This document shows, in pieces, positions 1-64,000 of a DNA stretch of 64,000 nucleotides. The notes beneath the pieces are model-generated. The model was not told the origin of the DNA. It searched no databases and worked only from the letters and a program-made list of their open reading frames with translations. Origin of the DNA: Clostridia bacterium (GTDB lineage: Bacteria > Bacillota > Clostridia > UBA1212 > UBA1255). Position 1 is the first letter of the stretch. Each line of letters opens with the position of its first letter. The translations under genes were made by a program, and so were the position numbers. Where the stretch lies: contig JAFZSK010000051.1 in assembly GCA_017620915.1 (NCBI GenBank), forward strand, positions 24,215 to 88,214. The letters run 5' to 3'.

Positions 1-666
1 TTCGGCAGCATTTTCGGCAGCTTCTTCCCGGAGGACGCGGTGGACGTGTTGTCCCAGAAAAAGGCGGCGGAGCTGGCGGGCGTCAATTATATTGCGCCCC
101 CGGAAGACGGCGGCAGCTTCGCGGCCAACGCGTATATCAAAGCCCGCGCGCTGGAGGAATTCGTATTGACCCGCGACGGGACGCGGACGTTCGCAGCGGG
201 GTACAAGGCGCTGTGCGTGATTGCCGACGATTCGGGGCTGTGCGTAGACGCGCTGGGCGGCGCACCGGGCATTTATTCGGCGCGGTATGCCGCGGCGCCG
301 GGGAGTTTTGACGACGCGTCGGACGCGGACAACGTTGACCTCCTGCTCAAGAACCTGACCGGTGTGCCGCAAGAACGCCGCACCGCTCGCTTCGAGTGCC
401 ACATTTCGGCGCTGCTGCGCTTCGGCCCCGGCTTCGCGTCGCAGGTGCGCACGGAGACCGCAGGGGATCTGAAAGGGCTGATCGCATTCGAACGCCACGG
501 GGGCGGCGGCTTCGGCTACGACCCGGTGCTGTTCCTGCCGGAATACGGTCTCACGGTGGCGCAGCTGGACGCGGCAGAGAAAAACCGGATCAGTCATCGC
601 GGCAAAGCGCTGAGAGCCGCGGCGGAGGAAGTATATGGTAATTTTAGAAAACTGTGCGTCGTATGA
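1..666 (+). CDS. rdgB: Non-canonical purine NTP pyrophosphatase (RdgB/HAM1 family), 5' end cut by window edge
   Basis: Frame is open from nt 1. HAM1 hallmarks are present: DDSGLCVDALGGAPGIYSARY, FGYDPVLF, NRISHRGKAL. The track 'M' at 40 is an internal GTG. Confidence 0.8.
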   Translation, partial: FGSIFGSFFPEDAVDVLSQKKAAELAGVNYIAPPEDGGSFAANAYIKARALEEFVLTRDGTRTFAAGYKALCVIADDSGLCVDALGGAPGIYSARYAAAPGSFDDASDADNVDLLLKNLTGVPQERRTARFECHISALLRFGPGFASQVRTETAGDLKGLIAFERHGGGGFGYDPVLFLPEYGLTVAQLDAAEKNRISHRGKALRAAAEEVYGNFRKLCVV

Positions 667-1783
667 CCACGATGCCGTAAAAGCCGCTGTAAAGGCCATA
701 TTCGACGCCTCCGGCGGAATAGAGAAATTGGTCACACCCGGCACGAAAGTGGCTTTAAAGCCCAATCTGGTGGCAAAACGCAAGCCTGAAGAGGCGGCTA
801 CGACCCACCCGGCGATATTACGGGCGGTGGCGGAGCTGTGCGCGGAGGCAGGGGGCGTGGTCACCGTGTGCGAGAGCCCCGGCGGCGTGTACGACAAAGC
901 GGTCCTGAAGGGCCTGTACAAAGGCACCGGCATCGAGGAAGCGGCGCAGGCGGCGGGCGCGGAGCTGAACTTCGATCTGTCCGTCACCAAAGTGGACAAT
1001 CCGGAGGCAATGTACCAGAAAACACTGGAGATATTGGCGCCTCTGGCCGAGGCGGACGTGGTGATCAACCTGGCCAAACTCAAAACGCACGGCATGATGG
1101 TGTACACCGGCGCGGTCAAAAACCTGTTCGGCGCGATCCCGGGCATCGGCAAGGCGGAATATCACTTCAAAATGCCGGATTACGCGTCGTTTGCCAACAC
1201 GGTCATCGATATTTTCCTGGCGGTCAAGCCCGCGTTTTCCATCATCGACAGCGTGGTGGGCATGCACAAAGACGGCCCCACCGCGGGGGAGCCCTTCGAA
1301 GCCGGGCTGCTGCTGGGCGGGGACAACGCCTTCGAAGTTGACCGCGTGGCCCTTGACCTGATCTCGGCGCGCACCGAGCGGGTGCCGATGGCGAAGGAGG
1401 CAATCAGCCGCGGCCTGATGCCGGCGGATATTGACGCCGTGGAACTGGCCGGAGACCTCAGCCTGACCGATGCCCGCAAGCGCCTTACCGGCTTCGTGGT
1501 GAAGTACAACGATGACTTTTCCCGCCTGCATTTTTCCGACGGCTTCCTGGGCAAGCTCATGAGCAAAATGGTCAAACCCAAACCGGTCTTCACGAAGAAA
1601 TGCCGCAGCTGCGGCGAGTGCGCGCGGCTCTGCCCGGTCAAGGCGATCACGGTGGAGAAGGGCAAACGCGCCAAAGCGGATCTGGACAAATGCATCCGCT
1701 GCTACTGCTGCCAGGAGCTGTGCCGGTTCAAGGCGGTCAAGATCAAAAAGACACCGATCACAAAGCTGGCGCAGAAGCTATAA
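635..1783 (+). CDS. DUF362 domain protein with C-terminal 4Fe-4S ferredoxin domain
   Basis: 382 aa. C-terminus has CRSCGECARLCP...CIRCYCCQELC, two CxxCxxCxxxCP-like clusters. The N-terminal 300 aa resembles the DUF362 family. Confidence 0.7.
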   Translation: MVILENCASYDHDAVKAAVKAIFDASGGIEKLVTPGTKVALKPNLVAKRKPEEAATTHPAILRAVAELCAEAGGVVTVCESPGGVYDKAVLKGLYKGTGIEEAAQAAGAELNFDLSVTKVDNPEAMYQKTLEILAPLAEADVVINLAKLKTHGMMVYTGAVKNLFGAIPGIGKAEYHFKMPDYASFANTVIDIFLAVKPAFSIIDSVVGMHKDGPTAGEPFEAGLLLGGDNAFEVDRVALDLISARTERVPMAKEAISRGLMPADIDAVELAGDLSLTDARKRLTGFVVKYNDDFSRLHFSDGFLGKLMSKMVKPKPVFTKKCRSCGECARLCPVKAITVEKGKRAKADLDKCIRCYCCQELCRFKAVKIKKTPITKLAQKL

Positions 1784-1815
1784 GTTACAAGTTTTAAGTT
1801 TTAAGTTTTAAGTTA
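1781..1815. repeat. Tandem heptamer repeat YAAGTTN x5 that forms the whole intergenic spacer
   Basis: taagtta caagttt taagttt taagttt taagtta read directly. It contains the TAA stop of the upstream gene and abuts the ATG of trmL. Confidence 0.85.
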
Positions 1816-2312
1816 TGGTACTGAATGTTGTTCTGGTGGAACCGGAAATACCGCAGAATACGGGGAATATTGCCCGCACGTGCGCGTGCACCGGCGCGCG
1901 GCTGCATCTGGTGAAGCCGCTGGGATTTGAGCTGGACGACCGCAAAATGAAGCGCGCGGGCCTGGACTACTGGTCCGAACTCAATGTCCGGCTGTACGAG
2001 AATTTCGACGAACTCCGCGCGGCGGCGGGGCCGGAGGCGCGTTTCTGGTTTTTTACGACTAAGGCGGCGCGGCGCTACACGGACGCGGCGTTCCGGGACG
2101 GGGATTATCTGGTGTTCGGGCGGGAAACGCACGGGCTGCCGGAGCCGCTGCTGAAGGACAATTACGACCGCTGCCTCCGCATTCCCATGGGCGCGCGGCT
2201 GCGTTCGCTCAATCTTTCCAATTCGGTGGCAATTGCCGTATACGAAGCGCTGCGTCAATCAGATTTTACCGGCCTCGAATCCCGGGGCCATCTTACGGGG
2301 CGGGCGGATTGA
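1815..2312 (+). CDS. trmL: tRNA (cytidine/uridine-2'-O)-methyltransferase TrmL (SpoU family)
   Basis: 165 aa. N-terminus LVEPEIPQNTGNIARTCACTGARLHLV, plus GRETHGLP and SLNLSNSVAIAVYEA, is typical of TrmL. Confidence 0.8.
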   Translation: MVLNVVLVEPEIPQNTGNIARTCACTGARLHLVKPLGFELDDRKMKRAGLDYWSELNVRLYENFDELRAAAGPEARFWFFTTKAARRYTDAAFRDGDYLVFGRETHGLPEPLLKDNYDRCLRIPMGARLRSLNLSNSVAIAVYEALRQSDFTGLESRGHLTGRAD

Positions 2313-2820
2313 CGGCATCGCCCGTCGCGGCGTTGTCAGCGGCGGGCTTGCCGCGGTACAGCAGCAGTTTGCGCATGCCGAAATTCCACACGAACACCAC
2401 CACGGTGGCAACAATTTTGCCGATGATATAGTACTTGTCCGCGTTGAGCCAGGCGCCGAGCACCTGCCGCGGACCGAGCACCTTTTCGAACAGCATGATG
2501 ATCAGATTGTTGAGTCCCAGCCCGATCAGGCTGATGACGGCAAACACCGCAAATTCCACGCCGCGCTTTTTGGTGTTGAGGCCGCGGAACGCCCAGAACG
2601 TGGACAACAGATAATTCGTTACCAGCCCCAATATATACGCGATGGTGGCGGCAATGACGGTATGGTCCCGCAGTCCAAGAAACTCTTTCATCACGACCAG
2701 CGAGCCCATGTCCACCAGGGTGGCAACGACTCCCACCACCAGCGACCGCGCCAGCTGCACTTTTCCTTCGGCGGGCGGATCGATCACGTATTTTCTGAAT
2801 AATTTATTTATCGCACTCAT
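2293..2820 (-). CDS. GtrA family membrane protein (polysaccharide synthesis associated)
   Basis: 175 aa with four predicted TM helices. YVIxG and FxxVGxxxTxxD-like GtrA motifs are present. Confidence 0.65.
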   Translation of the reverse strand: MSAINKLFRKYVIDPPAEGKVQLARSLVVGVVATLVDMGSLVVMKEFLGLRDHTVIAATIAYILGLVTNYLLSTFWAFRGLNTKKRGVEFAVFAVISLIGLGLNNLIIMLFEKVLGPRQVLGAWLNADKYYIIGKIVATVVVFVWNFGMRKLLLYRGKPAADNAATGDAVNPPAP

Positions 2821-2923
2821 TTTTCTGCGTTTCCTTCTGTTTGATGGATGTCAACACTTTGGCCTTGCATGCTGACCGCTGTGCCGATATATTACCACTT
2901 TTCGGGCCGCGGGGCAAGATGGG

Positions 2924-2965
2924 TAAGTTGTAAGTTGTAAGTTACAAGTTATAAGTTTTAAGTTG
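2924..2965. repeat. Tandem heptamer repeat YAAGTTN x6
   Basis: taagttg taagttg taagtta caagtta taagttt taagttg. Preceded by a GC-rich ccgcgggg block. Same unit and orientation as the array at 3721. Confidence 0.85.
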
Positions 2966-3494
2966 TGGTGCGGCCTCCTTACCAAGCGCTTGATCCGGCC
3001 GCGAATATCACGGGTTGGCTGAAATCAGTCACCATATCGATGAAGTTTCGCTCGTTTTTCGGGTTTGAATTCCGCTTGGACATAGCGAATCGCCGTTTTT
3101 CGGTTTTTGCTATGTCGGTTTTACCTGTTCTGGCTCATTCTTGCCACCTTATGCAATGTGAAAAACATAGCAATTCTTTGAATTTGGAGTTTTGCTATGT
3201 TTTTCATGAAAGTAGATCTCGATATTTCGAGCGTTGAAGGCGCCCGAAACGGATTAATATCTTATTGCTCACAAGGGTGTCTCGGAATTGTCGATTTATG
3301 TCGAAACATGTTGAAATTTGTCGAACTATTTTGCTTCCATTTCAGCTCCGAACGGTGGTAAAATCCACGGTGCACGCCGGTACTCCGGTTCTTTTACGGA
3401 GGCGGTTCCCTCAGGCTGACTTGTTGATTTATAGTCGAGAGGGTCGGTCGGTTGACATCTCTCTCAATCTGAAAAGGTGAGGAGGTGGGACGTT

Positions 3495-3599
3495 ATGATC
3501 ACACATAATGAGCTTTACGCTCTGGTCTCGCTGCTAATTGCGTTTGCCAGTCTTGTCATCTACATCACTCGTGGTGGAAATGGCTCAAAAAAAGACTAA
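3495..3599 (+). CDS. Small hydrophobic peptide (34 aa), type I toxin / holin-like toxin candidate; absent from the ORF track
   Basis: MITHNELYALVSLLIAFASLVIYITRGGNGSKKD: one TM helix with a charged C-tail. Strong SD GGAGGTG sits 7 nt upstream. It lies in an AT-rich cassette. Confidence 0.5.
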   Translation: MITHNELYALVSLLIAFASLVIYITRGGNGSKKD

Positions 3600-3681
3600 T
3601 CGCCTGCTCTTTGGTTAGGGATTAGGCGATTAGTCTGATTCATAGCCTGAGGGCAACCGCTATCGGCGTGCTCCTTTGACG
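3587..3681 (-). ncRNA. Putative cis-antisense sRNA convergent on the small toxin ORF (type I antitoxin-like)
   Basis: A minus-strand sigma-70 promoter is read directly: TTGACG(3711-3716)-17 nt-TATAAT(3688-3693). A minus-strand hairpin (arms 3593-3605 / 3624-3636) follows, then a T7 run (plus A-run 3587-3593) overlapping the last codons of the peptide ORF. Confidence 0.45.
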
Positions 3682-3687
3682 CTTTGA

Positions 3688-3716
3688 ATTATACCACATT
3701 GCGGCAAAAACGTCAA
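3688..3716 (-). promoter_or_regulatory. Sigma-70 promoter driving the antisense sRNA
   Basis: Minus strand reads TTGACG-17-TATAAT. Confidence 0.5.
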
Positions 3717-3720
3717 TAAA

Positions 3721-3845
3721 CAAGTTGTAAGTTACAAGTTACAAGTTACAAGTTTTAAGTTACAAGTTAAGGGGCGGCATTCGCCGCGGATCTCTTGGCT
3801 CCGCGAAGCGAACTTATAACTTATAACTTAAAACTTTAAACTAAA
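3721..3845. repeat. Composite element 1: 7 heptamers YAAGTTN, a GC-rich hairpin core (3770-3810, contains CCGCGGATCTC), then 5 inverted heptamers
   Basis: Read directly. Arms caagttg/taagtta ... versus aacttat/aacttaa. The core is ggcggcattcgccgcggatctcttggctccgcgaagcg, with two internal palindromes. Confidence 0.85.
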
Positions 3846-3855
3846 ATATGTGTTC

Positions 3856-3884
3856 TTGCCATTTTTCTTCCGGCATTATATAAT
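3856..3884 (+). promoter_or_regulatory. Sigma-70 promoter for the downstream lipoprotein gene
   Basis: TTGCCA-17 nt-TATAAT immediately after element 1. This implies the real start is ATG 3937 rather than the upstream in-frame ATGs. Confidence 0.55.
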
Positions 3885-3936
3885 GCATTCGGAAACAATA
3901 ATTGAATTTCATCTGATCCGCACGGAGGAACTTGGA

Positions 3937-5886
3937 ATGAGGAAATTGACGGGAGAAGGATTTGAGGAACGGAACAGGGCGGGCAGGAGATCGTCCGCGC
4001 TGGCAGTATGCGCTCTGATGCTGCTCACCGCGTTCGGCTGCAGACCGGGCAACGGTAAACCGGGGGACGGACCCGCGGCGCCCACAGAGAACACGCAGAC
4101 AATTACGGAGGAGCTGGAAACCATGGAACTGTACGGAAACGGCTACAATAACAACATGATCGTCGGCTTTGACGAATACGGCCGCACCGTGACCGCGGCG
4201 GCAGGTAAAAAAGACAAGCGCGACGTCGGTATCTTCTACTTTCTGTGGCTCGGGCAGCCGCAATCCAAAGACATCTACGACGTATCCAAACTGCTGGAGC
4301 AGTACGGCAAGGACATGGTGTTCCACGAAGAGGGCGGCAGCATCAGCCCCAACGGTCAGGCGCACTGGTGGGCAGAACCGCTGTACGGCTACTACAACAG
4401 CACCGACAAATGGGTCATCCGCAAACACATGGAAATGCTCACCGAGGCGGGCGTGGATTTCCTGATTTTCGACACTACCAACTGCGTGCTGTATGACGAA
4501 GTCGCGAAGAAAATAATGCGGATGAGCCAGGAGCTCCGGGACGAAGGCTGGGACGCGCCGCAGGTATGTTTCTATACGCATTCGCGTTCCATTGACACCA
4601 TCAAAAACATCTACAATAACTTCTATAAAAACGGCAATTATCCGGATTCCTGGTACCGCATTGACGGCCGCCCGATGATCATCGGCTACACCAGCGCCAA
4701 GCTGGATAAAAAAGAAGCGCGCAGCCGGGGCGACGATTCGTATGATCCCGAAGACCTGCCCCAGGATCTGCAGGACTTTTTCTATGTCAAAGAAGCGTGC
4801 TGGCCCAACGATTTCCACAACGCCAACTCCTTCCCGTACACCGAATGGACCTACCCGCAGCCGCTCAACGGCAACACGATGAACGTGTCCGTTGCCACCC
4901 ATCCGATGGTGCCGTTCAGCTTTTCATTGACCCATGAAAACTGGTGCAACTGGGGGCGCGGCTACGACGTCAACACCGGCGAAAACAAGCATGAAGACAT
5001 CTACCGTGGCACGTTTTTCCAATCCGAATGGGAGACCGTGTTTTCATCCGACCCGCAGCCCGAGATCCTGATGGTCACCGGCTGGAACGAATGGATCGCG
5101 TACAAACAGCCCTACGGCGGCGAGTACATGCTCTGCGACAACGTGGACATGGAATACTCCCGCGACATCGAACCAATGCAGGGCGGCTACGAAGACGCGT
5201 ATTTCATTCAGATGCTCATGAACATCCGCAAATACAAGTACAACGATTCCGACGGCGTGATCGCGGACAACGTTTACAAGACTATTGATCTCAGCGGCAA
5301 CGACGCGCAGTGGGACGAAGTTAAGGCCGTCTACCGCCACGTGGGCACGGTCAACGACAAACGCAACGCGTACGGCGGCGCTATGACGGTGCACTATTCG
5401 GTGCCTGCTGCGGACAACAACATTCTCTCTGTTAAACTCACCAACGACGCGGAGAACCTGTACTTCCGCATCGAATGCGCGGATCCGGTAAAGGTGACGG
5501 ACAACGCAAACTGGATGAACCTGTTCATCGGCACCGGCACGCCGGCGCAAAAAGGCTGGGAATCCTATGAATACGTGATCGGCCGCCGCCACGACACCGC
5601 GTCGGGTACCGCTACCGTTGAGCAGCTGCGCGCGGATTTCACCGGCAAACACGCGGGCGACGCCGCGTACGCCGTGAGCGGCAATACCGTGCTCTACAGT
5701 GTGCCGCTGGCTTCGCTGGGCATTGAAACCGGCAGCGCCGCCTCCGCGTTCCGCATTTATTTCAAAGTGGCGGACGGTGTAGAAGGCGCGGAAGAGATCA
5801 TGAACTACTATGTCTCCGGGCGCTGTCTGCCCATGGGCCGCCTGAGCTACGAGTACAAATTCAAACTGCCGGATACGGCAGACTGA
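3937..5886 (+). CDS. Secreted lipoprotein, putative glycoside hydrolase-like TIM-barrel protein
   Basis: The lipobox is LTAFGC after a basic N-terminus, with SD GGAGG upstream. The body (FYFLWLGQPQ, HWWAEPLYGYYNSTDKW, GVDFLIFDTTN) resembles GH99/GH71-like secreted hydrolases. Family assignment is uncertain. Confidence 0.55.
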   Translation: MRKLTGEGFEERNRAGRRSSALAVCALMLLTAFGCRPGNGKPGDGPAAPTENTQTITEELETMELYGNGYNNNMIVGFDEYGRTVTAAAGKKDKRDVGIFYFLWLGQPQSKDIYDVSKLLEQYGKDMVFHEEGGSISPNGQAHWWAEPLYGYYNSTDKWVIRKHMEMLTEAGVDFLIFDTTNCVLYDEVAKKIMRMSQELRDEGWDAPQVCFYTHSRSIDTIKNIYNNFYKNGNYPDSWYRIDGRPMIIGYTSAKLDKKEARSRGDDSYDPEDLPQDLQDFFYVKEACWPNDFHNANSFPYTEWTYPQPLNGNTMNVSVATHPMVPFSFSLTHENWCNWGRGYDVNTGENKHEDIYRGTFFQSEWETVFSSDPQPEILMVTGWNEWIAYKQPYGGEYMLCDNVDMEYSRDIEPMQGGYEDAYFIQMLMNIRKYKYNDSDGVIADNVYKTIDLSGNDAQWDEVKAVYRHVGTVNDKRNAYGGAMTVHYSVPAADNNILSVKLTNDAENLYFRIECADPVKVTDNANWMNLFIGTGTPAQKGWESYEYVIGRRHDTASGTATVEQLRADFTGKHAGDAAYAVSGNTVLYSVPLASLGIETGSAASAFRIYFKVADGVEGAEEIMNYYVSGRCLPMGRLSYEYKFKLPDTAD

Positions 5887-5917
5887 CTGCTATAACGCAC
5901 TATAAAAAAGGAGGGCA

Positions 5918-7321
5918 ATGGAAATGAACGGAACGAAAAAGAAACTGACGCTCACAGTGCCGGCTGTGTTCGTGTTGACTGCGATGCTTTTGACATCCTG
6001 TGTCCTGCCGTACAGCACCGTACATGAAGCGGAAACCGCACCGGCGGAAGAATTGACCGACGGACCGGACGGATCGTCAACAACTGCACCTACCACGGCC
6101 CCGACCACGGTTCCGACTGTCGCCCCGACCGCGGCACCTACCGACGCCCCGACGACTGCACCTACCGACGCCCCGACGGCTGTACCTACCGACGTACCTA
6201 CGGATCCGCCTACCCAGGCGCCCACCGAGGAACCCACGGAGGATCCCGCAGTGGTATCCGCCAGACTTGCGCTGGATTTTGTTCAGGCCCATATCGGAAC
6301 GTGGACCTCGTCTCAGGCACCGTATTTTATGAAATTTACTGTCTCCGGCGGCGTGCCGTACGTGACTATGGGCGACTGGACTACCGAGCGGCCTACCTTC
6401 ACCGGTAAAGTCACGGGTGCGGAATATGATGATGCCGGCAGGCTGCTGCTCATCTATGACTTCACCGGCACAAAGTGGACTTCGCAGAATGGCTATTATC
6501 GGGTCTACAGGGAGGAAGAACTCGACGGCAATCCGTCGCTGTTGATCAGCAATGTTGCCGCGGGAAAGGGGTTCAGCTTCATTAAATACCCGTACTTCCA
6601 GTATCCGATGAAGACCGCGACTTCCGGCTGCACGGTAGCTGAATTCATGGGTCTTATAAACGGTTACTGGAGTCAGTATCAGGATCAGTCCGGTGGTAAC
6701 GGCTATTTGTTCGCGTTCCTTGACGGAGACCGCGTCGTGATCCAGATCCGGGAGTGGGATACCGCGGAGATCGTCGATTCCTACACCGCGAAAAAGATAA
6801 CAAAAATCAACAGTGCGGTGGGCAACAGCTATAAGGTCGAGGCAATAAGCGATATCGTTGCCACGCAAGAAACGGCAACGTTCATATTTGCCGCCGACGG
6901 CTCGACCGTTAAAACAGATATCAACATAACTGTTCCCGGAACGAAAGAACCCTGGACGTACACGAAGGACAGCCCGGATAATCACAAAGAAGTGTTCGAT
7001 ATGTTTATGAGGCGATTCAAAGGCACCTGGTACAATGCGGCGGACAACACCTACATCCAGATCGGGTATGTTGACGGCAAGCCCTGGTTCCGGACCGGCA
7101 CCTGGGGCAGCGCTGCTCCGGATTTCTCCGGCGAGATCGCGGCCGCCGGCTTCCGCCAGAGTGAGGGCGCATACATGTTCGGAGCGCTGTATGAATACGG
7201 CAAAAAATATGTTGGCGCCATTATTTACGTAAACGGTACGACGGCGATGGTCAAGTATAGAGCCGGATTCAATGGTCAATTCGCCGAGTACAAGTACGAC
7301 GCTTCAAAGCAGCTGCCCTGA
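5918..7321 (+). CDS. Lipoprotein with Pro/Thr-rich linker, unknown function
   Basis: Lipobox LLTSC. The APTTAPTTVPTVAPTAAPTDAPT linker is encoded by a 24-nt DNA direct repeat. SD AAGGAGGG. Confidence 0.6.
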   Translation: MEMNGTKKKLTLTVPAVFVLTAMLLTSCVLPYSTVHEAETAPAEELTDGPDGSSTTAPTTAPTTVPTVAPTAAPTDAPTTAPTDAPTAVPTDVPTDPPTQAPTEEPTEDPAVVSARLALDFVQAHIGTWTSSQAPYFMKFTVSGGVPYVTMGDWTTERPTFTGKVTGAEYDDAGRLLLIYDFTGTKWTSQNGYYRVYREEELDGNPSLLISNVAAGKGFSFIKYPYFQYPMKTATSGCTVAEFMGLINGYWSQYQDQSGGNGYLFAFLDGDRVVIQIREWDTAEIVDSYTAKKITKINSAVGNSYKVEAISDIVATQETATFIFAADGSTVKTDINITVPGTKEPWTYTKDSPDNHKEVFDMFMRRFKGTWYNAADNTYIQIGYVDGKPWFRTGTWGSAAPDFSGEIAAAGFRQSEGAYMFGALYEYGKKYVGAIIYVNGTTAMVKYRAGFNGQFAEYKYDASKQLP

Positions 7322-7350
7322 TCCGGCGCTGCCGTAAGGACATTATAAAC

Positions 7351-7400
7351 CGGGGCCGCTGCTGCGTATCTGAACGCGGCAGCGGCCCCGCTGTTTTAAC
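7351..7400. terminator. Bidirectional intrinsic terminator between convergent genes
   Basis: ccggggccgctgctgcg-tatctgaa-cgcggcagcggccccg: a 15-bp stem with one wobble, followed by ctgtttt. Confidence 0.6.
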
Positions 7401-7412
7401 TGATCCGGGTCA

Positions 7413-8921
7413 TCAGAGTTTGTAGATCTCCCGGTATTTTTTGTTCAGGTAGGCAATGAACACTTCGGGCCGGAACTCGCCGCATGTGCGGCGGAACAGC
7501 TCAGACGGAGCGTACAGTTTGCCGTACTGCCAGATATGCTCGCGGAGCCAGCCGGATACCGGGCTGAGATCGCCTGCGGCCACCGCGGCGGCTACATCGA
7601 AGCTCTTGTTCATCTCTTCCAGATACTGTGCGCCGTACGCCGAACCGATGGCGTAGGACGGGAAATAGCCGATGGCGCCGAAGGACCAGTGGGAGTCCTG
7701 GAGGACGCCGCGTTTGTTGTCCGGCACGTCGATGCCCAGGTACTCTTTGTACAGGCGGTTCCAGGCTTCAGGCAGTTCTTTGGCGGTAATTGTCCCCGCG
7801 AACATCATGCGCTCCAATTCGTAGCGCACCATGATGTGCAGGCAGTACGTAAGTTCGTCCGCCTCGGTGCGGATCAGGGAGGGAGCGGAGGCGTTGACCG
7901 CGCGGTACAGCCGCTCCTGTGTCAGGCCGGAGAGCTGCGCCGGGAAGTGTTCCGTGAGCCAGGGCAGGATCACGCCGCAGAATTCGTAACTGCGCCCGAT
8001 GATGTTCTCGAAGAAGCGGGACTGGGATTCGTGGATCGCCATGGACACGCCGCCGCCCAGCACGGACATTGACAGCTTCTCGTCTACATTCAGTTCGTAC
8101 AGCGCGTGGCCGCCTTCGTGGATCACGGAGTACATTGACGGTATCGGCGTGTCTTCGTGATAGTGCGTGGTGATGCGCACGTCGTTGGGGGAGAAGTCCG
8201 TGGTGAACGGGTGTTCGGTCTCGCCGATGATGGAGCGCTCGCGGTCCATGCCCAGCACGCCCATGATGTAGTCGGAGAAATCGCGCTGCACCGGGATCGG
8301 GAAGGTGTTCTCGAACAATGGCTCCCGGACCTGGTGCGGGGAGGCAACGACCTCCGCCAGCAGCGGCACGATCCCGGCTCGGACGGTGGCAAAAAACTTG
8401 TCGCAGTCCGCCGTGGTCAGGCCGCGTTCGAACTGATCCAGCTGCGTGTTGTACGGGTCCGCATCGGGGTCAATGTACGTGGCCAGTTCCTTCGTCATAT
8501 CGAACATTTTCTGGAGCAGCGGTTCAAAGGAGGCAAAGTCGTTATTGACCTTCGCCTCATGCCACACCGCGTCCGATTCCACGCACAGTTTCTGGTACTC
8601 CACGAACCGGTCCATCGGGATCCTCCGCACGCGGTCGTAGTCCCGGAAGAGTTCTTCGGCTTTGCGCGCGTTGACGAAGTCCAGCTCCGTTTGGTGCGCC
8701 TTGAGCGTCTCGATCATCTCAACGGTGGCCGGCGACGTGGTGAGCTCGTACGAAATGCGCGACAGCTCGCTCTGAGTGACCGCCCGGGGGATCGCGGACT
8801 TTTTGGGGGCAACGGTCGAACCGTCGTAATTCAGGATCCCCATCGCGTGGCCCAGGGCGAATGCGGTCTGTTCATATTGTTTCAGCGCTTCCAGCGCCTG
8901 CTGTAGGGTCATAATGATCAA
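7413..8921 (-). CDS. Carboxypeptidase Taq (M32 family metallocarboxypeptidase)
   Basis: 502 aa. HEGGHALYE is the zinc motif, plus DxRxT and IRxxADE-like M32 blocks. Confidence 0.85.
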   Translation of the reverse strand: MIIMTLQQALEALKQYEQTAFALGHAMGILNYDGSTVAPKKSAIPRAVTQSELSRISYELTTSPATVEMIETLKAHQTELDFVNARKAEELFRDYDRVRRIPMDRFVEYQKLCVESDAVWHEAKVNNDFASFEPLLQKMFDMTKELATYIDPDADPYNTQLDQFERGLTTADCDKFFATVRAGIVPLLAEVVASPHQVREPLFENTFPIPVQRDFSDYIMGVLGMDRERSIIGETEHPFTTDFSPNDVRITTHYHEDTPIPSMYSVIHEGGHALYELNVDEKLSMSVLGGGVSMAIHESQSRFFENIIGRSYEFCGVILPWLTEHFPAQLSGLTQERLYRAVNASAPSLIRTEADELTYCLHIMVRYELERMMFAGTITAKELPEAWNRLYKEYLGIDVPDNKRGVLQDSHWSFGAIGYFPSYAIGSAYGAQYLEEMNKSFDVAAAVAAGDLSPVSGWLREHIWQYGKLYAPSELFRRTCGEFRPEVFIAYLNKKYREIYKL

Positions 8922-9559
8922 CCTTTCGTTATGTCGTTGTCCGCTGTCTTGAGTGCGTCGTACACCGCGGCCAGGGGCAATCCTACCACGTTGTCGTAGT
9001 TGCCTCTTATGCGGTCAATATGCACTGCAAACGCCCCCTGTATGCCGTACGCACCGGCTTTGTCCAGCGGGTCGCCGCTGCGGATGTAGTCGCCAATTTC
9101 ATTGTCGCTGAGCTCTGCCACGTGGACTTCCGTGGCCACACAATAGCTTTTAAGACGCGGCTTTGCGGCATTCCCGGCGCGGTATGCCAGCGTGAACCCC
9201 GTGAGCACCCGGTGCGTTTTGCCGGAGAGCGCCCGCAGCATTTTGCGCGCATCAGCCGCGTCGGCCGGTTTGCCCAGCATCACCGGTTCGCTGCCGTTAC
9301 TGCCGTCCAGCCACACGGACGTATCCGCGGTGAGTATCACTTCGCCGGGCCGCACGCCGCGCGCTTTTAATACCGCTTCCGCTTTGCCGCGGGAGATCTG
9401 TTCCGCGATCTTTCGCGGCCTTTGGGCGGTGTATGTCTCATCCGCCGGTATGGAAATGACGGTCAGCGGCAATCCCAGCCGCGCCGCCAGCTCTTTCCGC
9501 CGCGGCGATGCTGAGGCCAGACAGAGGGTCTCAATGTTCTTGAATACTGTTGAAGCCAT
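8918..9559 (-). CDS. maf: Maf-like nucleoside triphosphate pyrophosphatase (septum formation protein)
   Basis: LxLASxSPRRxELL near the N-terminus, GKPxDxxDA, AGAYGIQG. Overlaps the upstream gene by 4 nt. Confidence 0.85.
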   Translation of the reverse strand: MASTVFKNIETLCLASASPRRKELAARLGLPLTVISIPADETYTAQRPRKIAEQISRGKAEAVLKARGVRPGEVILTADTSVWLDGSNGSEPVMLGKPADAADARKMLRALSGKTHRVLTGFTLAYRAGNAAKPRLKSYCVATEVHVAELSDNEIGDYIRSGDPLDKAGAYGIQGAFAVHIDRIRGNYDNVVGLPLAAVYDALKTADNDITKG

Positions 9560-9574
9560 AGCGGTTCCGGCAGC

Positions 9575-10021
9575 TTATTCTTTGATCAGCTGCTTGATCC
9601 AGCGTTTTTCTTTGAGGGAAACTTTGCCGTCGATGGCGCACACCATCAGGCAGGTAGTGATGATGTCGTTCTTGAGGTCGTCCGACAGCAGGCCCAGGAA
9701 GTCCACCATGTAGTCGACGTCGCTCTTGAGTTCTTTGCTCATCGTCTTGTTTTCTTTGACCAGCGCCTTGCAGTAGTCGTAGTCAATGCCGGTGCCGAAG
9801 AACCGCCGGAGCGCGGGCTCCATGAACGCGTACTCTTCTTCGGACAATTTGCCGTCGGAGACAACGGCCCCCATCAGGAACCGCGCGAAGATCTGCTCGC
9901 TCTCGGCGGTGATGTACTGCAGCGCGGGAATGATGCGCGCGGACAACTCACCCAGTATCTCGTTATAGCTCTCTACGTCCATTTCTTCAAATTCTCTGCA
10001 AAGGTCGTTAAACTCTTTCAT
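9575..10021 (-). CDS. TerB-like (tellurite-resistance TerB family) protein
   Basis: 148 aa, acidic and helical, with two TerB-like half-repeats (VVSDGKLSEEE ... CAIDGKVSLKEK). Confidence 0.45.
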   Translation of the reverse strand: MKEFNDLCREFEEMDVESYNEILGELSARIIPALQYITAESEQIFARFLMGAVVSDGKLSEEEYAFMEPALRRFFGTGIDYDYCKALVKENKTMSKELKSDVDYMVDFLGLLSDDLKNDIITTCLMVCAIDGKVSLKEKRWIKQLIKE

Positions 10022-10234
10022 GCTCGGTCGCTCCTCTTGATATTGTATATTCTGCTTCTTCTGACGGATCGGCGGTCGCGCCGCGTCGTTTCACGAGGAT
10101 ATTATACACTTTTCATGGGAGAAATTGCAAACTGCGAACCGAGTGGTGACGCCGCATTTCCATTCGGGAGGCCGCAATCTTCAAAACAACGAATTGCGGC
10201 CTCCGCACCGCCTTCGGTGACCGCAAGCGATTGT

Positions 10235-10654
10235 TCAACTCGGACTTGAAACAGGCATTATCTCTATCTCCGGAAGCAGTCGGTCGTGTTTCATGGGTCT
10301 TCCGCCGTATTGACCGGTGAAGCAGACGTCAAACTCTTTTTTCTCGTTTGCACGGAGAAAGAAAACGGTCTCGAGCGCATCATCATGGGCAAATAATACC
10401 CGCTCTGTTAACAGATGCCCTTTAACATCGTCGTCAAAACAGCCCTTTATTTGAAACTCCATATCCCGCGATGTACAGTTCCTGAGAGACAGCGTGCAAT
10501 AGATGTAAACACTGTCGCCTTTCACTTCAAAGTCTGAAAAAAAGCTCTCGGAATCAATGACTATGATATCCTTATTGATTGCGGTTTTGGCACAGCCGGA
10601 AATCAGCAGGACCGGCAGCAACAGCAGGGCAAAAAAACGTTTATTTAGCGTCAT
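10235..10654 (-). CDS. Small lipoprotein, unknown function
   Basis: Signal peptide with LISGC lipobox. Overlaps the upstream membrane-protein gene by 14 nt. Confidence 0.5.
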   Translation of the reverse strand: MTLNKRFFALLLLPVLLISGCAKTAINKDIIVIDSESFFSDFEVKGDSVYIYCTLSLRNCTSRDMEFQIKGCFDDDVKGHLLTERVLFAHDDALETVFFLRANEKKEFDVCFTGQYGGRPMKHDRLLPEIEIMPVSSPS

Positions 10655-12224
10655 TGTTCTTATACTCCTTGTATGCGCGCTCCGCGCGGAGCTCAGGCAG
10701 GCTCAGTTCCCAGACTGAACGGTCTTTGTTGTCCCGCGCGTACTGTTCGAGCAGCGTCGCGGCATGACTGCGGACCATGTTGTCCGCGCGTTCGTCGGTC
10801 GCCAGTTGGCAGAGGGTGGGTATTGCCGACGGCCCGAGCTGCTCGAGGTAGTACACGTCGATCTCTTCTGTGCGTCCCGAAACGTAGCAGTCGTAGTTGT
10901 GCTCCGCGATCAAAGCGTCGGTATCGGGCACCGCCAGCAGCGCGAAGAACAGCACGAAGATCGCCAGCGCCGCGGCGGCGAAAGGCAGTTTCGTTACAAA
11001 CTGTTTAATTATCGCCAGGAAGAACAGCAGGATGATCAGCGCCATGAACCACAGCGTGTACAGGCGCAGGCGGGTGAGGCCGTACGCCGAGACGTACATC
11101 AGCATCTGCGAGATCGCCGTGGCCGAGATCACGATCGTGACCAGGGAAAGTACCGCGGTGCAGATCTTTACGACCGGAGAGATGCGGTCAGTTGACGTTT
11201 TGCGGGTGAATACGCGCAGCAGAATGAGGACAACGGCGTTGATCGCCGCCGCGACACACAGCCGGAAGAACCCGTCCCGCGCGAACTCCGCGTAAGTGTA
11301 TGCTTTCGGCAGCGCGCCGGAAAAAACTGCCTGATAGTAATCCGCGTGGGCAATGATAAATACGATGTACAGGAAAAGCAGCGGGATCAACGCCACGGCG
11401 CCCACCAGCGCGGGCATGAATTTCATTTTATTTTCTAAATTGATGCAGCTTTCGCGGGTGTAAGTGTCCGGCGCCGGATGTGCCCCCGTGTACAGCGCGC
11501 CGTAAACGAACATGCCCAGCGGAATGCCGAAGATCAGCGACCAGAGGCGGCTGAAGATCTGATCGAATACGTTCGCCCGGATATTTTCAAGGATCGTCGT
11601 GAAATTGGCGTCGTAGGAGAGCAGGCCGAGTACGAGCGTTGTCGGAATTATCGTCAACCCGATGCCCGCGAGGATCAACAGCAGCGTCTTGCCGAGTTTT
11701 TTGCCGCCCTTGTTCGAACCGATCGACCGTACCGCGGCGCCAATGCTCTTAAAAGGGGAGACCAGCAGCGCTTTGACGGTCTCAAGCACGTACAGCTGAC
11801 CCGCGCAGTCTTCGAGCGCAGTATCGGAACCCGTCTGACAAAACAGGAAGAAGGCAACGACCGCATACGTGAACACGCAAAACCGCAGCAGCGGACTGCC
11901 GTTTAAAAACAGTCCGGCGGAGAGCAGCAGCGCGCTGACCGGGTAAAAATAGCATCTTGCCTTGCGCCGCTGTTTCCCGAAAAACACAAAGGCGAAGGCA
12001 AACAGCAGGACCGTGAAGATCAGGCCCATGAAAGGTTTGTTCCATACGAAAAACGTGCGGCAGAACAGGTAGCCGACCAGTGCGGCGAGCCACGCCAGAA
12101 CTTTTTCCTTTGTACTGAATTCGGTTTTGGGCGGATCGTTCGCGGTAAAGGGTTCCGCCGACGGTGCAGCGTTAACAGTATTTTCAGTATTAGCAGTATT
12201 AGCAGTAGTTTGTTGTTCGTCCAT
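10641..12224 (-). CDS. Polytopic membrane protein (DUF4153-like), unknown function
   Basis: 527 aa with ~10 predicted TM helices and a soluble C-terminal helical domain. Confidence 0.5.
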   Translation of the reverse strand: MDEQQTTANTANTENTVNAAPSAEPFTANDPPKTEFSTKEKVLAWLAALVGYLFCRTFFVWNKPFMGLIFTVLLFAFAFVFFGKQRRKARCYFYPVSALLLSAGLFLNGSPLLRFCVFTYAVVAFFLFCQTGSDTALEDCAGQLYVLETVKALLVSPFKSIGAAVRSIGSNKGGKKLGKTLLLILAGIGLTIIPTTLVLGLLSYDANFTTILENIRANVFDQIFSRLWSLIFGIPLGMFVYGALYTGAHPAPDTYTRESCINLENKMKFMPALVGAVALIPLLFLYIVFIIAHADYYQAVFSGALPKAYTYAEFARDGFFRLCVAAAINAVVLILLRVFTRKTSTDRISPVVKICTAVLSLVTIVISATAISQMLMYVSAYGLTRLRLYTLWFMALIILLFFLAIIKQFVTKLPFAAAALAIFVLFFALLAVPDTDALIAEHNYDCYVSGRTEEIDVYYLEQLGPSAIPTLCQLATDERADNMVRSHAATLLEQYARDNKDRSVWELSLPELRAERAYKEYKNNDAK

Positions 12225-12239
12225 TGATTTACCCGCCTT

Positions 12240-12446
12240 TCATTCGTCTTTGCGGTATTCGATAATGTCGTTGACGTCGCAGTCCAGCGCGCGGCAGATC
12301 GCGTCCAGCGTGGAGAACCGCACCGCCTTGGCCTTGTTGTTTTTGAGGATCGAGAGGTTGGCCAGCGTGATGCCGACTTTTTCGGAGAGTTCCCCGAGCG
12401 ACATCTTGCGCTTCGCCATCATAACATCGAGATTGATGACTATCAT
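12240..12446 (-). CDS. XRE-family helix-turn-helix transcriptional regulator
   Basis: 68 aa. MSLGELSEKVGITLANLSILKNNKAKAVRFSTLDAICRAL is a Cro/C1-type HTH. Confidence 0.8.
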   Translation of the reverse strand: MIVINLDVMMAKRKMSLGELSEKVGITLANLSILKNNKAKAVRFSTLDAICRALDCDVNDIIEYRKDE

Positions 12447-12458
12447 GGGGCACTCCTT

Positions 12459-12932
12459 TCAGACCGTCAGGTCGTTTTCTTCTTTAATGTAGACCGCTTC
12501 TTCGATGACGTTCTTGACTACGCGGATTGTCAGTCCTACGAAGAGCACCGCGGCGCCCGCGATGACCGCGAGGAGCGTGCAGAAAGCGAGGGCCATCATG
12601 ATGAAGCCCATGAAGATCAGGCACCAGGAGATGTAGCGGATCAGTTCCACGGCGGGTCGGGTGAAGACGCGTCCTTTTTTCACCAGCAGGAGGAGCGCGA
12701 AGAGCATTGCCAGCCCCGCGGCCATCAGCGCGAGCTCGGCGTAGGCGGCTGCGTACACGATCACTTTCTGAGCGGGCAATAGATTCAGCAGCGCGCCGTG
12801 GCGGTCGGGCAATTTCAGCAGATATTCTATAAAGGACGGCATGAAGAAGGCCAGCACAACTGTTCCGCAGAACATCAGCGCGGTCAATACGATGGAGATG
12901 GTCACCGACAATTTTCTGTTGATCTTTAGCAT
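12459..12932 (-). CDS. DUF2975 family membrane protein (partner of the XRE regulator)
   Basis: 157 aa, four TM helices. The DUF2975 plus short XRE operon architecture is conserved. Confidence 0.65.
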   Translation of the reverse strand: MLKINRKLSVTISIVLTALMFCGTVVLAFFMPSFIEYLLKLPDRHGALLNLLPAQKVIVYAAAYAELALMAAGLAMLFALLLLVKKGRVFTRPAVELIRYISWCLIFMGFIMMALAFCTLLAVIAGAAVLFVGLTIRVVKNVIEEAVYIKEENDLTV

Positions 12933-12965
12933 AAAGCGCCTCCGTGATGTTTGATCTACGCAGGC

Positions 12966-13030
12966 ATCTTACCACGGCCCGAATCGAATGTCAATACTTT
13001 TTTATCGAAAAACAATAAAAATTTTTCGAT
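12966..13030 (-). promoter_or_regulatory. Promoter of the DUF2975-XRE operon with upstream 9-bp-arm palindrome
   Basis: Minus strand reads TTGACA-17-TAAGAT. Just upstream is the palindrome ATCGAAAAA-n9-TTTTTCGAT (13004-13030). Confidence 0.4.
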
Positions 13031-13455
13031 TGTCAAAAGTGCGGCCACCCGGCAGCGGATACCGGAGCATCTTAGAAAAGACCCGCTGCCTTAAGTCTGG
13101 GGAGCGCGATTGCGGCTTCTATTCGAATATTGTCGACCGGATGCAATGCCGCAATCTGATGCTGGAAAACGCATATGGCATGAGAGTCGAAGACTTCGGG
13201 GTCAACATAAGCTGCGGCGCGGACTATCGTTTGTTTTACGAGAAAGTGCTGGCGAATCTTGGCTGAGGCGCCCGACTCACTTTTTGAACTTGAAAAGCAC
13301 TTGAAACGCCATTGACCTATCAAAATTGGTCAGGCAAAAAAGAAAACGCAAAAAACCATGTGACTTTTCCGCCCGAATGGGGTACTATATGGGTGCAAGG
13401 ATAAAATTGTCCCGCTCCCGCCGGACAGGCGGACAGCAAAACGGAGGTATCTGAT

Positions 13456-14808
13456 ATGAAAAAGTTACTGATCATCGTGTTGACGATCTGCATGGTAGTG
13501 GTTGCCGGCTGCGCGACAGCGAAGAAGCCCGCGGCGCAGAACGGAAACGGCACGAATACCGAAAACGGCGGCAATACCGTTATTGACCATACCACCAAAC
13601 CCGGCGAGTACGCAGATGGCGTGATCGGCGAGAATAAGAGCGAGAGTTCCGAGCACGGTGATGGCATTGTCCCCGGTTCGGTGTATGACAAAGACGGTAA
13701 GATCCGTTATGACTCCGGTTATGCTACCGAGGCCATGCCCGCCGTGGATATCGATTACGGCGAATATCCGGTCGACGTGTACGTCCCCGAGCCGGTGTAT
13801 CCGGGCGGCATCGAAGACGGCCAGATCACGGCCGGCACGCTCACCGCGGGCGAGATCAAGGACCTGGACGATCTGGCGCACTGGCTCACGCTGTGGAACG
13901 AGGCCAGCTGGGACAACGTTAAAAAAGCGCGCGGCCTCAACGTCGAAAACGTGATCGCTGTGAAGGCGGCGCCGATGGCGGAAGTGAAACTGATTGACGG
14001 CGACAATACGCTGTACACCGCCGTTGCCGACATCTACGGCAACGCGTACCTGCTCTACAAAGCGGCGGACAACGGTAAGGCTGCGGCAGTTGTCAGCGGC
14101 TCCGACCGCAAAGAACTTACGCTTGCCCCCGGTGCGGTCGTCGAACTGACCCAGGCACAGGCTGTGAGCGCTGCAAAACTTGACCTGATGCTGATGATCG
14201 ACACCACCGGCAGTATGGGCGACGAATTGGAATACATCAAAGTCGAACTCAAAGATGTCATCGAGCGCGTGCGTAAAGAGCAGAACATTGACATCCGCAT
14301 CAGCGTCAACTTCTACCGCGACGAAGGCGATGAATACATCGTGAAGTATTACGACTTCCGCGAGAATATTGACGACTGCGTCGCGATCCTGTCCGAGCAG
14401 TACTCCAACGGCGGCGGCGACTACCCCGAGGCCGTGCACACCGCGATCAACAACGTGCTCCAGCACAACTGGCGCCAGGACGCCGTGAAGCTCTGCTTCT
14501 TCGTGCTGGACGCGCCTCCGCACTCCGAGGATGAGATCCAGAGCATCAACGCGGGCATGCTGAAAGACGTGGAATCCATGGCAGCGCAGGGCATCCGCTT
14601 TATCTCTGTGGTGTCTTCCGGCGCGGACAGCGATGTGGAAGTGCTGATGCGCAGCTTCGCCGTGATGACCGGCGGCACCTACCTCTTCCTGACCAACGAT
14701 TCCGGCATCGGCGGCGACCATCAGGAACCCACCGACACGCAGTACGAGATCGAACCGCTCAACGACTGCATGGTGCGCGTGATCAAGGATTACGTATTCG
14801 CAAAGTAA
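13456..14808 (+). CDS. von Willebrand factor type A (vWA) domain lipoprotein
   Basis: Lipobox VVAGC. The MIDAS-like motif LMIDTTGSMGDE lies in a Rossmann-like vWA region. SD GGAGG. Confidence 0.7.
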   Translation: MKKLLIIVLTICMVVVAGCATAKKPAAQNGNGTNTENGGNTVIDHTTKPGEYADGVIGENKSESSEHGDGIVPGSVYDKDGKIRYDSGYATEAMPAVDIDYGEYPVDVYVPEPVYPGGIEDGQITAGTLTAGEIKDLDDLAHWLTLWNEASWDNVKKARGLNVENVIAVKAAPMAEVKLIDGDNTLYTAVADIYGNAYLLYKAADNGKAAAVVSGSDRKELTLAPGAVVELTQAQAVSAAKLDLMLMIDTTGSMGDELEYIKVELKDVIERVRKEQNIDIRISVNFYRDEGDEYIVKYYDFRENIDDCVAILSEQYSNGGGDYPEAVHTAINNVLQHNWRQDAVKLCFFVLDAPPHSEDEIQSINAGMLKDVESMAAQGIRFISVVSSGADSDVEVLMRSFAVMTGGTYLFLTNDSGIGGDHQEPTDTQYEIEPLNDCMVRVIKDYVFAK

Positions 14809-14851
14809 AATTAGTTTTCGGACGATCCGCTTCGGATCCGGAGGCGTTGAT

Positions 14852-15724
14852 TTGCGCAAAGGAACAGTTTTCGTCCTCCTGTCTGCGGTGTTATTCGCGA
14901 CAGGAGGACTGTTTTTCAAGAAATGCAGCTGGAACGCGATGGCAATGAGCAGCGCACGCTCGATCATTGCCGGCACGCTCATTCTTTGCGTGATGCTCGC
15001 ACGAAAGCACAAGTTCAGGGTCAACGCGAGCGTGATCGCGGCGGCAATTGCCATCTCGGTGACCAACAACCTCTACGCGCTGGCCAATAAATTGACCACG
15101 GCGGGCAACACGATCGTTCTCCAATTCTCGATGCCCGTCTTCGTCATCATAATAATGGCGCTGCTGTACAAGAAAAAGCCCACGCCCCTCGAGCTGGTTA
15201 CTTGCTTCGCGGTCCTGGCGGGGATCATCTGCTTTTTCATCGATTCGCTCACGGCGGGCAACATGCTAGGCAACGCTCTGGCCCTCATCTCCGGCATTTC
15301 CTACGCCTGCTTTTTCATTTTCAACAGCCGCGACGACTCGGAGCCGTTCACGGCGATCCTGCTGTCGTATGTGTTGACCGCGCTGATCGGTCTGCCGTGG
15401 CTGCTCCGCACGAATATTGCCGCCACGCCGGCGAACGAGCTGCTTTGCGTCGCCGCTCTCGGCCTCATCCAGCAGGGCGCGGCGCAGATGTGTTTTGCGG
15501 TCGGGATCAAGCGCACTCCGCCCGTGGCCGCGTCGCTGATCTCCGGCATCGAGCCCATTCTCAATCCGGTGCTGGTCGCGGTATTCTACGGCGAGACGCT
15601 GACGTGGCTTTCGCTCGTCGGGGCGGCAATAGTTCTCGCCTCGGTCCTGTTATTCAACGTCCTTACGGCGCGTCGAGGGCCTGATGAAGATGCGGCGGAG
15701 ACCGAAACGGTGCCCGGAACATAG
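14852..15724 (+). CDS. EamA/DMT superfamily transporter
   Basis: 290 aa, 10 TM helices, two EamA repeats. TTG start with SD GGAGGCG. Confidence 0.75.
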   Translation: MRKGTVFVLLSAVLFATGGLFFKKCSWNAMAMSSARSIIAGTLILCVMLARKHKFRVNASVIAAAIAISVTNNLYALANKLTTAGNTIVLQFSMPVFVIIIMALLYKKKPTPLELVTCFAVLAGIICFFIDSLTAGNMLGNALALISGISYACFFIFNSRDDSEPFTAILLSYVLTALIGLPWLLRTNIAATPANELLCVAALGLIQQGAAQMCFAVGIKRTPPVAASLISGIEPILNPVLVAVFYGETLTWLSLVGAAIVLASVLLFNVLTARRGPDEDAAETETVPGT

Positions 15725-16051
15725 CCGGCTGCACTCGCGCATTTTACGGTCCCGGGCGCCTTCTCGAGCCGCATTAGAAAGCTAAAGTAAACAAAAAACC
15801 ATTGATCAATCGATTTATGTTTATGAAAACGTTTGCGGAGTAGGGCAATGTAAAGGAATATGAGCATGAAAGCCGGGATTTATAAACAAAAATGGCCAAT
15901 AACATGAGTTTTTGTTTATTTTGAAAGAAAAACCGCGTGAAAAATGAAAATGACAGGTATTGCCCCATTTCAGCAAGCGCCATCTGTTGCAAGGCTTGAA
16001 TCAAGCATTGACATAACGATTTCGGGAGCAGAGTCCCGGTCAATAAAACTA

Positions 16052-16080
16052 TTGACACCGCCAAACAATCTTGGTATAAT
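16052..16080 (+). promoter_or_regulatory. Sigma-70 promoter of tRNA-Ser
   Basis: TTGACA-17 nt-TATAAT, 14 nt upstream of the tRNA 5' end. Confidence 0.6.
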
Positions 16081-16094
16081 TGGCGCGTTCGACT

Positions 16095-16183
16095 GGAGAA
16101 GTACCCAAGTAGGTCGAAGGGGACGGTTTGCTAAACCGTTAGGTCGGGTTACCGGCGCCGGGGTTCGAATCCCCGCTTCTCCG
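16095..16183 (+). tRNA. tRNA-Ser (anticodon GCT)
   Basis: Cloverleaf read by hand: acceptor GGAGAAG/CTTCTCC, anticodon loop TTGCTAA, long variable arm, T-loop GGTTCGAATCC, discriminator G. No encoded CCA. Confidence 0.85.
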
Positions 16184-16225
16184 TAAAAATAAAGGGCACC
16201 TTCTGAGGTGCCCTTTATTTTTATG
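16184..16225 (+). terminator. Intrinsic terminator after tRNA-Ser
   Basis: aaagggcacc-ttctga-ggtgcccttt followed by atttttat. Confidence 0.7.
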
Positions 16226-16411
16226 CTCTGGGGGATTCGAACCGAGCGTCAGCACAACCGGGTACTCAGGAAAAAGGTAAGAAGTGCGTGGCGATATGCC
16301 GGGGGCATATCGCAGCGAGGAGGGCCCTTTAAGCAAATCTGACACACCCGGAGAAAACAGGGAAGATTTGCGTGGGCGAATCCCCGTCAATTATTATGAA
16401 AGATGAAATTA

Positions 16412-16804
16412 TCACCTTTTTGCTATAAGTAGTTTCTCGCGAAGTGCTTCTTGCAGCACTTGTGAAAAATTGATATTTGCCTGCTCCGCTTCTTTGCAGA
16501 GAAGCCAGGGGATAGTGCAATTCTTTTTTACCGCTCTGTTTTCATACGCTTTTCTGTATTGGTCAAAGTCGATATCAACAAGTGTAAGCAGTTCGCCTTT
16601 TTTAACCGGGTAAGTCATATGATGCGGGGAGGGAATGCTTTTTTTATCATAATAGTAATCAACACCCATCATTCCTATAGCGTCTCTTGCCATACCGATT
16701 GCTTCTGCCAGGGAATCACCTTGAGTATTGGCTTCAAAATCCGGTATATAAACGGAGTATCCTTTTGCTTCCGGGGTCAATATCACCGGGTATACTGTTT
16801 TCAT
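16412..16804 (-). CDS. hicB: HicB family antitoxin
   Basis: 130 aa. The N-terminus YPVILTPEAKGYSVYIPDF is a HicB RNase H-like fold. The C-terminus is an RHH-like DNA-binding tail. Confidence 0.8.
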   Translation of the reverse strand: MKTVYPVILTPEAKGYSVYIPDFEANTQGDSLAEAIGMARDAIGMMGVDYYYDKKSIPSPHHMTYPVKKGELLTLVDIDFDQYRKAYENRAVKKNCTIPWLLCKEAEQANINFSQVLQEALREKLLIAKR

Positions 16805-16814
16805 GTGTTGCCTC

Positions 16815-16988
16815 CTATTTTAAGTTGCGTCTTCTTATTATTGCCTGAGCCACTGCTTCTTTTATTTCGGTTTGCCTCGATATTGGCTCGATCTCTTTTC
16901 CGTTTGTATAGATATCATGATTGCCGCCATTCCGCTTTAGATACCACCCGTTTCTAAGTAATAGCTTTATCAGATCTTTACGTTTCAT
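16815..16988 (-). CDS. hicA: HicA family mRNA interferase toxin
   Basis: Start set to MKRKDLIKLLLRNGW (SD GGGAGGG 3 nt upstream). Carries the YcfA-like HicA signature GGNHDIY. The track ORF began at an upstream non-RBS start. Confidence 0.75.
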   Translation of the reverse strand: MKRKDLIKLLLRNGWYLKRNGGNHDIYTNGKEIEPISRQTEIKEAVAQAIIRRRNLK

Positions 16989-17007
16989 GTTACCCTCCCG
17001 GACATTA

Positions 17008-17036
17008 ATTATACGCCTTGAATACGTATTTGTAAA
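17008..17036 (-). promoter_or_regulatory. Sigma-70 promoter of hicAB
   Basis: Minus strand reads TTTACA-17-TATAAT. The predicted transcription start falls ~13 nt before the hicA ATG. Confidence 0.45.
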
Positions 17037-17176
17037 GCACATTTTAGCTTTTGTGGCACATCCCTTGACGTAAAATTGCCGGTATGCTATTCTTTATGTG
17101 CTGAGAGTATGCGACGTATTTCGGGAACGTTGCCCGCTAGGAGGCGAGCCTTATTAAAAGAAACATTTTTATACAT

Positions 17177-18667
17177 TTGATTATTGTTTTGTCGGTAACT
17201 GTTTGCCTGTCGCTGCTGTTTGCCTGCCAAACGGGGCAGGGCACGGGAAAGGGCGATGGACGGGACCATTCGCACGATATCAAATATTCGACCGCATTCA
17301 TGTCTTCCGCCGCGCCGGACGGCTACGCTACTCCGTACACCGTAGCATTTTGTTCGGGCTGCGGCACCGAAAGCGCCGTTGCCCAAAACGTGTCATTCGA
17401 GGAGATCGCGCAATTCTCCGCAGAGCTGGCGCATCCGCCGCGGACAGATCATTTCAACAGTTTCATTCCGGCTGAGCTGGATTCGCTGCTACCCGTACTG
17501 GACTATGCAATGTATAACGGATACGACCGGATCTGCGTTCCTTCTTCGGAGTTCGACGACGCGACGGTATTATCCGCGTCGCGGTATCTGAAGATGATAT
17601 ATTATGTCAATGACAACGGTATAACAGCCAGGAAGGTATCCGGTTTTGTCAACGATGCCGGCGAGACCGTCAACTATATCTACTTGTCGATCATGGGTCT
17701 GAACGGCGTTGACGCTGCACACTACCGTGAGGCGATCGACGAGGCAAAGCGGATCGTTGACACCGTGCCGGAGGATTACAACGAATACGAAACTGCAATG
17801 TATCTGTACCGCTATCTGACGGTTAACGTTGATTATTATTCCGGCGACTACTACGGCGATACGGACTGGAACCTGCTCTACGACGCGCTGATAAAAAAGA
17901 AGACGGTATGTGCCGGATACAGCGAAGCGATGTATGTGCTGTACAACCTGGCGGGGATCGAGTGCTTCCCCATTTACGGCTACATAAACGACAGCAGCTA
18001 CAGTTTTGATCCTTCAAAACCCTATCATGGCGGCCACGTCTGGAACATCGCAAAGCTGGGTGACACATACTATGAGTTTGATCCCACCTGGGATGCCGGA
18101 TCATTGATGGCCGATTTTTTGTTTTTCGCCGATTCGACAGATGATCTGTGCAGTTACTATCCCCGCGAAGTGGCCCAGTTCACGGATGATTATTGCGTAC
18201 CGCGCTCCGAATCCCTGTTCCCGCGCGTCGATCTGAATTACGATACTGTGGATCGTGAACTGTTGTCGATTGCCTGTACGGTATTTAATTACGCTCATAC
18301 AGATCCGCTCGAACTGCTTGCGCAGACCGGATATCAGACGAATATATTCTCCATAAAGGAGGCCGCGGACGGCTGGCTAGTTACACCGGTCGCATACGAA
18401 GAGTTTTACAGTATATTGCAGTTCTTTATCGCGGATGAGCTGATCGATATTTTCTTTGACGGCTATATCAGAAACGAAGATGGCAAGCTCGCTTTCCGGC
18501 CGGACCTGCCTTGCGGCGAGACGTACCGTTTTTGCAATGCGGAAAACGGCAATGCCGGGATCCTGATTTTTGATGAACGGGGCAACTTTACCCCGGTCAA
18601 CGCCTCATATCACATCGGGATCAAAGACGATCATTACGTACTTGACGCGTTATCCCTTTTAACGTAG
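17177..18667 (+). CDS. Transglutaminase-like domain lipoprotein
   Basis: Lipobox LLFAC. CAGYSEAMYVLYN ... HGGHVWN ... DPTWD is the Cys-His-Asp transglutaminase-core triad. Confidence 0.65.
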   Translation: MIIVLSVTVCLSLLFACQTGQGTGKGDGRDHSHDIKYSTAFMSSAAPDGYATPYTVAFCSGCGTESAVAQNVSFEEIAQFSAELAHPPRTDHFNSFIPAELDSLLPVLDYAMYNGYDRICVPSSEFDDATVLSASRYLKMIYYVNDNGITARKVSGFVNDAGETVNYIYLSIMGLNGVDAAHYREAIDEAKRIVDTVPEDYNEYETAMYLYRYLTVNVDYYSGDYYGDTDWNLLYDALIKKKTVCAGYSEAMYVLYNLAGIECFPIYGYINDSSYSFDPSKPYHGGHVWNIAKLGDTYYEFDPTWDAGSLMADFLFFADSTDDLCSYYPREVAQFTDDYCVPRSESLFPRVDLNYDTVDRELLSIACTVFNYAHTDPLELLAQTGYQTNIFSIKEAADGWLVTPVAYEEFYSILQFFIADELIDIFFDGYIRNEDGKLAFRPDLPCGETYRFCNAENGNAGILIFDERGNFTPVNASYHIGIKDDHYVLDALSLLT

Positions 18668-19461
18668 TGATAATACTCCACATTGTCCGCAGCCCCCGCA
18701 TGCGCCTTCATGAACGCGTACACTTTGTCGCGCAGCTCGGTCTTGGCCGCCTGAACGCTCAGCCCGGCGGAAGGCAGGATCGGCTCGGAGAATGTGACGG
18801 TCATGCCGGGCCGCTTGACCCAGGCCAGCAGACCGCGGCGCCTGCGGTAGGTGGTGACCATCGCTACGAGGGGAACGTTGTCCCGGATCGGGTGGTGGAA
18901 GGAATTGTCCGGAAAAGGCCGGATGCCGGTGTAGAACGGCCAGATGTGGCGCTCCGGGAACTCGGTGACGCAGCGCTTCTGGGAGATGCGCGTTGACAGC
19001 GCCTTCGTGAAGCCGCGGAGGCCGGACGGTTCGGTGGGGACGGGAATTGCTCCCAGCATCATGACGATATTCCGCAAGAACGGGATCGACACCGCGTCGG
19101 CGTTGGCAACGATATACGCCCGCTTCGGGAACGCCGCCAGCGCGGGGACAAAGGCATCCAGTTGCTGGGTGTGGTTGCCGTACAGATAAAAGCCGCTTTT
19201 GCGCAGGCCCTTCAAAGCGCGCCGGTTTTCGAACTTCAGGCCCAGGTAAAGCTTGGCCGCCAGGTACACCAGCGGCAGGGCGACAACGTAATACAGCACG
19301 AACGCGCACGCGTTCCAGAACGGGTTTTTGTGCACGAACGGGAAGGTGTGGTCGACGGTATTCGTGCTGATTTTTGTGCCCGCGAAGTCGTCGTTCAGCT
19401 CGTCGGAGTAGTATATGACGCGTTTGTACGCGCGGTTTTCCGGCTCGTTGACGGACTTCAT
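18634..19461 (-). CDS. Lysophospholipid (1-acyl-sn-glycerol-3-phosphate) acyltransferase, PlsC family
   Basis: Start set at MKSVNEP (4-nt overlap with the upstream GT4 gene). N-terminal TM helix. An acyltransferase-like HxxxxD block and PVPTEPSG-like motif are present. Confidence 0.6.
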   Translation of the reverse strand: MKSVNEPENRAYKRVIYYSDELNDDFAGTKISTNTVDHTFPFVHKNPFWNACAFVLYYVVALPLVYLAAKLYLGLKFENRRALKGLRKSGFYLYGNHTQQLDAFVPALAAFPKRAYIVANADAVSIPFLRNIVMMLGAIPVPTEPSGLRGFTKALSTRISQKRCVTEFPERHIWPFYTGIRPFPDNSFHHPIRDNVPLVAMVTTYRRRRGLLAWVKRPGMTVTFSEPILPSAGLSVQAAKTELRDKVYAFMKAHAGAADNVEYYHYVKRDNASST

Positions 19462-20618
19462 TCGGACATGCCCTCCGCGGCGCCGCGCTTCATTTTTACG
19501 GCGTCGAACAGCATCTGCTCCATTTCGTCCATGCACACGTCGAAATCGAAGCGGCGGGAATAGTCGAGGTAATCCGCGGAACATTTTGCGCGCGCCTCCG
19601 GGTGCTCGAGCCACCAGTCCATTTTGGCAGCCAGGTCGTCCGGGTCATTAAAATGAAACAAATTGGACTCCGTGAGGGCAAAGAATCGGGTAGCGCTGCG
19701 GGGAGAGTCGGCGATCAGCGGAACGACGCCGCAGGCAATTGCCTCCAGGCACGAAATAGCCTCTATCTCGATCTCGGCGGGGTGAACGTACAGATCCGCG
19801 CTGTTGATCACGTCGATCAGTTCATCGCGGCCGTAGAAGCGCATCACCGGCGGCAGCAAGCCCTTCTTCAGCGCCTGCTCGTATATTTCTTCACGTTTCG
19901 GACCGCTGCCCGCCAGCACCAGCTGGATCTCATCGCGGTGTTTCGAGCGGCTCACCGCCTCGATCAGCACGCCGTGGGACTTTTCCGGGCTGTAGCGGCC
20001 GGTGAAGAGCACGGTGTAATTGCCCGCAAACTCCGGCGGACGCGAAACGGCTTTTTTGCGGAACGCCTTGTTGACTCCGTTGGAGATCACGCGGTGCTCC
20101 GTCGGACCCACGACCTCCTCGAACGTGTTGCAGATGAACTGCGTGGGGTAGTGGATGATGTCAACGTACTGATACAGCCGCTTGTAAAAGATCCGGTAGG
20201 TCTCGTGATTGAGCGGTGTGAAATTCTTCATGAACGCGTGGCTGGTGATGTTCTCGGCCTGGCAGTGGAAGCTGGCGGTGAGCGGAATGCCGTGCTCGAC
20301 GGCGTAGTGCGCCGCCGCCTTGCCCAGCACGAAGGGCAGCAGAACGTGCACAACGTCCGCATCCTTCATTGCGGCTTCCAGCTTTTCGTGTTCGAGCCGC
20401 GCGACCGTCACGCCGTTCTTTTCGAGATAACGGTTGAACGGGCCGGCGTTCAGTTTCGGGACGACATAATAACCGGGCGTTCCGGCCTTGTCCTCATCCG
20501 GACACACAACGCGCACGTCGTGGCCTTTGGCTTTCAGCGACCTGATCAGGTTCATGGCGGCAATAGTGGTGCCGTTGTTCTCCTCGCCCAGCACGTCGCA
20601 AACGATGGCAATCTTCAA
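19458..20618 (-). CDS. Glycosyltransferase family 4 (glycolipid synthase-like)
   Basis: 386 aa with a GT-B fold. MKIAIVCD... is an N-terminal Rossmann domain. The C-terminus has ExFGxxxLEAxAxGxPVI-like motifs (EIEAISCLEAIACGVVPL). Confidence 0.75.
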   Translation of the reverse strand: MKIAIVCDVLGEENNGTTIAAMNLIRSLKAKGHDVRVVCPDEDKAGTPGYYVVPKLNAGPFNRYLEKNGVTVARLEHEKLEAAMKDADVVHVLLPFVLGKAAAHYAVEHGIPLTASFHCQAENITSHAFMKNFTPLNHETYRIFYKRLYQYVDIIHYPTQFICNTFEEVVGPTEHRVISNGVNKAFRKKAVSRPPEFAGNYTVLFTGRYSPEKSHGVLIEAVSRSKHRDEIQLVLAGSGPKREEIYEQALKKGLLPPVMRFYGRDELIDVINSADLYVHPAEIEIEAISCLEAIACGVVPLIADSPRSATRFFALTESNLFHFNDPDDLAAKMDWWLEHPEARAKCSADYLDYSRRFDFDVCMDEMEQMLFDAVKMKRGAAEGMSE

Positions 20619-20763
20619 TTCATATCATCCTTCCGGCGGGCCATACCGCCGTCAATAACTCTGCGCGCCCATGACGCGCCGACCAATTATACTTGAAAAC
20701 AAAATATAAATCAAATCTGCCGCTTTGAACATGGGGACAGACCCCGATTCAAAAGCCGCGGCG

Positions 20764-20793
20764 TTGAACTGGCCCCTCCGGCTGTGATATAAT
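20764..20793 (+). promoter_or_regulatory. Promoter of the suf operon (extended -10)
   Basis: TTGAAC-18 nt-TGaTATAAT, ~70 nt upstream of sufC. Confidence 0.45.
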
Positions 20794-20864
20794 AACAGCG
20801 GTCGCCGGTGCGGTCAGGACCGAACCGCAGCCGGGGCAAAAACATCAGATCAGGAAGGCGCAGA

Positions 20865-21587
20865 ATGCTAAAATTGGAAAACATTGCCTTCGCGGCCAAC
20901 ACGGAGCGGGGCAGAAAAGACATATTGAAAAATATCGATCTGGAGATCGGCGAGGGATTCACCGTTGTCACCGGACCCAACGGCGGCGGCAAGTCTTCGC
21001 TGGCCAAAGTCATCGCGGGGCTGTACAAGCCCACGGCCGGACGCATATTCTGGAACGGCGAGGACGTCACGGACATGAGCATCACCGAGCGGGCGAAAGC
21101 AGGCATCAGCTACGCGTTTCAGCAGCCGGTGCGGTTCAAGGGCATCACGGTGAGCGATCTGATCACGATCGCCGCCGGCCGCGACCTCAGTGTTTCGGAG
21201 GCGTGCGAGTACTTGTCCGCGGTGGGACTGTGCGCGCGGGATTATATTGACCGCGAGGTCAATGCCAGCCTTTCCGGCGGCGAACTGAAGCGCATCGAAA
21301 TTGCCACCGTACTGGCGCGCGGCACGGATTTCGCGGTGTTCGACGAGCCCGAAGCGGGCATCGACCTGTGGAGCTTCAACAGCCTGATCAAAGTGTTCGA
21401 ACGGCTGCGCACGCTGACGAAAGGCTCAATAATGATCATCTCGCATCAGGAACGGATACTGGAGATCGCGGACCGGATCGTGGTGATCAGCGGCGGCACC
21501 GTGGAGAAGGCGGGACCGCGGGATGAGATATTGCCCGAACTGATGTACGACCGGGCGTGTCCGCGGCTGGACAAGGTCAATTCGTAA
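20865..21587 (+). CDS. sufC: Fe-S cluster assembly ATPase SufC
   Basis: Start at MLKLENI (SD AGGAAGG). Walker A GPNGGGKSS, ABC signature LSGGELKR, Walker B FAVFDEPEAGID. Confidence 0.85.
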   Translation: MLKLENIAFAANTERGRKDILKNIDLEIGEGFTVVTGPNGGGKSSLAKVIAGLYKPTAGRIFWNGEDVTDMSITERAKAGISYAFQQPVRFKGITVSDLITIAAGRDLSVSEACEYLSAVGLCARDYIDREVNASLSGGELKRIEIATVLARGTDFAVFDEPEAGIDLWSFNSLIKVFERLRTLTKGSIMIISHQERILEIADRIVVISGGTVEKAGPRDEILPELMYDRACPRLDKVNS

Positions 21588-21602
21588 CAGGAGCATGTAC
21601 TT

Positions 21603-22544
21603 ATGGAAATAGATTTCAACATTTCAAAACTGTCGCTGGAAGGGCTGGGGCTGCTGGACAATATCGCCGGCCTCACAGATGTGCCGGACGGCGCGTTCAA
21701 TATCCGGGCCAACGGCATGTCGGTCGGGCGCGCGGTCACCAAGGCGGTGAATATTGTCAGCAAAAAGGACAAGCCCGGGATCGATATCATCATTGCCCCC
21801 GGCACCACCGGCGAGACCGTGTACATCCCCGTGATCTTAACTGAACCGGGGACAGACCTGGTGTACAACGATTTCTACATCGGCGAAGCCGCCACCGTGG
21901 AGATCATCGCGGGCTGCGGCATCCACAACGACGGCTGCACCGAGGCGCGCCACGACGGCATCCACACGTTCCACGTGGAGAAGAACGCGCACGTCAAATA
22001 CGTGGAAAAGCACTACGGCGAAGGCAGCGGCGAGGGCACGAACGTGATGAATCCTACCACCGTCGTGGAGCTGGCCAAGAACAGCTACATGGAGATGGAA
22101 ACGACGCAGATCAAGGGCGTGGACTCCACGGAACGCGTCACGCGGGCGAAAGTCGGCGAAGGCGCGCAGCTGGTGATCGCCGAAAAGATCATGACCCACG
22201 GCAATCAGCATGCCACCACGGATTTTTCGGTGGATCTGGACGGTGCCGGGAGCTCCGCCAACGTAGTCTCGCGTTCGGTGGCCCGGGACAATTCGCGCCA
22301 GCGCTTCACCGCCGATCTCCGGGGCAACAACCTCTGCCACGGTCACAGCGAATGCGACGCGATCGTGATGGACAACGCCGTTGTCTCCTCGCTGCCCCAG
22401 ATCACCGCGAATTCGGTTGACGCCGAACTGATCCACGAGGCGGCGATCGGCAAGATCGCCGGTGAGCAGCTGGAAAAGCTCATGTCCCTGGGCCTCACCG
22501 AGCACGAGGCGGAGACAAAGATAATTGATGGATTCCTGAAGTAA
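21603..22544 (+). CDS. SufB/SufD family Fe-S cluster assembly protein (short SufBD type)
   Basis: 313 aa. A beta-helix core with the conserved C-terminal SufBD motif (AIGKIAGEQLEKLMSLGLTEHEAETKIIDGFL). Confidence 0.75.
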   Translation: MEIDFNISKLSLEGLGLLDNIAGLTDVPDGAFNIRANGMSVGRAVTKAVNIVSKKDKPGIDIIIAPGTTGETVYIPVILTEPGTDLVYNDFYIGEAATVEIIAGCGIHNDGCTEARHDGIHTFHVEKNAHVKYVEKHYGEGSGEGTNVMNPTTVVELAKNSYMEMETTQIKGVDSTERVTRAKVGEGAQLVIAEKIMTHGNQHATTDFSVDLDGAGSSANVVSRSVARDNSRQRFTADLRGNNLCHGHSECDAIVMDNAVVSSLPQITANSVDAELIHEAAIGKIAGEQLEKLMSLGLTEHEAETKIIDGFLK

Positions 22545-22545
22545 A

Positions 22546-24675
22546 ATGATCACGTTAACGGCCGGAAAACTGCAGATCTCTATAGATTTTGAAGCGGGGC
22601 GGATCGCCGCGCTTTCGCTGAACGGCGCCGCACGGCTGGGCGGCAACGCGCCGCTGTTCCGTCTCGGACTCCGGCACACGGACGGGGAACTTGAAGTACT
22701 ATCTGCATACGACGCGCGCGCGTTTGAACCGCTTTCGGGATCGGACGGCGGGGTCTACCGCGGCTTTGAGAAATATCCCGAACTGACCGTGACCGCGAGC
22801 GTGCGCATCGCCGCCGCTTCCGGCGAGCTGGAGTGGGAGATCGCCGTTGACCACGTACCGGCCGGGCTCGTGGCGGAGTGGGTTGAGTATCCGCAATTGA
22901 TATTGCCCCCGACCGCGGACAATAACACAGCCGGTAACGGCGGCCGCATCCTGCTGCCGTACAACGAAGGCGTGCTGATCTCCGACGCGGTCCTGCGTCA
23001 ACGCACGGATTTCCGCCACTTCGAACCCGAATACCCGTCGCTGGGCTGCTATTCGGTATTCCCGAACATGCTCTGCTCCCAGTTCATGGCGTACCTCTGG
23101 GACGACGCCGGTCTGTATATCGGCGCCCATGACCCGGAGCGCGGCTTTAAACAGATCGATTTTTACCCGGTCGACGGCGGCGTGGCGATGCAGCTGCGTT
23201 TGTACACGGGGACAGACCCCGGTGAAGCATACCGGACCGGTTTTCCCATCGTGTGGGCCGCGGTCGCCGGTCAATGGCAGTCCGCCGCGGAGCGTTACCG
23301 CCGCTGGTTTGAAACCCATTTGCCGCCGGACGTGCGGAAGCTCGCTGACAACGCAGATCTGCCCGACTGGTACGCAGACCTGCCGCTGGTGGTGACCTAC
23401 CCGGTGCGCGGTGTCCATGACATGGATGAGATGACTCCGAACAAATTGTACCCGTACGCGAATGCGCTGCCGGTGCTGGAGGATATTGCCGCCGCGGCGG
23501 ACAGCCGCCTGCTGGTGCTGCTGATGCACTGGGAAGGCACCGCGCCCTGGGCGCCGCCGTACGTCTGGCCGCCCTTTGGAGGCGAGGCGGAATTCAACGC
23601 GTTCCGGGATGCGCTGCACGCGCGGGACATGCTGCTGGGCGTGTACTGCTCCGGCTTCGGGTATACGGACAAAAGCAACCTGATCGACAGTTACGACCGG
23701 CGCGAAGAATTTGCCGCCGAAGGGCTGGCGGGGGCAATGTGCGCGGGGCCGGACGGTATTGTCCGCAAGAGCCGCATCTGCACCGGGCAACGTTCCGGTT
23801 ACGATACCTGTCCCGCGTCTGAGACCGGCCGCGCGATCCTGAACGAGGCGTACGCGCCGCTGTTCGACAGCGGGCTGGATTACGCCCAGATCCTGGACCA
23901 GAACCACGGCGGCGGTCAATACCTCTGCTACAGCCGCACCCACGGCCACCCTGCGGCCCCCGGACCCTGGATGACGGCCAACATGCGCGCTCTGCTCTCC
24001 GACTGGAGCCGCCGGGCGGGTGCACGGTCTGCCGCTGACGGGCGGTCCGCCGCCGGCCGCATGCTGCTGGGCTGCGAGTCTGCCGCCGCGGAACCCTTCA
24101 TGGGCAGCCTACCGTTCAGCGACAACCGCTTCGAACTCAACTACTTCTACGGCACACCGGTGCCGTTGTACGCATACGTCTATCACGAGTACATCCGCAA
24201 TTTCATGGGCAACCAGTGCTGCCTCCCGCTGCCCATCGCCGAGGACACGCTGCGCGACCGCATTGCCTACGCCTTCTGCGCCGGCGACGTGCCGACGCTG
24301 GTGTTGACGCCGGAAGGGGAGTTGTCGCCTGCCTGGAGCACGCGGGACTTTTCGCACCTTCCGGATAAGGATGCGGCGCTGCGTTTTATTGCCAACCTGT
24401 CGCGCTTCTACCGCGAGGAGGCCAAGCCGTATCTGTACGGGGGCCGGATGATCGCCCCGCTGCCGCTCGAGTGCGCGGGCCGCGAAGTGGAGTGCCTCTA
24501 CTGGGGCCACCGCGTCACGCTCCCCGCCGTTTGCACTACCGCCTGGGAGGCCGCGGACGGATCCCGCGCGCAGCTCGTGGTCAACCCGGGCCTTTCGCCC
24601 GCCACGTTCACGCTGGGGGGCAATACGTATACGCTGGAACCGCTGGGAATTAGACTTTTTCCTTTGGAGAATTAG
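22546..24675 (+). CDS. Hypothetical 709-aa protein (possibly glycoside hydrolase-like), translationally coupled to sufBD
   Basis: Starts 2 nt after the sufBD stop. Features are HWEGTAPWAPPYVWPPFGGE, a CC pair and a CxxxxxC element. No confident family call. Its last 3 codons are encoded by the GAATTAGG repeat. Confidence 0.45.
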   Translation: MITLTAGKLQISIDFEAGRIAALSLNGAARLGGNAPLFRLGLRHTDGELEVLSAYDARAFEPLSGSDGGVYRGFEKYPELTVTASVRIAAASGELEWEIAVDHVPAGLVAEWVEYPQLILPPTADNNTAGNGGRILLPYNEGVLISDAVLRQRTDFRHFEPEYPSLGCYSVFPNMLCSQFMAYLWDDAGLYIGAHDPERGFKQIDFYPVDGGVAMQLRLYTGTDPGEAYRTGFPIVWAAVAGQWQSAAERYRRWFETHLPPDVRKLADNADLPDWYADLPLVVTYPVRGVHDMDEMTPNKLYPYANALPVLEDIAAAADSRLLVLLMHWEGTAPWAPPYVWPPFGGEAEFNAFRDALHARDMLLGVYCSGFGYTDKSNLIDSYDRREEFAAEGLAGAMCAGPDGIVRKSRICTGQRSGYDTCPASETGRAILNEAYAPLFDSGLDYAQILDQNHGGGQYLCYSRTHGHPAAPGPWMTANMRALLSDWSRRAGARSAADGRSAAGRMLLGCESAAAEPFMGSLPFSDNRFELNYFYGTPVPLYAYVYHEYIRNFMGNQCCLPLPIAEDTLRDRIAYAFCAGDVPTLVLTPEGELSPAWSTRDFSHLPDKDAALRFIANLSRFYREEAKPYLYGGRMIAPLPLECAGREVECLYWGHRVTLPAVCTTAWEAADGSRAQLVVNPGLSPATFTLGGNTYTLEPLGIRLFPLEN

Positions 24676-24717
24676 GGAATTAGGCTATTATCCTGTGTAG
24701 AATTAGGGAATTGGCGG
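24667..24717. repeat. GAATTAGG-family iteron cluster (solitary arm)
   Basis: gagaattagggaattagg ... tagaattagggaattggcgg: three or four units of the same family as 30085 and 50133. It marks the left edge of the low-GC islet. Confidence 0.8.
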
Positions 24718-25097
24718 AAGGGGCGTCCTTGTCTAAAGAAATTGCCATTTTGCTGTTTTTTATAGACGCGGATTCCTTCTTTTTTCGTTAGACGCGCCAG
24801 TCTGAGCCGAAACATCTTAAAATAGAGGTCAAAACTGCCTGGTTTTAACACAAAGCCGCTTTGCCTAAGGACTTGATCCGCTTGGAAAACCAATTCGCCT
24901 GATGGAATCGTGAATTTCAAGGTGATTTTGGATAAAAAAGCGCCTGACTCGGGATATTATCCATTCAATGACAATTTGACTACTTTGCTCGTCTTAAAAA
25001 TCAGGGAAAATGGGCATTTTTATAGACGGAGACGGCGCCCAGCAAAAAAGCTCGTGTCGAAATGGCTCGTGAAAAAAGTGCGGTTTGAAAAAAGTGC

Positions 25098-25126
25098 TTG
25101 CATTGTCCGAAACGCTGTGGTATAAT
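25098..25126 (+). promoter_or_regulatory. Sigma-70 promoter of the initiator-like tRNA
   Basis: TTGCAT-17 nt-TATAAT, preceded by an A-tract (aaaaaagtgcttg). The tRNA starts 41 nt after the -10. Confidence 0.6.
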
Positions 25127-25166
25127 ACGCTTCGCCGCTCGAAAAACGGCGGCAACAAAAACATAT

Positions 25167-25249
<83 letters not shown>

Positions 25250-25280
25250 ACAGGTCATGAGGCCTGTTATTTTTTATTGT
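25250..25280 (+). terminator. Intrinsic terminator after the tRNA
   Basis: aataacagg-tcatga-ggcctgttatt followed by ttttatt. Confidence 0.65.
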
Positions 25281-25393
25281 GAGGCAGCAGAAAACCGGAA
25301 AAGTGCAACCTTTTTCTTATTCACGTCGCCTTATATTATGCAGCTATAAGAGGGCTGCAATACAAATAACTTAAACGGAGACGAGGTCACTTT

Positions 25394-26050
25394 ATGGAAT
25401 CAAAGAGATACATTGACAAGTATAATACGCCAAGAGTATTTCAAATCATTACCACGATCGGATTTGTTATTCTTGTTGGACTAATGCTTAGCGTAACTGT
25501 AATTGTTACTTCTGTCACGACGTATAATCCTAAAACCTGGAGTATCAATACCTGGGAACATACTCGCGACACTGTTTTCGAAATGTTTGAAGCAAAAGTG
25601 GACTACACAGGATTTCTTTTAGGAGCGGTCGCTTTAATTGCGTCTATAGCAGGTATTGTTTTTATATGGTTAAACAGACCAAAACTGTCCGCAATTTGTG
25701 CGGGAATACTTTTAATTATTATGTTTTTGTCTCTGTTAGTTATTGGCGATCTGGGTATGGAGGATTACTTTGACTCATGGAACAATTACGATCGTCTTGA
25801 GGTTAGAGTGCAAGAAACATACTATTTACTTTGGGGATTGACCATCATATTAATCGTGTTCTCTATCATTTCCATTAAGACCACCAAAGAAGGACCGAGA
25901 CCGCCTAAGCTTGTTAGAATCGTCGAAAGCCCTGCGGCTACTCAACCCTCTGCAGCTGATGAACTTAAAAAATACAAAGAATTATTAGATTCGGGAGTTA
26001 TTACTCAAGAAGAATTCCAAGAAAAGAAAAAACAGCTATTAAATCTGTGA
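25394..26050 (+). CDS. Membrane protein with C-terminal SHOCT domain
   Basis: 218 aa, four TM helices. The C-terminus ELKKYKELLDSGVITQEEFQEKKKQLL is a canonical SHOCT motif. Low-GC codon usage. Confidence 0.6.
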   Translation: MESKRYIDKYNTPRVFQIITTIGFVILVGLMLSVTVIVTSVTTYNPKTWSINTWEHTRDTVFEMFEAKVDYTGFLLGAVALIASIAGIVFIWLNRPKLSAICAGILLIIMFLSLLVIGDLGMEDYFDSWNNYDRLEVRVQETYYLLWGLTIILIVFSIISIKTTKEGPRPPKLVRIVESPAATQPSAADELKKYKELLDSGVITQEEFQEKKKQLLNL

Positions 26051-26094
26051 ACGGCTATTTAGTGCTATCCGATCTTTTAGTATACACTCCGCGA

Positions 26095-26132
26095 AAAAGA
26101 GGCATCCTAACAGCAGGGTGCCTCCTTTTTCG
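26095..26132 (+). terminator. Intrinsic terminator
   Basis: gaggcatcc-taacagcaggg-tgcctc followed by ctttttcg. Confidence 0.5.
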
Positions 26133-26229
26133 CCGTGGAATAATCGACATTCAGAAGACTTTATGATATAATGAACAGGTTAAAACGTTACACCGAGGTT
26201 CGAACATAACGGGCAGAGGAGAAACAAAA

Positions 26230-27978
26230 ATGGGCGCGTATCTATTTGAGGACTTTGCGAAAGATCTTTTAAAAATCAAAAGTTTCAAGTATTTTGTTGA
26301 CCGGAGTCTGGATGACCCGGATCACGAGGCCGATGATCCGGAAGGAGAACTGAATAAGTGGATGACTGATGAAGAGCATGAAGGGCAAGAGTTTCTCTCC
26401 TATTCTTTGCCTTTTGTGCTAGCCTATAAGCTAGGTCGGAAGGAGCTGCTTGCGTATCTGAATCGCTATTTTGACCAGGCTTTGGAATGGTATCAGTATT
26501 GGGAGTACAGGCATAGCGGCTTCGGCAGCGGGTTCCACTGTTTTAATATCTTTAACTGTTACATCCTCGCTTTGTGTTCCAGATACTATGCCAGCATCAA
26601 GGAAACGAAGAAAGCGACCTTGGCCTGCTTTTTTTTCATGTGCTGTCTTTCGCACCATGGTGATCCGTCAGAAGAATACTATGAAGAAGACGAAGACCCG
26701 CCGGAAAATTATGAAGAACCGTACGATCTGGTCGATCTGTATGACGCTTTTGAGCCTTATTTCCATGCAATTAAGGAGTTTATCGGCCCTGACTGGCAGG
26801 CGGTCCACCCTTCGGTCACCTGGAATATCGGGAGATATTATTTGGCGAAAAACAATTACCGTAAGGCAAGAGAGTTCTTCTCCCTGGGGGCTTCGATCGA
26901 TTATGATGGACGTCAATCCGTGGAGCCTTTTAATGCCGTTGGCAAAAATCAGTACGAATACGGATTGACCTACTTGAAAGGCCTGGGCGTCAAAGTCAAC
27001 CCCAAAATGGCGCTGAAATATTTCGAAATGGCAGCCGAAAACGCCGGAGAACCGACAATTCCCATAATTCAGGATATGCGAAACGACGGCCTGCTGCCGG
27101 TTGAATGTGATCCGGTCATCGACAACCTGAACGGGTATGGCCGTTGTAACATTCACAATATTTACGATGACGTTTATTACAAAGAGCTTAACGAAGATCA
27201 GACCGAAAAACTGAAATTTTATGCTGATTATTATTTAACACATGAAGGTTTGCTTGATTTTGGCAGCCTTGATTTTTTGCGTGATGTTTACCGGTACCGT
27301 CTGCACGACTATGGAAAAATCAGTGAAGTGGAAGAGCGGATGGATCTGTTGATAGAATCGACCCCGGTCGAGGACAGAAGCAGCGAGATGGATGATTTTT
27401 ACATTTCCCGCTGGAAGGAAAAATGGAAAAAAACCGTCGAAAAGCCGACAACGAATTCCGGTGCGATCCCAAAGGATCCGAAACCCGGCGACACTTTCTT
27501 CTACGGTACAATCAACAACGAGCCTTTGGAATGGAAGGTTTTAGAGGTCAACGATTGCGGAGAGATATTTGTCATTACCACGAAGATTATCCTCAAAATG
27601 TGTTACGACGGCATTTTTGATTGGCTGAATACAGATTTCGTGGAAAACGTCTTCACGGACGATGAGAAAAAACATATCGTTGCCTACGATGATAATCCTT
27701 TTCGGAGAAATGCTCCTCTTTATGTTTATCTTCCAAACCGCAGTCAGATAGAAGAACTGGATGATCCCAATCAACCTGTTGAAGAAACGGATCTGGCAAG
27801 ATCATTGAGCAGCGACACATCATTCTACACCATCGACGGAAAATATATTAAACCCGGTGAAGGTCCTTGTTTTTATAAGGCAACGTATCATATCCGCGGG
27901 ATCCGTCCGGCAATGGATCTTCGCTTAAGGCTTCGGAAAAAGAGGTCGGATAAAGAACGGCGCGACAAAACAGATTGA
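26230..27978 (+). CDS. Hypothetical acidic 582-aa protein with Sel1-like repeat and C-terminal DUF-like domain
   Basis: Low-GC ORF. A Sel1/TPR-like block (GLTYLKGLGVKVNPKMALKYFEMAAENA). The C-terminal FFYGTINNEPLEWKVLEVND motif recurs in uncharacterised Firmicutes proteins. No catalytic motif was recognised. Confidence 0.5.
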   Translation: MGAYLFEDFAKDLLKIKSFKYFVDRSLDDPDHEADDPEGELNKWMTDEEHEGQEFLSYSLPFVLAYKLGRKELLAYLNRYFDQALEWYQYWEYRHSGFGSGFHCFNIFNCYILALCSRYYASIKETKKATLACFFFMCCLSHHGDPSEEYYEEDEDPPENYEEPYDLVDLYDAFEPYFHAIKEFIGPDWQAVHPSVTWNIGRYYLAKNNYRKAREFFSLGASIDYDGRQSVEPFNAVGKNQYEYGLTYLKGLGVKVNPKMALKYFEMAAENAGEPTIPIIQDMRNDGLLPVECDPVIDNLNGYGRCNIHNIYDDVYYKELNEDQTEKLKFYADYYLTHEGLLDFGSLDFLRDVYRYRLHDYGKISEVEERMDLLIESTPVEDRSSEMDDFYISRWKEKWKKTVEKPTTNSGAIPKDPKPGDTFFYGTINNEPLEWKVLEVNDCGEIFVITTKIILKMCYDGIFDWLNTDFVENVFTDDEKKHIVAYDDNPFRRNAPLYVYLPNRSQIEELDDPNQPVEETDLARSLSSDTSFYTIDGKYIKPGEGPCFYKATYHIRGIRPAMDLRLRLRKKRSDKERRDKTD

Positions 27979-28054
27979 CTTGATCCGTAATTATGAGTAC
28001 AATCGCAACATCTGAGAGGCGGCCGATACGCGCCGCGGCGGTGGAGGAATCTGA

Positions 28055-29176
28055 ATGCTCGAGATCAGAGAAGTAAAGACCCGGCGGGAGCAACGCGAGT
28101 TCGTGAAGCTGCCGCTTAAGTTGTACAAGGGCGATCCGTATTATGTGCCGATGCTGTACAGCGGCGAATTCGCGATATTCAAGCCCGATCACCCGTTTAA
28201 CAAAGTATGCGACACCGTGTGTTACACGGCATATAAAGACGGTGAGCCCGCGGGCCGCATACAGGGCATCATCCAGCGCGAGGCCAACCGGAAATGGGAC
28301 CAGAAGCGCGTGCGGTTTACGCGGTTTGACTGTATTGACGATGAGGAAGTCGCGGCGGCATTGTTCGCGAAAGTCGAAAGCTGGGCGAAGGACAAAGGCA
28401 TGGAGGAGTTCGTTGGCCCCCTGGGTTACTCCGACCTGGAGCGCGAAGGCCTGCTGATCGAGGGCTTCGACCAGCCCCAGACGTTTGAGGAACAGTACAA
28501 CTATCCGTACTATCAGCGGCTCATCGAGGCGTACGGGTTTGGAAAGGACGTGGACTGGCTGGAAAGCCGGCTGTACGAACCCGCGGAGGACAGCGAGCAG
28601 ATGATCGAGCTGGGACAGAAGATGCTCCGGCGGTACGGACTCCGGGTGTATCAGGCCAAAACACTGAACGAGCTGCTTAGCGAGCACGTTGACAAAATAT
28701 TCGACCTGATCGACAAAACTTACTCGCGGCTCTACGGCACCATGCCGCTCAGTGACGAGATCGTGGACAATTACGTCAAAGATTTCAAGATGATCGTGCG
28801 TGCGCAGGACGTAATGATGCTGTACGACAGTTCGGACAATCTCGTGGGCTTTGCGCTGATGTTTCCGTCAATTGCCGAAGCGGTCCGCAAGTCCCGCGGC
28901 TACATCACGCCCGCGTTCCTGGCGCGGTTTTTGAAGGCGAAGAAGCATCCGGAGATCATTGACCTCGCGCTGATCGGCATATTGCCCGAATGGGAGGCCA
29001 AAGGCGTCGCGGCGGTGATGATCGCGCTGCTGATGAAGATGCTCAAAGAGAGCGACCTGGATCACCTCGAGACCAACCTGATCCTGGAGGACAACTACCA
29101 CATGCAGAACCTGCTCAAACGCTTCAAACGCGAGCAGAACAAGCGCCGCCGCTGCTTCAAGAAACAGATCGGCTGA
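28055..29176 (+). CDS. GNAT-like acyl-CoA N-acyltransferase family protein
   Basis: 373 aa. The N-terminus MLEIREVKTRREQREFVKLPLKLYKGDPYYVPML is typical of a large GNAT-fold family. The C-terminal half repeats the GNAT-like fold. Confidence 0.45.
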   Translation: MLEIREVKTRREQREFVKLPLKLYKGDPYYVPMLYSGEFAIFKPDHPFNKVCDTVCYTAYKDGEPAGRIQGIIQREANRKWDQKRVRFTRFDCIDDEEVAAALFAKVESWAKDKGMEEFVGPLGYSDLEREGLLIEGFDQPQTFEEQYNYPYYQRLIEAYGFGKDVDWLESRLYEPAEDSEQMIELGQKMLRRYGLRVYQAKTLNELLSEHVDKIFDLIDKTYSRLYGTMPLSDEIVDNYVKDFKMIVRAQDVMMLYDSSDNLVGFALMFPSIAEAVRKSRGYITPAFLARFLKAKKHPEIIDLALIGILPEWEAKGVAAVMIALLMKMLKESDLDHLETNLILEDNYHMQNLLKRFKREQNKRRRCFKKQIG

Positions 29177-29201
29177 TTATACATATAAGGGGAGCTACTT
29201 T

Positions 29202-30104
29202 ATGAGACCATTTGCCATTATCACCGATTCCAGCTGCAATCTGGATTCCGCGCAGGCGCAGGAGTACGGCGTTGACGCCATCCTGCCGATGCATTTTTAT
29301 CTGGACGGCGTGGAGCACGACGCCAGCTGCGACTGGAAAGAGTTCAGCGCCAAAGATTATTATGCCGCCATCGGCAGCGGCGCCCGGATCAAGTCCTCGC
29401 AGGTCACGTCGTACCAGTATGAAGACGCGTTCCGGCGTTTCCTGGACCAGGGGTACGACATATTGTCAATATCCTGTGCGGAGGCGTTGTCCGGCTCCAT
29501 TCGGGAGAGCATCAACGCCGCCAAACGCATTGCCGGCGAATATCCGGACGCGAAGATATATTGCGTTGACAGCTACAACTGCTGCTACTCGCTGGCAATG
29601 GTGCTGATGGAAGCCTCAAAACTGCGGGCGGCGGGGGAGAGCATTGACAACGTGCGCGAATGGATCCTGACCAACCGCGAATTCTACAATGAAGTGGGCA
29701 CCGTGGATAAACTCATATATTTGCGCAACGCAGGCCGGGTCAGCGGGCCCGCCGCGCTGTTCGGCGGTATTTTCAGCGTCAAGCCCATCGTAGTGTACGA
29801 CGAGACCGGTCATAACGTCGCTGTCGAAAAAGTGATCGGCCGCCGCGGCTCTCTCGGGCGCGTGGCAGAGTACGTGAAGAAGTACGGCCGGCCGGAGGTC
29901 AACAACCACATCTACATCATCCACGGCGACTGCGCCGAAGACGCAGAGACGGTGGGCGAACTGATCCAGGCGCAGTTTCCGGATATTAAACTGGAGTTCA
30001 CATACGGCTACGTCGAATCCGGTGTGGGTTCGTCCGTGGGGCCGGGGACAATAATCGTTGACTTTTACGGCACCGGAGAACTTAGAAAATTAGGAAAGAA
30101 TTAG
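29202..30104 (+). CDS. DegV family fatty-acid-binding protein
   Basis: FAIITDSSCNL, the SSQVTSYQYEDAF region and SGSIRESINAAKRIAGEYPDAKIYCVDS are DegV/EDD signatures. The last 8 codons are encoded by the GAATTAGG repeat arm. Confidence 0.85.
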   Translation: MRPFAIITDSSCNLDSAQAQEYGVDAILPMHFYLDGVEHDASCDWKEFSAKDYYAAIGSGARIKSSQVTSYQYEDAFRRFLDQGYDILSISCAEALSGSIRESINAAKRIAGEYPDAKIYCVDSYNCCYSLAMVLMEASKLRAAGESIDNVREWILTNREFYNEVGTVDKLIYLRNAGRVSGPAALFGGIFSVKPIVVYDETGHNVAVEKVIGRRGSLGRVAEYVKKYGRPEVNNHIYIIHGDCAEDAETVGELIQAQFPDIKLEFTYGYVESGVGSSVGPGTIIVDFYGTGELRKLGKN

Positions 30105-30296
30105 GTTTAGTGCCTTAATAGAATTAGACTAATGCCTGAATAGAATTAGGCTTAGTGCTTTTATAGAATAAGGGAATTAGGGAATTGCGGAGCGGCCTAT
30201 TGACCGCGGATCTCACGCGCGGTAAGGAGCGGCGATCTCCTCGAGCGTGAATTCATCGCCGGCGGCGATACCGCAATTCCCTAATTCTATAAAAGT
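30085..30296. repeat. Composite element 2: GAATTAGG-type iterons (~22-bp period), 80-bp GC-rich core (30191-30270) with CCGCGGATCTCACGCGCGGT, then inverted terminal arm
   Basis: Left arm cttttatagaataagggaattagggaattgcgg. Right arm ccgcaattccctaattctataaaag is its reverse complement minus one unit. The core motif is at 30204-30223. Confidence 0.85.
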
Positions 30297-30306
30297 AAAA
30301 AAAGTG

Positions 30307-30335
30307 CTTGACAGTGAGCATACTTCGTGATATGA
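30307..30335 (+). promoter_or_regulatory. Sigma-70 promoter of the padR-DUF1700-DUF4097 operon
   Basis: TTGACA-17 nt-TATGAT, preceded by aaaaaagtgc, then SD GGGAGG before ATG 30366. Confidence 0.6.
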
Positions 30336-30365
30336 TGTATTCCACGAAGGGAGGTATGACGCGTC

Positions 30366-30683
30366 ATGGACATTCAACTCAAGCGCGGCCTTTTGGATGT
30401 GTGCGTGCTGGCGGCCATCAAGAATGAAGATTCATACGGGTACAAGATCATCAAAGATATGAAACCGTATGTCGAATTGTCCGAATCCACACTGTACACG
30501 ATATTGAAGCGGCTGGAGGCGGCGAGCATGTTGACCGTGCGCACCGCGGAACACGACGGCAGACTGCGGAAGTATTACCGCATCACCGGCGCGGGACTCC
30601 GGCGCATCGAGGCGTTCAAGGCCGAATGGAAAGAAGTCATATCTATTTACCGGTTTGTGTGCAAGGAGGACAACAATGCTTAA
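30366..30683 (+). CDS. PadR family transcriptional regulator
   Basis: 105 aa. LLDVCVLAAIKNEDSYGYKIIKDM ... STLYTILKRLE is a PadR winged HTH. Confidence 0.85.
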   Translation: MDIQLKRGLLDVCVLAAIKNEDSYGYKIIKDMKPYVELSESTLYTILKRLEAASMLTVRTAEHDGRLRKYYRITGAGLRRIEAFKAEWKEVISIYRFVCKEDNNA

Positions 30684-31278
30684 AACTGAATTTCTCGAAC
30701 AATTGCGGGCCGGGCTGGCCGGATTGCCGCAGGAGGATATTGACGGCCGCGTCGCGTTTTACAGCGAAATGATCGACGACCGCATGGAGGAGGGGCTTTC
30801 GGAAGAGGAGGCCGTGGCCGGCGCGGGAAAGATCAGCGATATCGTGACGGAAACGCTGAACGATATTCCGCTTAAAAAGATCGTGAAAGAGAATATGGCG
30901 ATCAAACGCTCGCGCAGCGGCTGGGAGATCGCGCTGCTCATACTGGGCTTCCCGCTGTGGTTCCCGCTGCTGGTCGCCGCGGTCGCGATACTGTTTTCGC
31001 TGTACATCGTGCTGTGGTCGCTGGTCATTACACTGTGGGCGATCGAAATGTCGTTTTGGGCGTGTGCGCTGGCCGGGCTCGTCATGGCGGTATTTTACGG
31101 CATTAAGGGCGATCTGCTGCCGTGCCTCGCGCTGCTGGGCCTCGGCCTGTTTGCCGCCGGGCTGTCAATACTGCTGTTCTTCGGCTGCGTCGCGGCCTCG
31201 AAGGGCATGATCCCGCTCACCAAAACGATACTGCGGGGCTTTAAAAAACTGTTCATCAGAAAGGAGCGCTCAAAATGA
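30676..31278 (+). CDS. DUF1700 family membrane protein
   Basis: Start at MLKTEFLEQL (SD AGGAGGA). Overlaps the padR end by 8 nt. Carries the conserved LxxLPxxEIDxxVAFYxEMIDD N-terminus plus a TM region. Confidence 0.7.
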   Translation: MLKTEFLEQLRAGLAGLPQEDIDGRVAFYSEMIDDRMEEGLSEEEAVAGAGKISDIVTETLNDIPLKKIVKENMAIKRSRSGWEIALLILGFPLWFPLLVAAVAILFSLYIVLWSLVITLWAIEMSFWACALAGLVMAVFYGIKGDLLPCLALLGLGLFAAGLSILLFFGCVAASKGMIPLTKTILRGFKKLFIRKERSK

Positions 31279-32120
31279 AAAAAGGATTTATTATCGCGGC
31301 GGTCGTGCTGATCGCGGCCGGGATCATACTGTTTACGGGGGCGCTGATCGCGGCGGATTTCGATACTACTAAACTGGGGACCGCAAAATACGAGACCAAC
31401 TCGTATACGCTCGACGAGCCGTTCCGAAATATAGATATCGATACGCACATTGCCGACATTATTTTTAAGCCCGCTGCGGACGGTATTGCCTGCGTGACGT
31501 GCTTCGAACAGACCAAAATGCGGCACACAGTGGCCGTAGAGGGCGGTACGCTCAAGATCGGCGTTGACGATGACCGCAGCCTGTTTGACCGCCTGTCGTT
31601 CTTTAACAAGCCATTGACCATAACAGTATACCTGCCTCAAAGCGAGTTTGACAATATCTCGATCCGTACTTCGACGGGCGACATACGGTTCGACAAGCTT
31701 TCGGCGAAGGAGATCAAGCTGAAAACGTCCACGGGCGATATTACAGTGAGTTCGGTCAACTGCTCCGGAACCGTTTCGGTGAAAGTCAGCACCGGCGATA
31801 TCAAATTCACCGATATCATGTGCAACACGCTGACGACCGAAGGCAGTACCGGCGATTTGTTACTTGACACCTGCATTGCCGCAAAATTCCGGATCAAAAC
31901 TTCCACCGGCGATGTGTGTTTTGACGGCAGCGACGCGGATGACATCACGGTCAAGACCTCTACCGGCGACGTGACGGGCTCGCTCCGCAGCGGCAAACGG
32001 TTCACGGTCAAGACCTCCACCGGCGATGTTTCCGTTCCGGCTTCCACGGACGGCGGCAATTGCGAGATCACGACGTCAACGGGAGACATTAATATTAAAG
32101 TGATTTGGTATATTGACTGA
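31275..32120 (+). CDS. DUF4097 family beta-strand repeat protein (putative adhesin-like)
   Basis: N-terminal TM helix, then repeated STGDI(x) beta-helix units. 4-nt overlap with the upstream gene. Confidence 0.7.
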   Translation: MKKGFIIAAVVLIAAGIILFTGALIAADFDTTKLGTAKYETNSYTLDEPFRNIDIDTHIADIIFKPAADGIACVTCFEQTKMRHTVAVEGGTLKIGVDDDRSLFDRLSFFNKPLTITVYLPQSEFDNISIRTSTGDIRFDKLSAKEIKLKTSTGDITVSSVNCSGTVSVKVSTGDIKFTDIMCNTLTTEGSTGDLLLDTCIAAKFRIKTSTGDVCFDGSDADDITVKTSTGDVTGSLRSGKRFTVKTSTGDVSVPASTDGGNCEITTSTGDINIKVIWYID

Positions 32121-32187
32121 TTCTACTAAGGTTGAAAGAAAGTCTGAAAAGTGGTATAATCCTTCTTGCAACAGGAGGTGCGGTACC

Positions 32188-33324
32188 ATGGTAAAAAACG
32201 GGTTTTTCCCGGAGATCAACGGCAACTTCGGTTTCGGATGCATGAGGCTCCCTATGAATGGGGACGAAGTTGACACAGAAGAGTTTGCGAGGATGGCGGA
32301 CGCGTTCGTTGACGCGGGGTTCAACTATTTCGACACCGCCCACGGGTACATCCGGGGCAAGTCGGAAACGGCCATCAGAGAAGTGGTAGCACGGCGGTAC
32401 GGCAGGGAGCGGTTCCTGCTGGCAAACAAGTTATCGGATCCATATTTCAGCAAAGAAGCGGACGTGCGGCCGCTGTTCGAGAAGCAGCTGGAGCTGTGCG
32501 GGGTCGAGTATTTCGACTTCTATCTGATGCACGCGCAGAACCGGAACAACTATTTAAAATTCAAAGAGTGCAAAGCGTACGAGACCTCCTTCCGGCTTAA
32601 GGAAGAAGGTCTTGTGCGTCATTTCTGCCTTTCATTCCATGACAAGCCCGAGGTGCTGGACATGATATTGACCGAGCATCCCGAGATCGAGGCGGTGCAG
32701 CTGCAGTTCAATTATATTGACTACGACGACCCGACCGTACAGGCGCGCGGAACGTACGAAGTGTGCGAAAAGCATGGCAAACCGGTGATCGTGATGGAGC
32801 CGGTCAAAGGCGGCAGCCTGGTGAATCTGCCGGAGGCGGCGGACAACGCACTGCGCGCCCTCGGCGGCGGGAGCAACGCCTCTTACGCGATCCGGTTCGC
32901 GGCAGGTTTCCCGAAGGTGGCAATGGTGCTTTCCGGCATGAGCAACTTCGACCAGATGGCGGACAATCTCGGCGCCATGACCGATTTCAAACCGTTGGAC
33001 GCCGTAGAACTGGACGCGCTCGCCGAAGTGTGCCGCGTGATCCGGAGCAGTAAGCAGATACCATGCACCGATTGCCGCTACTGCATCGAGGCCAACACCT
33101 GCCCGCAGGGCATCCAGATTCCGAAACTGTTCGCCGCGAAGAACACGTACGACATGTTTCACAACTGGAACACGAAATTTTACTACAATTCGGTGCTGAC
33201 GGGCGAGCAGCACGGCAAGGCCTCCGACTGCATACAGTGCGGCATGTGCGAGAGCGTGTGCCCGCAGGGGCTGGAGATCCGGCGGTTGCTGGAGACGGTG
33301 GCGGAGACGTTTGAAAAGCGTTGA
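32188..33324 (+). CDS. Aldo/keto reductase with C-terminal 4Fe-4S ferredoxin domain
   Basis: Start at MVKNGFF (SD AGGAGGTG). AKR core FDTAHGYIRGKSE. C-terminal CTDCRYCIEANTCP ... CIQCGMCESVCP. Confidence 0.75.
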   Translation: MVKNGFFPEINGNFGFGCMRLPMNGDEVDTEEFARMADAFVDAGFNYFDTAHGYIRGKSETAIREVVARRYGRERFLLANKLSDPYFSKEADVRPLFEKQLELCGVEYFDFYLMHAQNRNNYLKFKECKAYETSFRLKEEGLVRHFCLSFHDKPEVLDMILTEHPEIEAVQLQFNYIDYDDPTVQARGTYEVCEKHGKPVIVMEPVKGGSLVNLPEAADNALRALGGGSNASYAIRFAAGFPKVAMVLSGMSNFDQMADNLGAMTDFKPLDAVELDALAEVCRVIRSSKQIPCTDCRYCIEANTCPQGIQIPKLFAAKNTYDMFHNWNTKFYYNSVLTGEQHGKASDCIQCGMCESVCPQGLEIRRLLETVAETFEKR

Positions 33325-33348
33325 CCGCGTAAAAAACGAGAGGTGAGT

Positions 33349-34347
33349 ATGTTGACCGAACTGATCAAAAAAGGCTATATCGGCAACCCGGCGCAACTGG
33401 TGACGCTCCGGCGCGTGACCGTGGCGGAGGGCAAAGCGAAAGGCACCGGCATTATCGAAGTGCGCACCGCGGGCGGGCTGGAGCTGGACCTGCTGCCGGA
33501 CGCCGGTCTGGATATCGGGCAGTGCCGGTTCCGCGGTGTCAATATGAGCTGGATGAGCAAAAACGGCTACGACAGCCCGGCGGCGATATCGCCTTACGAG
33601 ACCGAATTCGTCAACACATTTCCGGGCGGCCTGCTGTACACCTGCGGCCTGCGCTCCGCCGGCCCCGCCAACCGGGACAACGGCGAATGGCACCCGCTCC
33701 ACGGCCGCTACCACAGCCTTCTGGCGGACAACATCACCACCGACATCAGCGGCGACGAACTGCTTGTCAAGGGAACGGTCCGCGAGACCGCACTGTTCGG
33801 CCACGTGCTGGAAGTGAAGCGCACGATCCGGATCCCGGTGCGGGGCGCATCGGTCACGGTGGAGGACGTGGTCACCAATCAGACCCATTTCGATGAAGAA
33901 ATAATGCAGATATATCACTGCAATTTCGGTTATCCGCTGCTTTCCGAGCGGGCGAAACTGGTATTGCCCTCCGCACGCCGTACGATCCCGCGCACCGAAT
34001 TTGCCGCCACCGGTCTGGGCCGGGAGTGCGTGTTTGACCCCCCGGTGCCCGGTGAGGAAGAGCGCGTATTCTTCCATCTGATGGAGCGGACATTTGCGGC
34101 GCGGCTGGAAAACCCGGAACTGGGCGTCAACATGAAGATCTCCTGGACCGGAGATACGCTGCCGGTATTATCCCAGTGGCGCTGCATGGCCGCGGGGGAC
34201 TACGTGCTGGGACTCGAGCCCACCAACTGCTATATTCACGGGCGGCACGAAGAGCGCGAGAACGGCACGCTGAAGGTGCTGCGCGCGTTTGAAAGCGTTA
34301 CAAATAAGGTAAAAATAGAGTTTTCGGAGGTTAAAAACAATGGCTGA
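33349..34347 (+). CDS. Aldose-1-epimerase-like (DUF4432/galactose mutarotase-like) protein
   Basis: Beta-sandwich family motifs HPLHGRYH, HCNFGYP, GLEPTNC. Confidence 0.55.
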   Translation: MLTELIKKGYIGNPAQLVTLRRVTVAEGKAKGTGIIEVRTAGGLELDLLPDAGLDIGQCRFRGVNMSWMSKNGYDSPAAISPYETEFVNTFPGGLLYTCGLRSAGPANRDNGEWHPLHGRYHSLLADNITTDISGDELLVKGTVRETALFGHVLEVKRTIRIPVRGASVTVEDVVTNQTHFDEEIMQIYHCNFGYPLLSERAKLVLPSARRTIPRTEFAATGLGRECVFDPPVPGEEERVFFHLMERTFAARLENPELGVNMKISWTGDTLPVLSQWRCMAAGDYVLGLEPTNCYIHGRHEERENGTLKVLRAFESVTNKVKIEFSEVKNNG

Positions 34348-35752
34348 GCTGAATAAGAAACTCACATTCGCACTGGCGTTCTGCAATCGCGGCTTCATGC
34401 CCGGCGAACTGATCTACGGCGCCCGGGACGATATGGTGAAAGCCGTTACCGACGCGGGATACGACTACATCATGATGGACGCTTCGCTCACCCGGTACGG
34501 CGGCATCGAGACCCGGGAAGAAGGCCTCTTGTACGCCCGCTGGCTCAAACAGCACGAAGGGGAGTACGACGGCGTGATATTCTCCATGCCGATATTTGCC
34601 GACGAAAACGGCGCGATCATGGCGCTGCAGGACGCGGGCGTGCCTATATTGATGCAGGCGTACCCCGACGAGATCGGAAAAATGGACTTCGCCCACCGCC
34701 GCGACGCGTACTGCGGCAAGTTCTCCGTCACCGACGTGTTCACCCAGTACGGCGTGCCGTTCACGGTGCTGAAGCCCCACGTGGTGCATCCGCTCACGCC
34801 GAAATTCCGGGAGAATCTGGACGAATTCGCCGCGGTGTGCCGCGTTGTCAACGGAATGAAGCGTTTCAACATCGGCTGCATCGGCGCCCGCACCACCGCG
34901 TTCAAGACCGTGCGGTTCGATGAGCTGGCGATGCAGAAATACGGCATCAACGTGGAGTCTTTTGACCTCAGCGAAGTATTCGCCAAGGTCGGGGCGAAGG
35001 CGGAAAACGACCCCGTTGTCTCCGCGAAAATAGAACACCTGAAAAATTACACCGACTTCTCCGGCGTGCCGGAACAGAACATGTTGACGCTGGGCAAGCT
35101 GGCGGTGGTCATTGACGAATATATCGCGGAGTACCGGCTCGACGCGCTGGCGCTGAGGTGCTGGAACGAGATGGAGACGTATCTCAGAGTGTGTCCGTGC
35201 GTGCTGCTCTCGGAACTGAACGACCGGGGCATCGCGGCGTCCTGCGAGATCGATATGTGTTCCGCAGTGAGCATGCGCGCGCTGACGCTGGCCTCCGGCA
35301 GACCTTCGGCGGTGCTGGACTGGAACAACAACTACGGCGACGATGAAAACAAAGTCATCCTGTTCCATTGCGGCCCCGTGGCGCAGGGCCTGATGACATG
35401 CAAGGGCACCGTCACCAACCACAAAATGTTCGACAAGACCGATCCGGGTTCGGGCTGGGGCTGCAACGAAGGCCGCATCAAACCGATGCCGATCACGATA
35501 TCCAACTGCCAGACCAAAGACGGCAAGATCGTGATGTACGCCTCCGAAGCGCGCTTTACCGACGAGCCCATCGAGGACGGTTTCTTCGGCTGCGGCGGCG
35601 TGGCGGAAGTGCCGGATCTCCAGAACAAGCTGATCAAACTGGCCCGCGGCGGATTCAAACACCATACCGCCGTAACGGAAGGACGCGTGCGCGACGTGCT
35701 CAAAGAGGCGTTCACCACGTACCTGCACTACGACTGGGTGGAGATCGAATGA
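34340..35752 (+). CDS. L-fucose/L-arabinose isomerase family protein
   Basis: 470 aa. FucI-like N-terminal Rossmann region (KLTFALAFCNRGFMPGE), and the C-terminal metal-site region HCGPVAQG ... WGCNEGR. Confidence 0.6.
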   Translation: MAELNKKLTFALAFCNRGFMPGELIYGARDDMVKAVTDAGYDYIMMDASLTRYGGIETREEGLLYARWLKQHEGEYDGVIFSMPIFADENGAIMALQDAGVPILMQAYPDEIGKMDFAHRRDAYCGKFSVTDVFTQYGVPFTVLKPHVVHPLTPKFRENLDEFAAVCRVVNGMKRFNIGCIGARTTAFKTVRFDELAMQKYGINVESFDLSEVFAKVGAKAENDPVVSAKIEHLKNYTDFSGVPEQNMLTLGKLAVVIDEYIAEYRLDALALRCWNEMETYLRVCPCVLLSELNDRGIAASCEIDMCSAVSMRALTLASGRPSAVLDWNNNYGDDENKVILFHCGPVAQGLMTCKGTVTNHKMFDKTDPGSGWGCNEGRIKPMPITISNCQTKDGKIVMYASEARFTDEPIEDGFFGCGGVAEVPDLQNKLIKLARGGFKHHTAVTEGRVRDVLKEAFTTYLHYDWVEIE

Positions 35753-37239
35753 AGATAGCGGGACTTGATATAGGCAGCACCGGCTGCAAATTCGTGGTCT
35801 TTGACGGAGCGGGCAACTACCTCGGCAAAGCGTACCGCGACTATCCGGTGCGGCGCAAAGTGGGAGGTCACGAAGTTGACGCCGCGGCGCTTATCGAGGG
35901 CATTTTCGAGGCGCTTACGGAGCTGGCGGCGCAGCATCCGGACATTGCCGGCATAGGCATCACCAGTTTCGGCGAGTCGTTCGTATTGACGGACGAACGG
36001 GGCGAACCGCTCCACGACGCCATGCTGTACACCGATCCCCGGGGCGCGGAAGAATGCCGCGAACTGACGGAGAAGCTCGGCGCGGACCGCATAATATCCA
36101 TCACCGGCCTGAAGCCCCACGAGATGTATTCCATCGGCAAGCTGATGTGGCTGAAGCGCCGCCGCCCGGAGGTGTACGCGCGGGCAAAACACGTCTGCCT
36201 GATGGCGGATCTTGCGGCAATGCGGCTCTGCGGCAGCTCGCTGATCGACTATTCGCTGGCCACGCGCACCATGGCGTTCGACATCAACACCCTCAGCTGG
36301 AGCCGGGAGATATTGACCGCGGCGGACATAGACGAATCGCTGTTTGACCGGCCGGTGCCCGCGGGCACGGTGGCGGGAAAGGTGCTGCCGGAAGTGGCGC
36401 GCCGCACGGGCATTGACCCGGAGTGTCGTATAATATTAGCGCCCCACGATCAGGTGGCCGCCGCGGTAGGTGCGGGGGCGTTTGACGGCAGTGTGGCGGT
36501 GGATGGCGCGGGCACGGTGCAGTGCCTGACCCCGATTTACGACAGCCTGCCGGACGCGCGGGTGATGAGCCGGGGCAATTTCTGCATTGTCCCACATGCC
36601 GTGCCGGGCAAGTACGCCACGTACGCGTTTTCGTACAGCGGCGGCGGACTGATGCAGTGGTACGTGGACAATTACGCCAAAAAAGAAGCGGAACTGGCCG
36701 CGGCGGAGGGGCTCACCGTACACAAATATCTCGAACGGCAATTCCGCTCCGAAGATCCCACCGGCATACTGGTGCTGCCGCATATTTCCGGCGCCGCCAC
36801 GCCGTACATGGATATCGGCTCCCGCGGCGCTTTCGTAGGCATCACCGCGGACACGGGCGTGACCGAACTGTACCGCGCCTGCATGGAGGGCGTGGTGTAC
36901 GAGATGCGGCTGAATTATGACGCGCTGAAGCCTACGGGCGTCCGTTTTACGAAGCTGAACGCCACCGGCGGCGGGGCAAAGTCCCGGATCTGGATGCAGA
37001 TGAAGGCGGACGTGCTGGGATTGCCCATCACCGCGCTCGAGACCGCGGACGCCGGCACGGTAGGGGCGGCAATGCTCACCGGCATCGCGGTGGGGCAGTT
37101 CCCGGACCTGGCCGCGGCGGCGAAGGCAATGGTGCGCGAGCGCGAAACGTATTACCCGCGGGCGGCAATGCACGCGAAATATATGGAGGTATACGAGCGG
37201 TACAGGAAACTGTACGAAGCGGTGCGGCCGCTGGTGTAA
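35749..37239 (+). CDS. FGGY-family carbohydrate kinase
   Basis: Start ATG overlaps the upstream stop (ATGA). N-terminus MKIAGLDIGSTGCKFVVFD. Motifs GGGA ... SRIWMQMKADVLGLPI. The long track ORF 35368.. is an upstream out-of-context extension. Confidence 0.75.
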   Translation: MKIAGLDIGSTGCKFVVFDGAGNYLGKAYRDYPVRRKVGGHEVDAAALIEGIFEALTELAAQHPDIAGIGITSFGESFVLTDERGEPLHDAMLYTDPRGAEECRELTEKLGADRIISITGLKPHEMYSIGKLMWLKRRRPEVYARAKHVCLMADLAAMRLCGSSLIDYSLATRTMAFDINTLSWSREILTAADIDESLFDRPVPAGTVAGKVLPEVARRTGIDPECRIILAPHDQVAAAVGAGAFDGSVAVDGAGTVQCLTPIYDSLPDARVMSRGNFCIVPHAVPGKYATYAFSYSGGGLMQWYVDNYAKKEAELAAAEGLTVHKYLERQFRSEDPTGILVLPHISGAATPYMDIGSRGAFVGITADTGVTELYRACMEGVVYEMRLNYDALKPTGVRFTKLNATGGGAKSRIWMQMKADVLGLPITALETADAGTVGAAMLTGIAVGQFPDLAAAAKAMVRERETYYPRAAMHAKYMEVYERYRKLYEAVRPLV

Positions 37240-37252
37240 GGAGAGTTTTTAA

Positions 37253-37972
37253 GTGGAAGTATTGAGGGAATTCAACTTTTTGTCCGTGTGCGTGCGGCTG
37301 CTGCTGGCGCTGGTCGCCGGCGGCGTGCTCGGTTTCGGGCGGGCGCGCAAGAAAGAGACCGCCGGACTGCGGACATATATCATTACCAGCGTGGGGGCGG
37401 CGTTGACCACACTGATCAGCTTTTATGTGTACGAGATGCTGAACGCGGACTGGGCCGCGGCCTCCGGGCTCGCCGAGATAAAATTCGACGGGTCGCGGTA
37501 CGCCGCGTGCGTCATCAGCGGCATCGGTTTTCTGGCGGCCGGCTCGATAATGCTGGTGATCCATCAGCAGGTGTCGGGATTGACCACGGCGATCGGGCTG
37601 TTCGTGTCCGCGTGCGTGGGCATTGCCGCCGGCATGGGCTTCTACGAAGCGGTGCTGGTATCGGTGGTGCTGATCGTGCTGGTAATGGAAGTAATGCATC
37701 CTCTGGAGATCACGTTCAAACGCAAGATGCGCAACATGACGATCCATGTGTACTTCGATGAACTGGAGCATCTGGATCTGATCACCGACACGGTGCGGGG
37801 AGAAGGAGCGACGGTGTACGAATTCGAACTGGAGGACCTCGCGGCAAGCAGACAGCAGGCTTCGGTAATTCTCACGGTCAAGCTGGCAAAGCGCAAAGCC
37901 TCGCACTCCGCTATTTTGTCGACCATTGCGGAACTGCCTTGCGTCACTTCGGTGCAGGAACTGATTTCTTAA
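37253..37972 (+). CDS. MgtC/SapB family membrane protein (paralogue 1)
   Basis: N-terminus LLLALVAGGVLGFGRARKKETAGLRTYIITSVGAAL, then the MgtC TM core and a C-terminal ACT-like domain. Confidence 0.75.
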   Translation: MEVLREFNFLSVCVRLLLALVAGGVLGFGRARKKETAGLRTYIITSVGAALTTLISFYVYEMLNADWAAASGLAEIKFDGSRYAACVISGIGFLAAGSIMLVIHQQVSGLTTAIGLFVSACVGIAAGMGFYEAVLVSVVLIVLVMEVMHPLEITFKRKMRNMTIHVYFDELEHLDLITDTVRGEGATVYEFELEDLAASRQQASVILTVKLAKRKASHSAILSTIAELPCVTSVQELIS

Positions 37973-37976
37973 GGGG

Positions 37977-38687
37977 GTGCTGTCAATGCTGCATTTTCTG
38001 GACGGAATAAGAGGCATCGACCTGGTGCCGGTGATCATAAAACTGTTGTGCGCGGTGCTGCTGGGCGGCATAATCGGCGTGGAGCGCTCGTATAAAAACC
38101 GTCCCGCCGGATTCCGTACGCATATTCTGGTGACGCTGGGCGCCACGGTGGCGTCCATGTCCGGCATATTTCTGTATGTTAAGGCGTCGCTGCCCGCGGA
38201 CGTGTCGCGTATCGGCGCGGCCGTGGTCTCCGGACTGGGCTTCCTGGGCGCCGGGACGATAATCGTAACGAAGAACTATACGGTGAAGGGATTGACCACT
38301 GCCGCGGGGCTGTGGACTTCGGGTATCATCGGCCTGGCGCTGGGCGCCGGATTTTACGAGGGGGCGGTAATTGCCACCGCGCTGGTGCTGCTGGCGGAAA
38401 CGACGCTGGGCAACCTGGTCAACAGCATTCGCCGCGACCCCGAGTTCTGCATCTCGGTGCTGTTCCGCGAGAAGACCGCGCTGGATCAGGTGATGCGCTG
38501 CTGCAAGAACCAGCGGATGGCAATAACGAACCTGCGGGTGGTGTCCGCGCTGAACGGCGGCGAGCCCTGCTATCGCGCGTTCGTGCGGCTGCGGCCGAGA
38601 ACAAAAGTTGACCGCGAGAAATTGTTCGGCGAGGTGCGCGCCGTGAACGGGATAATGGGGCTGGAAGAGGTTGAAGTCTCGGAATAG
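37977..38687 (+). CDS. MgtC/SapB family membrane protein (paralogue 2)
   Basis: N-terminus KLLCAVLLGGIIGVERSYKNRPAGFRTHILVTLGA. Same architecture as paralogue 1. The last codons run into the GAATTAGG repeat. Confidence 0.75.
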   Translation: MLSMLHFLDGIRGIDLVPVIIKLLCAVLLGGIIGVERSYKNRPAGFRTHILVTLGATVASMSGIFLYVKASLPADVSRIGAAVVSGLGFLGAGTIIVTKNYTVKGLTTAAGLWTSGIIGLALGAGFYEGAVIATALVLLAETTLGNLVNSIRRDPEFCISVLFREKTALDQVMRCCKNQRMAITNLRVVSALNGGEPCYRAFVRLRPRTKVDREKLFGEVRAVNGIMGLEEVEVSE

Positions 38688-38757
38688 AATTAGGTTTAGT
38701 CCTTGAATAGAATTAGGGAATTTGGTTTAGTCTTAGAATAGAATTAGGTAATTGAGG
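38682..38757. repeat. GAATTAGG-family iteron cluster (three units, 23-31 bp period)
   Basis: gaatagaattaggtttagtccttg / aatagaattagggaatttggtttagtcttag / aatagaattaggtaattgagg. It spans the stop of MgtC-2 and ends at the SD of the next gene. Confidence 0.8.
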
Positions 38758-38766
38758 TTGATCAAC

Positions 38767-39783
38767 ATGAAAAAGCGGGTGCTGATGCTGGTGATATGCC
38801 TGGCGGTGGCAATGAGTTTCGCGGCGTGCAAACAGGCGGGAAGTAGCGATAATAAGCCAACGGCCGCGCCGGCCGCTACCAACGTGCCGGCAGAAAAGGC
38901 CACTGATGCGCCGACGGAATTGCCGACGGAAGTGCCCACAGAGGCGCCCACCGAGGAGCCCAAGCCGCCCGTGGAAGCCGGGATGATGGTGTATTACGAA
39001 GACTTTTCGGGGTACGGCGACATTGACGATACGTACGACGTGACTAAAGCACTGGGGTGGGAGATCCTTACGGTGGCGATCGACAACGCCCAGAGCGACT
39101 GGACGGCGCAGCTGGCGATCAAGGACGACGCGCTGGTGGTCACCAACTTCTGGGAAGACACCGGCACCGGCGGCTCGGACGGCTACGCGCGGATCTTCGA
39201 CGAGATGACGATGAAGCGCGTGGAGAAGTTCGGCAGTTACACGCTCCAGTACGATGTGACCTTCAAGGCTTCGTACAATTATAAGCGATACCTCTGTTTC
39301 GTGACCGAATATGATGCCGAAGGCTACAATTCGTACCATTTCCGCATCGGCGGCTACGGCAACAACCAGACCTGGTACCAGGGCAAATGGTACACGCTGG
39401 ACGCCAACGACGAGAACGATCTGTACGCTGCGCGCAAGAAGAACAGTGAAACGGGCTCGACCATCGCGTACAAATTGCTGGGCATCGACGAGCCGATGGA
39501 CGAAAATACCCATAACAACTTCGAAAGTGTAAAAGTTACGATCCGCATTCAGCGCCTGAACGGACTGGCCACGATCTACATGAAGACCGTCGCGATGGAT
39601 GATTTTATCAAGGTGAGCGAGGCGTCCGAGAAGTCGGAGGACTACGGCATCGAAAAGAACCTGTACGGACTGGGCGTGTGCTTTAAAGTGGGCGGCGGGA
39701 TCAACGGGATCATTGACAACATTGCCATCTGGACCGGCACCGGCGAGATGCCCGCGGACAAAACGATAACCTATGTGCCGTGA
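38767..39783 (+). CDS. Lipoprotein with Pro/Thr linker, unknown function
   Basis: Start at MKKRVLML (SD GAGGT). Lipobox SFAAC. Linker APTELPTEVPTEAPTEEP. Confidence 0.55.
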   Translation: MKKRVLMLVICLAVAMSFAACKQAGSSDNKPTAAPAATNVPAEKATDAPTELPTEVPTEAPTEEPKPPVEAGMMVYYEDFSGYGDIDDTYDVTKALGWEILTVAIDNAQSDWTAQLAIKDDALVVTNFWEDTGTGGSDGYARIFDEMTMKRVEKFGSYTLQYDVTFKASYNYKRYLCFVTEYDAEGYNSYHFRIGGYGNNQTWYQGKWYTLDANDENDLYAARKKNSETGSTIAYKLLGIDEPMDENTHNNFESVKVTIRIQRLNGLATIYMKTVAMDDFIKVSEASEKSEDYGIEKNLYGLGVCFKVGGGINGIIDNIAIWTGTGEMPADKTITYVP

Positions 39784-39822
39784 CACATTGCCCGCGGCGC
39801 GGGACTGCTAAAACAGTCAAAC

Positions 39823-39862
39823 AAAAGCGGCGGCGCTCAGGCGTGCGCCGCTTTTATTTCTT
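39823..39862. terminator. Bidirectional terminator hairpin overlapping the stop of the minus-strand gene
   Basis: aaaagcggcggcgctcaggcgtgcgccgcttttatttc: a GC stem flanked by an A-run and a T-run. Confidence 0.55.
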
Positions 39863-40772
39863 CCGCCCGACGCGCGAACATCCGGCCGGACTTGGCGATA
39901 TAGCGCATCATGTCGGGGCAGAGTTCGTTGTCCACGGTGTTCCAGACGTTGAATGTTTCGAAGCTGAGAGTTTTGTCGTAATTGATCGCCGCCAGCCCCG
40001 CCACGAAGCGGTCCCAGTCCAGTATGCCCATGTACGGGGCCAGGTGCTGATCGCGGGTGCCGTTGTTGTCGTGGACGTGGAACGCCTCGATGCGGTCGCC
40101 CAGCTGCACAATGGTGTCGTAAATGTCTTTGCCCGCCAGCAGGATGTGGCCGGTGTCAAGACAGAAACCGAAGCGCTTTTCGCCGGCAATCTCATTGAGC
40201 GTGTCTACGTAACGGCAGGCAACGTCAATATCCGAGCAGCACGCGCCGTATATTTTGCCCTTGTAATTGCTGAACATATTTTCCAGGCAGATGATGACGT
40301 CGTATTTTTTTGCGGCATCGATCAGCGCAGAATAGCTGCGGATGTTCTGCTCCCACTCGGCTTCCGGACCGAGCCGCGCGGGCAGGCCGTAGAAGAAGGG
40401 GTGAACGATCAGCCTCCGGCAGCCGATGAACGCGGTGCACTGTATCGTCCGGATGAGGCAATGGATCAGATAATCGTTGTAATCCGGGAAGGCGGGGTCA
40501 ACGGGCAGCGCGGACGGGAACGGCGCGTGCGCCTGATAGTTCTCGAGCCCGTACTTTTCAGCGCCCTCTTTCCACGGACGGCAGGATTCCAGCATCGCTT
40601 CCTCCGGTCCGTCCAGCAGCGCCGAACGCATGTGCTGGCGTATTTCGTGACCGTGAAAAAGGTGGTCCAGGTTTGCGTCAACCGCGTCGAAACCCGTTTC
40701 TTTTATCATGCGGTAAGTGCCTTCGATACCGAGTCTTTCTTCCATTCCGCCGCTTTGTACCGCAATTTTCAT
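39837..40772 (-). CDS. Sugar phosphate isomerase/epimerase (xylose isomerase-like TIM barrel)
   Basis: Start at MKIAVQSGG. TIM-barrel motifs IICLEN, FGFCLDTGHILLAG, AFHVHDNNG. Confidence 0.75.
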   Translation of the reverse strand: MKIAVQSGGMEERLGIEGTYRMIKETGFDAVDANLDHLFHGHEIRQHMRSALLDGPEEAMLESCRPWKEGAEKYGLENYQAHAPFPSALPVDPAFPDYNDYLIHCLIRTIQCTAFIGCRRLIVHPFFYGLPARLGPEAEWEQNIRSYSALIDAAKKYDVIICLENMFSNYKGKIYGACCSDIDVACRYVDTLNEIAGEKRFGFCLDTGHILLAGKDIYDTIVQLGDRIEAFHVHDNNGTRDQHLAPYMGILDWDRFVAGLAAINYDKTLSFETFNVWNTVDNELCPDMMRYIAKSGRMFARRAEEIKAAHA

Positions 40773-40811
40773 GTGTAAATGCACCCCTTTTGTACGTTTT
40801 TGTATTGTCCG

Positions 40812-42113
40812 CTATGCACGTGTGAATGTGTGCGTTTCAGTGGTCACGTTGTCCGGTCCCAGATGCGCGGTCACGGAAAGCAGGCCGCGGCAGGTGGGGA
40901 CGCCCTCGATGCGGAGCGTCTGCCCGGCCAGCGCTTCGGGAATGTTGGGGGCAACGGTGACCGTGCCGGTCCAGACATTGTCCGAAATGCCGAACAACTC
41001 CTCGATGATCAGCTGGATGTACTGGGACGCGGTCCAGCCGTAGCGCTTGACGCCGTGCCCTTCGCCGGTGGAGGGGCTCATGAATTCGGCGTAATTGCCG
41101 CTGAATTCCGTGACGGTCTTGTACGCCAGCTCCGCTGCCGGCCCGTTGAGCCCGGACTCCCGCAGCCCGGTGGCAATGATCTCGTTCCGGAAGGTCCAGA
41201 TATTGCCCGACCAGCTGGTCCAGCCCTGATACACGCCCACGGTCTCCGTATATTCGCGTGATGCCCGTGACGCGGTCACCAGCGCGTATTTGCCGTGCAG
41301 ATCGAACTGCGCCGGATCTTCCAGCAGTTTTATCAGCGCCGGGATCCGTTCCGATGGCACGATGCCCCGCTTGAACACGTCGAACATCGAGTTATAAATA
41401 CGGTCCGTGTAGAGCCGGCGCTCTTTCGTCAGATAGGTATAGTAGCCGCCGTCGGCGCGGGAATACAGATACGCGTTGATGATTTCTTTCAGCGATTCGA
41501 AGGCCTTGGCCCAGGCCTGCGCTTCGTCATCGCGCCCCAGCTTCTGCGCCAGTTCCCGCAGCACGTCGGCGCCAACGCACACCTGCACGTTCAGATCCAC
41601 CGGCGCGGAGGTCAACTGCTCCGTCACGTCGCTGGGGTCGGATTCTTCGAATATGCCGCACACCAGCCCCGTAGCTGGGTCGCGCTTCACGTCCGACAGC
41701 CACCAGTCGAAGTACCGCGCGAGCATGCCGTAAACGGATTCGATCAGGTCGTTGTCCCTTGACCGCCGGAGCACCTTTAGCGCCGCCTCGAACAGTACCG
41801 GGATCGCGCTGAGCTGCTCGTCGTAATTGCCGACCCGGTCCGGCCCCCACAGCGGAATGCGGCCGTTCGGCCTTTGCACGAGAATGAAGTTGCGCAGCAC
41901 GTTTTCGGCAAATTTCTGATCGATCCATTTGTAGCCGGAGAGGGTGAGGGCGGTGTCGCGCTCCCACCAGCAGTTGCCGTACTGGCCGCCGGGCCCCATG
42001 AACGGATACACGAAGCCGAACCGCGGCAGCTCAGGCGAGATGCATTCTTCCAGTACTTTTACCGCGTCGTCAAAAGCTTCCTGGCTTGTTCCGGGCAGTC
42101 CTATTCTGATCAT
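40812..42113 (-). CDS. Six-hairpin glycoside hydrolase (GH63/mannosylglycerate-hydrolase-like)
   Basis: 433 aa. An (alpha/alpha)6 GH63-like fold is suggested by GNCWWERDTA, WGPDRVGNYDE and QGWTSWSGNIW. Family assignment is tentative. Confidence 0.55.
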   Translation of the reverse strand: MIRIGLPGTSQEAFDDAVKVLEECISPELPRFGFVYPFMGPGGQYGNCWWERDTALTLSGYKWIDQKFAENVLRNFILVQRPNGRIPLWGPDRVGNYDEQLSAIPVLFEAALKVLRRSRDNDLIESVYGMLARYFDWWLSDVKRDPATGLVCGIFEESDPSDVTEQLTSAPVDLNVQVCVGADVLRELAQKLGRDDEAQAWAKAFESLKEIINAYLYSRADGGYYTYLTKERRLYTDRIYNSMFDVFKRGIVPSERIPALIKLLEDPAQFDLHGKYALVTASRASREYTETVGVYQGWTSWSGNIWTFRNEIIATGLRESGLNGPAAELAYKTVTEFSGNYAEFMSPSTGEGHGVKRYGWTASQYIQLIIEELFGISDNVWTGTVTVAPNIPEALAGQTLRIEGVPTCRGLLSVTAHLGPDNVTTETHTFTRA

Positions 42114-42768
42114 TCAATCTAACCTCCGTCCGCTCTGCGTTGTCGTCAATACTTTACTACTTTTCCTTAAGTAATTCAAGGCGAATGCCCGTCTTTTTCA
42201 TTGGGGCTGCCTCATTTTCATTTTTTGAGCTGTATTTGGTATAAAACAGCCCGAACTTACGAAGTTTAGTACTAGTTTCTCCTTGCTCTCGCTCATTTTC
42301 AAAAATGCGAAATTGAAATAATGGTATAAAATAATTAATCTGGATCATATTAATCCTGTCTTTCGGAATGCTCTTGGTATAACTAATTGAATCTAAAGCC
42401 ATTTAATCCTAATCGCTCAAGATTCGATAGAGCCGGTAATCAAGAGAAGGCGCCAAATCTGGCATTAAATGTTTATAGAATTATATTTTTATCCGATCAG
42501 GCAATTAGGTCGGGTGTGCAAATTGCTTTTGAAGGCGCCTTGCATGGTATAAAAGAACAGGAAATAAGCATTTTAATCCAATTCTACCTTACAAACGGAT
42601 GAGCGCCGCTGGTCGCTTGTCCTGGCCCTGCTACGAAATCCGGAGTGGAGCCTAACTATAATATAAGCTTGCATTTTCCCTATAGGTATTATATAATTAT
42701 TATGTGTCGGTGCGGGCTGTTTTGGCGCCGCGCCGGGACAGATCATCAGCCGGAGACCGAACTTCAGA

Positions 42769-43638
42769 ATGGCAAACGAAAACGAGTACAATTACAGACG
42801 TCAGAATACCGCCGCGGGCACGGGCAGCCGGCCCGGATCGCACCGCAGCGCACTGGAGCAGGAGCGCGGCGGGACCGCGCCAACAAAGACCGCGGGCGCC
42901 GTGAGAACGGCTTCGACATCTACTGCCCGCGCCGGCGGGACTGCGCAGACCAGAACGACACGGACGCAGAATGTGGCCGCCGAAAGTGCCGCGGCCAAAG
43001 CCGCCGCGGCCCGCAAAGCCGAGCAGGAGAAAAAGCGCAAGATACGGCGCAAGTATATGATCCGGCGGATCGTGGTGTGTGTCATTGTCCTCGCGCTGCT
43101 GGCGCTGCTGATATTCGGGATCGTGAAGCTCGTCAAGCGCATCTTCACTCCGAAGCAGGTCGTCAAGAGCCCGGTAGTCACCGCTATCGACTGGGAAGCC
43201 GGCAGCGGATTCCCGGACGCGGAACTGTTCCTCTCCGAAACCGGAAAGACCGGGGCGGAGAGCGGCGCGCGGATCGCCCTCGAGACCGACCTGGCGCAGC
43301 TCAATTTCAATGTGCTCGGCGTGTATAGAGTGATGCTGCTGTATACGGGCGTTGACGGCAGCGAGACCCGGTACACATCCACCATAAACATAATAGACAC
43401 CACGCCGCCGCAGGGCGTTGCCGCCCCGGACCTGTGGACGTACGCGGGCAAACCGCTTCCCGTCATCAATTTCATCGAATCCGTTGACGACGCCACCGAC
43501 GTGGCGGTATCGCTGATCCGCGAGCCCGATTACAACACTATTGGCGTTCAGACCGTCGAGATCCTGCTGGAGGACCGCGGCGGCAACCAGACCAAACTCA
43601 CCACGCAGCTCACCGTGCTGGAAAAGCCGGCAGACTAA
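42769..43638 (+). CDS. Membrane-anchored protein with disordered N-terminus and C-terminal Ig-like (DUF5011-like) domain
   Basis: Basic, low-complexity N-terminus, one TM helix (IVVCVIVLALLALLIFGIV), then a domain with IIDTTPPQ typical of bacterial Ig-like modules. Confidence 0.5.
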   Translation: MANENEYNYRRQNTAAGTGSRPGSHRSALEQERGGTAPTKTAGAVRTASTSTARAGGTAQTRTTRTQNVAAESAAAKAAAARKAEQEKKRKIRRKYMIRRIVVCVIVLALLALLIFGIVKLVKRIFTPKQVVKSPVVTAIDWEAGSGFPDAELFLSETGKTGAESGARIALETDLAQLNFNVLGVYRVMLLYTGVDGSETRYTSTINIIDTTPPQGVAAPDLWTYAGKPLPVINFIESVDDATDVAVSLIREPDYNTIGVQTVEILLEDRGGNQTKLTTQLTVLEKPAD

Positions 43639-43662
43639 TGATAAAAACAGGAGGAATCGCTC

Positions 43663-45066
43663 ATGAGCACTAATAAGAAGGCAAAAACCGGTAACGGCCT
43701 TAAGGTCATGATAATCGTAATGCTGGCCATCATAGTCGGCCTGATCGTGATCATTGCCAAAGTGAGTTCCGACAACAAAGTTGATAAAAATTCCGATCAG
43801 GTGGTGAATAATCCCACGCGGGTGCCCGACGACAATACCGGCGAGCCCGTTGTCACCGCCGCGCCGGCCACCGGTGATGAGACCAGCACCGGCGCGCCGC
43901 AGAACACCGGCGGGCAGCCGACGGAAATTGCCCCCACCGCGGTCCCGGCTACGCCGACGCCCACTCCGGCCGGCGAACTGAAGCTGGTGGACTACACCGG
44001 CCATGTGGAGCACCTGTTCACGCACTCGCTGATCGCGTTCCCCGAGCTGGCGTATCCCACCGACTGCTCCGATGTGGACAAAGTCAAAAACACGTACTTC
44101 ATCGACTGCATCACGGTCAAGGAGTTCAAGCTGATCCTGGAAGCGCTTTACAAAGACGGGTACATGCTGGTCAACCTCAACTATGTATTCGAGATCGACG
44201 ACAACGGCGTACCGCAGCTCAAGAAATCCTTCAAATTCCCCGAGGGCAAAAAGCCGCTGGTGTTCTCCTTCGATGACACCAACTACTACAGCGCCAAGAT
44301 GGGTCGCGGCATGATCGACAAACTGATCCTGATCGACGGCAAGGTCGGCACGTACACCAAGCATAAAGACGGCACGGTGGTGCAGGGCTTCGACGAAGAG
44401 TACATTCCGATCCTCGACCGGTTCGTGGAGGAGCATCCGGACTTCTCCTTCAACGGCGCCAAAGGCATGATCTGTGTCACCGGTTTTGACGGCATCCTGG
44501 GCTACCGCACACAGCGCGTCAGCAGCGGCGACGGCCGCACCGAAGCCGACCGCAAGCGCGAGATCGAAGCGGTGAAGCCCATTATTCAGGCACTGAAAGA
44601 CACGGGCTGGTACTTTGCCAGCCACTCCTACAAGCACGGCGTGATGGAAAAATACTCCGAGGCGAACATGGAAGACTGTGCCTCCAAATTCTACGATGAA
44701 GTCATTCCGCTGATCGGCAAGACACAGATCTACGTGTATCCGTACGGCAGCTGGAAGCGTTCTTCCGACGGCAAGACCTGCCCCGCGGTGCAGCGCGTGC
44801 TGAACAATTACGGCTATAAATACTTCTGCAGCGTCGGCGCCAACTGGTACGCCAAGAACCGTTCCGACCTGGGCAGCGTCATACTGCAGGACCGTGCAAA
44901 TGTTGACGGCACCGCGTTCGTGTGGTTCCAGGATATTTTCAGTAAAGTAGAAGGTACCGATACGCCGCGCTTCCCGAGCATCAACTTCCGTGAGTTTTAC
45001 GACGATGCCCGCAACATTGACTACGATGATGCCGTGGCGGCGTACAAAGAGTGGAAGGGCAAATAG
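43663..45066 (+). CDS. Membrane-anchored polysaccharide deacetylase (NodB homology) family protein
   Basis: N-terminal TM helix and PT linker. NodB-like motifs FSFDDTNYY and HSYKHG. Confidence 0.7.
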   Translation: MSTNKKAKTGNGLKVMIIVMLAIIVGLIVIIAKVSSDNKVDKNSDQVVNNPTRVPDDNTGEPVVTAAPATGDETSTGAPQNTGGQPTEIAPTAVPATPTPTPAGELKLVDYTGHVEHLFTHSLIAFPELAYPTDCSDVDKVKNTYFIDCITVKEFKLILEALYKDGYMLVNLNYVFEIDDNGVPQLKKSFKFPEGKKPLVFSFDDTNYYSAKMGRGMIDKLILIDGKVGTYTKHKDGTVVQGFDEEYIPILDRFVEEHPDFSFNGAKGMICVTGFDGILGYRTQRVSSGDGRTEADRKREIEAVKPIIQALKDTGWYFASHSYKHGVMEKYSEANMEDCASKFYDEVIPLIGKTQIYVYPYGSWKRSSDGKTCPAVQRVLNNYGYKYFCSVGANWYAKNRSDLGSVILQDRANVDGTAFVWFQDIFSKVEGTDTPRFPSINFREFYDDARNIDYDDAVAAYKEWKGK

Positions 45067-45074
45067 TCGATTAA

Positions 45075-46043
45075 ATGGTTCATGACATGAGGATCTGTTA
45101 CGGTCTTGCGGGCGGTGACAATACCGACCGCGCCGGCTGTGCGCCCTCCGCGGTAGCGCTGGGCTTCTTCGACGGAGTGCATCTGGGCCACCGCCGCATA
45201 CTGGACGCGCTGGTGTCCCGCGGCCGGGAACTGGGTCTCCGGACGTGTGTGTACACGTTCGTGAATCAGCCTGCGAGCGTGTTTGGCGTTGACCGCAAGG
45301 CCCGATTGCTCTGCGACAACCGCCTGAAGGCGGAATATATTGCCGAAGCCGGCGTGGACGAGCTGTGCTTCGACTGGTTTGACCTGAAACTCAGCCGACT
45401 GGCGCCCGAAGAGTTCGTGCGCAGCGTGCTGGTGGGAAAATTCAACGCGCGGCTGGTCTGCGCGGGGGAGAATTATACTTTCGGTGCGGACGGGCGCGGC
45501 GACAGCGCGCTGCTCTCGGCGCTGGGCAGGGTCAACGGGTTCGAGACCCTGATACTGCCCTCGCTCTCCGCGGAGCTGGACGGCGGCAATGTGACAGTGT
45601 CCAGTACGGTGCTGCGGCAATTGACCGCGGCCGGCCGGTTCCGGGAATACGAACGCCTGGCGGGGCATCCGTTCCGGCTGGAGGGCACGGTTGTCCACGG
45701 CCGCGAAGTGGGACGCACGATCGGATTTCCTACGGCGAACCTGCTGCCCCCGCGCGGGATCGTGCTGCCGGCATGCGGCGTGTATGCCACGCGCACCGCG
45801 ATACGAGGGACAGACCTGGTTTTTAAAAGCATCACTAACGTGGGCTCCAATCCCACGTTTGCGGATACCGGCGGCGTGACGGTGGAAACGCACCTGCTGG
45901 ACCACGACGGAGCGCTGTACGGCGCGGAACTGCGGCTGGATTTTCTGGAGCGGCTGCGCGGCGAAAAAGTGTTTTCCGGCCCCGACGCGCTCAGCGCCCA
46001 GCTCACGGCGGATGCGTCAAAGCGCGCGCAGATGGACTTATAA
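45075..46043 (+). CDS. ribF: Bifunctional riboflavin kinase / FAD synthetase
   Basis: ALGFFDGVHLGHRRIL in the FAD synthetase domain. PTANL ... GVYA ... E(x)HLLD in the riboflavin kinase domain. The start may be ATG 45087. Confidence 0.85.
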   Translation: MVHDMRICYGLAGGDNTDRAGCAPSAVALGFFDGVHLGHRRILDALVSRGRELGLRTCVYTFVNQPASVFGVDRKARLLCDNRLKAEYIAEAGVDELCFDWFDLKLSRLAPEEFVRSVLVGKFNARLVCAGENYTFGADGRGDSALLSALGRVNGFETLILPSLSAELDGGNVTVSSTVLRQLTAAGRFREYERLAGHPFRLEGTVVHGREVGRTIGFPTANLLPPRGIVLPACGVYATRTAIRGTDLVFKSITNVGSNPTFADTGGVTVETHLLDHDGALYGAELRLDFLERLRGEKVFSGPDALSAQLTADASKRAQMDL

Positions 46044-46052
46044 CGGAGGATA

Positions 46053-47111
46053 ATGGCAATGGGCATATTGACGAAGGCGGCAACACTGCTGGCGGAAAAA
46101 GGCTGGGTGGAATTTCCGAACCTGTTCAAAAAACATGGCCTCAAGCTGAATATCGATGACGTGGTGTTCAGGATCGGCAGCCTCGAAGTGCGCTGGTACG
46201 GCCTGCTGATCAGCGGTGTGGTGGTGCTGTGCATCTTTCTGGGACTGAAGTCGTGCAAGAAGTACGGCATTGAACCTAACGACCTGCTGGACTACCTGAT
46301 CTTTTCGCTGCCCGCGGCGGTGATCGGACTCCGGGTGTATTACGTTGCCTTCAATTTCGAGGAGTACCGGGACAATCTATGGGATGTTTTCGCGTTCTGG
46401 AAAGGCGGGCTGGCAATTTACGGCGGCATTATCGGTTCGGCGATCGCGGTGCTGATCGTGGCCAAGGTCAAAAAGCAGAAAGTGCTCAAGATCCTCGACT
46501 TCCTGATCGGATATATCGCGCTGGGCCAGGCGGTCGGACGCTGGGGCAATTTCTTCAACCAGGAAGCGTTCGGCGGCCCCACCAAAATGCCCTGGGGCAT
46601 GACCGGCGATAAGATCGAGATCTTCGTCCGTTCGCAGGGCTGGCAGACGGGCACGCTGGTGCATCCCACGTTCCTGTACGAGTCGCTGTGGTGTTTTGTG
46701 GTTTTCGCGGTGATAATGCTGTACCGCCGCAGTAAATTTAAGAAGGTTGACGGCGAGTGCCTGGCGCTGTACATGATCCTTTACGGCGTCGAGCGCATGA
46801 TCGTAGAGGGGCTCCGGACGGACAGCCTGTACATCGGCAAGACCGGGATCCGCGTTTCGCAGCTGCTTTCCGCGATACTGGTGATCGTGGGCATCGCGCT
46901 GTTCATCGACTTTAAAGTGCGCTGGAAGAAGGCGGTGTACGAGGGGACCGCGGAAGGTGTTGACGCCGGCGAGAGCGGGTTTGCTGCCGCGCTGGAGGAA
47001 ATGAAGACCGGCGAGGCTGATGCGGAAGACGCGGAGGCAGTCACCGACGCCGCGGACGATGCCGCGGAGGATGTCGCCGACGCCGTAGAAAAAGCCGAGA
47101 CCGCCGGTTGA
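46053..47111 (+). CDS. lgt: Prolipoprotein diacylglyceryl transferase
   Basis: Lgt signature GRWGNFFNQEAFG and HPTFLYESLW. Acidic C-terminal extension. Confidence 0.85.
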   Translation: MAMGILTKAATLLAEKGWVEFPNLFKKHGLKLNIDDVVFRIGSLEVRWYGLLISGVVVLCIFLGLKSCKKYGIEPNDLLDYLIFSLPAAVIGLRVYYVAFNFEEYRDNLWDVFAFWKGGLAIYGGIIGSAIAVLIVAKVKKQKVLKILDFLIGYIALGQAVGRWGNFFNQEAFGGPTKMPWGMTGDKIEIFVRSQGWQTGTLVHPTFLYESLWCFVVFAVIMLYRRSKFKKVDGECLALYMILYGVERMIVEGLRTDSLYIGKTGIRVSQLLSAILVIVGIALFIDFKVRWKKAVYEGTAEGVDAGESGFAAALEEMKTGEADAEDAEAVTDAADDAAEDVADAVEKAETAG

Positions 47112-47118
47112 CCGCGCC

Positions 47119-48303
47119 ATGGCCCGATTCAGAAAAAGCAATTCACAGATCGTCAATAAAGACGAGCACCGTCTGTTCCGTGAGATATCCGTTACCAAAC
47201 CGGTGGATTATCTCATGGAATTTGACTATTTTCTGCTGATCATCGCGCTGGCGATCACGGTCATCGGGCTGATCTACCTGGGCAGCGCCATGAGCAATAT
47301 GTACGCGGACGGCGGCGCGTCGGCAATGAAGTCGCAGATCGTCGGCCTCGTCATCGGCGTGGTCCTGGCGCTGGTGCTGGCGTTTTTTGACTACGACCTG
47401 CTGAAAAAGATCACCTGGCCGTTTTTCGCGTTCAACGTGCTGCTGATGCTCAGCGTTTTCACACCGCTCGGCATCGAAGATTACGGCAGCCGGTCCTGGA
47501 TTGGCATCGGCAGTTTCACGTATCAGCCCTCCGAACTTATGAAGCTGGCAATGGTCCTGGTTATCGCCATCGAACTCGAAAAAGCGCAGGAGGAAGGCTT
47601 CAATTTCCGCCGCGTGCTGATCATTTCCGCCGCGTTTCTGGTGCCCCTCGGCCTGATCATCCTGCAGAAGGATATGGGTCAGGCGATGGTGCTGACCTTC
47701 GCGTTTTTAATGGTGTTGTTCGTGGGGCGGGCGAAGTGGTGGTATGTGTTGTCCGTGCTCGCGCTGGGCGGGGCGGCAATACCGTTCCTCTGGAAATTCT
47801 TCCTCAACGGCACGCGGCGGGCAAGGCTGTTTGCGTTTATTGACCCCGAAAAGTATCCGGATTACTCGCTCCAGCTGATCCGTTCGGAGACGGCGATCGG
47901 CTCGGGCGGCCTCACCGGCCAGGGCGTCGGGCAGGGGGCAATGAACAGCGGCAAAAAGATCCTGGTCAAAATGTCCGACTCGATCTTCGCCGTGATCGGC
48001 GAGGAGGGCGGCTTTATTATCGCCGCGCTGGTGGTAATATTGTTCGCGATCCTGCTGCTCCGGATGTGCTACATTTCGGCGCGGGCGCGGGACATGTTCG
48101 GCAAGTGTGTTGCCGCCGGCATCCTGGCGATGTTCCTGTTCAACATTTTTGAAAATATCGGTATGAATCTGGGCATAATGCCCATCACCGGCCTGCCGCT
48201 GCCGTTCATCAGCAAAGGCGGCAGCGCCATGATCACCAACTATATCTGTATCGGTCTGCTTTTGTCCGTGTCGCTGCGGCGGAAACGGGAGTTCTTCGAA
48301 TAA
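47119..48303 (+). CDS. FtsW/RodA/SpoVE (SEDS) family peptidoglycan polymerase
   Basis: ~10 TM helices. SEDS motifs GSRSWIGIGSFTYQPSE and PFISKGGSAMITN. Confidence 0.8.
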   Translation: MARFRKSNSQIVNKDEHRLFREISVTKPVDYLMEFDYFLLIIALAITVIGLIYLGSAMSNMYADGGASAMKSQIVGLVIGVVLALVLAFFDYDLLKKITWPFFAFNVLLMLSVFTPLGIEDYGSRSWIGIGSFTYQPSELMKLAMVLVIAIELEKAQEEGFNFRRVLIISAAFLVPLGLIILQKDMGQAMVLTFAFLMVLFVGRAKWWYVLSVLALGGAAIPFLWKFFLNGTRRARLFAFIDPEKYPDYSLQLIRSETAIGSGGLTGQGVGQGAMNSGKKILVKMSDSIFAVIGEEGGFIIAALVVILFAILLLRMCYISARARDMFGKCVAAGILAMFLFNIFENIGMNLGIMPITGLPLPFISKGGSAMITNYICIGLLLSVSLRRKREFFE

Positions 48304-48305
48304 TT

Positions 48306-48389
48306 GCAAATGGCAAATGGCAAAGGGCAAATGCTGAAAATCGGATGATGGCGCCGTACCTCAACTTAAAACTTAAAACTTATAACTTT
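48306..48389. repeat. Heptamer arms: GCAAATG x4, 27-bp spacer, inverted YAAGTTN x4
   Basis: gcaaatg gcaaatg gcaaagg gcaaatg ... caactta aaactta aaactta taacttt. The array supplies the last codons (FLKL*) of the minus-strand amidohydrolase gene. Confidence 0.85.
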
Positions 48390-49180
48390 AAAAAATTTAC
48401 TGCGTTTTCGTGCAGTATCAGCCTGCGCTCCTCCGGCGTGAGCGGCAGTTTGTTGAAGCGCTCCATCTCGCCCCGGTGGTTCCACATGGGGGAGTCGGTG
48501 CCGAAGAACACGCGGGAGACGCCATGGGCGCGGATGATATTGACCGCCTGTTCCGGCGGCACGAACATCAGCGCGCTGGAGGTGTCAATGTACACCCGGG
48601 GGTTGCCGTAATTGACCGCGGCATCCACCCAGTCCCGGTACCCGCCGAGGTGGGCGGCAATTGCCACCAGCTTCGGAAACCGCTCCAGCACACGCGCCAG
48701 GCGCTTGGGGCTTGAGAAATCGTACCGGTCGTCGCCGGTGTGGAACAGTATGGGCAGGCGGCCTTCCGCGGCTTCATAGATTGGGAACGCGCGCTCGTCG
48801 TCAATGTTGAACTTCTGAAAATCCGGGTGCAGCTTGATCCCGCGCAGCCCCAGCGACAGCATGCGGTCAATTTCCGCCGCCACATCCTCATAGTCCGGAT
48901 GCAGCGATCCGAAACCGATAAATTCGGGGTGCAGTCCGGCTTCGCGGGCAACGAAATTGTTGATCGACTCCACCTGATGCGCGGTGGTGGCGGTGGAGCA
49001 CACCAGGTATTTGCTCACGCCGACCGGCCGGCCGTCTTCGAGCAGATATTCGGACGTGCCTTTGTTCTGCATCGGTATATCGTAGAATGCGCCTATGGCG
49101 CTTACCGCTTTCTCCTCGATCTTATCGGGGAAGATGTGGCAGTGCATGTTAATGATGTTTTCGCGTTTCCGTCTTGCCAT
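48380..49180 (-). CDS. Amidohydrolase-2 family TIM-barrel metal-dependent hydrolase
   Basis: 266 aa. MHCHIF and HxH metal site. GIKLHPDFQ and ILFHTGDD are motifs of the PF04909-like family. SD GAGGG precedes the first ATG. Confidence 0.7.
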   Translation of the reverse strand: MARRKRENIINMHCHIFPDKIEEKAVSAIGAFYDIPMQNKGTSEYLLEDGRPVGVSKYLVCSTATTAHQVESINNFVAREAGLHPEFIGFGSLHPDYEDVAAEIDRMLSLGLRGIKLHPDFQKFNIDDERAFPIYEAAEGRLPILFHTGDDRYDFSSPKRLARVLERFPKLVAIAAHLGGYRDWVDAAVNYGNPRVYIDTSSALMFVPPEQAVNIIRAHGVSRVFFGTDSPMWNHRGEMERFNKLPLTPEERRLILHENAVNFLKL

Positions 49181-49193
49181 ATTGCCCTCAATT

Positions 49194-49236
49194 CATTTGC
49201 CCTTTGCCCATTAATTTGCCATTTGCCATTTGCCAT
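49194..49236. repeat. Inverted copy of the GCAAATG heptamer run
   Basis: catttgc cctttgc ... atttgcc atttgcc atttgcc is the reverse complement of the run at 48306. Together they bracket the amidohydrolase gene. Confidence 0.85.
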
Positions 49237-50039
49237 TATATTGTAATTGTCATCCCGTCCTGTGCCGGCGTGACCCCCAGCGGCGCCAGCTTTTTGACCA
49301 GTGTTTGATGATCCGTGTGCAGCGTCCGGGCCATGTGGGACGTGTAATAGCGCACATCGGGGGCAAAACAGTCGTATTTCCGGAACATCCGGAGCATCAG
49401 TTCCAGCATTTCGATGGTGTTGTGCTCGAAGATGCGCCAGTCGTCCGCTGCCGGCTCGCCGCAGGTGTCTTCCAGGACCAGAACATTGACCGGGAGCGTT
49501 TTTATCACGTTCCAGGATTCGGTAGGGATCCACGCACTGTCGCAGCCGTAGTACAGAATGCGACGCTCCGGCTCCGTTTCTTCGATGATGTACAGGCGGG
49601 TGGTCTCGGCGCTGTCGTCGGTGGCGTGGTTGCTGCGTAAGGGGCGGACAGCGTAGCTGTCGATGCGGTACGGCTCCGGCATCCGGACAAAAGTTTCGCG
49701 GAAGTCGATCTGCGCGGCCTTTTCGGGACCGAGCGTCCGTTCAAGTATGCGCAGACACGCCCGGTCGCCCCATAGCGTGCACGGCCTGCCGAAGCAGAGT
49801 TTCTCTACTGTTGCGGGACAAAAGTGGTCCGCGTGGGTATGGGTGACAATGATGTTTCGTACGCCGTCGAACATTTCCGGCCGGCCTGTGCTCCGGGCAA
49901 AGTGGAAAATGTGCGGTCCGGGGTCGATCAGCAGATCATCGTTCACTAATGCCGCCGAAAACCGCCGAAACTCTTTGTCCGGTTCGTACGCGTTGATGTC
50001 CCAGTCCGCCGCGCCGGTGCCCAAGAATGTCAATTTCAT
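49236..50039 (-). CDS. MBL-fold metallo-hydrolase
   Basis: MKLTFLGTGAA and the VTHTHADH metal-binding motif. Confidence 0.75.
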   Translation of the reverse strand: MKLTFLGTGAADWDINAYEPDKEFRRFSAALVNDDLLIDPGPHIFHFARSTGRPEMFDGVRNIIVTHTHADHFCPATVEKLCFGRPCTLWGDRACLRILERTLGPEKAAQIDFRETFVRMPEPYRIDSYAVRPLRSNHATDDSAETTRLYIIEETEPERRILYYGCDSAWIPTESWNVIKTLPVNVLVLEDTCGEPAADDWRIFEHNTIEMLELMLRMFRKYDCFAPDVRYYTSHMARTLHTDHQTLVKKLAPLGVTPAQDGMTITI

Positions 50040-50132
50040 ACTGCGCCGCCTCCGCTCTGACCGCCCGATGCGGTCAACGCAGACTATACCACCATTGGAC
50101 GCCGCCCGTCAATCATTATAGATTTTTACACA

Positions 50133-50318
50133 AATAGAATTAGGCTTTTATCTTGTGGGAATTAGGCTTTTTCCTTTGTAGAATCAGAGAATGAGAGAAT
50201 TGAGGTGTCGCCTTCGGAGACGATATCACACGCAAGGAAGTCGCTTCACCGCACCGCTCGTGAGATCCGCGGCCAGCCGGCCGCTCCGTAATTCTCTAAT
50301 TCCCCAATTGCAATTTCC
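50133..50318. repeat. Composite element 3: GAATTAGG-type iterons, GC-rich core (50207-50288) with inverted GAGATCCGCGG, then an imperfectly inverted AT-rich arm
   Basis: The left arm units are aatagaattagg / gggaattaggc / gagaattgagg. Core reverse complement ggccgcggatctcacgagcggtgcggtgaagcg matches the core of element 2 at 21 of 23 nt. The right arm is taattctctaattccccaattgcaatttcc. Confidence 0.85.
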
Positions 50319-50337
50319 CGCCGTTTTTGTGTATAAT
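50308..50337 (+). promoter_or_regulatory. Promoter of the tlpA operon
   Basis: TTGCAA-18 nt-TATAAT (TG adjacent) directly after element 3. SD GGAGG then a TTG start at 50361. Confidence 0.45.
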
Positions 50338-50360
50338 CCGGGGCAGAGGAGGCGATCAGC

Positions 50361-50939
50361 TTGAAACGAACGAAACCGGTGAAAGTGCTGGCGATTTTAT
50401 GTGCGGCGATGATGCTGCTCTTCGCGGCGTCGTGCGACAAACTGAAGCAGTTATACAACGGGATCAAAGATGAGATCGACGATCTGGCAAATCAGATCCA
50501 GGAAGAAGACGGCAGCGATGCCGGCAAGCGCGGCACGTACGATTTCGTTTCGCATGATATTGACGGAAACGAAGTAAAGTTGGCCGATTTTGCCTCCGCA
50601 AAAGTCATAATGCTCAATTACTGGGAGCCTTGGTGCCCGCCCTGCATCCGCGAGCTGCCCGAGCTGGAAAAGCTCTATGAGGCGTACAAGGACAAAGGTC
50701 TGGTCATCGTCGGCGTGTTCGAATCCACGGATATGGATGCCGACGCGCGCCGGCTGATCAGCCAGAACGGGCTCACGTACCCGATCGTACGCTACGAAGA
50801 TGCGCTCAAGAATTACAGCGCCTCCGCGGTGCCCACGACGCTGTTCGTGGACGCGAGCGGCAATCTGCTCGCCAAAGAAGTAGTCGGCGCCAACGACTAC
50901 GACGGCTGGAAAGCGCTCGTTGACAGCCTGCTGGGCTGA
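50361..50939 (+). CDS. TlpA/ResA-like thiol-disulfide oxidoreductase lipoprotein
   Basis: Lipobox FAASC. Thioredoxin active site WCPPC. Confidence 0.8.
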   Translation: MKRTKPVKVLAILCAAMMLLFAASCDKLKQLYNGIKDEIDDLANQIQEEDGSDAGKRGTYDFVSHDIDGNEVKLADFASAKVIMLNYWEPWCPPCIRELPELEKLYEAYKDKGLVIVGVFESTDMDADARRLISQNGLTYPIVRYEDALKNYSASAVPTTLFVDASGNLLAKEVVGANDYDGWKALVDSLLG

Positions 50940-50947
50940 GGCCTGCC

Positions 50948-51133
50948 ATGAAGACGCGGGCGGACCGGAAGCCGGAAGACGGCAATAAAAAGCGGATCGT
51001 GCGGATCGTTGTCCCCGCGCTGCTGATCGCGGCGGCGCTGGCGTTGATCGCCGTCGGCATCGCGTCAAAGCAGCTCACCGCCGTCTGGAGCAAGGCGGCC
51101 AAACTGTGTCTGGAGTGTGTGGGAATTGGCTAG
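50948..51133 (+). CDS. Small single-TM ORF, possibly the frameshifted N-terminus of the downstream 4Fe-4S protein
   Basis: 61 aa. KRIVRIVVPALLIAAALALIAVGI resembles the N-terminal helix of NapH/YccM-like proteins. Overlaps the downstream GTG-start ORF by 17 nt in another frame. Confidence 0.3.
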   Translation: MKTRADRKPEDGNKKRIVRIVVPALLIAAALALIAVGIASKQLTAVWSKAAKLCLECVGIG

Positions 51134-52544
51134 GGGAAAGTCGCGCAGAACTGAACTCGGGTCTGTCCCCCGTACAAAACACCGCCCTGCAGCGTTTTTT
51201 CAGCGTTACCGCCTGGTGTTTCAGGGCCTCGCCGCGCTCATTCAGAACGCAAATTTCAAAGGCTTCTTCACCGGCAAGCCCTTTACCGGCGCCTCCAAAG
51301 CCGTGTGCGTGCCCGGACTCAACTGCTACTCCTGCCCCGGCGCAGTCGGCGCGTGCCCGATCGGTTCGCTGCAGAGCTTCCTTAATTCCAAGAAATTCCG
51401 GTTTCCGTACTATGTGCTGGGGCTACTGATCTTCTTCGGCGCGCTGCTGGGCCGCGCGGTGTGCGGTTTCCTGTGCCCCTTCGGCCTGCTGCAGGATCTC
51501 ATCCATAAGATCCCGTTTTTCAAGAAGATCCGCACGTTCAAAGGCGACCGGCTGCTGCGCAAACTGAAATACGCGGTGCTGATCGTGACGGTGATCGTAT
51601 TGCCGCTCATTTTCAAACTGGTGCCGGTATTCTGCAAATACATCTGTCCGTCGGGGACAATATCCGGCCTGCTCGTGGGCATCGCGGACTCGTCCATTGG
51701 CCGGCTGTTCGGTGGTCAATTCATGTGGAAACTCTGCATCCTCGGCATCATCGTGCTGCTCTCGCTCTTGATCTACCGGCCGTTCTGCAAATACCTGTGC
51801 CCGCTGGGAGCGTTTTATGCGCCCTTCAACAAGATCTCCGCCGTACGGCTGGACGTGGACAATACCAAATGCGTCTCCTGCGGCGCCTGCGCGAGGGCGT
51901 GCGGCATGGGCGTTGACCCCACAATAAGCCCGGACGACACCGAGTGCATCCGCTGCGGCGAGTGTGCGCTCCATTGCCCCCGGTCCGCGATCCGCATCGG
52001 TTTCGGCGCGCCGCTAAAGCGCACGATCGCGGACAATGCCGAAGGAAAAGAACCGCTCGGCAGCAAAGTGATCATACTGGGTCCGTCCGGCAGCGGCAAG
52101 AGCACGTTCGCCCGCCGGCTGCACGCGCTGACCGGCCTTGCTCTATACCATCTGGACAACATCTGGTGGAGACCCGACCGGACGCACATATCCCGCGAGG
52201 AGTTTGACGCGGAACTGGCCAAACTGCTGGAGGGGGAGAAGTGGATCATCGACGGCGACTACAGCCGGACGTACGAGCCCCGGATCGCCGCCTGCGACAC
52301 CGTGTTTTTACTGGATTACAGCGAGGAGCAGTGCCTGGACGGCATTAAGGCGCGCGTGGGCAAAACGCGGAGCGATATACCCTGGACCGAGCAGGAGCTT
52401 GATCCCGAGCTGGTGGAGGACATCCGCAATTACGGCTCGGTCAAACGCCCGGTCCTTTATTCGCTGCTCCGAAAGTATTCGGACAAACGGATCATCGTCT
52501 TCAAAACGCGGGCAGAGTCTGAGGATTGGATCTCAAAAGTGTAA
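51117..52544 (+). CDS. NapH/YccM-like membrane 4Fe-4S binding protein fused to a P-loop NTPase (adenylate-kinase/FlaR-like) domain
   Basis: VCVPGLNCYSCPGAVGACPIG, CGFLCPFGLLQD and KYLCPLGAFY, plus CVSCGACARAC ... CIRCGECALHCP ferredoxin clusters. C-terminus: Walker A GPSGSGKST and a DGDYSRT ... kinase-like fold. GTG start. Confidence 0.6.
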   Translation: MWELARGKSRRTELGSVPRTKHRPAAFFQRYRLVFQGLAALIQNANFKGFFTGKPFTGASKAVCVPGLNCYSCPGAVGACPIGSLQSFLNSKKFRFPYYVLGLLIFFGALLGRAVCGFLCPFGLLQDLIHKIPFFKKIRTFKGDRLLRKLKYAVLIVTVIVLPLIFKLVPVFCKYICPSGTISGLLVGIADSSIGRLFGGQFMWKLCILGIIVLLSLLIYRPFCKYLCPLGAFYAPFNKISAVRLDVDNTKCVSCGACARACGMGVDPTISPDDTECIRCGECALHCPRSAIRIGFGAPLKRTIADNAEGKEPLGSKVIILGPSGSGKSTFARRLHALTGLALYHLDNIWWRPDRTHISREEFDAELAKLLEGEKWIIDGDYSRTYEPRIAACDTVFLLDYSEEQCLDGIKARVGKTRSDIPWTEQELDPELVEDIRNYGSVKRPVLYSLLRKYSDKRIIVFKTRAESEDWISKV

Positions 52545-52563
52545 ACTGATTTTGTATGCGTAT

Positions 52564-52595
52564 TGCTTGACATTTGCAAGCAAAAGATGTATAAT
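52564..52595 (+). promoter_or_regulatory. relBE promoter with overlapping operator palindrome
   Basis: TTGACA(52567-72)-17 nt-TATAAT(52590-95). The inverted repeat TTGCTTG-n6-CAAGCAA (52564-52583) straddles the -35. Confidence 0.55.
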
Positions 52596-52626
52596 ATTGT
52601 CGAAATCGGAAAGGATGGTGACTATT

Positions 52627-52932
52627 ATGGCAAATACTGCAGCTGTTTATGCACGTATCGATCCCAAATTGAAAAGCGATGCGGAGGAGATCCTATCAGA
52701 GCTCGGCTTAACGCCGTCATCTGTCGTGCAGATGCTTTACAGTCAAATCAGGCTTACCAGAAGTGTGCCTTTTGAAATCAAACTGCCTCCGCGGACGCCG
52801 GTTTCTGTTGCAGATTTAACGAACGAACAATTATCCGCAGAATTGCAAAAGGGCGTGGATTCGATAAAAGCGGGGAAAGTCCATTCGGCAGAAGAAGTTG
52901 ACGCTATTTTGCGGAAGGAGTTTGGGATCTGA
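52627..52932 (+). CDS. RelB/DinJ family antitoxin
   Basis: AAVYARIDPKLKSDAEEILSELGLTPSSVVQMLYSQI is a DinJ-type ribbon-helix-helix. Its stop overlaps the toxin ATG (ATGA). The long track ORF 52138..52932 is an out-of-frame upstream extension. Confidence 0.7.
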   Translation: MANTAAVYARIDPKLKSDAEEILSELGLTPSSVVQMLYSQIRLTRSVPFEIKLPPRTPVSVADLTNEQLSAELQKGVDSIKAGKVHSAEEVDAILRKEFGI

Positions 52933-53249
52933 TGGAGAGTTATCAAGTCCTTTATTCTGATGAAGCACTCGATGATCTGCGAGAGATCTACTCTTATATT
53001 GCTTTTGTGTTGAAAGAACCGCTCGTAGCGACAAGGCTTATTCAGCGTATACGAAAAGAAATCCAAACGCTTGGCCTTTTTCCGGATAAGTATCACGTTG
53101 TGACTATTGAGACAATGCGTTTGCTGGGCATGCGGCAAAAAACGGTCGGTAATTTTGTGATTTTTTATCTGACCGATTACAATAACCGGGCTGTCAACAT
53201 TGTCCGCGTACTCTACGGAAGACGCAATTTAAACGAGATAATTAAATAG
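52932..53249 (+). CDS. RelE/ParE family type II toxin
   Basis: 105 aa. DDLREIYSYI ... NFVIFY ... VNIVRVLYGRRNL is the RelE/ParE fold. Confidence 0.75.
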   Translation: MESYQVLYSDEALDDLREIYSYIAFVLKEPLVATRLIQRIRKEIQTLGLFPDKYHVVTIETMRLLGMRQKTVGNFVIFYLTDYNNRAVNIVRVLYGRRNLNEIIK

Positions 53250-53353
53250 TCCGGTTTGCATATTTAAACTGAAAATGATACAATATTGGACATCCCGGAC
53301 CGCCCGGAAACGGCCGGCGGACGGGTGTATATGACCGGGGAGGGACCCTTGAT

Positions 53354-55357
53354 ATGGCTGAAAAAAACAAGACTTATTACATCACGACACCGATCTATTA
53401 TCCCAGCGGGAACATGCATATAGGACATTCGTATACGACCGTCGCCGCCGACGCGGAAGCCAGGTACAGACGCCTTAAAGGGTACGACGTGATGTTCCTC
53501 ACCGGTACGGACGAACACGGGCAGAAGATACAGCGCAAAGCCGCGGAAAAAGGCGTCACGCCGAAGGAGTACGTGGACGAGATCGTTGCCAATACCAAAG
53601 AGCTCTGGAAGCTGATGAACGTCACCAACGACCGGTTCATCCGCACCACCGACGATTTTCATGTTGCCGCCGTACAGAAGATATTTAAACGCCTGTACGA
53701 TCAGGGAGACATATATAAGAGCGAGTACGAGGGCTGGTACTGCACGCCCTGCGAGTCCTTCTGGACTGAGACGCAGCTGGTGGACGGCAAGTGCCCCGAC
53801 TGCGGCCGCCCCGTGGAGCGCACCCGCGAAGAAAGCTATTTCTTCCGCCTTTCCAAATATCAGCAGCGCATAATCGACTACATCGAGAGCCATCCCGACT
53901 TCATACAGCCCGTATCCCGCAAGAACGAGATGCTGAACAACTTCCTGCGGCCCGGACTGGAAGACCTGTGCGTGTCCAGAACGTCCTTCGACTGGGGCAT
54001 CCCGGTCACCTTCGATCAGAAGCATGTGGTGTACGTGTGGGTGGACGCGCTCTCCAACTACATCACGGCGCTGGGATACGCGAGCGACGACGACAGCGCG
54101 TTCAAAAAGTACTGGCCGGCGCAGGTGCATCTGGTGGGCAAAGAGATCGTACGCTTCCATACCATCATCTGGCCCGCGCTGCTGATGGCGCTGGATCTGC
54201 CGCTTCCGGAGCAGGTGTACGGGCACGGCTGGCTGCTTATTGACGGCGGCAAGATGTCCAAGTCCAAGGGCAACGTCGTTGACCCCCGCATCCTCTGCGC
54301 CAAATACGGCTGCGACGCGATCCGCTATTTCCTGCTGCGCGAAGTGCCCTTCGGCGCGGACGGCGTGTTCACGAACGAAGCGCTGATCGGCCGCATCAAC
54401 GCGGACCTGGCCAACGACCTGGGCAACCTGGTATCGCGCTCGGTGTCGATGCAGCTCAAATATTTCGGCGGCGTGCAGCCGGCGGACAAGACCTTTGCGG
54501 CTCCGGATGAAGAGATCCGCGGTCTTTTTGCGGAGATCTACGCCAACGTGCAGACGCAGATGGACGCGCTCCAGTTCCCCTCGGCGCTCACCGAGATCTG
54601 GCGCGGAGTGTCGCGGCTGAATAAGTTCATTGACGAAACGGCGCCGTGGGTACTGGCCAAGACCGCCGATACTTCCGACGCGGACCGGGCGCGGCTCGCG
54701 GGCGTGATGTACACGCTGCTGGAAGGCATCCGAATCATATCCATACTGATCGAACCGTTCATGCCCGAGACGCCGGCGAAGATCCGGGCGCAGCTGGGCA
54801 TTGCCGGCCGGCACGAGCTGACCGCGTGGGAAAGCGCGGCGCAGTGGGGCGTGTACCCCGACGGTACCGCCGTGCAGAAGGGTGAGGCACTGTTCCCGCG
54901 CATTGACGCCAAAAAGGAACTGGAAGAGCTGGAGCGGATCCATCAGGAAGCCAAAGCGGCGGCAACGCAGACCGGCGCCCCCGCGAAAGAGGCCGGCGGC
55001 AGCGCGGCTCCGGCGGCGGGTGAGGACAACGCCAACCTGATCACCATTGACGACTTCGCCAAAGTGCAGATGAAGGTGGCGGAAGTTATTGCCGCCGAAA
55101 AAGTGCCGGATTCGGACAAACTTCTGAAACTCAGGCTGAACGTAGGCGCCGAAACGCGCCAGGTGGTATCCGGCATTGCGAAACAGTACAGCCCGGAAGA
55201 AATGGTGGGCAAGAAAGTGATCCTGATCACCAACCTGCAGCCCGCGGTGCTGCGCGGCGTGGAGTCGCAGGGCATGATCCTGGCCGCGACCAAGGGCAAA
55301 AAGCTGGTGCTCGTCACCGTGGACGGCGACATTCCGGCGGGCGCGGCGATCAGCTGA
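53354..55357 (+). CDS. metG: Methionine--tRNA ligase with C-terminal tRNA-binding domain
   Basis: HIGH motif YPSGNMHIGH, KMSKS motif, zinc knuckles CTPCESF ... CPDCG, and a C-terminal EMAP-like domain. Confidence 0.9.
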   Translation: MAEKNKTYYITTPIYYPSGNMHIGHSYTTVAADAEARYRRLKGYDVMFLTGTDEHGQKIQRKAAEKGVTPKEYVDEIVANTKELWKLMNVTNDRFIRTTDDFHVAAVQKIFKRLYDQGDIYKSEYEGWYCTPCESFWTETQLVDGKCPDCGRPVERTREESYFFRLSKYQQRIIDYIESHPDFIQPVSRKNEMLNNFLRPGLEDLCVSRTSFDWGIPVTFDQKHVVYVWVDALSNYITALGYASDDDSAFKKYWPAQVHLVGKEIVRFHTIIWPALLMALDLPLPEQVYGHGWLLIDGGKMSKSKGNVVDPRILCAKYGCDAIRYFLLREVPFGADGVFTNEALIGRINADLANDLGNLVSRSVSMQLKYFGGVQPADKTFAAPDEEIRGLFAEIYANVQTQMDALQFPSALTEIWRGVSRLNKFIDETAPWVLAKTADTSDADRARLAGVMYTLLEGIRIISILIEPFMPETPAKIRAQLGIAGRHELTAWESAAQWGVYPDGTAVQKGEALFPRIDAKKELEELERIHQEAKAAATQTGAPAKEAGGSAAPAAGEDNANLITIDDFAKVQMKVAEVIAAEKVPDSDKLLKLRLNVGAETRQVVSGIAKQYSPEEMVGKKVILITNLQPAVLRGVESQGMILAATKGKKLVLVTVDGDIPAGAAIS

Positions 55358-55382
55358 GCGCCGATCATTCCGGTTCCGAAAC

Positions 55383-56870
55383 ATGATCAGTAAAAACATA
55401 GATCGCTCCGCAGCGGGCACGATATCGCGAGGCAGAGGTCTGTCCCCGGTCAAAACGGCGGCAGTACTGGCTGCCTTGCTCGCGTTGTGCGGCGGTATTG
55501 CGGGCTGTAATACGACGCCGGCGGGGCCGCGGTTTACGAGCGGACCGCTGCCAACGGCAGATACTGATACAACGGAATTGCCCGCAACTGTGCCTGCCAC
55601 GGCCGCGCCGACAGAGGCCCCGACGGATACGCCGGTCACCGAAACCCCAACAGCCACGACCGCGCCCGCGGTCAATGGACTGTTCATTGGTTCTGACAAC
55701 CCTGCCGCGCTGGCGCTCATCGCAGGGCTGGCGGAGCCGGAAAGAGTGATAATGACGCCGGAGCAGATCGCCGCGGACAACGCGCGAATGCTCCGGGAAT
55801 GCGATAAATTGACCGGCCTCGCCGCAATGCCGGATACATTGTCGCGGGAAGAACTGCAGGCGCGGCTGAACGCCGCGAAACTGCCCGCGCTGCCCAAATA
55901 CGACAAGACCGGCCGCGCCATCACGCAGGAGGAATTCGACGCGATCTGTGAATTGCGGGATATTGACGCCGTACCGGGGCAAAACCCGGTGCGATACGGC
56001 ATCGTCGTGAAGCGCGCGGACCTGCGGCGGCTGCCTTCCGAACTGAGTTTTTACAATGCGCCGGACAACCCCCTCGACCGCATCCAGGAGACCGAACTGT
56101 ACGTGGGTATGCCGCTCCGGGTGCTGTGGCGCACCGCGGACAACGCATACTATTTCGTGGCCTCGTACTATTATTCCGGCTGGACGCGGGCGGACAACGT
56201 AGCGCTCTGCGCCACGGAAGCGGAATGGCAGGAATTCGCGGCGCCGGAGCGTTTCGCGGTGATCACCGATGCGCTGCTCGGGCCGGACAACGCAGGCGGC
56301 GAATATCTGGACATGGGCGTTAAGCTGCCGCTGCGCACCGCTGCGGAAAGCGCTGACGACGGCCTGACCGTGTGGCAGCCGGTGCGGAACGGCGCCGGAA
56401 TGCTGGAAAAGCGGGAATTGACGCTGCCGCGGGCCTCCGCGCATGAAGGATATCTGACGTTCACTTACGCCAACTTCATCGCACAGGCCTTCAAGTATGA
56501 AGGTACAATGTACGGCTGGGGCGGGCTGGACAACGGAGTTGACTGCTCCTCCTTCGTGGCGAGCGTGCTCCGCGCATTCGGGTTCTACGTGCCCCGGGAT
56601 ACGTCGGATCAGCGCACCGCGGTGGGCGATTCGCGGGATGCGGCCGTTCTGACCGACGCGGAAAAGCTGGCGTTGTGCGCCGAACTGTGGCAGCGCGGCC
56701 CGGTGGTCGTTTATTCGAAAATACATACGCTGTTCTACTTAGGCGAGCAGGACGGCCGGGCGGTGTACATCCACGCGCCGGGCGCCGGCAAAAAAGTCGG
56801 GATCGCGTACGACCGTACACTGGAAGATATAATATACATTTGCGGTATTTACGGGGAGAATCTATCATGA
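55383..56870 (+). CDS. NlpC/P60 (C40) family peptidoglycan peptidase lipoprotein
   Basis: Lipobox IAGC. PT linker. The C-terminal papain-like catalytic motif is GVDCSSFVASVLRAFGFYVPRDTSDQ ... H. Confidence 0.7.
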   Translation: MISKNIDRSAAGTISRGRGLSPVKTAAVLAALLALCGGIAGCNTTPAGPRFTSGPLPTADTDTTELPATVPATAAPTEAPTDTPVTETPTATTAPAVNGLFIGSDNPAALALIAGLAEPERVIMTPEQIAADNARMLRECDKLTGLAAMPDTLSREELQARLNAAKLPALPKYDKTGRAITQEEFDAICELRDIDAVPGQNPVRYGIVVKRADLRRLPSELSFYNAPDNPLDRIQETELYVGMPLRVLWRTADNAYYFVASYYYSGWTRADNVALCATEAEWQEFAAPERFAVITDALLGPDNAGGEYLDMGVKLPLRTAAESADDGLTVWQPVRNGAGMLEKRELTLPRASAHEGYLTFTYANFIAQAFKYEGTMYGWGGLDNGVDCSSFVASVLRAFGFYVPRDTSDQRTAVGDSRDAAVLTDAEKLALCAELWQRGPVVVYSKIHTLFYLGEQDGRAVYIHAPGAGKKVGIAYDRTLEDIIYICGIYGENLS

Positions 56871-59815
56871 ACGAATTGTCGAAAATCATTCTGGTGATTA
56901 CACTGCTGGCGGTGATCATAGGCATGAGCCTGCTGGCCAATCAGGCGGGCAAAGTTTCCGCGAGCGGCGGGAGTCCTTCGCTGGTGCGGTCCGCGCTGGA
57001 GCTGGTGATCGGGGAGGAAGATACGCTCACGCTCAAAAATGATCCGGGCGATGTGAGCTGGACGTCCTCCGACACTGGCGTGGTGAGCGTTGACAACGGC
57101 GGCAATGTGAAAGGTATTGCCGCCGGTACGGCGGAGATCACCGCGGCCTGGGACGGCGGCAGCGAAGTCTGCAAAGTGTTTGTGGCGGAGAAAGAATTCA
57201 GCTTCGACGACAACATCCTGATCTCGATCTTCTGGCCGCCCACGCACGATTACATCAACGACGAACAGTACAAATACATGGCGGATGCGGAGATCGACTG
57301 GGTCATGGGTTCCGGCGACAACATGGGCAGCAAGGAAGACCAGCTTAAGATGCTGGAGCTTTGCTACAAATACGGCATCCACATGACCGTGGGCGACAGC
57401 CGGTTCGGCGGCAATCTGCTCAGCATGTCCGACAAACAGATCGCCGCGCTGGTGGCGGAATACCGCAACGTGCCCGGCGCCAACGGCTACTACATGCTGG
57501 ACGAGCCCTTCAATCCCAACGAGTTTATTAACGCGTACCGGGCGCTGGTGGCGCTGGATCCGAATTCGTACATGCACCTGAATTTCCTGCCGTACGGTGC
57601 GTACAGCTCGCTGGAGATGTACAAGGCGCAGATGGACGACTGGCTCAAATTGTGCGCCTCCACCGGCGTGAAGCAGCAGTACCTGATGTTCGACATGTAT
57701 CCGTTTTCACTGCAGGCGGGGTCCTTCAATGCGGATATGTTCTACAACAACCTGAACGCGGTGCGCGAAGTGGGTCTGGCCAACGGCGTAAAGACCGCCG
57801 ATTACATTCAGTCGGTGGAGCAGAGCGTGGCGTTCCGTTCCATGAACGAAGATGAGACGCGCTTCGAGATCAATCTGTCGCTGGCGTTCGGGCTGAAGCA
57901 GCTTTCCTACTTTACCTGGTTCACGCCGTACAACCGTTCCGAGCCTTTTGCGGACGGCATCATCAGCTACACCGGCGTGCCGAATCCCAAGTACGAATTC
58001 ATCTGCCGCCTCAACAAAGAAGTGCACAATATCGGCCCGGTGCTGGCGAAACTGGACAGCTTAGAGGTGTACGTGAGCCGTTCGGCCGTTACGACCTCTG
58101 TGCCGGTGATCCCCGACGACTTCTTCGTGCACAGCGCCGAGACCAAAAAGAACTTTACTGTTTCGTACATGCGCGACCGGGAGAGCGGCCGCAACTACTG
58201 CATGGTGGTCAACAACAACTTCAGCAAACCGGTGGAATTCCGACTGCAGTTTGACTCCGCGATCACGTCGCTGGAGTACATTTCGGAGGCGGACGGCAAT
58301 GTGTACAGCCAGGCGCTGGGCGCGGACAACATTGCCGCCTTCGAACTCAAAGCCGGCGGCGCGCGGCTGTTCCGGCTGCCGGAGAGTTTTGACTTCGCCG
58401 AAAAGCGCAAATGGGTGCCGCAGACCGGCGAGAACCTGGCGCTGCACGCGCAGGTGTACTGCGATTCTTCGCTGGGCTCCGGCGGCTGGTATATGTCCGG
58501 CCTCAATGACGGCCAGCGCTTCTCCAACAAGAGCATTAAAGGCTGGCAGTCCGTGAAGGGCGCGGAGCAGGGCTTGATAACGCTGGATTTCGGTCAGGAT
58601 GTGACGTTCAACCGGATCGATCTGTTCCCCGCGGGCGATGACGTGGATTACGGCGAGGATATGCCGAAAAAGTTCGAAGTCGCCGTCTCCCGCGACGGGG
58701 AGAACTGGTATAAACTGGCCTCTGCGCAAGATTTCAAGATGGTGGGCCTCAACGTGCCGTCGCTGCAATTTAGCGCGGTCTCGGCGCGGTTCGTTCGCAT
58801 ACTTATTAGCGAATTCAACGGGGATAAGGTGCGGCTCGCCGAGATCGAGGTGTACGACGATGACGGCAGCGTGGGCGACGCGGTCTCGATACAGGATGTC
58901 GTGGTCGTGCCCCGGGGCAGCGTGGTCAATAAATATAAAGCAGGCGGCAACATTGCCCGCTCCAAAACAGTGATCACATCTTCGTATCCGGACGGCGGCT
59001 CGTACAAGAGCTGGGGCTGGTGGCCGGATTTCCTGGTGGACGGCAATTACGCCAGCGGCTGGACGTCGGACGTGAAGCGGCATATGGACAGCGCCAACAA
59101 TACGGAGTACGCCATCGTTGACCTCGGCGATCCGTACGCGATAAGCGAGATCCGCCTGATCCCGCTGGGCTGCTGGCCGGTGGATTTCACGTTGTCCGTT
59201 TCGAGCGACCGGAAAAACTGGCAGACCGTGGCTACCGAGACCAAGGCGAAAGAATGTAAAGACGAATATAACTGTAACGCAGGCGGCGTGGTTGGACGCT
59301 ACGTGATGGTGCGGGCCACGAAACTGCGGGGCACCTCCGCGGACGGCTTCATGCTGCAGCTGGGCGAGCTGGAGGTGTACGGCACTCCGGTCAAAGACGC
59401 GGATGAAGCCCGCGCGCTGATGGATGAGTTCCTGAAGGCGGGCGGCAATTCGAACAGCGAAAATTATAAAAACGCGGCGGCACTGCTGGACAACGAAAAC
59501 GCCACCCAGTCGCAGCTGGACGCGGCGCTGGTCGCCATGCTGGCCGAAGTGGGCAAAACGCTGGCGGAGCCGGAACAGAAGCAGCAGGATCCGTCGGTGT
59601 ACAAGTTTGAGTACGTGGAAAATGTCGGCGATATTGCCGCCTCCACGCCCTGTCCGACGCGGGAACCCGGCAGCACGCCGGAGAGCAGCGGCAACAACAA
59701 AAACGACAAAGCCGCGCGCAACGCCGCGATCATTGCCGCCGGCGCAGTGGCCGCGACGGCCGCGGCTATTGCCGTAACGGCCGCGGTAAAGTCAAAGAAA
59801 CGTAAAACGGAGTGA
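56868..59815 (+). CDS. Large secreted multi-domain carbohydrate-active protein: Big_2, GH-like TIM barrel, 2x F5/8-type C (CBM32-like), C-terminal hydrophobic anchor
   Basis: Start at MNELSKII with a signal/TM. A Big_2 Ig-like domain. Two discoidin blocks each ending in ...EIEVY/ELEVYG. The C-terminal AIIAAGAVAATAAAIAVTAAVKSKKRKTE tail has no LPXTG. Confidence 0.6.
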
Positions 59816-59819
59816 TTTT

Positions 59820-61793
59820 ATGGGCAGGATCATCGTTCTGGACGAACTCACCGCGTCGCAGATCGCGGCGGGCGAGGTCATAGAGAGACCGGCTTCAGTG
59901 GTGAAGGAGACGGTGGAAAACTCGGTCGACGCGGGGGCAACTTCTGTCACGGTCGAGATCCGCTCCGGCGGCATCAAGTATATCCGCGTCACGGACAACG
60001 GCTCCGGTTTCGAACCGGATGATGCCGTCATTGCCTTCGACAAGCACGCCACCAGCAAGATCCGTTCGGGTGAAGACCTGATGTCGGTATCTACGCTGGG
60101 GTTCCGCGGTGAAGCATTGGCGTCGATCGCGGCCGTGGCGGACGTGGAACTGCTCAGCCGCACCGAAAGCGAAGAGCAGGGAGTATATGTGCATATTCGT
60201 GGCGGCGACGTGCTGGAGTGTTCGCGGCGCGGCAGTCCCAAAGGCACGGTGCTGACGGTCCGGGATCTGTTCTACAATGTGCCGGCGCGCTATAAATTCT
60301 TAAAAAAAGACCAGACTGAGGCGGCATATGTGGCGGAAACGGTACAAATGCTGGCGCTGGCCAATCCGGACGTGGCGTTCCGGCTGATCTCAGGCGGGCA
60401 GGAGCTGCTGCGCACGCCCGGGAGCGGGCTGGAAGCAGCGGTGTTCAGCATTTTCGGACGGGAGGCAATGAAAGACCTGCTGCCGGTGGCGTACACCGAC
60501 GGGGAGAACACGGTCAAAGGCTTCACCGGCGTTCGCGACTGTATTTTCGGCACCCGTGGACGTCAATTCTTTTTCGTCAACGGCCGCTCGGTCAAAAGCC
60601 GCCTGCTGGCCTCCGCGCTGGACGAAGCGTACAGCACGGTCACGATGAAGCACCGCTTTCCGATGTGCGTGCTGAACGTGTCTGTCCCGTTGTCCAAACT
60701 TGACGTCAACGTCCATCCGGCCAAGACCGAAGTCCGCTTCGCCTCGGAGCGCGCGGTGTTCGGCGCGGTGCTGACGGCGGTCATAAACGCGCTGTTGTCC
60801 GAGAACCGCAGCGCCCCGGAGCCTGCGGAAAACCGCGTTTTCAGCAGGCCGGTTGTGGAAAACCCTGTGGAAAACCGGCGGGAAACGTGGAAAACCCCGG
60901 TCGTTCCTGTCGAAAACCGGCCGGTGGAGCTGGAAATACCGCCGCAGACGGCAGATGTTACGCCGCGGCTGCCGGATATCCCGCCGAGGCAGTTCGGCCA
61001 GACGCCGGCACAGCCGAATACGCTGCCGACCGCACCGGAAACACCGGCTGCCGGTACGGTGTATGAGCGTGTTGACCCCGCGCCGTACGAGGTGGCGGAC
61101 AACAAAACCGAAACGGGCGTTTATGAACAGGCGGGTATTGCCCCGTCTGTCGAAGGACCCACGGCTGCGGACGTTCCCGCGACCGGCACGTACAACGAGA
61201 CCGACGTGTATACCCGCGGCCGGATAATCGGCCAGTATTTAAAAACATACATCCTGCTGGAGATCGACGGCGAACTGGCTGTCATAGATCAGCATGCGGC
61301 CCACGAGCGCATCAAATACGAGGCGATCTGTGCGGCAATGGACCGCGCGGACGCGGCGCTGCCCGTCAGCCCGATGCTGATTCCGGCGACGGTGCGGCTC
61401 ACCGCGGCGGAAAAACTGTGGCTTAATGACAATATTGACAGCTTCACCGCGGCGGGATTCGAGATCGACGATTTCGGGCCGGATACCGTGATCGTGCGGG
61501 CGGTGCCGTCGGCGTTGTCCGAAGCGGACCCGGAAGAGATGCTGCTGGAAGGGATACGGGCGGCAATGTCCGCCAAAGGTCCGTCACAGGAAGTTTTCCG
61601 CACCGAGGCGCTCGATACGATGGCCTGCAAGGCGGCGATCAAGGCCAACCACGCTCTTACTTTCGACGAGATCCGCGGCCTGCTGGCGTCCCTGGCGAAC
61701 CTGAAAAACTCCGCCACCTGTCCGCACGGCCGCCCCATCGTGATACGCATAAAATCCCACGAACTGGAAAAGAGGTTCAAGCGATGCCTTTGA
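59820..61793 (+). CDS. mutL: DNA mismatch repair protein MutL
   Basis: GHKL ATPase motifs QIAAGEVIERPASVVKE and DNGSGF. The C-terminal dimerisation region has a low-complexity linker. Confidence 0.9.
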   Translation: MGRIIVLDELTASQIAAGEVIERPASVVKETVENSVDAGATSVTVEIRSGGIKYIRVTDNGSGFEPDDAVIAFDKHATSKIRSGEDLMSVSTLGFRGEALASIAAVADVELLSRTESEEQGVYVHIRGGDVLECSRRGSPKGTVLTVRDLFYNVPARYKFLKKDQTEAAYVAETVQMLALANPDVAFRLISGGQELLRTPGSGLEAAVFSIFGREAMKDLLPVAYTDGENTVKGFTGVRDCIFGTRGRQFFFVNGRSVKSRLLASALDEAYSTVTMKHRFPMCVLNVSVPLSKLDVNVHPAKTEVRFASERAVFGAVLTAVINALLSENRSAPEPAENRVFSRPVVENPVENRRETWKTPVVPVENRPVELEIPPQTADVTPRLPDIPPRQFGQTPAQPNTLPTAPETPAAGTVYERVDPAPYEVADNKTETGVYEQAGIAPSVEGPTAADVPATGTYNETDVYTRGRIIGQYLKTYILLEIDGELAVIDQHAAHERIKYEAICAAMDRADAALPVSPMLIPATVRLTAAEKLWLNDNIDSFTAAGFEIDDFGPDTVIVRAVPSALSEADPEEMLLEGIRAAMSAKGPSQEVFRTEALDTMACKAAIKANHALTFDEIRGLLASLANLKNSATCPHGRPIVIRIKSHELEKRFKRCL

Positions 61794-62749
61794 TCCCGGA
61801 ACTCAAAACTCGGGAGCGGCAGCCGGATAACGGGCTTCCGCACGTTTTGTGCATCGCGGGTCCCACGGCCAGCGGTAAAACTTCGCTGGCTGTCGAGGCC
61901 GCGCAGCTGCTGGGCGGCGAGATCATTTCCGCGGATTCCATGCAGATCTACAAGTATATGGATATCGGCACCGCCAAGCCAACGGCGGCGGAGCAGGGGG
62001 GGATCCCGCACCACCTTATCGATTTTCTGGAGCCCTCGGAGGAATACAGCGTGGTGCAGTACGTTGAGGCGGCCAAAGCGCTGATCACGGATATCTCGCA
62101 CCGCGGCCGGGTCCCCATTATCGCGGGCGGCACCGGGCAATACATCAGCGCGCTGGTGGATAATCTGGATTTCGACCGGTCCGAGCCGGATCCGGCAATA
62201 AAAGCAGAAGTGGAAGCGCAGCTCGCGGAGCGGGGGAGAGATCACATTCACGCGCGGCTCGCGGAACTGGATCCGGACGCCGCGGAACAGATCCACCCCA
62301 ACAACGTTAAACGCGTTGTACGGGCGCTGGAGATGCGGCTCACTACGGGGCTTACTCTGACCGAGCGCAACGCAAACTCGCGTAAGAGACCCGTTTTTGC
62401 GCGTTACAGCGTGTTTGGGATCGACGTTGACCGCACGGAACTGTATGCGCGCATCGACCGGCGCGTTGACGCCATGATCGCCGCGGGACTGGAAGCCGAA
62501 GCGCGCTTCGTGGCGACGCTGCATCCCGGCCGCACGGCCTCCCAGGCGATCGGTTACAAAGAATTCGCGCCGTACTTTGCCGGCGAAGCGACGCTCGGCG
62601 AAGTGACGGAACTGATCAAGAAAAACTCCCGCAATTACGCGAAGCGCCAGCTCACCTGGTTCCGGAGACCGGACTGGGTCAACTGGCGCACCGCCGACGA
62701 TATTTTATCTGTTTTAGCGCGTTATCCCAGTGTCACATCCACGTCGTAA
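61784..62749 (+). CDS. miaA: tRNA dimethylallyltransferase
   Basis: P-loop GPTASGKT. MiaA motifs DSMQIYK and LIDFLEPSE. 10-nt overlap with mutL. Confidence 0.85.
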   Translation: MPLIPELKTRERQPDNGLPHVLCIAGPTASGKTSLAVEAAQLLGGEIISADSMQIYKYMDIGTAKPTAAEQGGIPHHLIDFLEPSEEYSVVQYVEAAKALITDISHRGRVPIIAGGTGQYISALVDNLDFDRSEPDPAIKAEVEAQLAERGRDHIHARLAELDPDAAEQIHPNNVKRVVRALEMRLTTGLTLTERNANSRKRPVFARYSVFGIDVDRTELYARIDRRVDAMIAAGLEAEARFVATLHPGRTASQAIGYKEFAPYFAGEATLGEVTELIKKNSRNYAKRQLTWFRRPDWVNWRTADDILSVLARYPSVTSTS

Positions 62750-63933
62750 TAGCTGCCGCTCCAGTGTCCGAAATGCGAGCTCGTCAGCCGGTATATCCGG
62801 ATCGTGACCGTGTCGCCCGCGCTGCACTGATTCTTCAGCGCCACCAGGTCTTCCGCCTCGCGCACTTCCGTGCCGTTGAACGCCACGATGATGTCATCGG
62901 CGGCAATGCCCGCCTTCGCCGCGGGACTGTCCGCGATCACCGAACTCACCAGCAGACCGCCGGGATAGCCCAGTCTCTCGAGATACGCGGCGGAGTAGTC
63001 GCTGTTCAGTTCGACGCCCAGGTATGCGGTCTTGACGCTGCCGTTTTTGATGATGTCGGTGCAGATGCGGACAACGTCGTTGACCGGTATCGCGAAACCC
63101 ATGCCCTCGTATCCTTCCACGCTGACTTTCGCGCTGTTGATGCCGATCAGGCAGCCGCTTTCGTCCGTGGGCGCACCGCCGGAGTTGCCCGGGTTGATGG
63201 CTGCGTCGGTCTGGATGAGTTTCAGCGATTTATACGTGGTGTCGATCTGTATCGAGCGGTTTAGGCCGCTGATGATGCCCTGACTCACCGAGCCCAGGAA
63301 CTGGAGACCGCCCGGATTGCCGATCGCCACCGCCGTATCGCCGACATTTATTTTGTCCGAATCGCCGAGTTCGATGGGCGTAAGTCCGGTCTTATCGATC
63401 TTGACCACCGCCAGGTCCGCGCCCTGGTCGTAGCCGATGACCACGCCCGGGATCGCCGTATCGGGGTCGGTGTAAAGGAATATGTTGAGCGTAGCGTTCG
63501 GGTTGGTCTCGCCCGCGCCGGTCAATACCGCACTGATCACATGATAGTTTGTGATAATATATCCGTCGTCCGAAAAGATGACGCCCGAGCCCTCGCCGCC
63601 GGACACGGTGGTGCCGTAGCGGTACGAGGTGGAAGTGACTTTGACTTCGATGCCCACGACCGACGGGAGCACCTTGGCGGCGACTGCGGTGGCCGGGGAG
63701 GTGACGCCGTCAACGACTATGCTTACCTGAGAATCTGACCCGGGGACAGAGGTCTGCGAAGTACCGACGCCGGACAACCCCGTATCGGTGGCGGCCGGTT
63801 CGGCGGTGCCGGCAATAAGCGTATTGCCGTTTTTTTGTTTATCCAGTACGAGCAGTTTATAGCCGGCCAGACAGATCAGGCCGCTCAGCAGGCTGCAGAC
63901 CAGACAGAGCGCGATCACCGCCGGAATGCTCAT
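62722..63933 (-). CDS. HtrA/DegP-like S1C serine protease with PDZ domain (may extend beyond window edge)
   Basis: TM anchor. Catalytic His (TNYHVI), GDSGG-like GNSGGAP, and a C-terminal PDZ. The frame is still open upstream of ATG 63933 to nt 64000. 28-nt convergent overlap with miaA. Confidence 0.8.
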   Translation of the reverse strand: MSIPAVIALCLVCSLLSGLICLAGYKLLVLDKQKNGNTLIAGTAEPAATDTGLSGVGTSQTSVPGSDSQVSIVVDGVTSPATAVAAKVLPSVVGIEVKVTSTSYRYGTTVSGGEGSGVIFSDDGYIITNYHVISAVLTGAGETNPNATLNIFLYTDPDTAIPGVVIGYDQGADLAVVKIDKTGLTPIELGDSDKINVGDTAVAIGNPGGLQFLGSVSQGIISGLNRSIQIDTTYKSLKLIQTDAAINPGNSGGAPTDESGCLIGINSAKVSVEGYEGMGFAIPVNDVVRICTDIIKNGSVKTAYLGVELNSDYSAAYLERLGYPGGLLVSSVIADSPAAKAGIAADDIIVAFNGTEVREAEDLVALKNQCSAGDTVTIRIYRLTSSHFGHWSGSYYDVDVTLG

Positions 63934-64000
63934 CCGGCCCCGCGTGCGTTTGGAATCGGCGGCGCTGTTAGCGCCGGCGGATGCCGTGGTGCCCGCTGCC

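Follow-up and report, generated by a model that had tools for sequence, protein, structure and literature searches.

Intergenic YAAGTTN arrays in an uncultured Clostridia lineage: probable heptameric simple-sequence repeats beside a candidate type I toxin-antitoxin locus

Intergenic simple-sequence repeats (SSRs) with a heptameric unit are known from Xanthomonas (GGGAATC) and Nostoc/Anabaena (GGGGAYT), and heptanucleotides also make up cyanobacterial STRR (PMC4692102; PMC2670836). Members of this class lie near the stop codon of the upstream open reading frame (ORF), form convergent pairs, differ in length between relatives and are hypothesized to change by slippage (PMC4692102; PMC2670836). 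Contiguous 7-bp heptads also serve as binding sites for ω, the ribbon-helix-helix protein of pSM19035, which requires at least four of them in either orientation (PMC9499535), and the nadA tract of Neisseria meningitidis is described as a promoter-spacing contingency repeat (PMC2791445). In this study, we analyzed a stretch of 64,000 nucleotides (the window) in which arrays of the unit YAAGTTN recur. We propose that they are probably lineage-specific intergenic SSRs, to be classed with the cyanobacterial STRR and the Xanthomonas/Nostoc heptamers, and that a resident candidate for a type I toxin-antitoxin locus occupies the AT-rich segment between two of them.

A preliminary description had placed three arrays correctly (1781-1814, 2924-2965, and 3721-3769; 5, 6, and 7 units, all on the plus strand) and overlooked an inverted array at 3811-3846 and a fifth at 48363-48392. 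The arrays and related elements are as follows.

1781..1814, plus strand: YAAGTTN array of 5 units, the entire DUF362-trmL spacer, including the DUF362 stop codon TAA
2924..2965, plus strand: YAAGTTN array of 6 units, left of the AT-rich segment (sequence)
2966..3010, minus strand: further copy of the GC-rich core, in the opposite orientation to those at 3770 and 30186 (by-eye likeness to 30186-30270)
3721..3769, plus strand: YAAGTTN array of 7 units, 5' hairpin arm (sequence, fold)
3770..3810, plus strand: GC-rich core at the hairpin tip (GGGGCGGCATTCGCCGCGGATCTC...; sequence, fold)
3811..3846, minus strand: inverted YAAGTTN array of ~5 units, 3' hairpin arm (repeat search, fold)
30160..30300, plus strand: array-core-inverted array hairpin with GAATTAGG-type arms (dG -67.2, z -7.4)
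48297..48333, plus strand: AATGGCA heptamer array directly past the stop of a plus-strand gene (sequence)
48363..48392, minus strand: YAAGTTN array of ~4 units, a few nt past the stop (48399-48397) of a minus-strand gene
49191..49237, minus strand: AATGGCA heptamer array filling a gene-gene spacer (sequence, repeat search)
50175..50309, minus strand: second copy of the 135-nt hairpin element (repeat search)

Shuffles predict 0.01 copies of the dimer pattern YAAGTTNYAAGTT, whereas the window has 19, and the YAAGTTN unit is found at five sites within the 64 kb. All 18 units of the three plus-strand arrays keep the AAGTT core unchanged, and all 37 units of arrays found independently in an 80% relative keep AAG. 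None of 80 species-representative loci (1.24 Mb searched) carries such arrays. Four-unit heptamer arrays are generic: viral sequence gave 61 matches for AAGTT, compared to 62, 96, and 91 for permuted units. A repeat search of the window showed that the arrays have common flanks, one of which, G[TA]GG[TG][GA]CGGC, marks the core-like stretch right of the left array (2966-3010); the AATGGCA arrays share a head and a tail at three sites. Convergent pairs around a short GC-rich hairpin make long stem-loops at 3721-3846, 30160-30300, and 50175-50309, the last being 74% complementary over 135 nt to 30167-30301, as an inverted-repeat pair.

Alleles of the DUF362-trmL junction form a series. The assigned genes were borne out (DUF362/Fer4; TrmL, TIGR00185, above cut-off; GtrA), and the window's units (TAAGTTA, CAAGTTT, TAAGTTT, TAAGTTT, and TAAGTT) run up to the trmL ATG at 1815. 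As had been noted, trmL has no Shine-Dalgarno (SD) sequence: its anti-SD duplex reaches +0.1 kcal/mol, compared to -3.5 to -17.5 for ten neighbouring genes. Relatives L520 and L521 carry a single unit, in a minimal allele (cta TAAGTT ATG) with nothing but GTT between stop and start codons; L522 has five units, one mutated to CACGTTT, and L519, a 94% relative, has six. The spacer at the P0130 locus measures 38 nt. In a 95% relative, the junction holds an AATGGCA-type array and has no local seed for it; L084 and P0127 are of this type, with the unit of 48297-48333 filling the L084 spacer. Further away, DUF362 and trmL overlap (L085/L086) or lie 4 nt apart (L001), 80-82% relatives have an SD within an ordinary spacer, and more distant genomes have the junction without an array. 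Because these more distant genomes show compact or overlapping junctions, the expanded state appears to be derived. Expansion would have replaced a coupled junction of 3 nt before trmL by an AU-rich leader of 31 nt that lacks an SD.

The segment between the second and third arrays has predicted features of a type I toxin-antitoxin locus. Toxins of such systems are hydrophobic single-helix peptides of <60 amino acids with a charged tail, translated from highly structured mRNAs in which the SD is paired and a 5'-3' helix closes the molecule, and their antitoxins are convergent small RNAs with their own promoter and terminator that overlap the 3' end, as in txpA/RatA and bsrG/SR4 of Bacillus subtilis and fst/RNAII of Enterococcus faecalis. 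The segment and its borders contain the following features.

2889..2917, minus strand: candidate GtrA promoter, TTGCCC-17-TAATAT (by eye; under promoter-scan threshold)
3288..3330, plus strand: four GTCGAA direct repeats upstream of the toxin promoter, spaced by ~10 nt (period 10)
3356..3364, plus strand: candidate extended -10 (TGgTAAAAT) of the toxin mRNA (by eye)
3397..3417, plus strand: 5' arm of the long-range helix closing the toxin mRNA (predicted fold)
3495..3599, plus strand: ORF of a 34-aa hydrophobic peptide, MITHNELYALVSLLIAFASLVIYITRGGNGSKKD (called gene)
3587..3681, minus strand: predicted cis-antisense RNA of ~95 nt, antitoxin candidate (scanned promoter; fold)
3593..3636, no strand assigned: perfect hairpin across the peptide stop codon (stems invariant, loop variable)
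3644..3665, plus strand: 3' arm of the closing helix (predicted fold)
3688..3716, minus strand: antisense promoter, TTGACG-17-TGnTATAAT, 11/12 matches (promoter scan)
3856..3884, plus strand: promoter of the GH99-like gene, TTGCCA-17-TATAAT (promoter scan; conserved in L515-L517)

The candidate toxin would be a 34-aa single-helix membrane peptide, its mRNA closed by the 5'-3' helix and its SD (GGAGG, 3481-3485) paired. The ~95-nt antisense RNA (predicted dG -36.6, z -4.9) would overlap the 3' end of the ORF; on the minus strand, the 3593-3636 hairpin is followed by U7 (3593-3587), its predicted terminator. The reading frame is retained in five alleles and a 62% relative, and the closing-helix pairs, GTGGTAAAAT at the candidate extended -10, and the antisense -35 and -10 boxes are all invariant in four alleles; with this invariance, the helices gain no covariation support. 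The segment had been described as holding only the toxin ORF and its antisense unit, but ~400 nt upstream contain two palindromes and the GTCGAA repeats, the latter retained in L515, L517, and L518. It is AT-rich compared to coding sequence (58% GC), at 45.7% (2966-3720) or 43.8% (2821-3936) GC rather than the reported ~40%; the other 21 gaps of at least 80 nt between chosen ORFs span 38-64% (pooled, 49%), and its composition is ordinary for long intergenic DNA of the window.

Comparison of this locus across relatives, the refutation test proposed in the preliminary description itself, showed the segment to be conserved, an old resident within the clade, and gave no support to the mobile insertion that had been suggested. 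Relatives with a recovered right flank are 84-91% identical at the nucleotide level, the module is better conserved than the flanking genes, and the peptide adjoins the same GH99-like gene wherever that flank was recovered (DNA of L515, L516, and L517; the gene-coordinate record of P0130). In the more distant L085, the same genes are separated by intergenic DNA of equal length but unrelated sequence. The content has therefore turned over, in an event that did not leave the arrays behind as its scars.

The arrays at both borders vary in size, as does the trmL junction, in line with the earlier suggestion that they are length variable. The right pair, which folds into a hairpin (dG -39.5, z -4.8), has 7/5 units in the window and 5/3 or 5/4 units, or an 18-nt remnant, in relatives; its 5' arm has five units in L515, L517, and L518 and one in L516, and relatives keep just GCGGCAWTYGCCGCG of the hairpin-tip core. 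In L516, where the remnant is found, the toxin unit and both promoters are intact and the peptide allele is that of L515. How far apart the divergent antisense and GH99 promoters lie would depend on the paired arrays. The left array, with its six units and core, is identical in the independent sample L083, is degenerate in L518 with a similar core beside it, and is reduced to a single TAAGT in L519, which retains the left part of the segment and the candidate GtrA promoter region. The ccgcgggg block (2907-2914), earlier likened to the element core, lies inside this promoter and is kept in array-less L519; it is therefore outside the element. L001 has a GGGACAG motif exactly at the position of the left array, and L520 has other genes right of GtrA, which makes this flank a rearrangement point. 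Two independent assemblies of one strain have identical arrays, placing the variation between strains and not within the window's strain.

At the level of sequence, these alleles show that arrays enlarge, shrink, and vanish in place between close relatives, and that deletion, as L516 illustrates, can remove a convergent pair with little left behind. Resizing would proceed by replication slippage or unequal recombination. Some arrays may also have been copied between loci, because the AATGGCA arrays agree in head and tail at three sites, and one of them takes the place of YAAGTTN at a trmL junction that offers no local seed; the recurrence at five sites with common flanks likewise requires such copying. 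This recurrence and two further observations weigh against the reading as simple-sequence repeats. Under purely neutral slippage and mutation, any of the seven positions should be seen to change, and yet the AAGTT core is invariant, a pattern that could reflect multi-unit block amplification or sequence-specific recognition. Moreover, neighbouring array pairs in metagenomes are convergent in 24 cases and divergent in none, a polarity that slippage alone does not predict.

This polarity is what terminal inverted repeats would give. In an alternative reading, two arrays and the GC core between them would make up a mobile hairpin of REPIN/MITE type, which a trans-acting enzyme, for example a RAYT-type Y1 transposase, copies between intergenic sites, single arrays being half-elements or decayed copies. 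The three hairpins in 64 kb, two of them complementary, the shared flanks and cores, the AATGGCA arrays with their common ends and their appearance at a trmL junction lacking a local seed, and the GGGACAG motif of L001 fit such an element, as does a Y1_Tnp gene in 82% relatives that follows a perfect palindrome with GGGACAG twice in its arms. We nevertheless consider it unlikely: tblastn found no Y1 transposase gene in the window or the close relatives' loci, the series of 1, 5, and 6 units at the trmL junction indicates local expansion and not insertion, cores differ strongly between alleles, and spacers of the metagenome pairs have no common motif.

Recognition by a sequence-specific protein, in the manner of the ω heptads, with the arrays as operator, insulator, or UP-like sites that tune nearby promoters (the toxin-antitoxin unit's among them), seems improbable. 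It would account for the gapless succession of 7-bp units, each made of five core bp that stay the same and two linker positions that vary, for the presence of direct and inverted orientations, and for the placement of three arrays, all in the AACTTAN orientation with respect to the promoter, whose ends lie 4-10 bp before a -35 box (3716-3688, 3856-3884, and, as a candidate, 2917-2889). However, the arrays at 1781 and 48363 lie in co-directional spacers or past stops with no evident promoter, L516 retains both promoters with its arrays collapsed, L522 tolerates a core mutation, different unit families swap at one site, no candidate for the binding protein was identified, and the consensus is unlike WATCACW.

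Least tenable is the reading in the preliminary description, that same-orientation arrays are direct repeats (target duplications or recombination sites) bounding a recently inserted or excisable toxin cassette: arrays do flank the segment in one orientation, the sequence that L085 carries between the same genes is unrelated, L520 marks a rearrangement point, and heptamer arrays bracket ~200-nt repeated blocks in 80% relatives, but the two arrays differ in unit number (6 and 7) and sequence (the repeat copies that include them are 63-81% identical over 52 nt), either can be lost with adjoining segment sequence kept (L516, L519), no empty site with a single array and no peptide copy in another right-hand context was found among the relatives recovered, the segment has no recombinase gene among its ORFs, its GC content and conservation are those given above, and arrays of the same kind occur at the unrelated sites 1781 and 48363. 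The arrays are not target-site duplications, and the segment is better regarded as a resident type I toxin-antitoxin candidate than as a repeat-bounded cassette.

Among described systems, the nadA tract resembles the arrays as a simple repeat upstream of a promoter whose length shifts promoter-distal spacing, but differs in that the window arrays show no evidence of high-frequency reversible switching or a phenotypic effect. The ω (ParB) heptads of plasmid pSM19035 (PMC9499535) share contiguous 7-bp repeats, direct and inverted, in at least four copies, beside promoters and tied to a toxin-antitoxin locus; their consensus is WATCACW, in contrast to YAAGTTN, and the window arrays are chromosomal, also occur off promoters, are dispensable in L516, and have no ribbon-helix-helix partner that we found. 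REP/REPIN sequences with RAYT (Y1) transposases (PMC3116915) are likewise short multicopy intergenic palindromes with two inverted arms and a short spacer, and 82% relatives have a RAYT-like gene with such a palindrome at its flank; REP arms, however, are fixed at 20-40 nt, whereas the window's are tandem heptamers of variable number, its copies have diverged (74%), and no RAYT gene was found in it. The toxin-antitoxin candidate matches txpA/RatA, bsrG/SR4, and fst/RNAII in peptide, mRNA, and antisense features, which in the window are predicted; unlike them, it has no Pfam, NCBIfam, or Rfam match and a tiny peptide family (three clusters and one 62% representative). The closest parallel is with the Xanthomonas/Nostoc SSRs and STRR. 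The window's host differs, being an uncultured Clostridia lineage of ~57% GC, its units are AT-rich (YAAGTTN, also AATGGCA) and not G-rich, so that G-quadruplex formation is not applicable, and different unit families occupy one site in close relatives. In common with those repeats, the window arrays consist of 7-nt units repeated in tandem from several to many times, occupy many intergenic sites per genome near the stop of the upstream ORF (here judged from 64 kb), occur singly and as convergent inverted pairs able to form stem-loops, and vary in length and sequence among relatives while the site and its single or paired type persist.

Arrays of the heptamer YAAGTTN grow, shrink and disappear in place over a short evolutionary scale, as follows from an allelic series at three sites in close relatives. 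The preliminary description located three of them, and all three positions were confirmed; it had overlooked an inverted array and a fifth, distant one. The YAAGTTN arrays of the window are as follows.

1781-1814, + strand: five units; the stop codon TAA of the DUF362/Fer4 gene lies inside, and the array abuts the trmL ATG at 1815
2924-2965, + strand: six units (sequence reading and TRF)
3721-3769, + strand: seven units (sequence reading and TRF)
3811-3846, - strand: inverted array, pairing with 3721-3769 as a hairpin
48363-48392, - strand: array beginning a few nucleotides past the end of a - strand gene

The units stand head to tail with period 7 and 3.7-7.1 copies at five sites (TRF), and the dimer YAAGTTNYAAGTT matches the window 19 times against 0.01 expected from shuffles. 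Within these 64 kb, period 7 is the commonest non-coding period (seven AT-rich TRF rows at six sites, with gene positions judged by eye). A single unit type recurs at the five sites, the arrays have flanks in common, and all 18 units that make up the three + strand arrays keep the AAGTT core unchanged. The arrays are intergenic, with a stop codon within the 1781 array and arrays of a second heptamer, AATGGCA, beginning at stop codons; they occupy co-directional gene-gene spacers, positions after stop codons and the space between divergent promoters, and in three cases, all of one orientation, the array stops 4-10 bp upstream of a -35 box. The gene identities DUF362+Fer4, TrmL and GtrA hold, as does the claim that trmL has no Shine-Dalgarno sequence (SD), its anti-SD pairing being +0.1 kcal/mol compared to -3.5 to -17.5 in ten neighbouring genes.

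The host belongs to an uncultured, Christensenellales-like lineage of Clostridia. Eighty species-representative loci (1.24 Mb) contained no YAAGTT array and were too distant for an indel test, the L001 locus being truncated; closer relatives were gathered via TrmL homologues, cluster members and small-peptide homologues. Two further assemblies of the window strain carry identical arrays (L081, 99.99%; L083, one SNP in 1089 nt). The loci of the relatives (L-numbers) and two gene or protein records (P0127 and P0130) give the following states.

Array states at three sites in the window and its relatives
Site 1 (DUF362-trmL junction), L520/L521 (89% nt): 'cta TAAGTT ATG', one unit, gap 3 nt
Site 1, window: five units
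Site 1, L522: five units, one changed to CACGTTT
Site 1, L519 (94% nt): six units
Site 1, P0130 (gene coordinates): spacer of 38 nt, the length of six units
Site 1, L084 (95% TrmL) and P0127: AATGGCA-type array in the place of YAAGTTN
Site 1, L085/L086 (91% TrmL): DUF362 and trmL genes overlap
Site 1, L001 (83% TrmL): spacer of 4 nt
Site 1, relatives at 80-82% TrmL: ordinary spacers with SD
Site 2 (2924-2965), window and L083: six units and core
Site 2, L519: lone TAAGT; alignment with the window resumes at 3050
Site 2, L518: degenerate array and core
Site 3 (pair 3721-3769 and 3811-3846), window: seven left and five right units
Site 3, L515: five left and about three right units
Site 3, L517: five left and four right units
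Site 3, L516 (peptide allele the same as in L515): pair collapsed to CAAGTTATAACTTAAAAC

The expected length variability is thus borne out between strains, with unit number differing among close relatives at all three sites. In L516, the divergent -35 boxes stand ~24 nt apart with both promoters intact; the arrays are dispensable for the neighbouring units. Alleles of one, five and six units, one unit family replaced by another, and a paired array that has all but disappeared make up an unusually clean natural allelic series of a bacterial heptamer repeat, and show that such repeats arise and change length where they stand and are able to remodel gene junctions. At site 1, we infer that a coupled stop/start junction became a 31-nt leader lacking a ribosome-binding site, placed before trmL, a conserved tRNA-modification gene.

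The arrays had also been read as an insertion footprint or as the boundaries of a cassette, which their alleles do not support, since they are not identical duplicates and do not always accompany the segment between them. The two flanking arrays are not near-identical copies: they have six and seven units in different order, and the repeat copies in which they lie match at 63-81% across 52 nt. Nor did an alignment of relatives bear out a simple indel. No empty site with a single array was seen, L085/L086 and L520 carrying other content at this place; the segment was found in no other genomic context, its neighbour being a GH99-like gene in L515-L517 and the P0130 record; and as for a recombinase or transposase, the + strand ORFs of 2821-3936 are at most 90 aa long, and the three scanned against Pfam gave no significant match. 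In L085/L086, the interval between GtrA and the GH99-like gene measures ~0.9 kb compared to 1.1 kb in the window and has no detectable similarity to it, with flanks that align at 76-83%, and in L520 another operon (DUF7847...RDD) stands to the right of GtrA. GtrA itself (2293-2820) is a - strand gene in the window clade and overlaps the 3' end of trmL, whereas in the 80-82% relatives (L087-L095 compared) it follows trmL on the + strand, which indicates that it was inverted. From the unrelated interval, the different operon and the inverted gene it follows that the right flank of GtrA, a synteny breakpoint, is prone to rearrangement and that its content turned over before the clade of at least 84% nucleotide identity diverged.

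The inter-array segment, described as about 40% GC, measures 45.7%, which is ordinary because the other gaps of at least 80 nt between chosen ORFs (n=21) span 38-64% (pooled 49%; coding DNA 58%), and a foreign origin on the ground of low GC was rejected since other long intergenic regions of the window are similar. The block 'ccgcgggg', described as resembling the element core, sits in a candidate GtrA promoter and is retained in a relative lacking the array; core-like sequence follows the left array on its right side, at 2966-3010.

What the arrays enclose is a conserved small-gene locus and not repeat-bounded cargo. It encodes a 34-aa peptide (ORF 3495-3599, SD GGAGG), which has a single hydrophobic helix and the tail KKD and whose hydropathy (Kyte-Doolittle, 17-residue mean) reaches a maximum of 2.45 in windows from residues 6-9. 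The reading frame is retained in five alleles and in a relative of 62% identity, the one further peptide that emerged when 1.8 billion representatives were searched exhaustively; the peptide has no match in Pfam or NCBIfam, and Rfam gave none at E below 0.1. To its right stands the GH99-like gene wherever that flank was recovered (L515, L516, L517 and, by gene coordinates, P0130), the L518 sequence stopping short of it. The mRNA region 3395-3720 has a predicted fold of -119 kcal/mol (z -5.6), with a predicted closing helix of ~20 bp that pairs 3397-3417 with 3644-3665 (5'-3'); the stretch 3593-3636 forms a perfect hairpin, and single-sequence and consensus folds both pair the SD, but with different partners. 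An antisense promoter, TTGACG-17-TGnTATAAT (3716-3688, - strand), has 11 of 12 matches and an extended -10, and the antisense RNA predicted in silico (~95 nt, z -4.9) would terminate at the 3593-3636 hairpin, with U7 after it. Identity among four alleles is 91%, higher than in the flanking genes; their promoters, SD, helix arms and the stems of the hairpin do not vary, whereas its loop does. Since nearly all pairs are invariant, with one compensatory pair only, the fold is supported by conservation and thermodynamics and not by covariation.

A hydrophobic peptide of less than 60 aa with a transmembrane helix, a predicted overlapping antisense RNA that has a promoter and terminator of its own, and a structured mRNA hiding the ribosome-binding site are features of type I toxin-antitoxin systems, and judged by this architecture the unit fits a candidate system of that type. 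In Pfam, NCBIfam and Rfam, neither peptide nor RNA matches a described toxin or antitoxin family, and the unit is a candidate new type I family in uncultured Clostridia. The sole SNP separating the window from L083 (3413 in the window, 818 in L083) replaces A by C within the 5' arm of the closing helix, where it would disrupt one predicted A-U pair. Just upstream of the toxin's extended -10, four direct copies of GTCGAA/TGTCGAA, ~10 nt apart (3288-3330) and retained in L515, L517 and L518, resemble the '0A boxes' of Spo0A (TGNCGAA), a likeness that hints at sporulation-linked control. The left part of the segment holds two related palindromes, ACATAGC...GCTATGT, at 3080-3115 and 3165-3200; the second has a T-run after it on each strand and may therefore act as a terminator in both directions or represent a further small transcript. 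Elsewhere in the window, AT-rich islands contain, as judged by eye, two type II toxin-antitoxin-like pairs of RelB/ParE-like (~52630-53300, + strand) and HicA/HicB-like (~16400-17000, - strand) character, and at 25166-26315 an AT-rich island of ~1.1 kb comes after a tRNA-Met; by eye it appears to contain an ORF for a membrane protein, and it may be a small integrated element.

YAAGTTN is one among several families of short-unit arrays in the window, some of which build hairpin elements of array, GC-rich core and inverted array.

48297-48333, + strand: AATGGCA heptamer array (TRF and sequence reading)
49191-49237, - strand: AATGGCA heptamer array, inverted (TRF and sequence reading)
24645-24712, 30085-30190, 38684-38760 and 50135-50200: GAATTAGG-based arrays
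3721-3846: hairpin element, dG -39.5 kcal/mol, z -4.8
30160-30300: hairpin element, dG -67.2 kcal/mol, z -7.4
50175-50309: hairpin element, known by 74% complementarity to 30167-30301 over 135 nt, as an inverted-repeat pair

In the first of these elements, the convergent arrays 3721-3769 and 3811-3846 form the stem-loop. The GAATTAGG family also has composite units of 23-31 nt and includes both 135-nt hairpin elements, and one of its arrays makes up an entire gene-gene spacer, stop codon TAG included. The AATGGCA arrays (48297-48333, 49191-49237 and 4168-4210 in L084) have a common head, TAAT[G/T]GCAAATGGCA, and a common tail, AAGGGCAAATG, and present a -35-like TTGCCA every 7 nt on the opposite strand. 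Where AATGGCA occupies the trmL junction, no seed for it is present, and in P0127 the gene caller translated the array as an N-terminal extension of TrmL; such false extensions, and the assembly breaks that arrays cause, call for caution in annotation. A GC-core profile (nhmmer), weak because it was built from only two seed sequences, retrieved only the seeds and a marginal L085/L086 match. GATCTC was rejected as a general core motif, two of its window matches lying in coding DNA and metagenome spacers lacking a common motif. Rfam found only tRNAs or noise in the window, the inter-array segment and the array-bracketed blocks of L094.

Four-unit AAGTT arrays occur in more than 120 metagenome stretches (24-69% GC) and 61 viral stretches of the public data. 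Three permuted units of equal composition gave 62, 96 and 91 viral stretches, and because they are just as common or commoner we rejected the idea that the AAGTT heptamer is globally special; the unusual feature of the window arrays is their local density.

Several points go beyond simple slippage, namely, core invariance, recurrence, shared flanks and heads, convergent polarity, a palindrome next to a Y1 transposase gene and the spacing to -35 boxes. In arrays found independently in the 80% relatives, AAG is unchanged in 37 of 37 units, and metagenome array pairs within 250 nt are convergent in 24 cases and divergent in none. Hairpins of the form (CAAGTTY)n - spacer - (RAACTTG)n recur on many unrelated metagenome contigs (L097-L216; for example, L099, L135, L155, L192 and L200), often of high GC and frequently immediately before a start codon, with a homologous spacer in L135 and L192. 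Upstream of ruvA, the 80% relatives have arrays of 15-19 units (L093 3584-4166; L094 1-311 and 2001-2414) built from GCAAGTG/ATAAGTG/GCAAGTT and GAGTTAA/GAGTTCA, which bracket repeated blocks of ~200 nt (GGCGAACCGAGTGATGGCACGAATTTTGGGTCT...) without an Rfam match; scanning the L094 blocks for ORFs and promoters yielded no interpretable result.

Two readings of these points deserve modest weight. One holds that the arrays belong to a REPIN-like mobile element, in line with the inverted, hairpin-forming arms around a short spacer in three elements within 64 kb. The 82% relatives L088 and L089 share an identical Y1_Tnp (RAYT-like) gene, preceded in L089 (2765-2790 and 2942-3015) by a perfect palindrome, GCGGGACAGGGGACAGGTCCGTG...CACGGACCTGTCCCCTGTCCCGC, whose arms carry a duplicated heptamer, and the L001 contig ends (6930-6960) in the GGGACAGGGGACAGG motif of that palindrome, where the window has its left array. 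In a REPIN/RAYT system, a cognate RAYT gene flanked by the repeats is expected in the same genome; L088/L089 have a gene of this kind, and tblastn found no Y1 transposase gene in the window. The other reading, an array bound by protein, draws on the three arrays 4-10 bp upstream of -35 boxes, which recall the omega heptads of pSM19035 (PMC9499535). Omega requires four or more contiguous 7-bp repeats, direct and/or inverted (PMC9499535), a number that the window arrays reach. Among the ORFs of 1-6500, there is no omega-type ribbon-helix-helix protein or ParA. The omega heptad consensus, WATCACW, is not shared by the window unit YAAGTTN.

That the arrays, far from being passive microsatellites, are cis sites of a dedicated sequence-specific system, served by a Y1/RAYT-like enzyme that copies array-hairpin elements from one intergenic site to another or by a heptad-binding protein, we consider improbable. 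If true, it would explain the AAGT(T) core that is invariant across species, the shared array heads and flanks, the 24-to-0 convergence in unrelated metagenomes and the swap of unit family at one junction. The collapse in L516, the tolerated core mutation in L522 and the lack of a Y1 transposase gene in the window nevertheless argue against a strict functional requirement.

The arrays add an AT-rich instance, from a new host lineage, to a repeat class that is already known. Heptameric SSRs are over-represented within bacterial SSRs and show strong enrichment in Xanthomonas and Nostoc intergenic DNA, where they lie near the upstream ORF as single arrays or convergent pairs, with site and type persisting while length and sequence differ among close relatives; polymerase slippage has been proposed as the cause of the 7-nt preference (PMC4692102). 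The cyanobacterial STRR repeats likewise consist of hairpin-forming 7-bp units, with no known function (PMC2670836). The window arrays share every feature of the heptameric SSR/STRR class that could be tested and differ in their units, which are G-rich in Xanthomonas and cyanobacteria and AT-rich here, so that a little-studied class now includes AT-rich units and reaches Clostridia of the gut or rumen.

Follow-up and report, generated by a model that had tools for sequence, protein, structure and literature searches.

A candidate type I toxin-antitoxin family of rumen Clostridia with the layout of TxpA/RatA and BsrG/SR4

In the type I toxin-antitoxin systems TxpA/RatA and BsrG/SR4 of Bacillus subtilis, the antisense RNA is encoded on the 3' side of the toxin gene, is transcribed convergently and overlaps the end of the toxin ORF (PMC8594479). 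The sense/antisense duplex of the B. subtilis systems is cut by RNase III, and the published Gram-positive families share the locus layout described below (both PMC6562991, PMC3834814, PMC8594479). A different arrangement is found in the proteobacterial systems hok/Sok (Escherichia coli plasmid R1) and aapA1/IsoA1 (Helicobacter pylori), where the antisense RNA lies fully inside the mRNA, at its 5' or translation-initiation region. In these the full-length toxin mRNA is translationally inert (PMC8594479, PMC5416894), and pairing of the Shine-Dalgarno sequence (SD) with an anti-SD and the long-distance 5'-3' interaction rank among the key determinants in T1TAdb (PMC8594479). The Fst/RNAII (par) system has no ORF overlap; its two RNAs share a bidirectional terminator and carry 5' direct repeats that are complementary at the initiation region. 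For Clostridioides difficile modules, including CD2517.1/RCd8, long complementarity suggests control by degradation, and their toxins are hydrophobic at the N-terminus and rich in Lys at the C-terminus (PMC6563280).

The locus examined here lies near one end of a 64,000-nt stretch of DNA from a Clostridia bacterium (the window). Its sequence organisation makes it a well-supported candidate for an undescribed type I toxin-antitoxin family of rumen Clostridia with the TxpA/BsrG layout. We put the probability that it is a type I toxin-antitoxin-like module, chromosomal and of the 3'-overlapping kind known from Gram-positive bacteria, with a putative toxin and a putative antitoxin, at roughly two in three. 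A first-pass annotation had proposed a candidate type I system, and this reading holds up when about 23 related loci are compared; the sequence contains all that it described, namely the ORF at 3495-3599, its SD, the antisense promoter and the hairpin with U7 terminator. The features are as follows.

3289-3325, plus strand: four tandem Spo0A-box-like repeats (tgtcgat, TGTCGAA, tgttgaa, TGTCGAA), 7 bp each with 3-bp spacers
3356-3364, plus strand: extended -10 element TGgTAAAAT of the predicted sense (toxin) promoter
3372-3417, plus strand: 5' arm of a predicted long-range closing helix, beginning at the predicted transcription start and containing a local hairpin (3381-3399)
3437-3443, plus strand: GAGAGGG, candidate anti-anti-SD, an alternative partner of the anti-SD
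3451-3491, plus strand: predicted SD-sequestering hairpin, in which the anti-SD CAUCUCUCUCA (3456-3466) pairs with GGUGAGGAGGUG (3477-3488), containing GGAGG
3495-3599, plus strand: gene for a 34-aa peptide, the putative toxin, MITHNELYALVSLLIAFASLVIYITRGGNGSKKD, from ATG at 3495 to TAA at 3597-3599
3587-3636, minus strand: intrinsic terminator of the antisense RNA, with a stem of 3635-3624 paired with 3605-3594, then U7 (3593-3587)
3587-3683, minus strand: predicted cis-antisense RNA of about 95-97 nt, the putative antitoxin, with ends placed from promoter and terminator
3644-3671, plus strand: 3' arm of the closing helix, in the predicted 3' UTR of the toxin mRNA and wholly within the antisense-complementary region
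3688-3716, minus strand: antisense promoter TTGACG-17-(TG)gTATAAT, with TG before the -10

The related loci come from ruminant-gut metagenomes and from Clostridia and Ruminococcus MAGs; carrier MAGs include RGIG5989, RGIG10101 and RUG12823. All have in common an architecture of about 430 bp that comprises the sense promoter, leader, peptide gene, antisense promoter and antisense terminator. The family is rare, with 14 clusters among 5.8 billion proteins; a scan of genome contigs with the peptide pattern gave 52 matches, 0 of them confirmed. The genomic surroundings differ from locus to locus and look chromosomal rather than mobile. None of the examined neighbourhoods has the look of a prophage or plasmid, unlike many known systems, and one contig (L020) carries three tandem copies. 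With Rfam at gathering thresholds the full window gave two tRNAs and nothing else, including no model of a type I antitoxin or toxin mRNA; at a permissive E-value, positions 2500-4500 gave two chance-level matches only, IS128 and Lambda_thermo (E about 0.3).

The peptide is of the size and hydrophobicity of type I toxins (<60 aa with a predicted transmembrane helix). As the first-pass annotation had described, it has a near-consensus SD (GGAGG at 3481-3485, 9 nt ahead of the ATG) and a single hydrophobic segment, with a peak over a 17-aa window at residues 9-25 (mean Kyte-Doolittle 2.45). By hmmsearch and profile search 17 variants were collected, with a common M-V-T-H-x-E-L-Y-A and a conserved hydrophobic core. 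The family peptides are 29-34 aa long and consist of the motif MVTHxELYALI, one transmembrane helix and a short polar tail; the helix is kept in 17/17 (mean Kyte-Doolittle 2.45-2.94). A 40-aa form from a GTG at 3477 was rejected, since GGAGG falls inside it and the ATG is invariant.

The Nei-Gojobori pN/pS ratio does not discriminate as a coding test (0.42 for the true frame, 0.45 for the +1 control frame), and coding was therefore judged from frame openness, codon-position counts and an in-frame indel. Frame 0 alone is open in all 18 distinct sequences, the other two frames having at least one stop in 18/18 and 17/18, and this single open frame persists over about 40% nucleotide divergence. 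Variable columns number 17, 8 and 20 at the three codon positions, and L013 and L014 share an in-frame deletion of 15 nt. ATG and GGAGG are invariant among the relatives. The N-terminal motif is kept despite synonymous codon changes (GTA/GTC/GTT, CTT/CTC/CTG, TAC/TAT and GCT/GCC).

On the opposite strand, a scan finds the near-perfect antisense promoter reported by the first-pass annotation, at 3716-3688 with 11 of 12 matches. Wherever the region is present (18/18 loci) it scores 9-11 of 12; the spacer is 17 bp long, in one case 18 bp, and drifts in sequence between conserved hexamers. In the main group a constant 85-90 nt separate promoter and stop codon; in L013 the distance is 68 nt. Antisense promoter and terminator keep their positions even in loci where the sequence around them has diverged. 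Promoter-like sites in the region show no excess over shuffled sequence (2 found, 1.6 expected), and the promoter is considered more than chance because of the quality of the match and its conservation across relatives. It was also considered as the promoter of the GtrA-like gene downstream on the minus strand; this was rejected, because a strong terminator intervenes and other loci lack the gene there.

The terminator, previously given as a 13-bp stem followed by U7 over the ORF end, has a stem of 12 bp, or 13 if the pair A3593-U3636 is included, and a loop of 18 nt, owing to which the terminator scan overlooked it. A 98-nt minus-strand RNA folds into this terminator at -36.6 kcal/mol (z = -4.6), and promoter and terminator together predict an RNA of 95-97 nt, in agreement with the earlier estimate of about 95 nt. 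In every locus the stem is conserved and the loop variable. The Lys-Lys codons of the peptide, read in antisense, give the U-tract. In variants of 31 aa, AAA has become TAA with AAAAGACTAATCG kept, and AAAAGACTAATCG is thus constrained at the RNA level. The predicted RNA overlaps the last 13 nt of the ORF (3587-3599) and the 3' UTR; its complementarity is perfect across the end of the ORF, the 3' stem-loop and the 3' arm of the predicted closing helix. The antisense RNA gene expected of a type I system is thus represented here at the level of sequence signals, which are kept in 18/18 loci.

The toxin mRNA would have a leader of about 124 nt, within which a hairpin sequesters the ribosome binding site. 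Plus-strand RNA from 3360 to 3685 has a predicted fold of -136 kcal/mol (z = -8.1). Across the alignment the helix of the SD hairpin holds 54 G.U cells and 7 A.C cells, and the SD has a probability of being unpaired of at most 0.07 in 6/8 members. For the candidate anti-anti-SD, RNAalifold pairs columns 95-101 with 120-126; in that alignment 4 sequences have A-U in place of G-C at the pair 97-124. Both elements of a translation-blocking fold, SD/anti-SD pairing and a 5'-3' long-distance interaction, are predicted in every member. A relay of antisense binding to the SD through the freed 5' arm was considered and set aside: partition functions with the target blocked showed no consistent change, and in silico the SD was paired in all states, target blocked or not, in 6/8 members.

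The predicted 5'-3' closing helix, with its 3' arm inside the antisense target, is a new feature. A helix of 24-31 bp appears in the minimum-energy fold of every full-length plus-strand RNA. The covariation counted on the loci alignment A5 is modest and exceeds the controls slightly: 84.8% of cells are paired, as against 40-46% in the slid controls, and both sides have changed in 16 cells. The helices hardly vary within the main group, and L013 and L014 align poorly. Folds of individual sequences and a matrix of cognate and non-cognate duplexes were used in its place. In that matrix cognate arms reach -44 to -60 kcal/mol, compared with -18 to -33 for shuffled arms and -21 to -42 for pairs across subfamilies. 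Mismatches in the closing helix, read on the plus strand, are 24 G.U against 2 A.C. With the 54:7 ratio of the SD hairpin, this excess of G.U over A.C indicates that selection acts on the RNA of the plus strand. At the locus a terminator is not evident on that strand, and inclusion of the 3' arm in the mRNA is a prediction. The 17-nt arm motif was matched twice in viral contigs, both times by chance inside coding regions.

The extended -10 of the sense promoter had been placed at about 3353. The element is present and conserved in relatives, its hexamer being TAAAAT, TATAAT, TAGAAT or TACAAT in all loci; its position is 3356-3364, and transcription is predicted to start at about 3371. The -35 is weak, with 2-4 of 6 matches across loci and none good at 17 bp; TTGCTT (3331-3336) lies 22 bp from the -10. 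Upstream, 3-5 tandem TGTCGAA motifs stand at the same positions and in the same orientation in 16/20 loci. Of those in the window two are perfect and two have one mismatch; they follow a 10-bp period at about -83, -73, -63 and -53 relative to the start of the mRNA 5' arm. Core and tandem 3-bp spacing are those of the 0A box (PMC3485338, PMC2731898), so that at least one 0A box near the promoter, as in the Spo0A regulon, is present as a sequence match. Because the boxes lie 5' of a promoter that lacks a -35, activation is more plausible than repression. A scan of 10 window ORFs found neither spo0A nor any sporulation gene. A toxin promoter carrying the motif of a global stress or developmental regulator is also known from tisB, symE and dinQ (PMC6562991); the motif there is the LexA box, and here it is the Spo0A 0A box in 3-5 copies with 3-bp spacers. 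Like the closing helix, the 0A-box array is a new feature, and both are absent from the first-pass annotation.

The first-pass annotation saw a resemblance to the Hol-Tox family and advised an HMM search against type I toxin families; the resemblance is statistically not established, and no member reached the threshold of any curated toxin family. The window peptide matched no family in Pfam or NCBIfam, and Hol_Tox (PF16935) gave no match at E up to 10. Among 17 relatives Hol_Tox is the most frequent weak Pfam match (7/17, best E = 0.014), always below its gathering threshold of 23.3 bits. The top weak NCBIfam match, PepG1 (NF041589), occurs in 4/17 members below the cut-off (best E = 0.0026), the window peptide having none, and the Fst model had no NCBIfam match. 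With hhalign, the family profile compared with a profile of real TxpA, BsrG, BsrE and BsrH sequences carrying PF16935 gave a probability of 11.8% and E = 0.0025 over 19 columns. The best weak family matches are all type I toxins or holins.

By analogy of layout, the closest systems would be TxpA/RatA and SR4/BsrG. The analogy to RatA/TxpA drawn in the first-pass annotation holds, the predicted antisense RNA (3683-3587) overlapping the 3' end of the mRNA and the end of the ORF; the analogy to RNAII/Fst drawn beside it is poor. Like the peptide here, TxpA, BsrG, BsrE and BsrH are 27-59 aa long and combine a polar motif at the N-terminus with a single transmembrane helix and a tail that is Lys-rich or polar. 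The four B. subtilis pairs (TxpA/RatA, BsrG/SR4, BsrE/SR5 and BsrH/as-BsrH) also share with this locus a convergent antisense RNA of about 100 nt over the mRNA 3' end and the ORF end, a partly sequestered SD, and the loop of the antisense terminator as the likely first contact. Unlike them, the present family belongs to rumen Clostridia rather than Bacilli, has no visible prophage context, and carries a predicted 24-31-bp helix between the extreme 5' end of the mRNA and the 3' UTR, its 3' arm inside the antisense target, and a 0A-box array at the toxin promoter. SprG/SprF (PepG1) of Staphylococcus aureus, which is related to TxpA, is likewise a 3'-overlapping type I system, with no sequence relationship to this locus at the RNA level. 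C. difficile modules share the class Clostridia, convergent overlap and long complementarity; they differ in toxins of 50-53 aa, in mostly prophage or CRISPR-adjacent locations and in SigB-type promoters, and no search made found sequence similarity.

With hok/Sok and aapA1/IsoA1 the locus shares an mRNA closed by 5'-3' interaction and an occluded SD. The predicted fold-back is of this kind, but the predicted antisense RNA lies at the 3' end; its target is the 3' arm of the closing helix, and a local hairpin apart from that helix masks the SD. Unlike in Fst/RNAII, the predicted antisense RNA extends over the ORF end, the two RNAs resemble each other in their 5' domains in the same sense and are not complementary there, and a hairpin followed by U7 exists on the minus strand only, the plus strand reading UGAUUCAU.

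From these features we infer how the module might work. A weak sense promoter, perhaps activator-dependent, would start the mRNA near 3371; the leader hairpin would lock GGAGG, and the 5' end would pair with the 3' UTR (3372-3417 with 3644-3671), closing the whole mRNA. The 34-aa, one-helix peptide is presumed to act on the membrane. The strong minus-strand promoter would make an RNA of about 95 nt, ending at the hairpin and U7 over the last four codons, probably in excess. This RNA would pair with the 3' region of the mRNA, perhaps nucleating at a single-stranded CUCUUUG tail or at loops, and would displace the mRNA 5' arm, to which its own 5' domain is near-identical in sequence. RNase III may then cut the long duplex and so destroy the toxin mRNA. 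Toxin synthesis would need more sense transcription, possibly through Spo0A~P, and the mRNA would also have to evade the antisense RNA and the sequestration of its SD. The full scheme is a tentative and somewhat doubtful proposal: sporulation or stationary phase would gate a type I toxin through Spo0A~P bound to the tandem 0A boxes, and the antisense RNA would mimic the mRNA 5' end and displace the 5' arm from a toehold, joining a hok-like fold-back and a TxpA-like 3' antisense in one mechanism.

Among the small one-helix proteins of Firmicutes many act as regulators and not as toxins, and the sense/antisense pair could be real with a peptide that is a non-toxic small membrane protein of developmental role (e.g., in sporulation or stationary phase), silenced in growth by constitutive antisense RNA and activated by Spo0A~P. 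The tandem 0A-type boxes 5' of a -35-less promoter in 16/20 loci (PMC3485338, PMC2731898) and the chromosomal neighbourhoods would fit such a role. We regard it as unlikely: the sequestered SD, closed mRNA, much stronger antisense promoter and ORF-end overlap, together with tandem multiplication (L020) and scattered genomic sites, form the hallmark set of type I toxins (PMC8594479), and the weak profile matches go to toxins and holins.

That the plus strand is a structured non-coding RNA of about 300 nt, its ORF incidental, is very improbable. The stability of the fold, UTRs that in close relatives vary less than the ORF's first half, and the indecisive pN/pS would agree with it; the lack of an Rfam match, the invariant ATG and GGAGG, the one open frame with its in-frame indel, the synonymous changes in the N-terminal motif and the hydrophobic helix of 17/17 variants argue for a coding gene. 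It is scarcely credible that the inverted repeat 3372-3417/3644-3671 represents terminal inverted repeats of a MITE-like element rather than an RNA helix. Such an element might explain the unrelated genomic sites, the tandem triplet and the joint change of both arms in L013 and L014. Conservation, however, runs past both arms (through both -10 and -35 boxes and the 0A boxes), one arm carries a hairpin insertion of 20-29 nt, the arms begin at both predicted transcription starts, and the bias to G.U mismatches is not favoured by a DNA-level repeat.

A large homology search found most clostridial species to be without relatives of known type I toxins (PMC6563280). The candidate type I module described here adds a new family with clear limits, drawn from uncultured rumen Clostridia and offering about 23 natural variants to compare; compact at about 430 bp, it could also become a counter-selection or regulatory RNA device for anaerobes. 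Two of its features lend themselves directly to testing: the predicted targeting by the antisense RNA of one arm of the helix that closes the mRNA from 5' to 3' end, and the 0A-box array at the toxin promoter. If confirmed, the array would link the sporulation master regulator to a type I toxin, much as LexA is linked to tisB, symE and dinQ.

Comparative evidence, in the form of conservation across a family, supports the candidate type I toxin-antitoxin system proposed in the first-pass annotation, and the observation behind that proposal is confirmed. As judged from its sequence, the locus fits best as a new family inside the known type I toxin-antitoxin kind, with a putative function. Its parts in the window are the following.

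3289-3325: four 7-bp repeats (tgtcgat, TGTCGAA, tgttgaa, TGTCGAA) with 3-bp spacers, hence a 10-bp period
3356-3364, forward: extended -10 TGgTAAAAT of the sense promoter, present as claimed but not at ~3353
3372-3417 and 3644-3671, forward: 5' and 3' arms of the predicted toxin mRNA
3481-3485, forward: GGAGG Shine-Dalgarno (SD) sequence, 9 nt 5' of the ATG
3495-3599, forward: 34-aa ORF, ATG to TAA, translating as MITHNELYALVSLLIAFASLVIYITRGGNGSKKD
3716-3688, reverse: antisense promoter TTGACG-17-TATAAT, 11/12 matches in a promoter scan, TG preceding the -10
3635-3587, reverse: terminator, stem 3635-3624 with 3605-3594, then U7 at 3593-3587

The ORF, its SD, the antisense promoter and the terminator thus stand as first described.

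Relatives of the peptide are few. A word-indexed protein search returned two near-identical 34-aa peptides, and hmmsearch of 1.84 billion cluster representatives together with a profile search gave a small family of 14 clusters, none with a Pfam annotation. About 23 loci were collected from the peptide-encoding contigs, from two JGI loci and by scanning GTDB genomes with a DNA pattern. All are from ruminant-gut metagenomes or MAGs; named carriers are two Clostridia bacterium genomes, RGIG5989 from sheep omasum and RGIG10101 from yak rumen, and uncultured Ruminococcus sp. RUG12823. Gene neighbours vary with the locus (GH99-like and M32 peptidase; HerA and FNT transporter; two-component system; LytTR; AraC; FMN reductase), and none of the loci whose flanking genes were inspected had a phage-like or plasmid-like neighbourhood. 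One contig, L020, carries the entire module three times in tandem with a 563-bp period (554-658, 1117-1221, 1680-1784). Copies a and c are identical across 460 nt; most differences in copy b fall in the terminator loop and at two residues of the peptide tail.

The consensus M-V-T-H-x-E-L-Y-A-[LF] is common to 17 peptide variants, all of which keep a hydrophobic core at residues 9-25. Frame 0 is the only frame open throughout 18 distinct sequences. Variable columns number 17, 8 and 20 at the three codon positions, and the divergent subfamily, L013 and L014, has a 15-nt in-frame deletion. The pN/pS of the ORF is 0.42, which does not improve on the +1 control frame. The stop-codon region has a dual use, since AAA AAA (Lys-Lys) GAC TAA TCGCC is the complement of the antisense terminator U-tract and stem. 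In 31-aa variants, found in several lineages among loci L015-L019 and L021-L023, AAA has become TAA but AAAAGACTAATCG is kept, which indicates constraint at the RNA level. The C-terminus is evolutionarily unstable in other ways: a 1-nt deletion in the A-run of L008 (about 3085-3100) extends the peptide to 42 aa, and loss of the stop codon in L011 (3001-3141) extends it to 46 aa. The terminator DNA beneath is preserved in all cases.

Promoter-like sites in the region are no more numerous than in shuffles, so the case for the antisense promoter depends on site quality and conservation. It scores 9-11 of 12 in 18/18 loci holding the region, with a spacer of 17 bp (18 bp once) whose sequence differs between loci. 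In the main group 85-90 nt separate the antisense -10 from the stop codon; in L013 the figure is 68 nt. The 98-nt minus-strand RNA folds into the terminator hairpin (-36.6 kcal/mol, z = -4.6); its stem is conserved, and its loop varies in almost all lineages, even between L020 copies a and b.

On the plus strand, the SD is paired in a hairpin (CAUCUCUCUC with GGUGAGGAGGUG in the window, UUCUCCUCC with GGAGGAGG in L013). A GAGAGGG segment farther upstream is a possible alternative anti-SD partner, and in that helix pair 97-124 is A-U instead of G-C in four sequences. The RNA from 3360 to 3685 has a predicted fold of -136 kcal/mol (z = -8.1) in which the 5' arm pairs with the 3' arm. The minimum-energy fold contains 24-31 such long-range pairs in every full-length family member, including L013 and L014, whose arms are wholly different in sequence yet paired (AGAAAGAGUUACC...UGCUCCUU with AAGGAGCA...GGUAACUCUUUCU). 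Duplex energies are -44 to -60 kcal/mol for cognate arms, -18 to -33 for shuffled 3' arms and -21 to -42 between subfamilies. Covariation counted from the alignment is weak because the main-group arms are almost invariant. An unlikely alternative is that the arms are a terminal inverted repeat at the DNA level. Non-Watson-Crick cells argue against this, with G.U exceeding A.C by 24 to 2 in the long-range helix; together with the 54 to 7 in the SD hairpin, this excess is consistent with selection on the plus-strand RNA.

Among known systems, the layout is the same as in the Gram-positive 3'-overlap families (PMC8594479). The Fst/RNAII organisation, offered earlier as a model, does not fit in a defining feature, and neither does that of hok/AapA. 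Pfam Hol_Tox is present in each of TxpA, BsrG, BsrE and BsrH; none of the present peptides reaches its threshold, with weak matches in 7/17 (best E = 0.014), and hhalign of the two groups gives 11.8% probability. NCBIfam PepG1 and PHROG holin 4237 match weakly in 4/17 (best E = 0.0026) and 9/17 (best E = 9e-4). Since compositional bias readily affects similarity scores of short hydrophobic peptides, a Hol-Tox-like format is accepted and demonstrated membership is not claimed. Rfam gave no match to the locus; the window's only matches at gathering thresholds are tRNA genes at 16095-16183 and 25167-25239 (forward).

In the proposed mechanism, a strong antisense promoter would be set against a weak, regulated sense promoter. 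The toxin mRNA would have its SD masked and be closed by the 5'-3' helix, giving stability and protecting both ends. The antisense RNA would pair perfectly over ~95 nt, from the end of the ORF through the 3' stem-loop to the 3' arm. As this target takes in the 3' arm, the antisense 5' domain almost duplicates the mRNA 5' arm (GGAGCACGCCGAUAGCGGUUGCCCUCAGGCU versus GUGCACGCCGG...GCGGUUCCCUCAGGCU), and the two must compete for one partner. A short conserved tail immediately 3' of the arm, CUCUUUG or CUUUAG, complements the predicted unpaired antisense 5' end and is a possible toehold. The example of SR4 suggests that the variable terminator loop may make first contact and confer specificity between paralogues. 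Pairing would open the closing helix and form an RNase III substrate, as do the duplexes of TxpA/RatA, BsrG/SR4 and BsrE/SR5 (PMC6562991, PMC3834814). The in-silico change in SD exposure with antisense bound is inconsistent, so control by degradation is favoured.

No plus-strand terminator is evident upstream of 3720-3846, where inverted heptamer repeats form a long AU-rich hairpin with a GC-rich core (-39.5 kcal/mol, z = -4.8) that may end the toxin mRNA. Such intergenic arrays of GTAAGTT, ACAAGTT and the complement AACTTAT lie at 1781-1814, 2923-2966, 3720-3769 (forward) and 3811-3846 (inverted). Related loci have similar arrays of other units, for example GCAAGTT flanking the element inverted in L009 and AGAGTTC in L011. 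Upstream of the element are two inverted pairs, ACATAGC(G/A)A...TTTGCTATGT, at 3080-3115 and 3165-3200, 85 bp apart; the close relative L001 has one, and they could be an operator. Downstream, a second near-consensus promoter (TTGCCA-17-TATAAT, 3856-3884, forward) lies by the start of a 678-aa ORF (3850-5886), whose L001 homologue has a weak GH99 Pfam match. G+C is 44% in the ~1-kb intergenic region holding the element (2821-3849), 47% in the element and 57% in the window.

The extended -10 of the sense promoter is conserved across the family, the -35 scores poorly (2-4 of 6), and the conserved 5' arm begins 6-9 nt past the -10, at the predicted transcription start. The repeats upstream resemble Spo0A boxes. 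The core box is TGTCGAA in B. subtilis and C. difficile alike (PMC3485338); boxes 3 bp apart are bound by Spo0A~P dimers, and the variant TGTtGAA is also documented as functional (PMC2731898). A review of B. subtilis covers LexA-controlled type I toxins and no Spo0A-controlled one (PMC6562991). The array occurs once in the 64-kb window, and in 16/20 loci it stands at -53, -63, -73 and -83 in constant orientation. Up to five boxes occur in L018 and three perfect ones in L012; the only box of L013 and of L014 is at -38, and the array is missing from L009 and L020. Perfect TGTCGAA/TTCGACA heptamers number 19 in the window against ~6 expected from a rough base-composition estimate; those other than the element's two have a scattered distribution, perhaps a result of codon usage. 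The box-like array and the missing -35 suggest activation by Spo0A~P; a scan of 10 window ORFs turned up neither spo0A nor any other sporulation gene. In the window a -35-like hexamer, TTGCTT (3331-3336), sits 22 bp from the -10, and the Spo0A-activated spoIIG promoter likewise has a 22-bp gap. The predicted features of interest in this family are thus an antisense RNA aimed at a fold-back arm and a Spo0A-box array at the toxin promoter.

Follow-up and report, generated by a model that had tools for sequence, protein, structure and literature searches.

Three composite elements and related arrays in the window

The window analyzed here is a stretch of 64,000 nucleotides of contig JAFZSK010000051.1 from a Clostridia bacterium (assembly GCA_017620915.1). 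Three composite intergenic elements, E1 (3721-3845), E2 (30085-30296) and E3 (50133-50318), were found where a sequence-only reading of this DNA had placed them, and their parts are listed in Table 1 together with related tandem arrays. The flanking genes are ordinary housekeeping genes, and the elements are always intergenic.

Table 1. Parts of the three elements and core-less arrays in the window
Feature	Position	Strand	Details
E1 left arm, about seven tandem heptamers ACAAGTT/GTAAGTT/TTAAGTT	3720-3769	+	Tandem Repeats Finder, period 7, 7.1 copies
E1 short GC-rich centre	3770-3810	+	P1-like hairpin GCGGC-ATTC-GCCGC, 11-mer CCGCGGATCTC, GAAGCGA
E1 right arm, inverted heptamers AACTTAT/AACTTAA	3811-3846	-	Tandem Repeats Finder, period 7
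E2 left arm, four 22-23-bp units (xATAGAATTAGG and variable YTTAGTGCCTGA) and GGGAATTA octamer repeat	30093-30179	+	
E2 core, full length	30180-30281	+	Model R1, 105.5 bits; training sequence
E2 right arm, one inverted unit (ATAGAATTAGGGAATTGCGG on - strand)	30275-30296	-	Overlaps closing stem
E3 long arm, two 22-bp units and degenerate GAATCAGAGAATGAGAGAATTG	50135-50194	+	
E3 core, full length, strand opposite to E2 core	50195-50296	-	Model R1, 100.9 bits on - strand; training sequence
E3 short arm (GGGGAATTAGAGAATTACGG on - strand)	50290-50318	-	
Core-less TAAGTTT heptamers	1781-1814	+	Fill entire spacer from DUF362 stop codon to SpoU start codon
GTAAGTT x6 (2923-2966), then weakly core-like stretch GTGGTGCGGCC...GGCCGCGAATATCACG	2923-3012	+	Family D6
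Core-less GAATTAGG units	24645-24715	+	Overwrite last codons and supply stop of gene 22546-24675
Core-less array, three GAATTAGG units ending in AATTGAGGT	38685-38760	+	
(AAATGGC)n, 28 nt, (AACTTAA)n between convergent genes	48302-48392	.	Arrays 48302-48333 and 48363-48392; unit numbers differ in L105
(ATTTGCC)n between two - strand genes	49191-49237	-	Inverted relative to 48302 array; length differs in L105, L107

The arms are of two types, composed either of heptamers or of 22-23-bp units. Tandem Repeats Finder confirmed the tandem arms that had been noticed in that reading: heptamers in E1 (3720-3769 and 3811-3846) and 22-23-bp units in E2 (30097-30173) and E3 (50135-50184). Each longer unit consists of a conserved TAGAATTAGG half (conserved part about 10-12 nt) and a variable half, and the spacing of TAGAATTAGG was 23 bp 16 times and 22 bp five times. 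These units are always directed towards the core, and all six full cores described below have such arms. The innermost 20 bp of the arms form the inverted repeat ATAGAATTAGGGAATTGCGG/CCGCAATTCCCTAATTCTAT, and the outer arm termini are indistinguishable from internal units. The core had been described as followed by an inverted copy of the arm; the inversion was confirmed, but the right arm of E3 comprises only about one unit.

The elements are in close contact with the genes and promoters around them. The stop codon (30102-30104) of the DegV gene (ORF 29202-30104, Pfam DegV match) is the TAG of the first unit of the E2 left arm, and the outer end of the E2 right arm lies about 11 nt short of a -35 box at 30308. 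E1 and E3 are both situated between the -35 boxes of divergent promoters, and in E3 the -35 box TTGCAA at 50308 is supplied or abutted by the outer end of the short arm. The promoter adjoining each element had been called strong, and near-consensus sequences with 10-11 of 12 hexamer matches were found.

Arrays are not special to the three elements, since core-less arrays were found at seven more places in the window. The heptamer arrays, at 1781, 2923, 3720, 3811, 48302, 48363 and 49191, are intergenic in every case, and GAATTAGG occurs 12 times versus 1.4 expected. The core-like stretch within 2923-3012 reached a local score of up to 29 (shuffles 16 +/- 2.3; 0/300), and the AATTGAGGT ending the array at 38685-38760 corresponds to the first bases of the core closing stem and is the ribosome-binding site of the next gene. 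The (CCATTTG)n arrays supply TTGCCA -35 boxes.

The 102-nt core and its predicted fold

The cores of E2 and E3 are homologous over the full 102 nt with 74% identity, and within them the segment tgRccgcggatctcacgMgcggt agrees at 21 of 23 positions, as first reported. The 11-mer CCGCGGATCTC was likewise recovered exactly at 3784 (+), 30204 (+) and 50262 (-), and with at most one mismatch it gave nine matches versus 2.3 expected. Two extra exact copies, at 54512 (-) and 61668 (-), fall within genes and, in reverse complement, read as E-I-R-G codons; they were rejected as unrelated. The resemblance of the E1 centre to the core is limited to the 5' part of about 25 nt (GGnGCGGC..CCGCGGATCTC), with a local score of 26 versus 15 +/- 2.6 for shuffles, and the full core model gave E1 just 11.7 bits (E = 2.3). 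The picture of one conserved core riding on different arms is overstated, as E1 carries only these 25 nt and not a full copy.

The covariance model R1 was trained on E2, E3 and three related cores, so that the scores of E2 and E3 in Table 1 are high by construction. Such a model and scan had been suggested in the sequence-only reading. No other place in the window scored above 15 bits, and outside the training set the model matched L004 at 2219-2317. In related metagenome contigs with 88-94% identical DNA, four further copies were found at three loci; these copies are in L058, L064, L004 and L005. Six distinct full cores are now available, namely E2, E3, those of L058 and L064, that of L005 (a diverged E2 orthologue) and the second L004 copy. 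Their pairwise identity is 70-84% and family core scores are 78-114 bits. A genome scan with the core pattern returned chance matches only.

These data bear on whether a unitary element exists at all. The arrays might be independent micro- or minisatellites filling intergenic space, with GC-rich centres as unrelated leftovers sharing a chance motif; most arrays indeed have no core, their copy number varies between strains as is usual for tandem repeats, the similarity of E1 to the core is short, and two exact 11-mers lie in coding DNA. For E2 and E3 this is refuted by the shared 102 nt at 70-84% identity, by arms that are always core-directed and by scores of 78-114 bits, impossible by chance. 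Solitary GAATTAGG arrays terminate with the bases that begin the closing stem, as truncated elements would, and we regard the satellite explanation as a whole as very improbable.

The predicted fold of the core is a four-way junction with the closing stem GGGAATTGCGG/CCGCAATTCCC, and it includes P1 (GCGGCC-N4-GGCCGC), a long P2 (GATCTCACG..CGTGAnTTC) and P3 (ATCGCC-N3-GGCGAT; family form RTCGCC-N3-GGCGAY). By this model, the core could form a four-way junction as single-stranded DNA or as a cruciform. The consensus fold comprises 38 pairs at -42 kcal/mol. Every core copy retains 34-36 of the 38 pairs, while random placement of its changes would break 8-10, a test with some circularity, since those very sequences gave the structure. 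Pairing is kept through 17-30 substitutions between copies, including a compensatory change from A-U to G-C at the base of P3. Covariation is weak, with four pairs changed on both sides (equalled by 65 of 500 shuffles), as only six distinct full cores were available. Compared with shuffles, the DNA fold gave z = -5.6 for the whole E1 element and z = -6.9 for E2, and E3 was no better than shuffles (z = -1.1). The fold may be important. There is no conserved reading frame in the core.

We considered whether the core is a structured RNA, such as a small RNA, a 3'-UTR stabilizer or terminator-like element or a cis-regulatory leader, that folds as a four-way junction between low-complexity flanks. 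The 38-pair fold, its preservation through substitutions and the compensatory change at P3 would agree with this, and E2 as RNA beats shuffles on both strands (z = -3.1 and -4.9) and replaces the terminator that follows the DegV gene in L002 and L003. However, the RNA fold of E3 is no better than shuffles (z = -1.5 and -1.1), and over the core pairs the G·T cells (12) and A·C cells (9) are balanced, so that neither strand is favoured; nor is the covariation significant. The orientation is also inconsistent with respect to transcription: the E2 core has the sense orientation relative to its upstream gene, those of L058, L064 and the second L004 copy are antisense to theirs, and E1 and E3 precede both of the promoters that flank them. 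The elements showed neither a promoter nor an intrinsic terminator belonging to them, and in L072 the core is mostly deleted with intact neighbours. Rfam returned nothing besides two tRNAs in the whole window at the gathering threshold, and zero matches over the cores of E2 and E3 at E <= 10. An RNA gene, which the sequence-only reading had offered as one option, is unlikely.

Variation between relatives

Some relatives lack E2, some lack E3 and some lack the second L004 copy. In L105, L107 and L116 the whole of E3 is missing, and 2 bp separate the two -35 boxes there. The empty sequence of L105 and L107, GTCAAC-AG-TTGCAA, corresponds in the window to GTCAAT, the element, and CCCCAA-TTGCAA. 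Neither a direct repeat or target-site duplication nor any distinct terminal sequence is present at this one clean filled/empty junction. L002 and L003 lack E2 and instead have an ordinary terminator after the DegV gene, and a copy in L004 occupies a locus that is empty in the window, L002 and L003 and keeps an arm scrap in L072. The old spacer was replaced and not simply interrupted at the sites of E2 and the L004 copy. The proposed check for target-site duplications came out negative.

The arms and the core also vary. Unit numbers at the same locus differ between relatives, and in L072 a core is internally cut down to 42 nt. The arm family at one locus differs between the window and L072, which has an AAATGGC/AAATTGC heptamer array in place of the GAATTAGG units at 24645-24715. 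Between the window and L005 the E2 core has 81% identity, compared with 80-88% at third codon positions of the genes beside it; core sequence thus drifts at about the synonymous rate.

Considering the position next to promoters, the arrays might be operator-like or insulator sites, in which units of about two helical turns and heptamers are tandem sites for a nucleoid-associated protein or regulator, the core is a cruciform-forming spacer, and the whole is retained for its tuning or insulating effect on promoters nearby. The three window elements all adjoin -35 boxes, E3 stands exactly between two that are back to back in the empty allele, TTGCCA -35 boxes come from (CCATTTG)n arrays, and the unit halves, one conserved and one variable, are as in iterons or operator arrays. 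Against a maintained regulatory site, close relatives differ freely at one promoter in how many units they have, of which type, and whether the element is there at all; arrays also occur within operons and between convergent genes, places that lack a promoter; and the core drifts near the synonymous rate. We consider such a role rather unlikely.

Relation to known repeats and possible mode of spread

Neither Rfam, phages nor plasmids provided a match to the elements. Pfam searches of the tested ORFs, in the window and next to L058 and L064, detected no transposase or recombinase; no integrase was found, and no cas genes were present among the ORFs tested. A CRISPR is not indicated: the units are conserved over only about 10-12 nt, the arms are inverted on either side of the core, and they hold 1-4 units. 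Integron attC sites do not fit either, as by inspection the YAAGTTN heptamers and unit ends disagree with GTTRRRY and orientations are mixed.

BOX elements have a variable number of boxB modules, which are internal and not terminal as in our family, and their ends boxA and boxC can pair into a stable fold; they are thought to be mobilized in trans, affect neighbouring genes and are transcribed. The BOX of Streptococcus pneumoniae (PMC3184786) resembles our family by description as a modular intergenic repeat of a Firmicute. The BrickBuilt MITE of Porphyromonas gingivalis (PMC4596501) has about 19 copies, is strictly intergenic and species-restricted, and contains promoter-like sequences and partial forms. 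Compared by description, both it and our family have an imperfect 23-nt tandem unit of variable number, half conserved and half variable (PMC4596501). In BrickBuilt, whose host is of a different phylum, the units occupy the middle, flanked by a unique "leader" and "tail" with small terminal inverted repeats; in our family they make up the inverted arms around a central unique module. Variable imperfect tandem units joined to a unique module, intergenic position and partial forms are therefore all present in our family, with the module order inverted relative to BOX and BrickBuilt.

No RAYT gene was found in about 150 kb of clade DNA, in which a subset of ORFs was scanned. REPINs are tied to RAYT transposases (IS200-like Y1). 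Our family resembles REP/BIME/REPIN sequences in a hairpin kept on both strands, unit number varying between strains and long vertical inheritance, and REP/BIME (PMC3184786) in GC-rich extragenic palindromes arranged as mosaics of inverted units with neither classical terminal inverted repeats nor target-site duplication. It differs in that those are known mainly from Proteobacteria and AT-rich tandem arms are no BIME feature; here P1 and P3 differ in sequence, and the repeated units are AT-rich and non-palindromic. With the classical MITEs Correia, RUP and ERIC (PMC3184786) it shares short, non-coding, multi-copy, intergenic elements with inverted ends, presence/absence variation and donation of promoters or terminators. 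Defined terminal inverted repeats and target-site duplications are features of classical MITEs, and neither was found here; what we found are arms inverted towards a short non-coding core, and six distinct full cores plus truncated ones with presence/absence variation.

The tandem heptamers in the window are restricted to intergenic DNA. Cyanobacterial STRR sequences are also intergenic tandem heptamers. The TAACTGA repeats of Beggiatoaceae, Cyanobacteria and Bacteroidetes (PMC4679880) are of this kind, and such arrays are often right upstream of start codons that have no normal ribosome-binding site, as at 1781-1814. The likeness is an analogy and not membership, since the heptamers here, YAAGTTN and AAATGGC, are unlike TAACTGA; they also form inverted pairs around a GC-rich centre and are replaceable by 23-bp unit arrays.

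On these comparisons, the closest kin in kind are best sought among MITE, BOX, BrickBuilt and BIME elements. The earlier view that no known class applies is valid for the sequence but not for the kind: the architecture of modular intergenic repeats with variable tandem units is already known (BOX, BrickBuilt; PMC3184786, PMC4596501). A polymorphic family with this anatomy and placement relative to genes exists, and we favour, with a probability of about 0.6, that E2, E3 and the truncated E1 are members of a mosaic repeat family at the DNA level, non-coding, restricted to a narrow clade of uncultured ruminant-gut Clostridia, selfish or near-neutral and MITE/BOX-like. Of the three options raised in the sequence-only reading, the MITE-like one is favoured by the existence of one family, copies in relatives, presence/absence variation and the lack of Rfam, phage and plasmid matches.

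As to movement, we infer that such an element may enter intergenic DNA, perhaps through a trans-acting enzyme that recognizes arm units or hairpins, or alternatively by recombination templated on other copies. The arms would then grow and shrink by slippage and recombination between units, and internal deletions would erode the core until solitary arms remain. For the host the effects would be incidental, as when an element separates back-to-back promoters, replaces terminators, or donates stop codons, -35-like boxes and ribosome-binding sites.

The swap of arm family at one locus and the many core-less arrays are unusual for a simple MITE and may reflect some other process. We might speculate, though with low probability, that the arrays are neither passive microsatellites nor transposon ends, but are made by a clade-specific active system that writes tandem short units into intergenic DNA and recognizes the cloverleaf-like core as a structure. 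Candidate writers would be a hairpin-recognizing enzyme (HUH/RAYT-like or another transposase or recombinase) or copy-templated repair. If true, such a system would account for different arm families at one locus in close relatives, for arrays that fill spacers exactly from stop codon to -35 box, for spacers that are replaced and not interrupted, and for the missing target-site duplication.

Anatomy of the elements and their GC-rich core

The three composite elements E1, E2 and E3, described by the sequence-only reading as a GC-rich core between inverted AT-rich arms, were confirmed in the sequence with unchanged coordinates (see table), and the repeat periods of their arms were confirmed by Tandem Repeats Finder. 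One half of the 22-23-bp arm unit (also written TAGAATTAGG), xATAGAATTAGG, is conserved, and the other, YTTAGTSYYTGR, varies; the motif GAATTAGG of this unit occurs 12 times in the window against 1.4 expected. Units are spaced by 23 bp in 16 cases, 22 bp in five and 8 bp in seven, the last being the sub-repeat GGGAATTA.

Coordinates of the elements and of arm arrays that lack the core (window positions)
Feature	Position	Composition
E1	3721-3845	about 7 heptamers (ACAAGTT and variants), 41-nt GC-rich centre, about 5 inverted heptamers
E2	30085-30296	four 22-23-bp units and an octamer repeat, about 100-nt GC-rich centre, one inverted unit
E3	50133-50318	plan of E2, opposite strand
YAAGTTN heptamer arrays, core-less	1781-1814; 2923-2966; 48363-48392	
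GAATTAGG unit arrays, core-less	24645-24715; 38685-38760	
Third heptamer (AAATGGC) arrays, core-less	48302-48333; 49191-49237 (inverted)	

The 11-mer CCGCGGATCTC reported as common to the three elements was found exactly at 3784 (+), 30204 (+) and 50262 (-). Two more exact matches, at 54512 and 61668, lie within genes, where the reverse complement forms E-I-R-G codons; these two are unrelated. The claim of a core shared by all three held for E2 and E3, which are homologous over 102 nt, beyond the 23 nt first noticed, but only in part for E1. There the resemblance covers about 25 nt, a P1-like hairpin and the 11-mer, with a local score of 26 (shuffles 15 +/- 2.6).

Through a pattern scan of metagenomes, we obtained 18 matches, of which only L058 and L064 were true copies, with the architecture of E2 and E3. 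A look-up of the flanking proteins in related contigs added L005, with a diverged E2, and a second copy in L004. The six distinct cores show pairwise identities of 70-84%, and their RNAalifold consensus is predicted to fold into a four-way junction: a closing stem (GGGAATTGCGG / CCGCAATTCCC) that runs on into the innermost arm units, P1 (GCGGCC-N4-GGCCGC), a long P2 (GATCTCACG...CGTGAnnTC) and P3 (RTCGCC-N3-GGCGAY). The covariance model R1 was built from five cores, and its high scores for E2 (105.5 bits) and E3 (100.9 bits, opposite strand) are expected, both being training sequences; elsewhere in the window no score exceeded 15 bits. E1 reached only 11.7 bits and, considering the short shared stretch, is therefore a truncated or divergent relative and not a full copy.

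The stretch directly 3' of the heptamer array at 2923 is weakly core-like (GGCCGCGAATATCACG), with a score reached by none of 300 shuffles, and heptamer arms would thus be associated twice with a core fragment, in E1 and at this array. Possible weak remnants of the core, following the 24645 array and within the 28-nt centre at 48334, were not significant and were dropped.

Arm arrays and variation between relatives

The arm arrays are not peculiar to E1-E3. Core-less copies were found in seven other places in the window, and about ten of its spacers, judged from a low-GC scan, consist largely of such arrays. An array typically begins at the stop codon of the preceding gene and reaches as far as the -35 box or ribosome-binding site of the following one; in places it overwrites the last codons of the preceding gene and supplies its stop codon (30102-30104 and 24673-24675). 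Solitary GAATTAGG arrays terminate in the opening bases of the core closing stem, and therefore fit deletion remnants of full elements. At 1781-1817, (TAAGTTT)n abuts the ATG of a SpoU-methylase gene and there is no recognisable Shine-Dalgarno sequence, which recalls the TAACTGA heptamers of Beggiatoaceae that replace ribosome-binding sites (PMC4679880).

Members of the family are present or absent between relatives, their arms are of variable length and their cores decay. E3 sits exactly between the two -35 boxes of a divergent promoter pair at 50083-50337; the site is empty in L105, L107 and L116, where these boxes are 2 bp apart (GTCAAC-AG-TTGCAA), and comparison of the filled with the empty sites revealed no target-site duplication. 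At the same site, L108 (246-330) has two copies of a different small repeat, the GC-rich hairpin unit GGTCTGACCCCGTGCTTAAA, and L109 (700-745) has one diverged copy; this unit has no match in the window. Small palindromes seem to insert preferentially in this promoter gap.

The E2 site is occupied in L002 and L003 by an ordinary hairpin-plus-T-run terminator instead of an element. E2 is present in L004, L005 and L072 with differing unit numbers on each side, and in L072 its core is reduced to a 42-nt remnant made up of the closing stem and P3 alone. Between the DUF4097 and aldo-keto reductase genes, the spacer has a full element in L004, none in the window, L002 and L003, and only an arm scrap in L072. 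The spacer after the gene at 22546-24675 is composed of GAATTAGG units in the window and of AAATGGC/AAATTGC heptamers in L072, and this swap of arm families at one locus fits no simple model. Heptamer arrays vary by whole units among strains.

Several further loci of the window and its relatives were recorded. A 34-aa hydrophobic ORF (MITHNELYALVSLLIAFASLVIYITRGGNGSKKD; 3495-3599, +) faces a near-consensus convergent promoter (TTGACG-17-TATAAT, 3716-3688, -), which gives it the look of a type I toxin paired with an antisense RNA antitoxin. Upstream of it are three TGTCGAA/TGTTGAA boxes at 10-bp spacing (3298-3325), which we take to resemble the '0A boxes' of Spo0A, and two ACATAGC...GCTATGT hairpins (3080-3115 and 3165-3200). 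Directly after tRNA-Met there is a low-GC island (25166-28000, 41-44% GC) encoding a SHOCT/DUF4064 protein and a Sel1-repeat protein; in place of the island L072 (7808-8230) has two extra copies of the tRNA-Met 3' end along with the terminator of this tRNA, which suggests that mobile elements have repeatedly integrated at tRNA-Met and been excised again. A RelB/ParE toxin-antitoxin pair (52627-53249) is absent in the otherwise collinear L116 and L105. A HicB-like antitoxin gene (16412-16804, -) occupies an AT-rich patch adjacent to tRNA-Ser (16094-16184), and such a locus is found with HicA in L072 (563-1136). An AT-rich non-coding stretch of about 600 bp (42134-42720) is free of arrays and carries several promoter-like TATAAT/GGTATAA motifs and one doubtful 81-aa ORF; the counterpart gap in L116 is only about 190 bp. 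Two unrelated genes contain mutually similar coding repeats of 12-nt period (family D2; 6083-6247 and 38902-38962), which are Pro/Thr/Asp-rich and linker-like.

RNA gene or DNA-level element

A MITE-like mobile element, a site for a protein or recombinase, and a small structured RNA had all been proposed in the sequence-only reading. The RNA gene is disfavoured by orientation, position, covariation and strand balance. The E2 core is sense to the upstream gene, and the cores in L058, L064 and the second L004 copy are antisense. Lying between -35 boxes at 3716 (-) and 3856 (+), and at 50112 (-) and 50308 (+), E1 and E3 are each upstream of both flanking promoters, and no promoter of their own was found at E1-E3. 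Covariation in the core is weak, with four pairs altered on both sides, as many as in 65 of 500 shuffles; the mismatch cells (12 G·T and 9 A·C) show no strand bias.

Other identities of the core were tried and rejected. No terminator pattern matched at E1-E3, and ARAGORN found no tRNA where a tRNA-like cloverleaf was considered. A small gene or its 3' end, an idea taken from GAGATCCGCGG (E-I-R-G), was set aside with stops in two of the six copies, no conserved start, one frame-shifted copy, amino-acid identity at the neutral level and no conserved reading frame. Integron attC sites, plasmid iterons and T-box leaders were dropped on inspection.

The core sequence drifts at a roughly neutral rate: the window and L005 share 81% identity in the E2 core, against 80-88% at third codon positions of the genes alongside. 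Faster evolution of the core between strains was considered and withdrawn, the flanks being 88-94% identical overall and 80-88% at third codon positions. Each core copy keeps 34-36 of 38 pairs, and the same changes placed randomly would break 8-10; this test is partly circular, since the structure comes from the very sequences tested. As single-stranded DNA, E1 (z = -5.6) and E2 (z = -6.9) fold far better than shuffles, and E3 no better (z = -1.1). A palindrome retained on both strands although its sequence drifts is what a DNA-level element should show. Cruciforms, enzyme-recognised hairpins and inverted transposon ends are examples of palindromes acting at this level. The MITE-like, DNA-level option is thus the part of the first interpretation that is favoured.

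The family departs from classical MITEs in having no target-site duplication and no distinct termini, and in that old spacers were replaced, not interrupted; nor was a transposase found among the ORFs examined. Neither the hallmarks of classical MITEs nor those of REPs were found when looked for. The nearest analogues in how they work are BrickBuilt of P. gingivalis, an intergenic element with 23-nt tandem units that also occurs in partial forms (PMC4596501), and BOX elements and BIMEs (PMC3184786); for the heptamers it is the TAACTGA intergenic repeats (PMC4679880). The module order is inverted relative to BOX and BrickBuilt, with the tandem units outside and the unique palindrome inside, and the sequences are unrelated as far as testable, the separation from BOX and BrickBuilt being by description. 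Because of this order, these sequences and the lacking features, the family could not be filed under any of those compared.

We infer that the family behaves as selfish or near-neutral DNA, much as MITEs, BOX, BrickBuilt or BIME/REPIN elements do. An enzyme acting in trans may recognise the units arrayed in the arms; alternatively, the arms may be mere substrates of slippage and recombination between copies. The core would be a passenger, or a structure recognised by that enzyme. Effects on the host would be by-products: back-to-back promoters separated, a terminator replaced, and stop codons, ribosome-binding sites or -35 boxes donated (e.g. TTGCCA from (CCATTTG)n).

Distribution and significance of the family

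The family is clade-restricted, multi-copy and strictly intergenic. Its source is uncultured 'Clostridia bacterium' of ruminant-gut metagenomes; the arrays are carried by relatives with 88-94% nucleotide identity to the window and are absent from L073 and L075, relatives with a DegV protein only 62-67% identical. A scan of a genome collection (one genome per species) with the pattern GGAGCGGCCN{4,6}CCGCGGATCTC gave 41 matches, all single chance ones in high-GC genomes, and none in the clade's own representative. Two scans of viral contigs (arm 16-mer and core pattern) found chance matches only, and blastn of E2 against plasmids and phages gave chance matches or none. Rfam searches gave nothing over the cores, either with the gathering threshold or with E <= 10, and neither transposase nor recombinase was found in the window or beside the other copies. 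L006, L114 and other short metagenome contigs start or stop inside or just beside arm arrays; the arrays probably break short-read assemblies of the clade.

The family adds an undescribed, structurally unusual member from uncultured rumen Clostridia to the known bacterial intergenic mosaic repeats, and it is a useful negative case of a well-folding, multi-copy GC-rich module that is yet probably not an RNA gene. Several contigs end in arms, so that the family is one cause of fragmentation in metagenome assemblies. Among close relatives it redraws gene boundaries, affecting the distance between divergent promoters and altering stop codons, -35 boxes, terminators and ribosome-binding sites, and it is likely to generate regulatory variation in this way. 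Should there be an enzyme that moves or writes the arrays, it would represent a new DNA-structure-directed system in Firmicutes.
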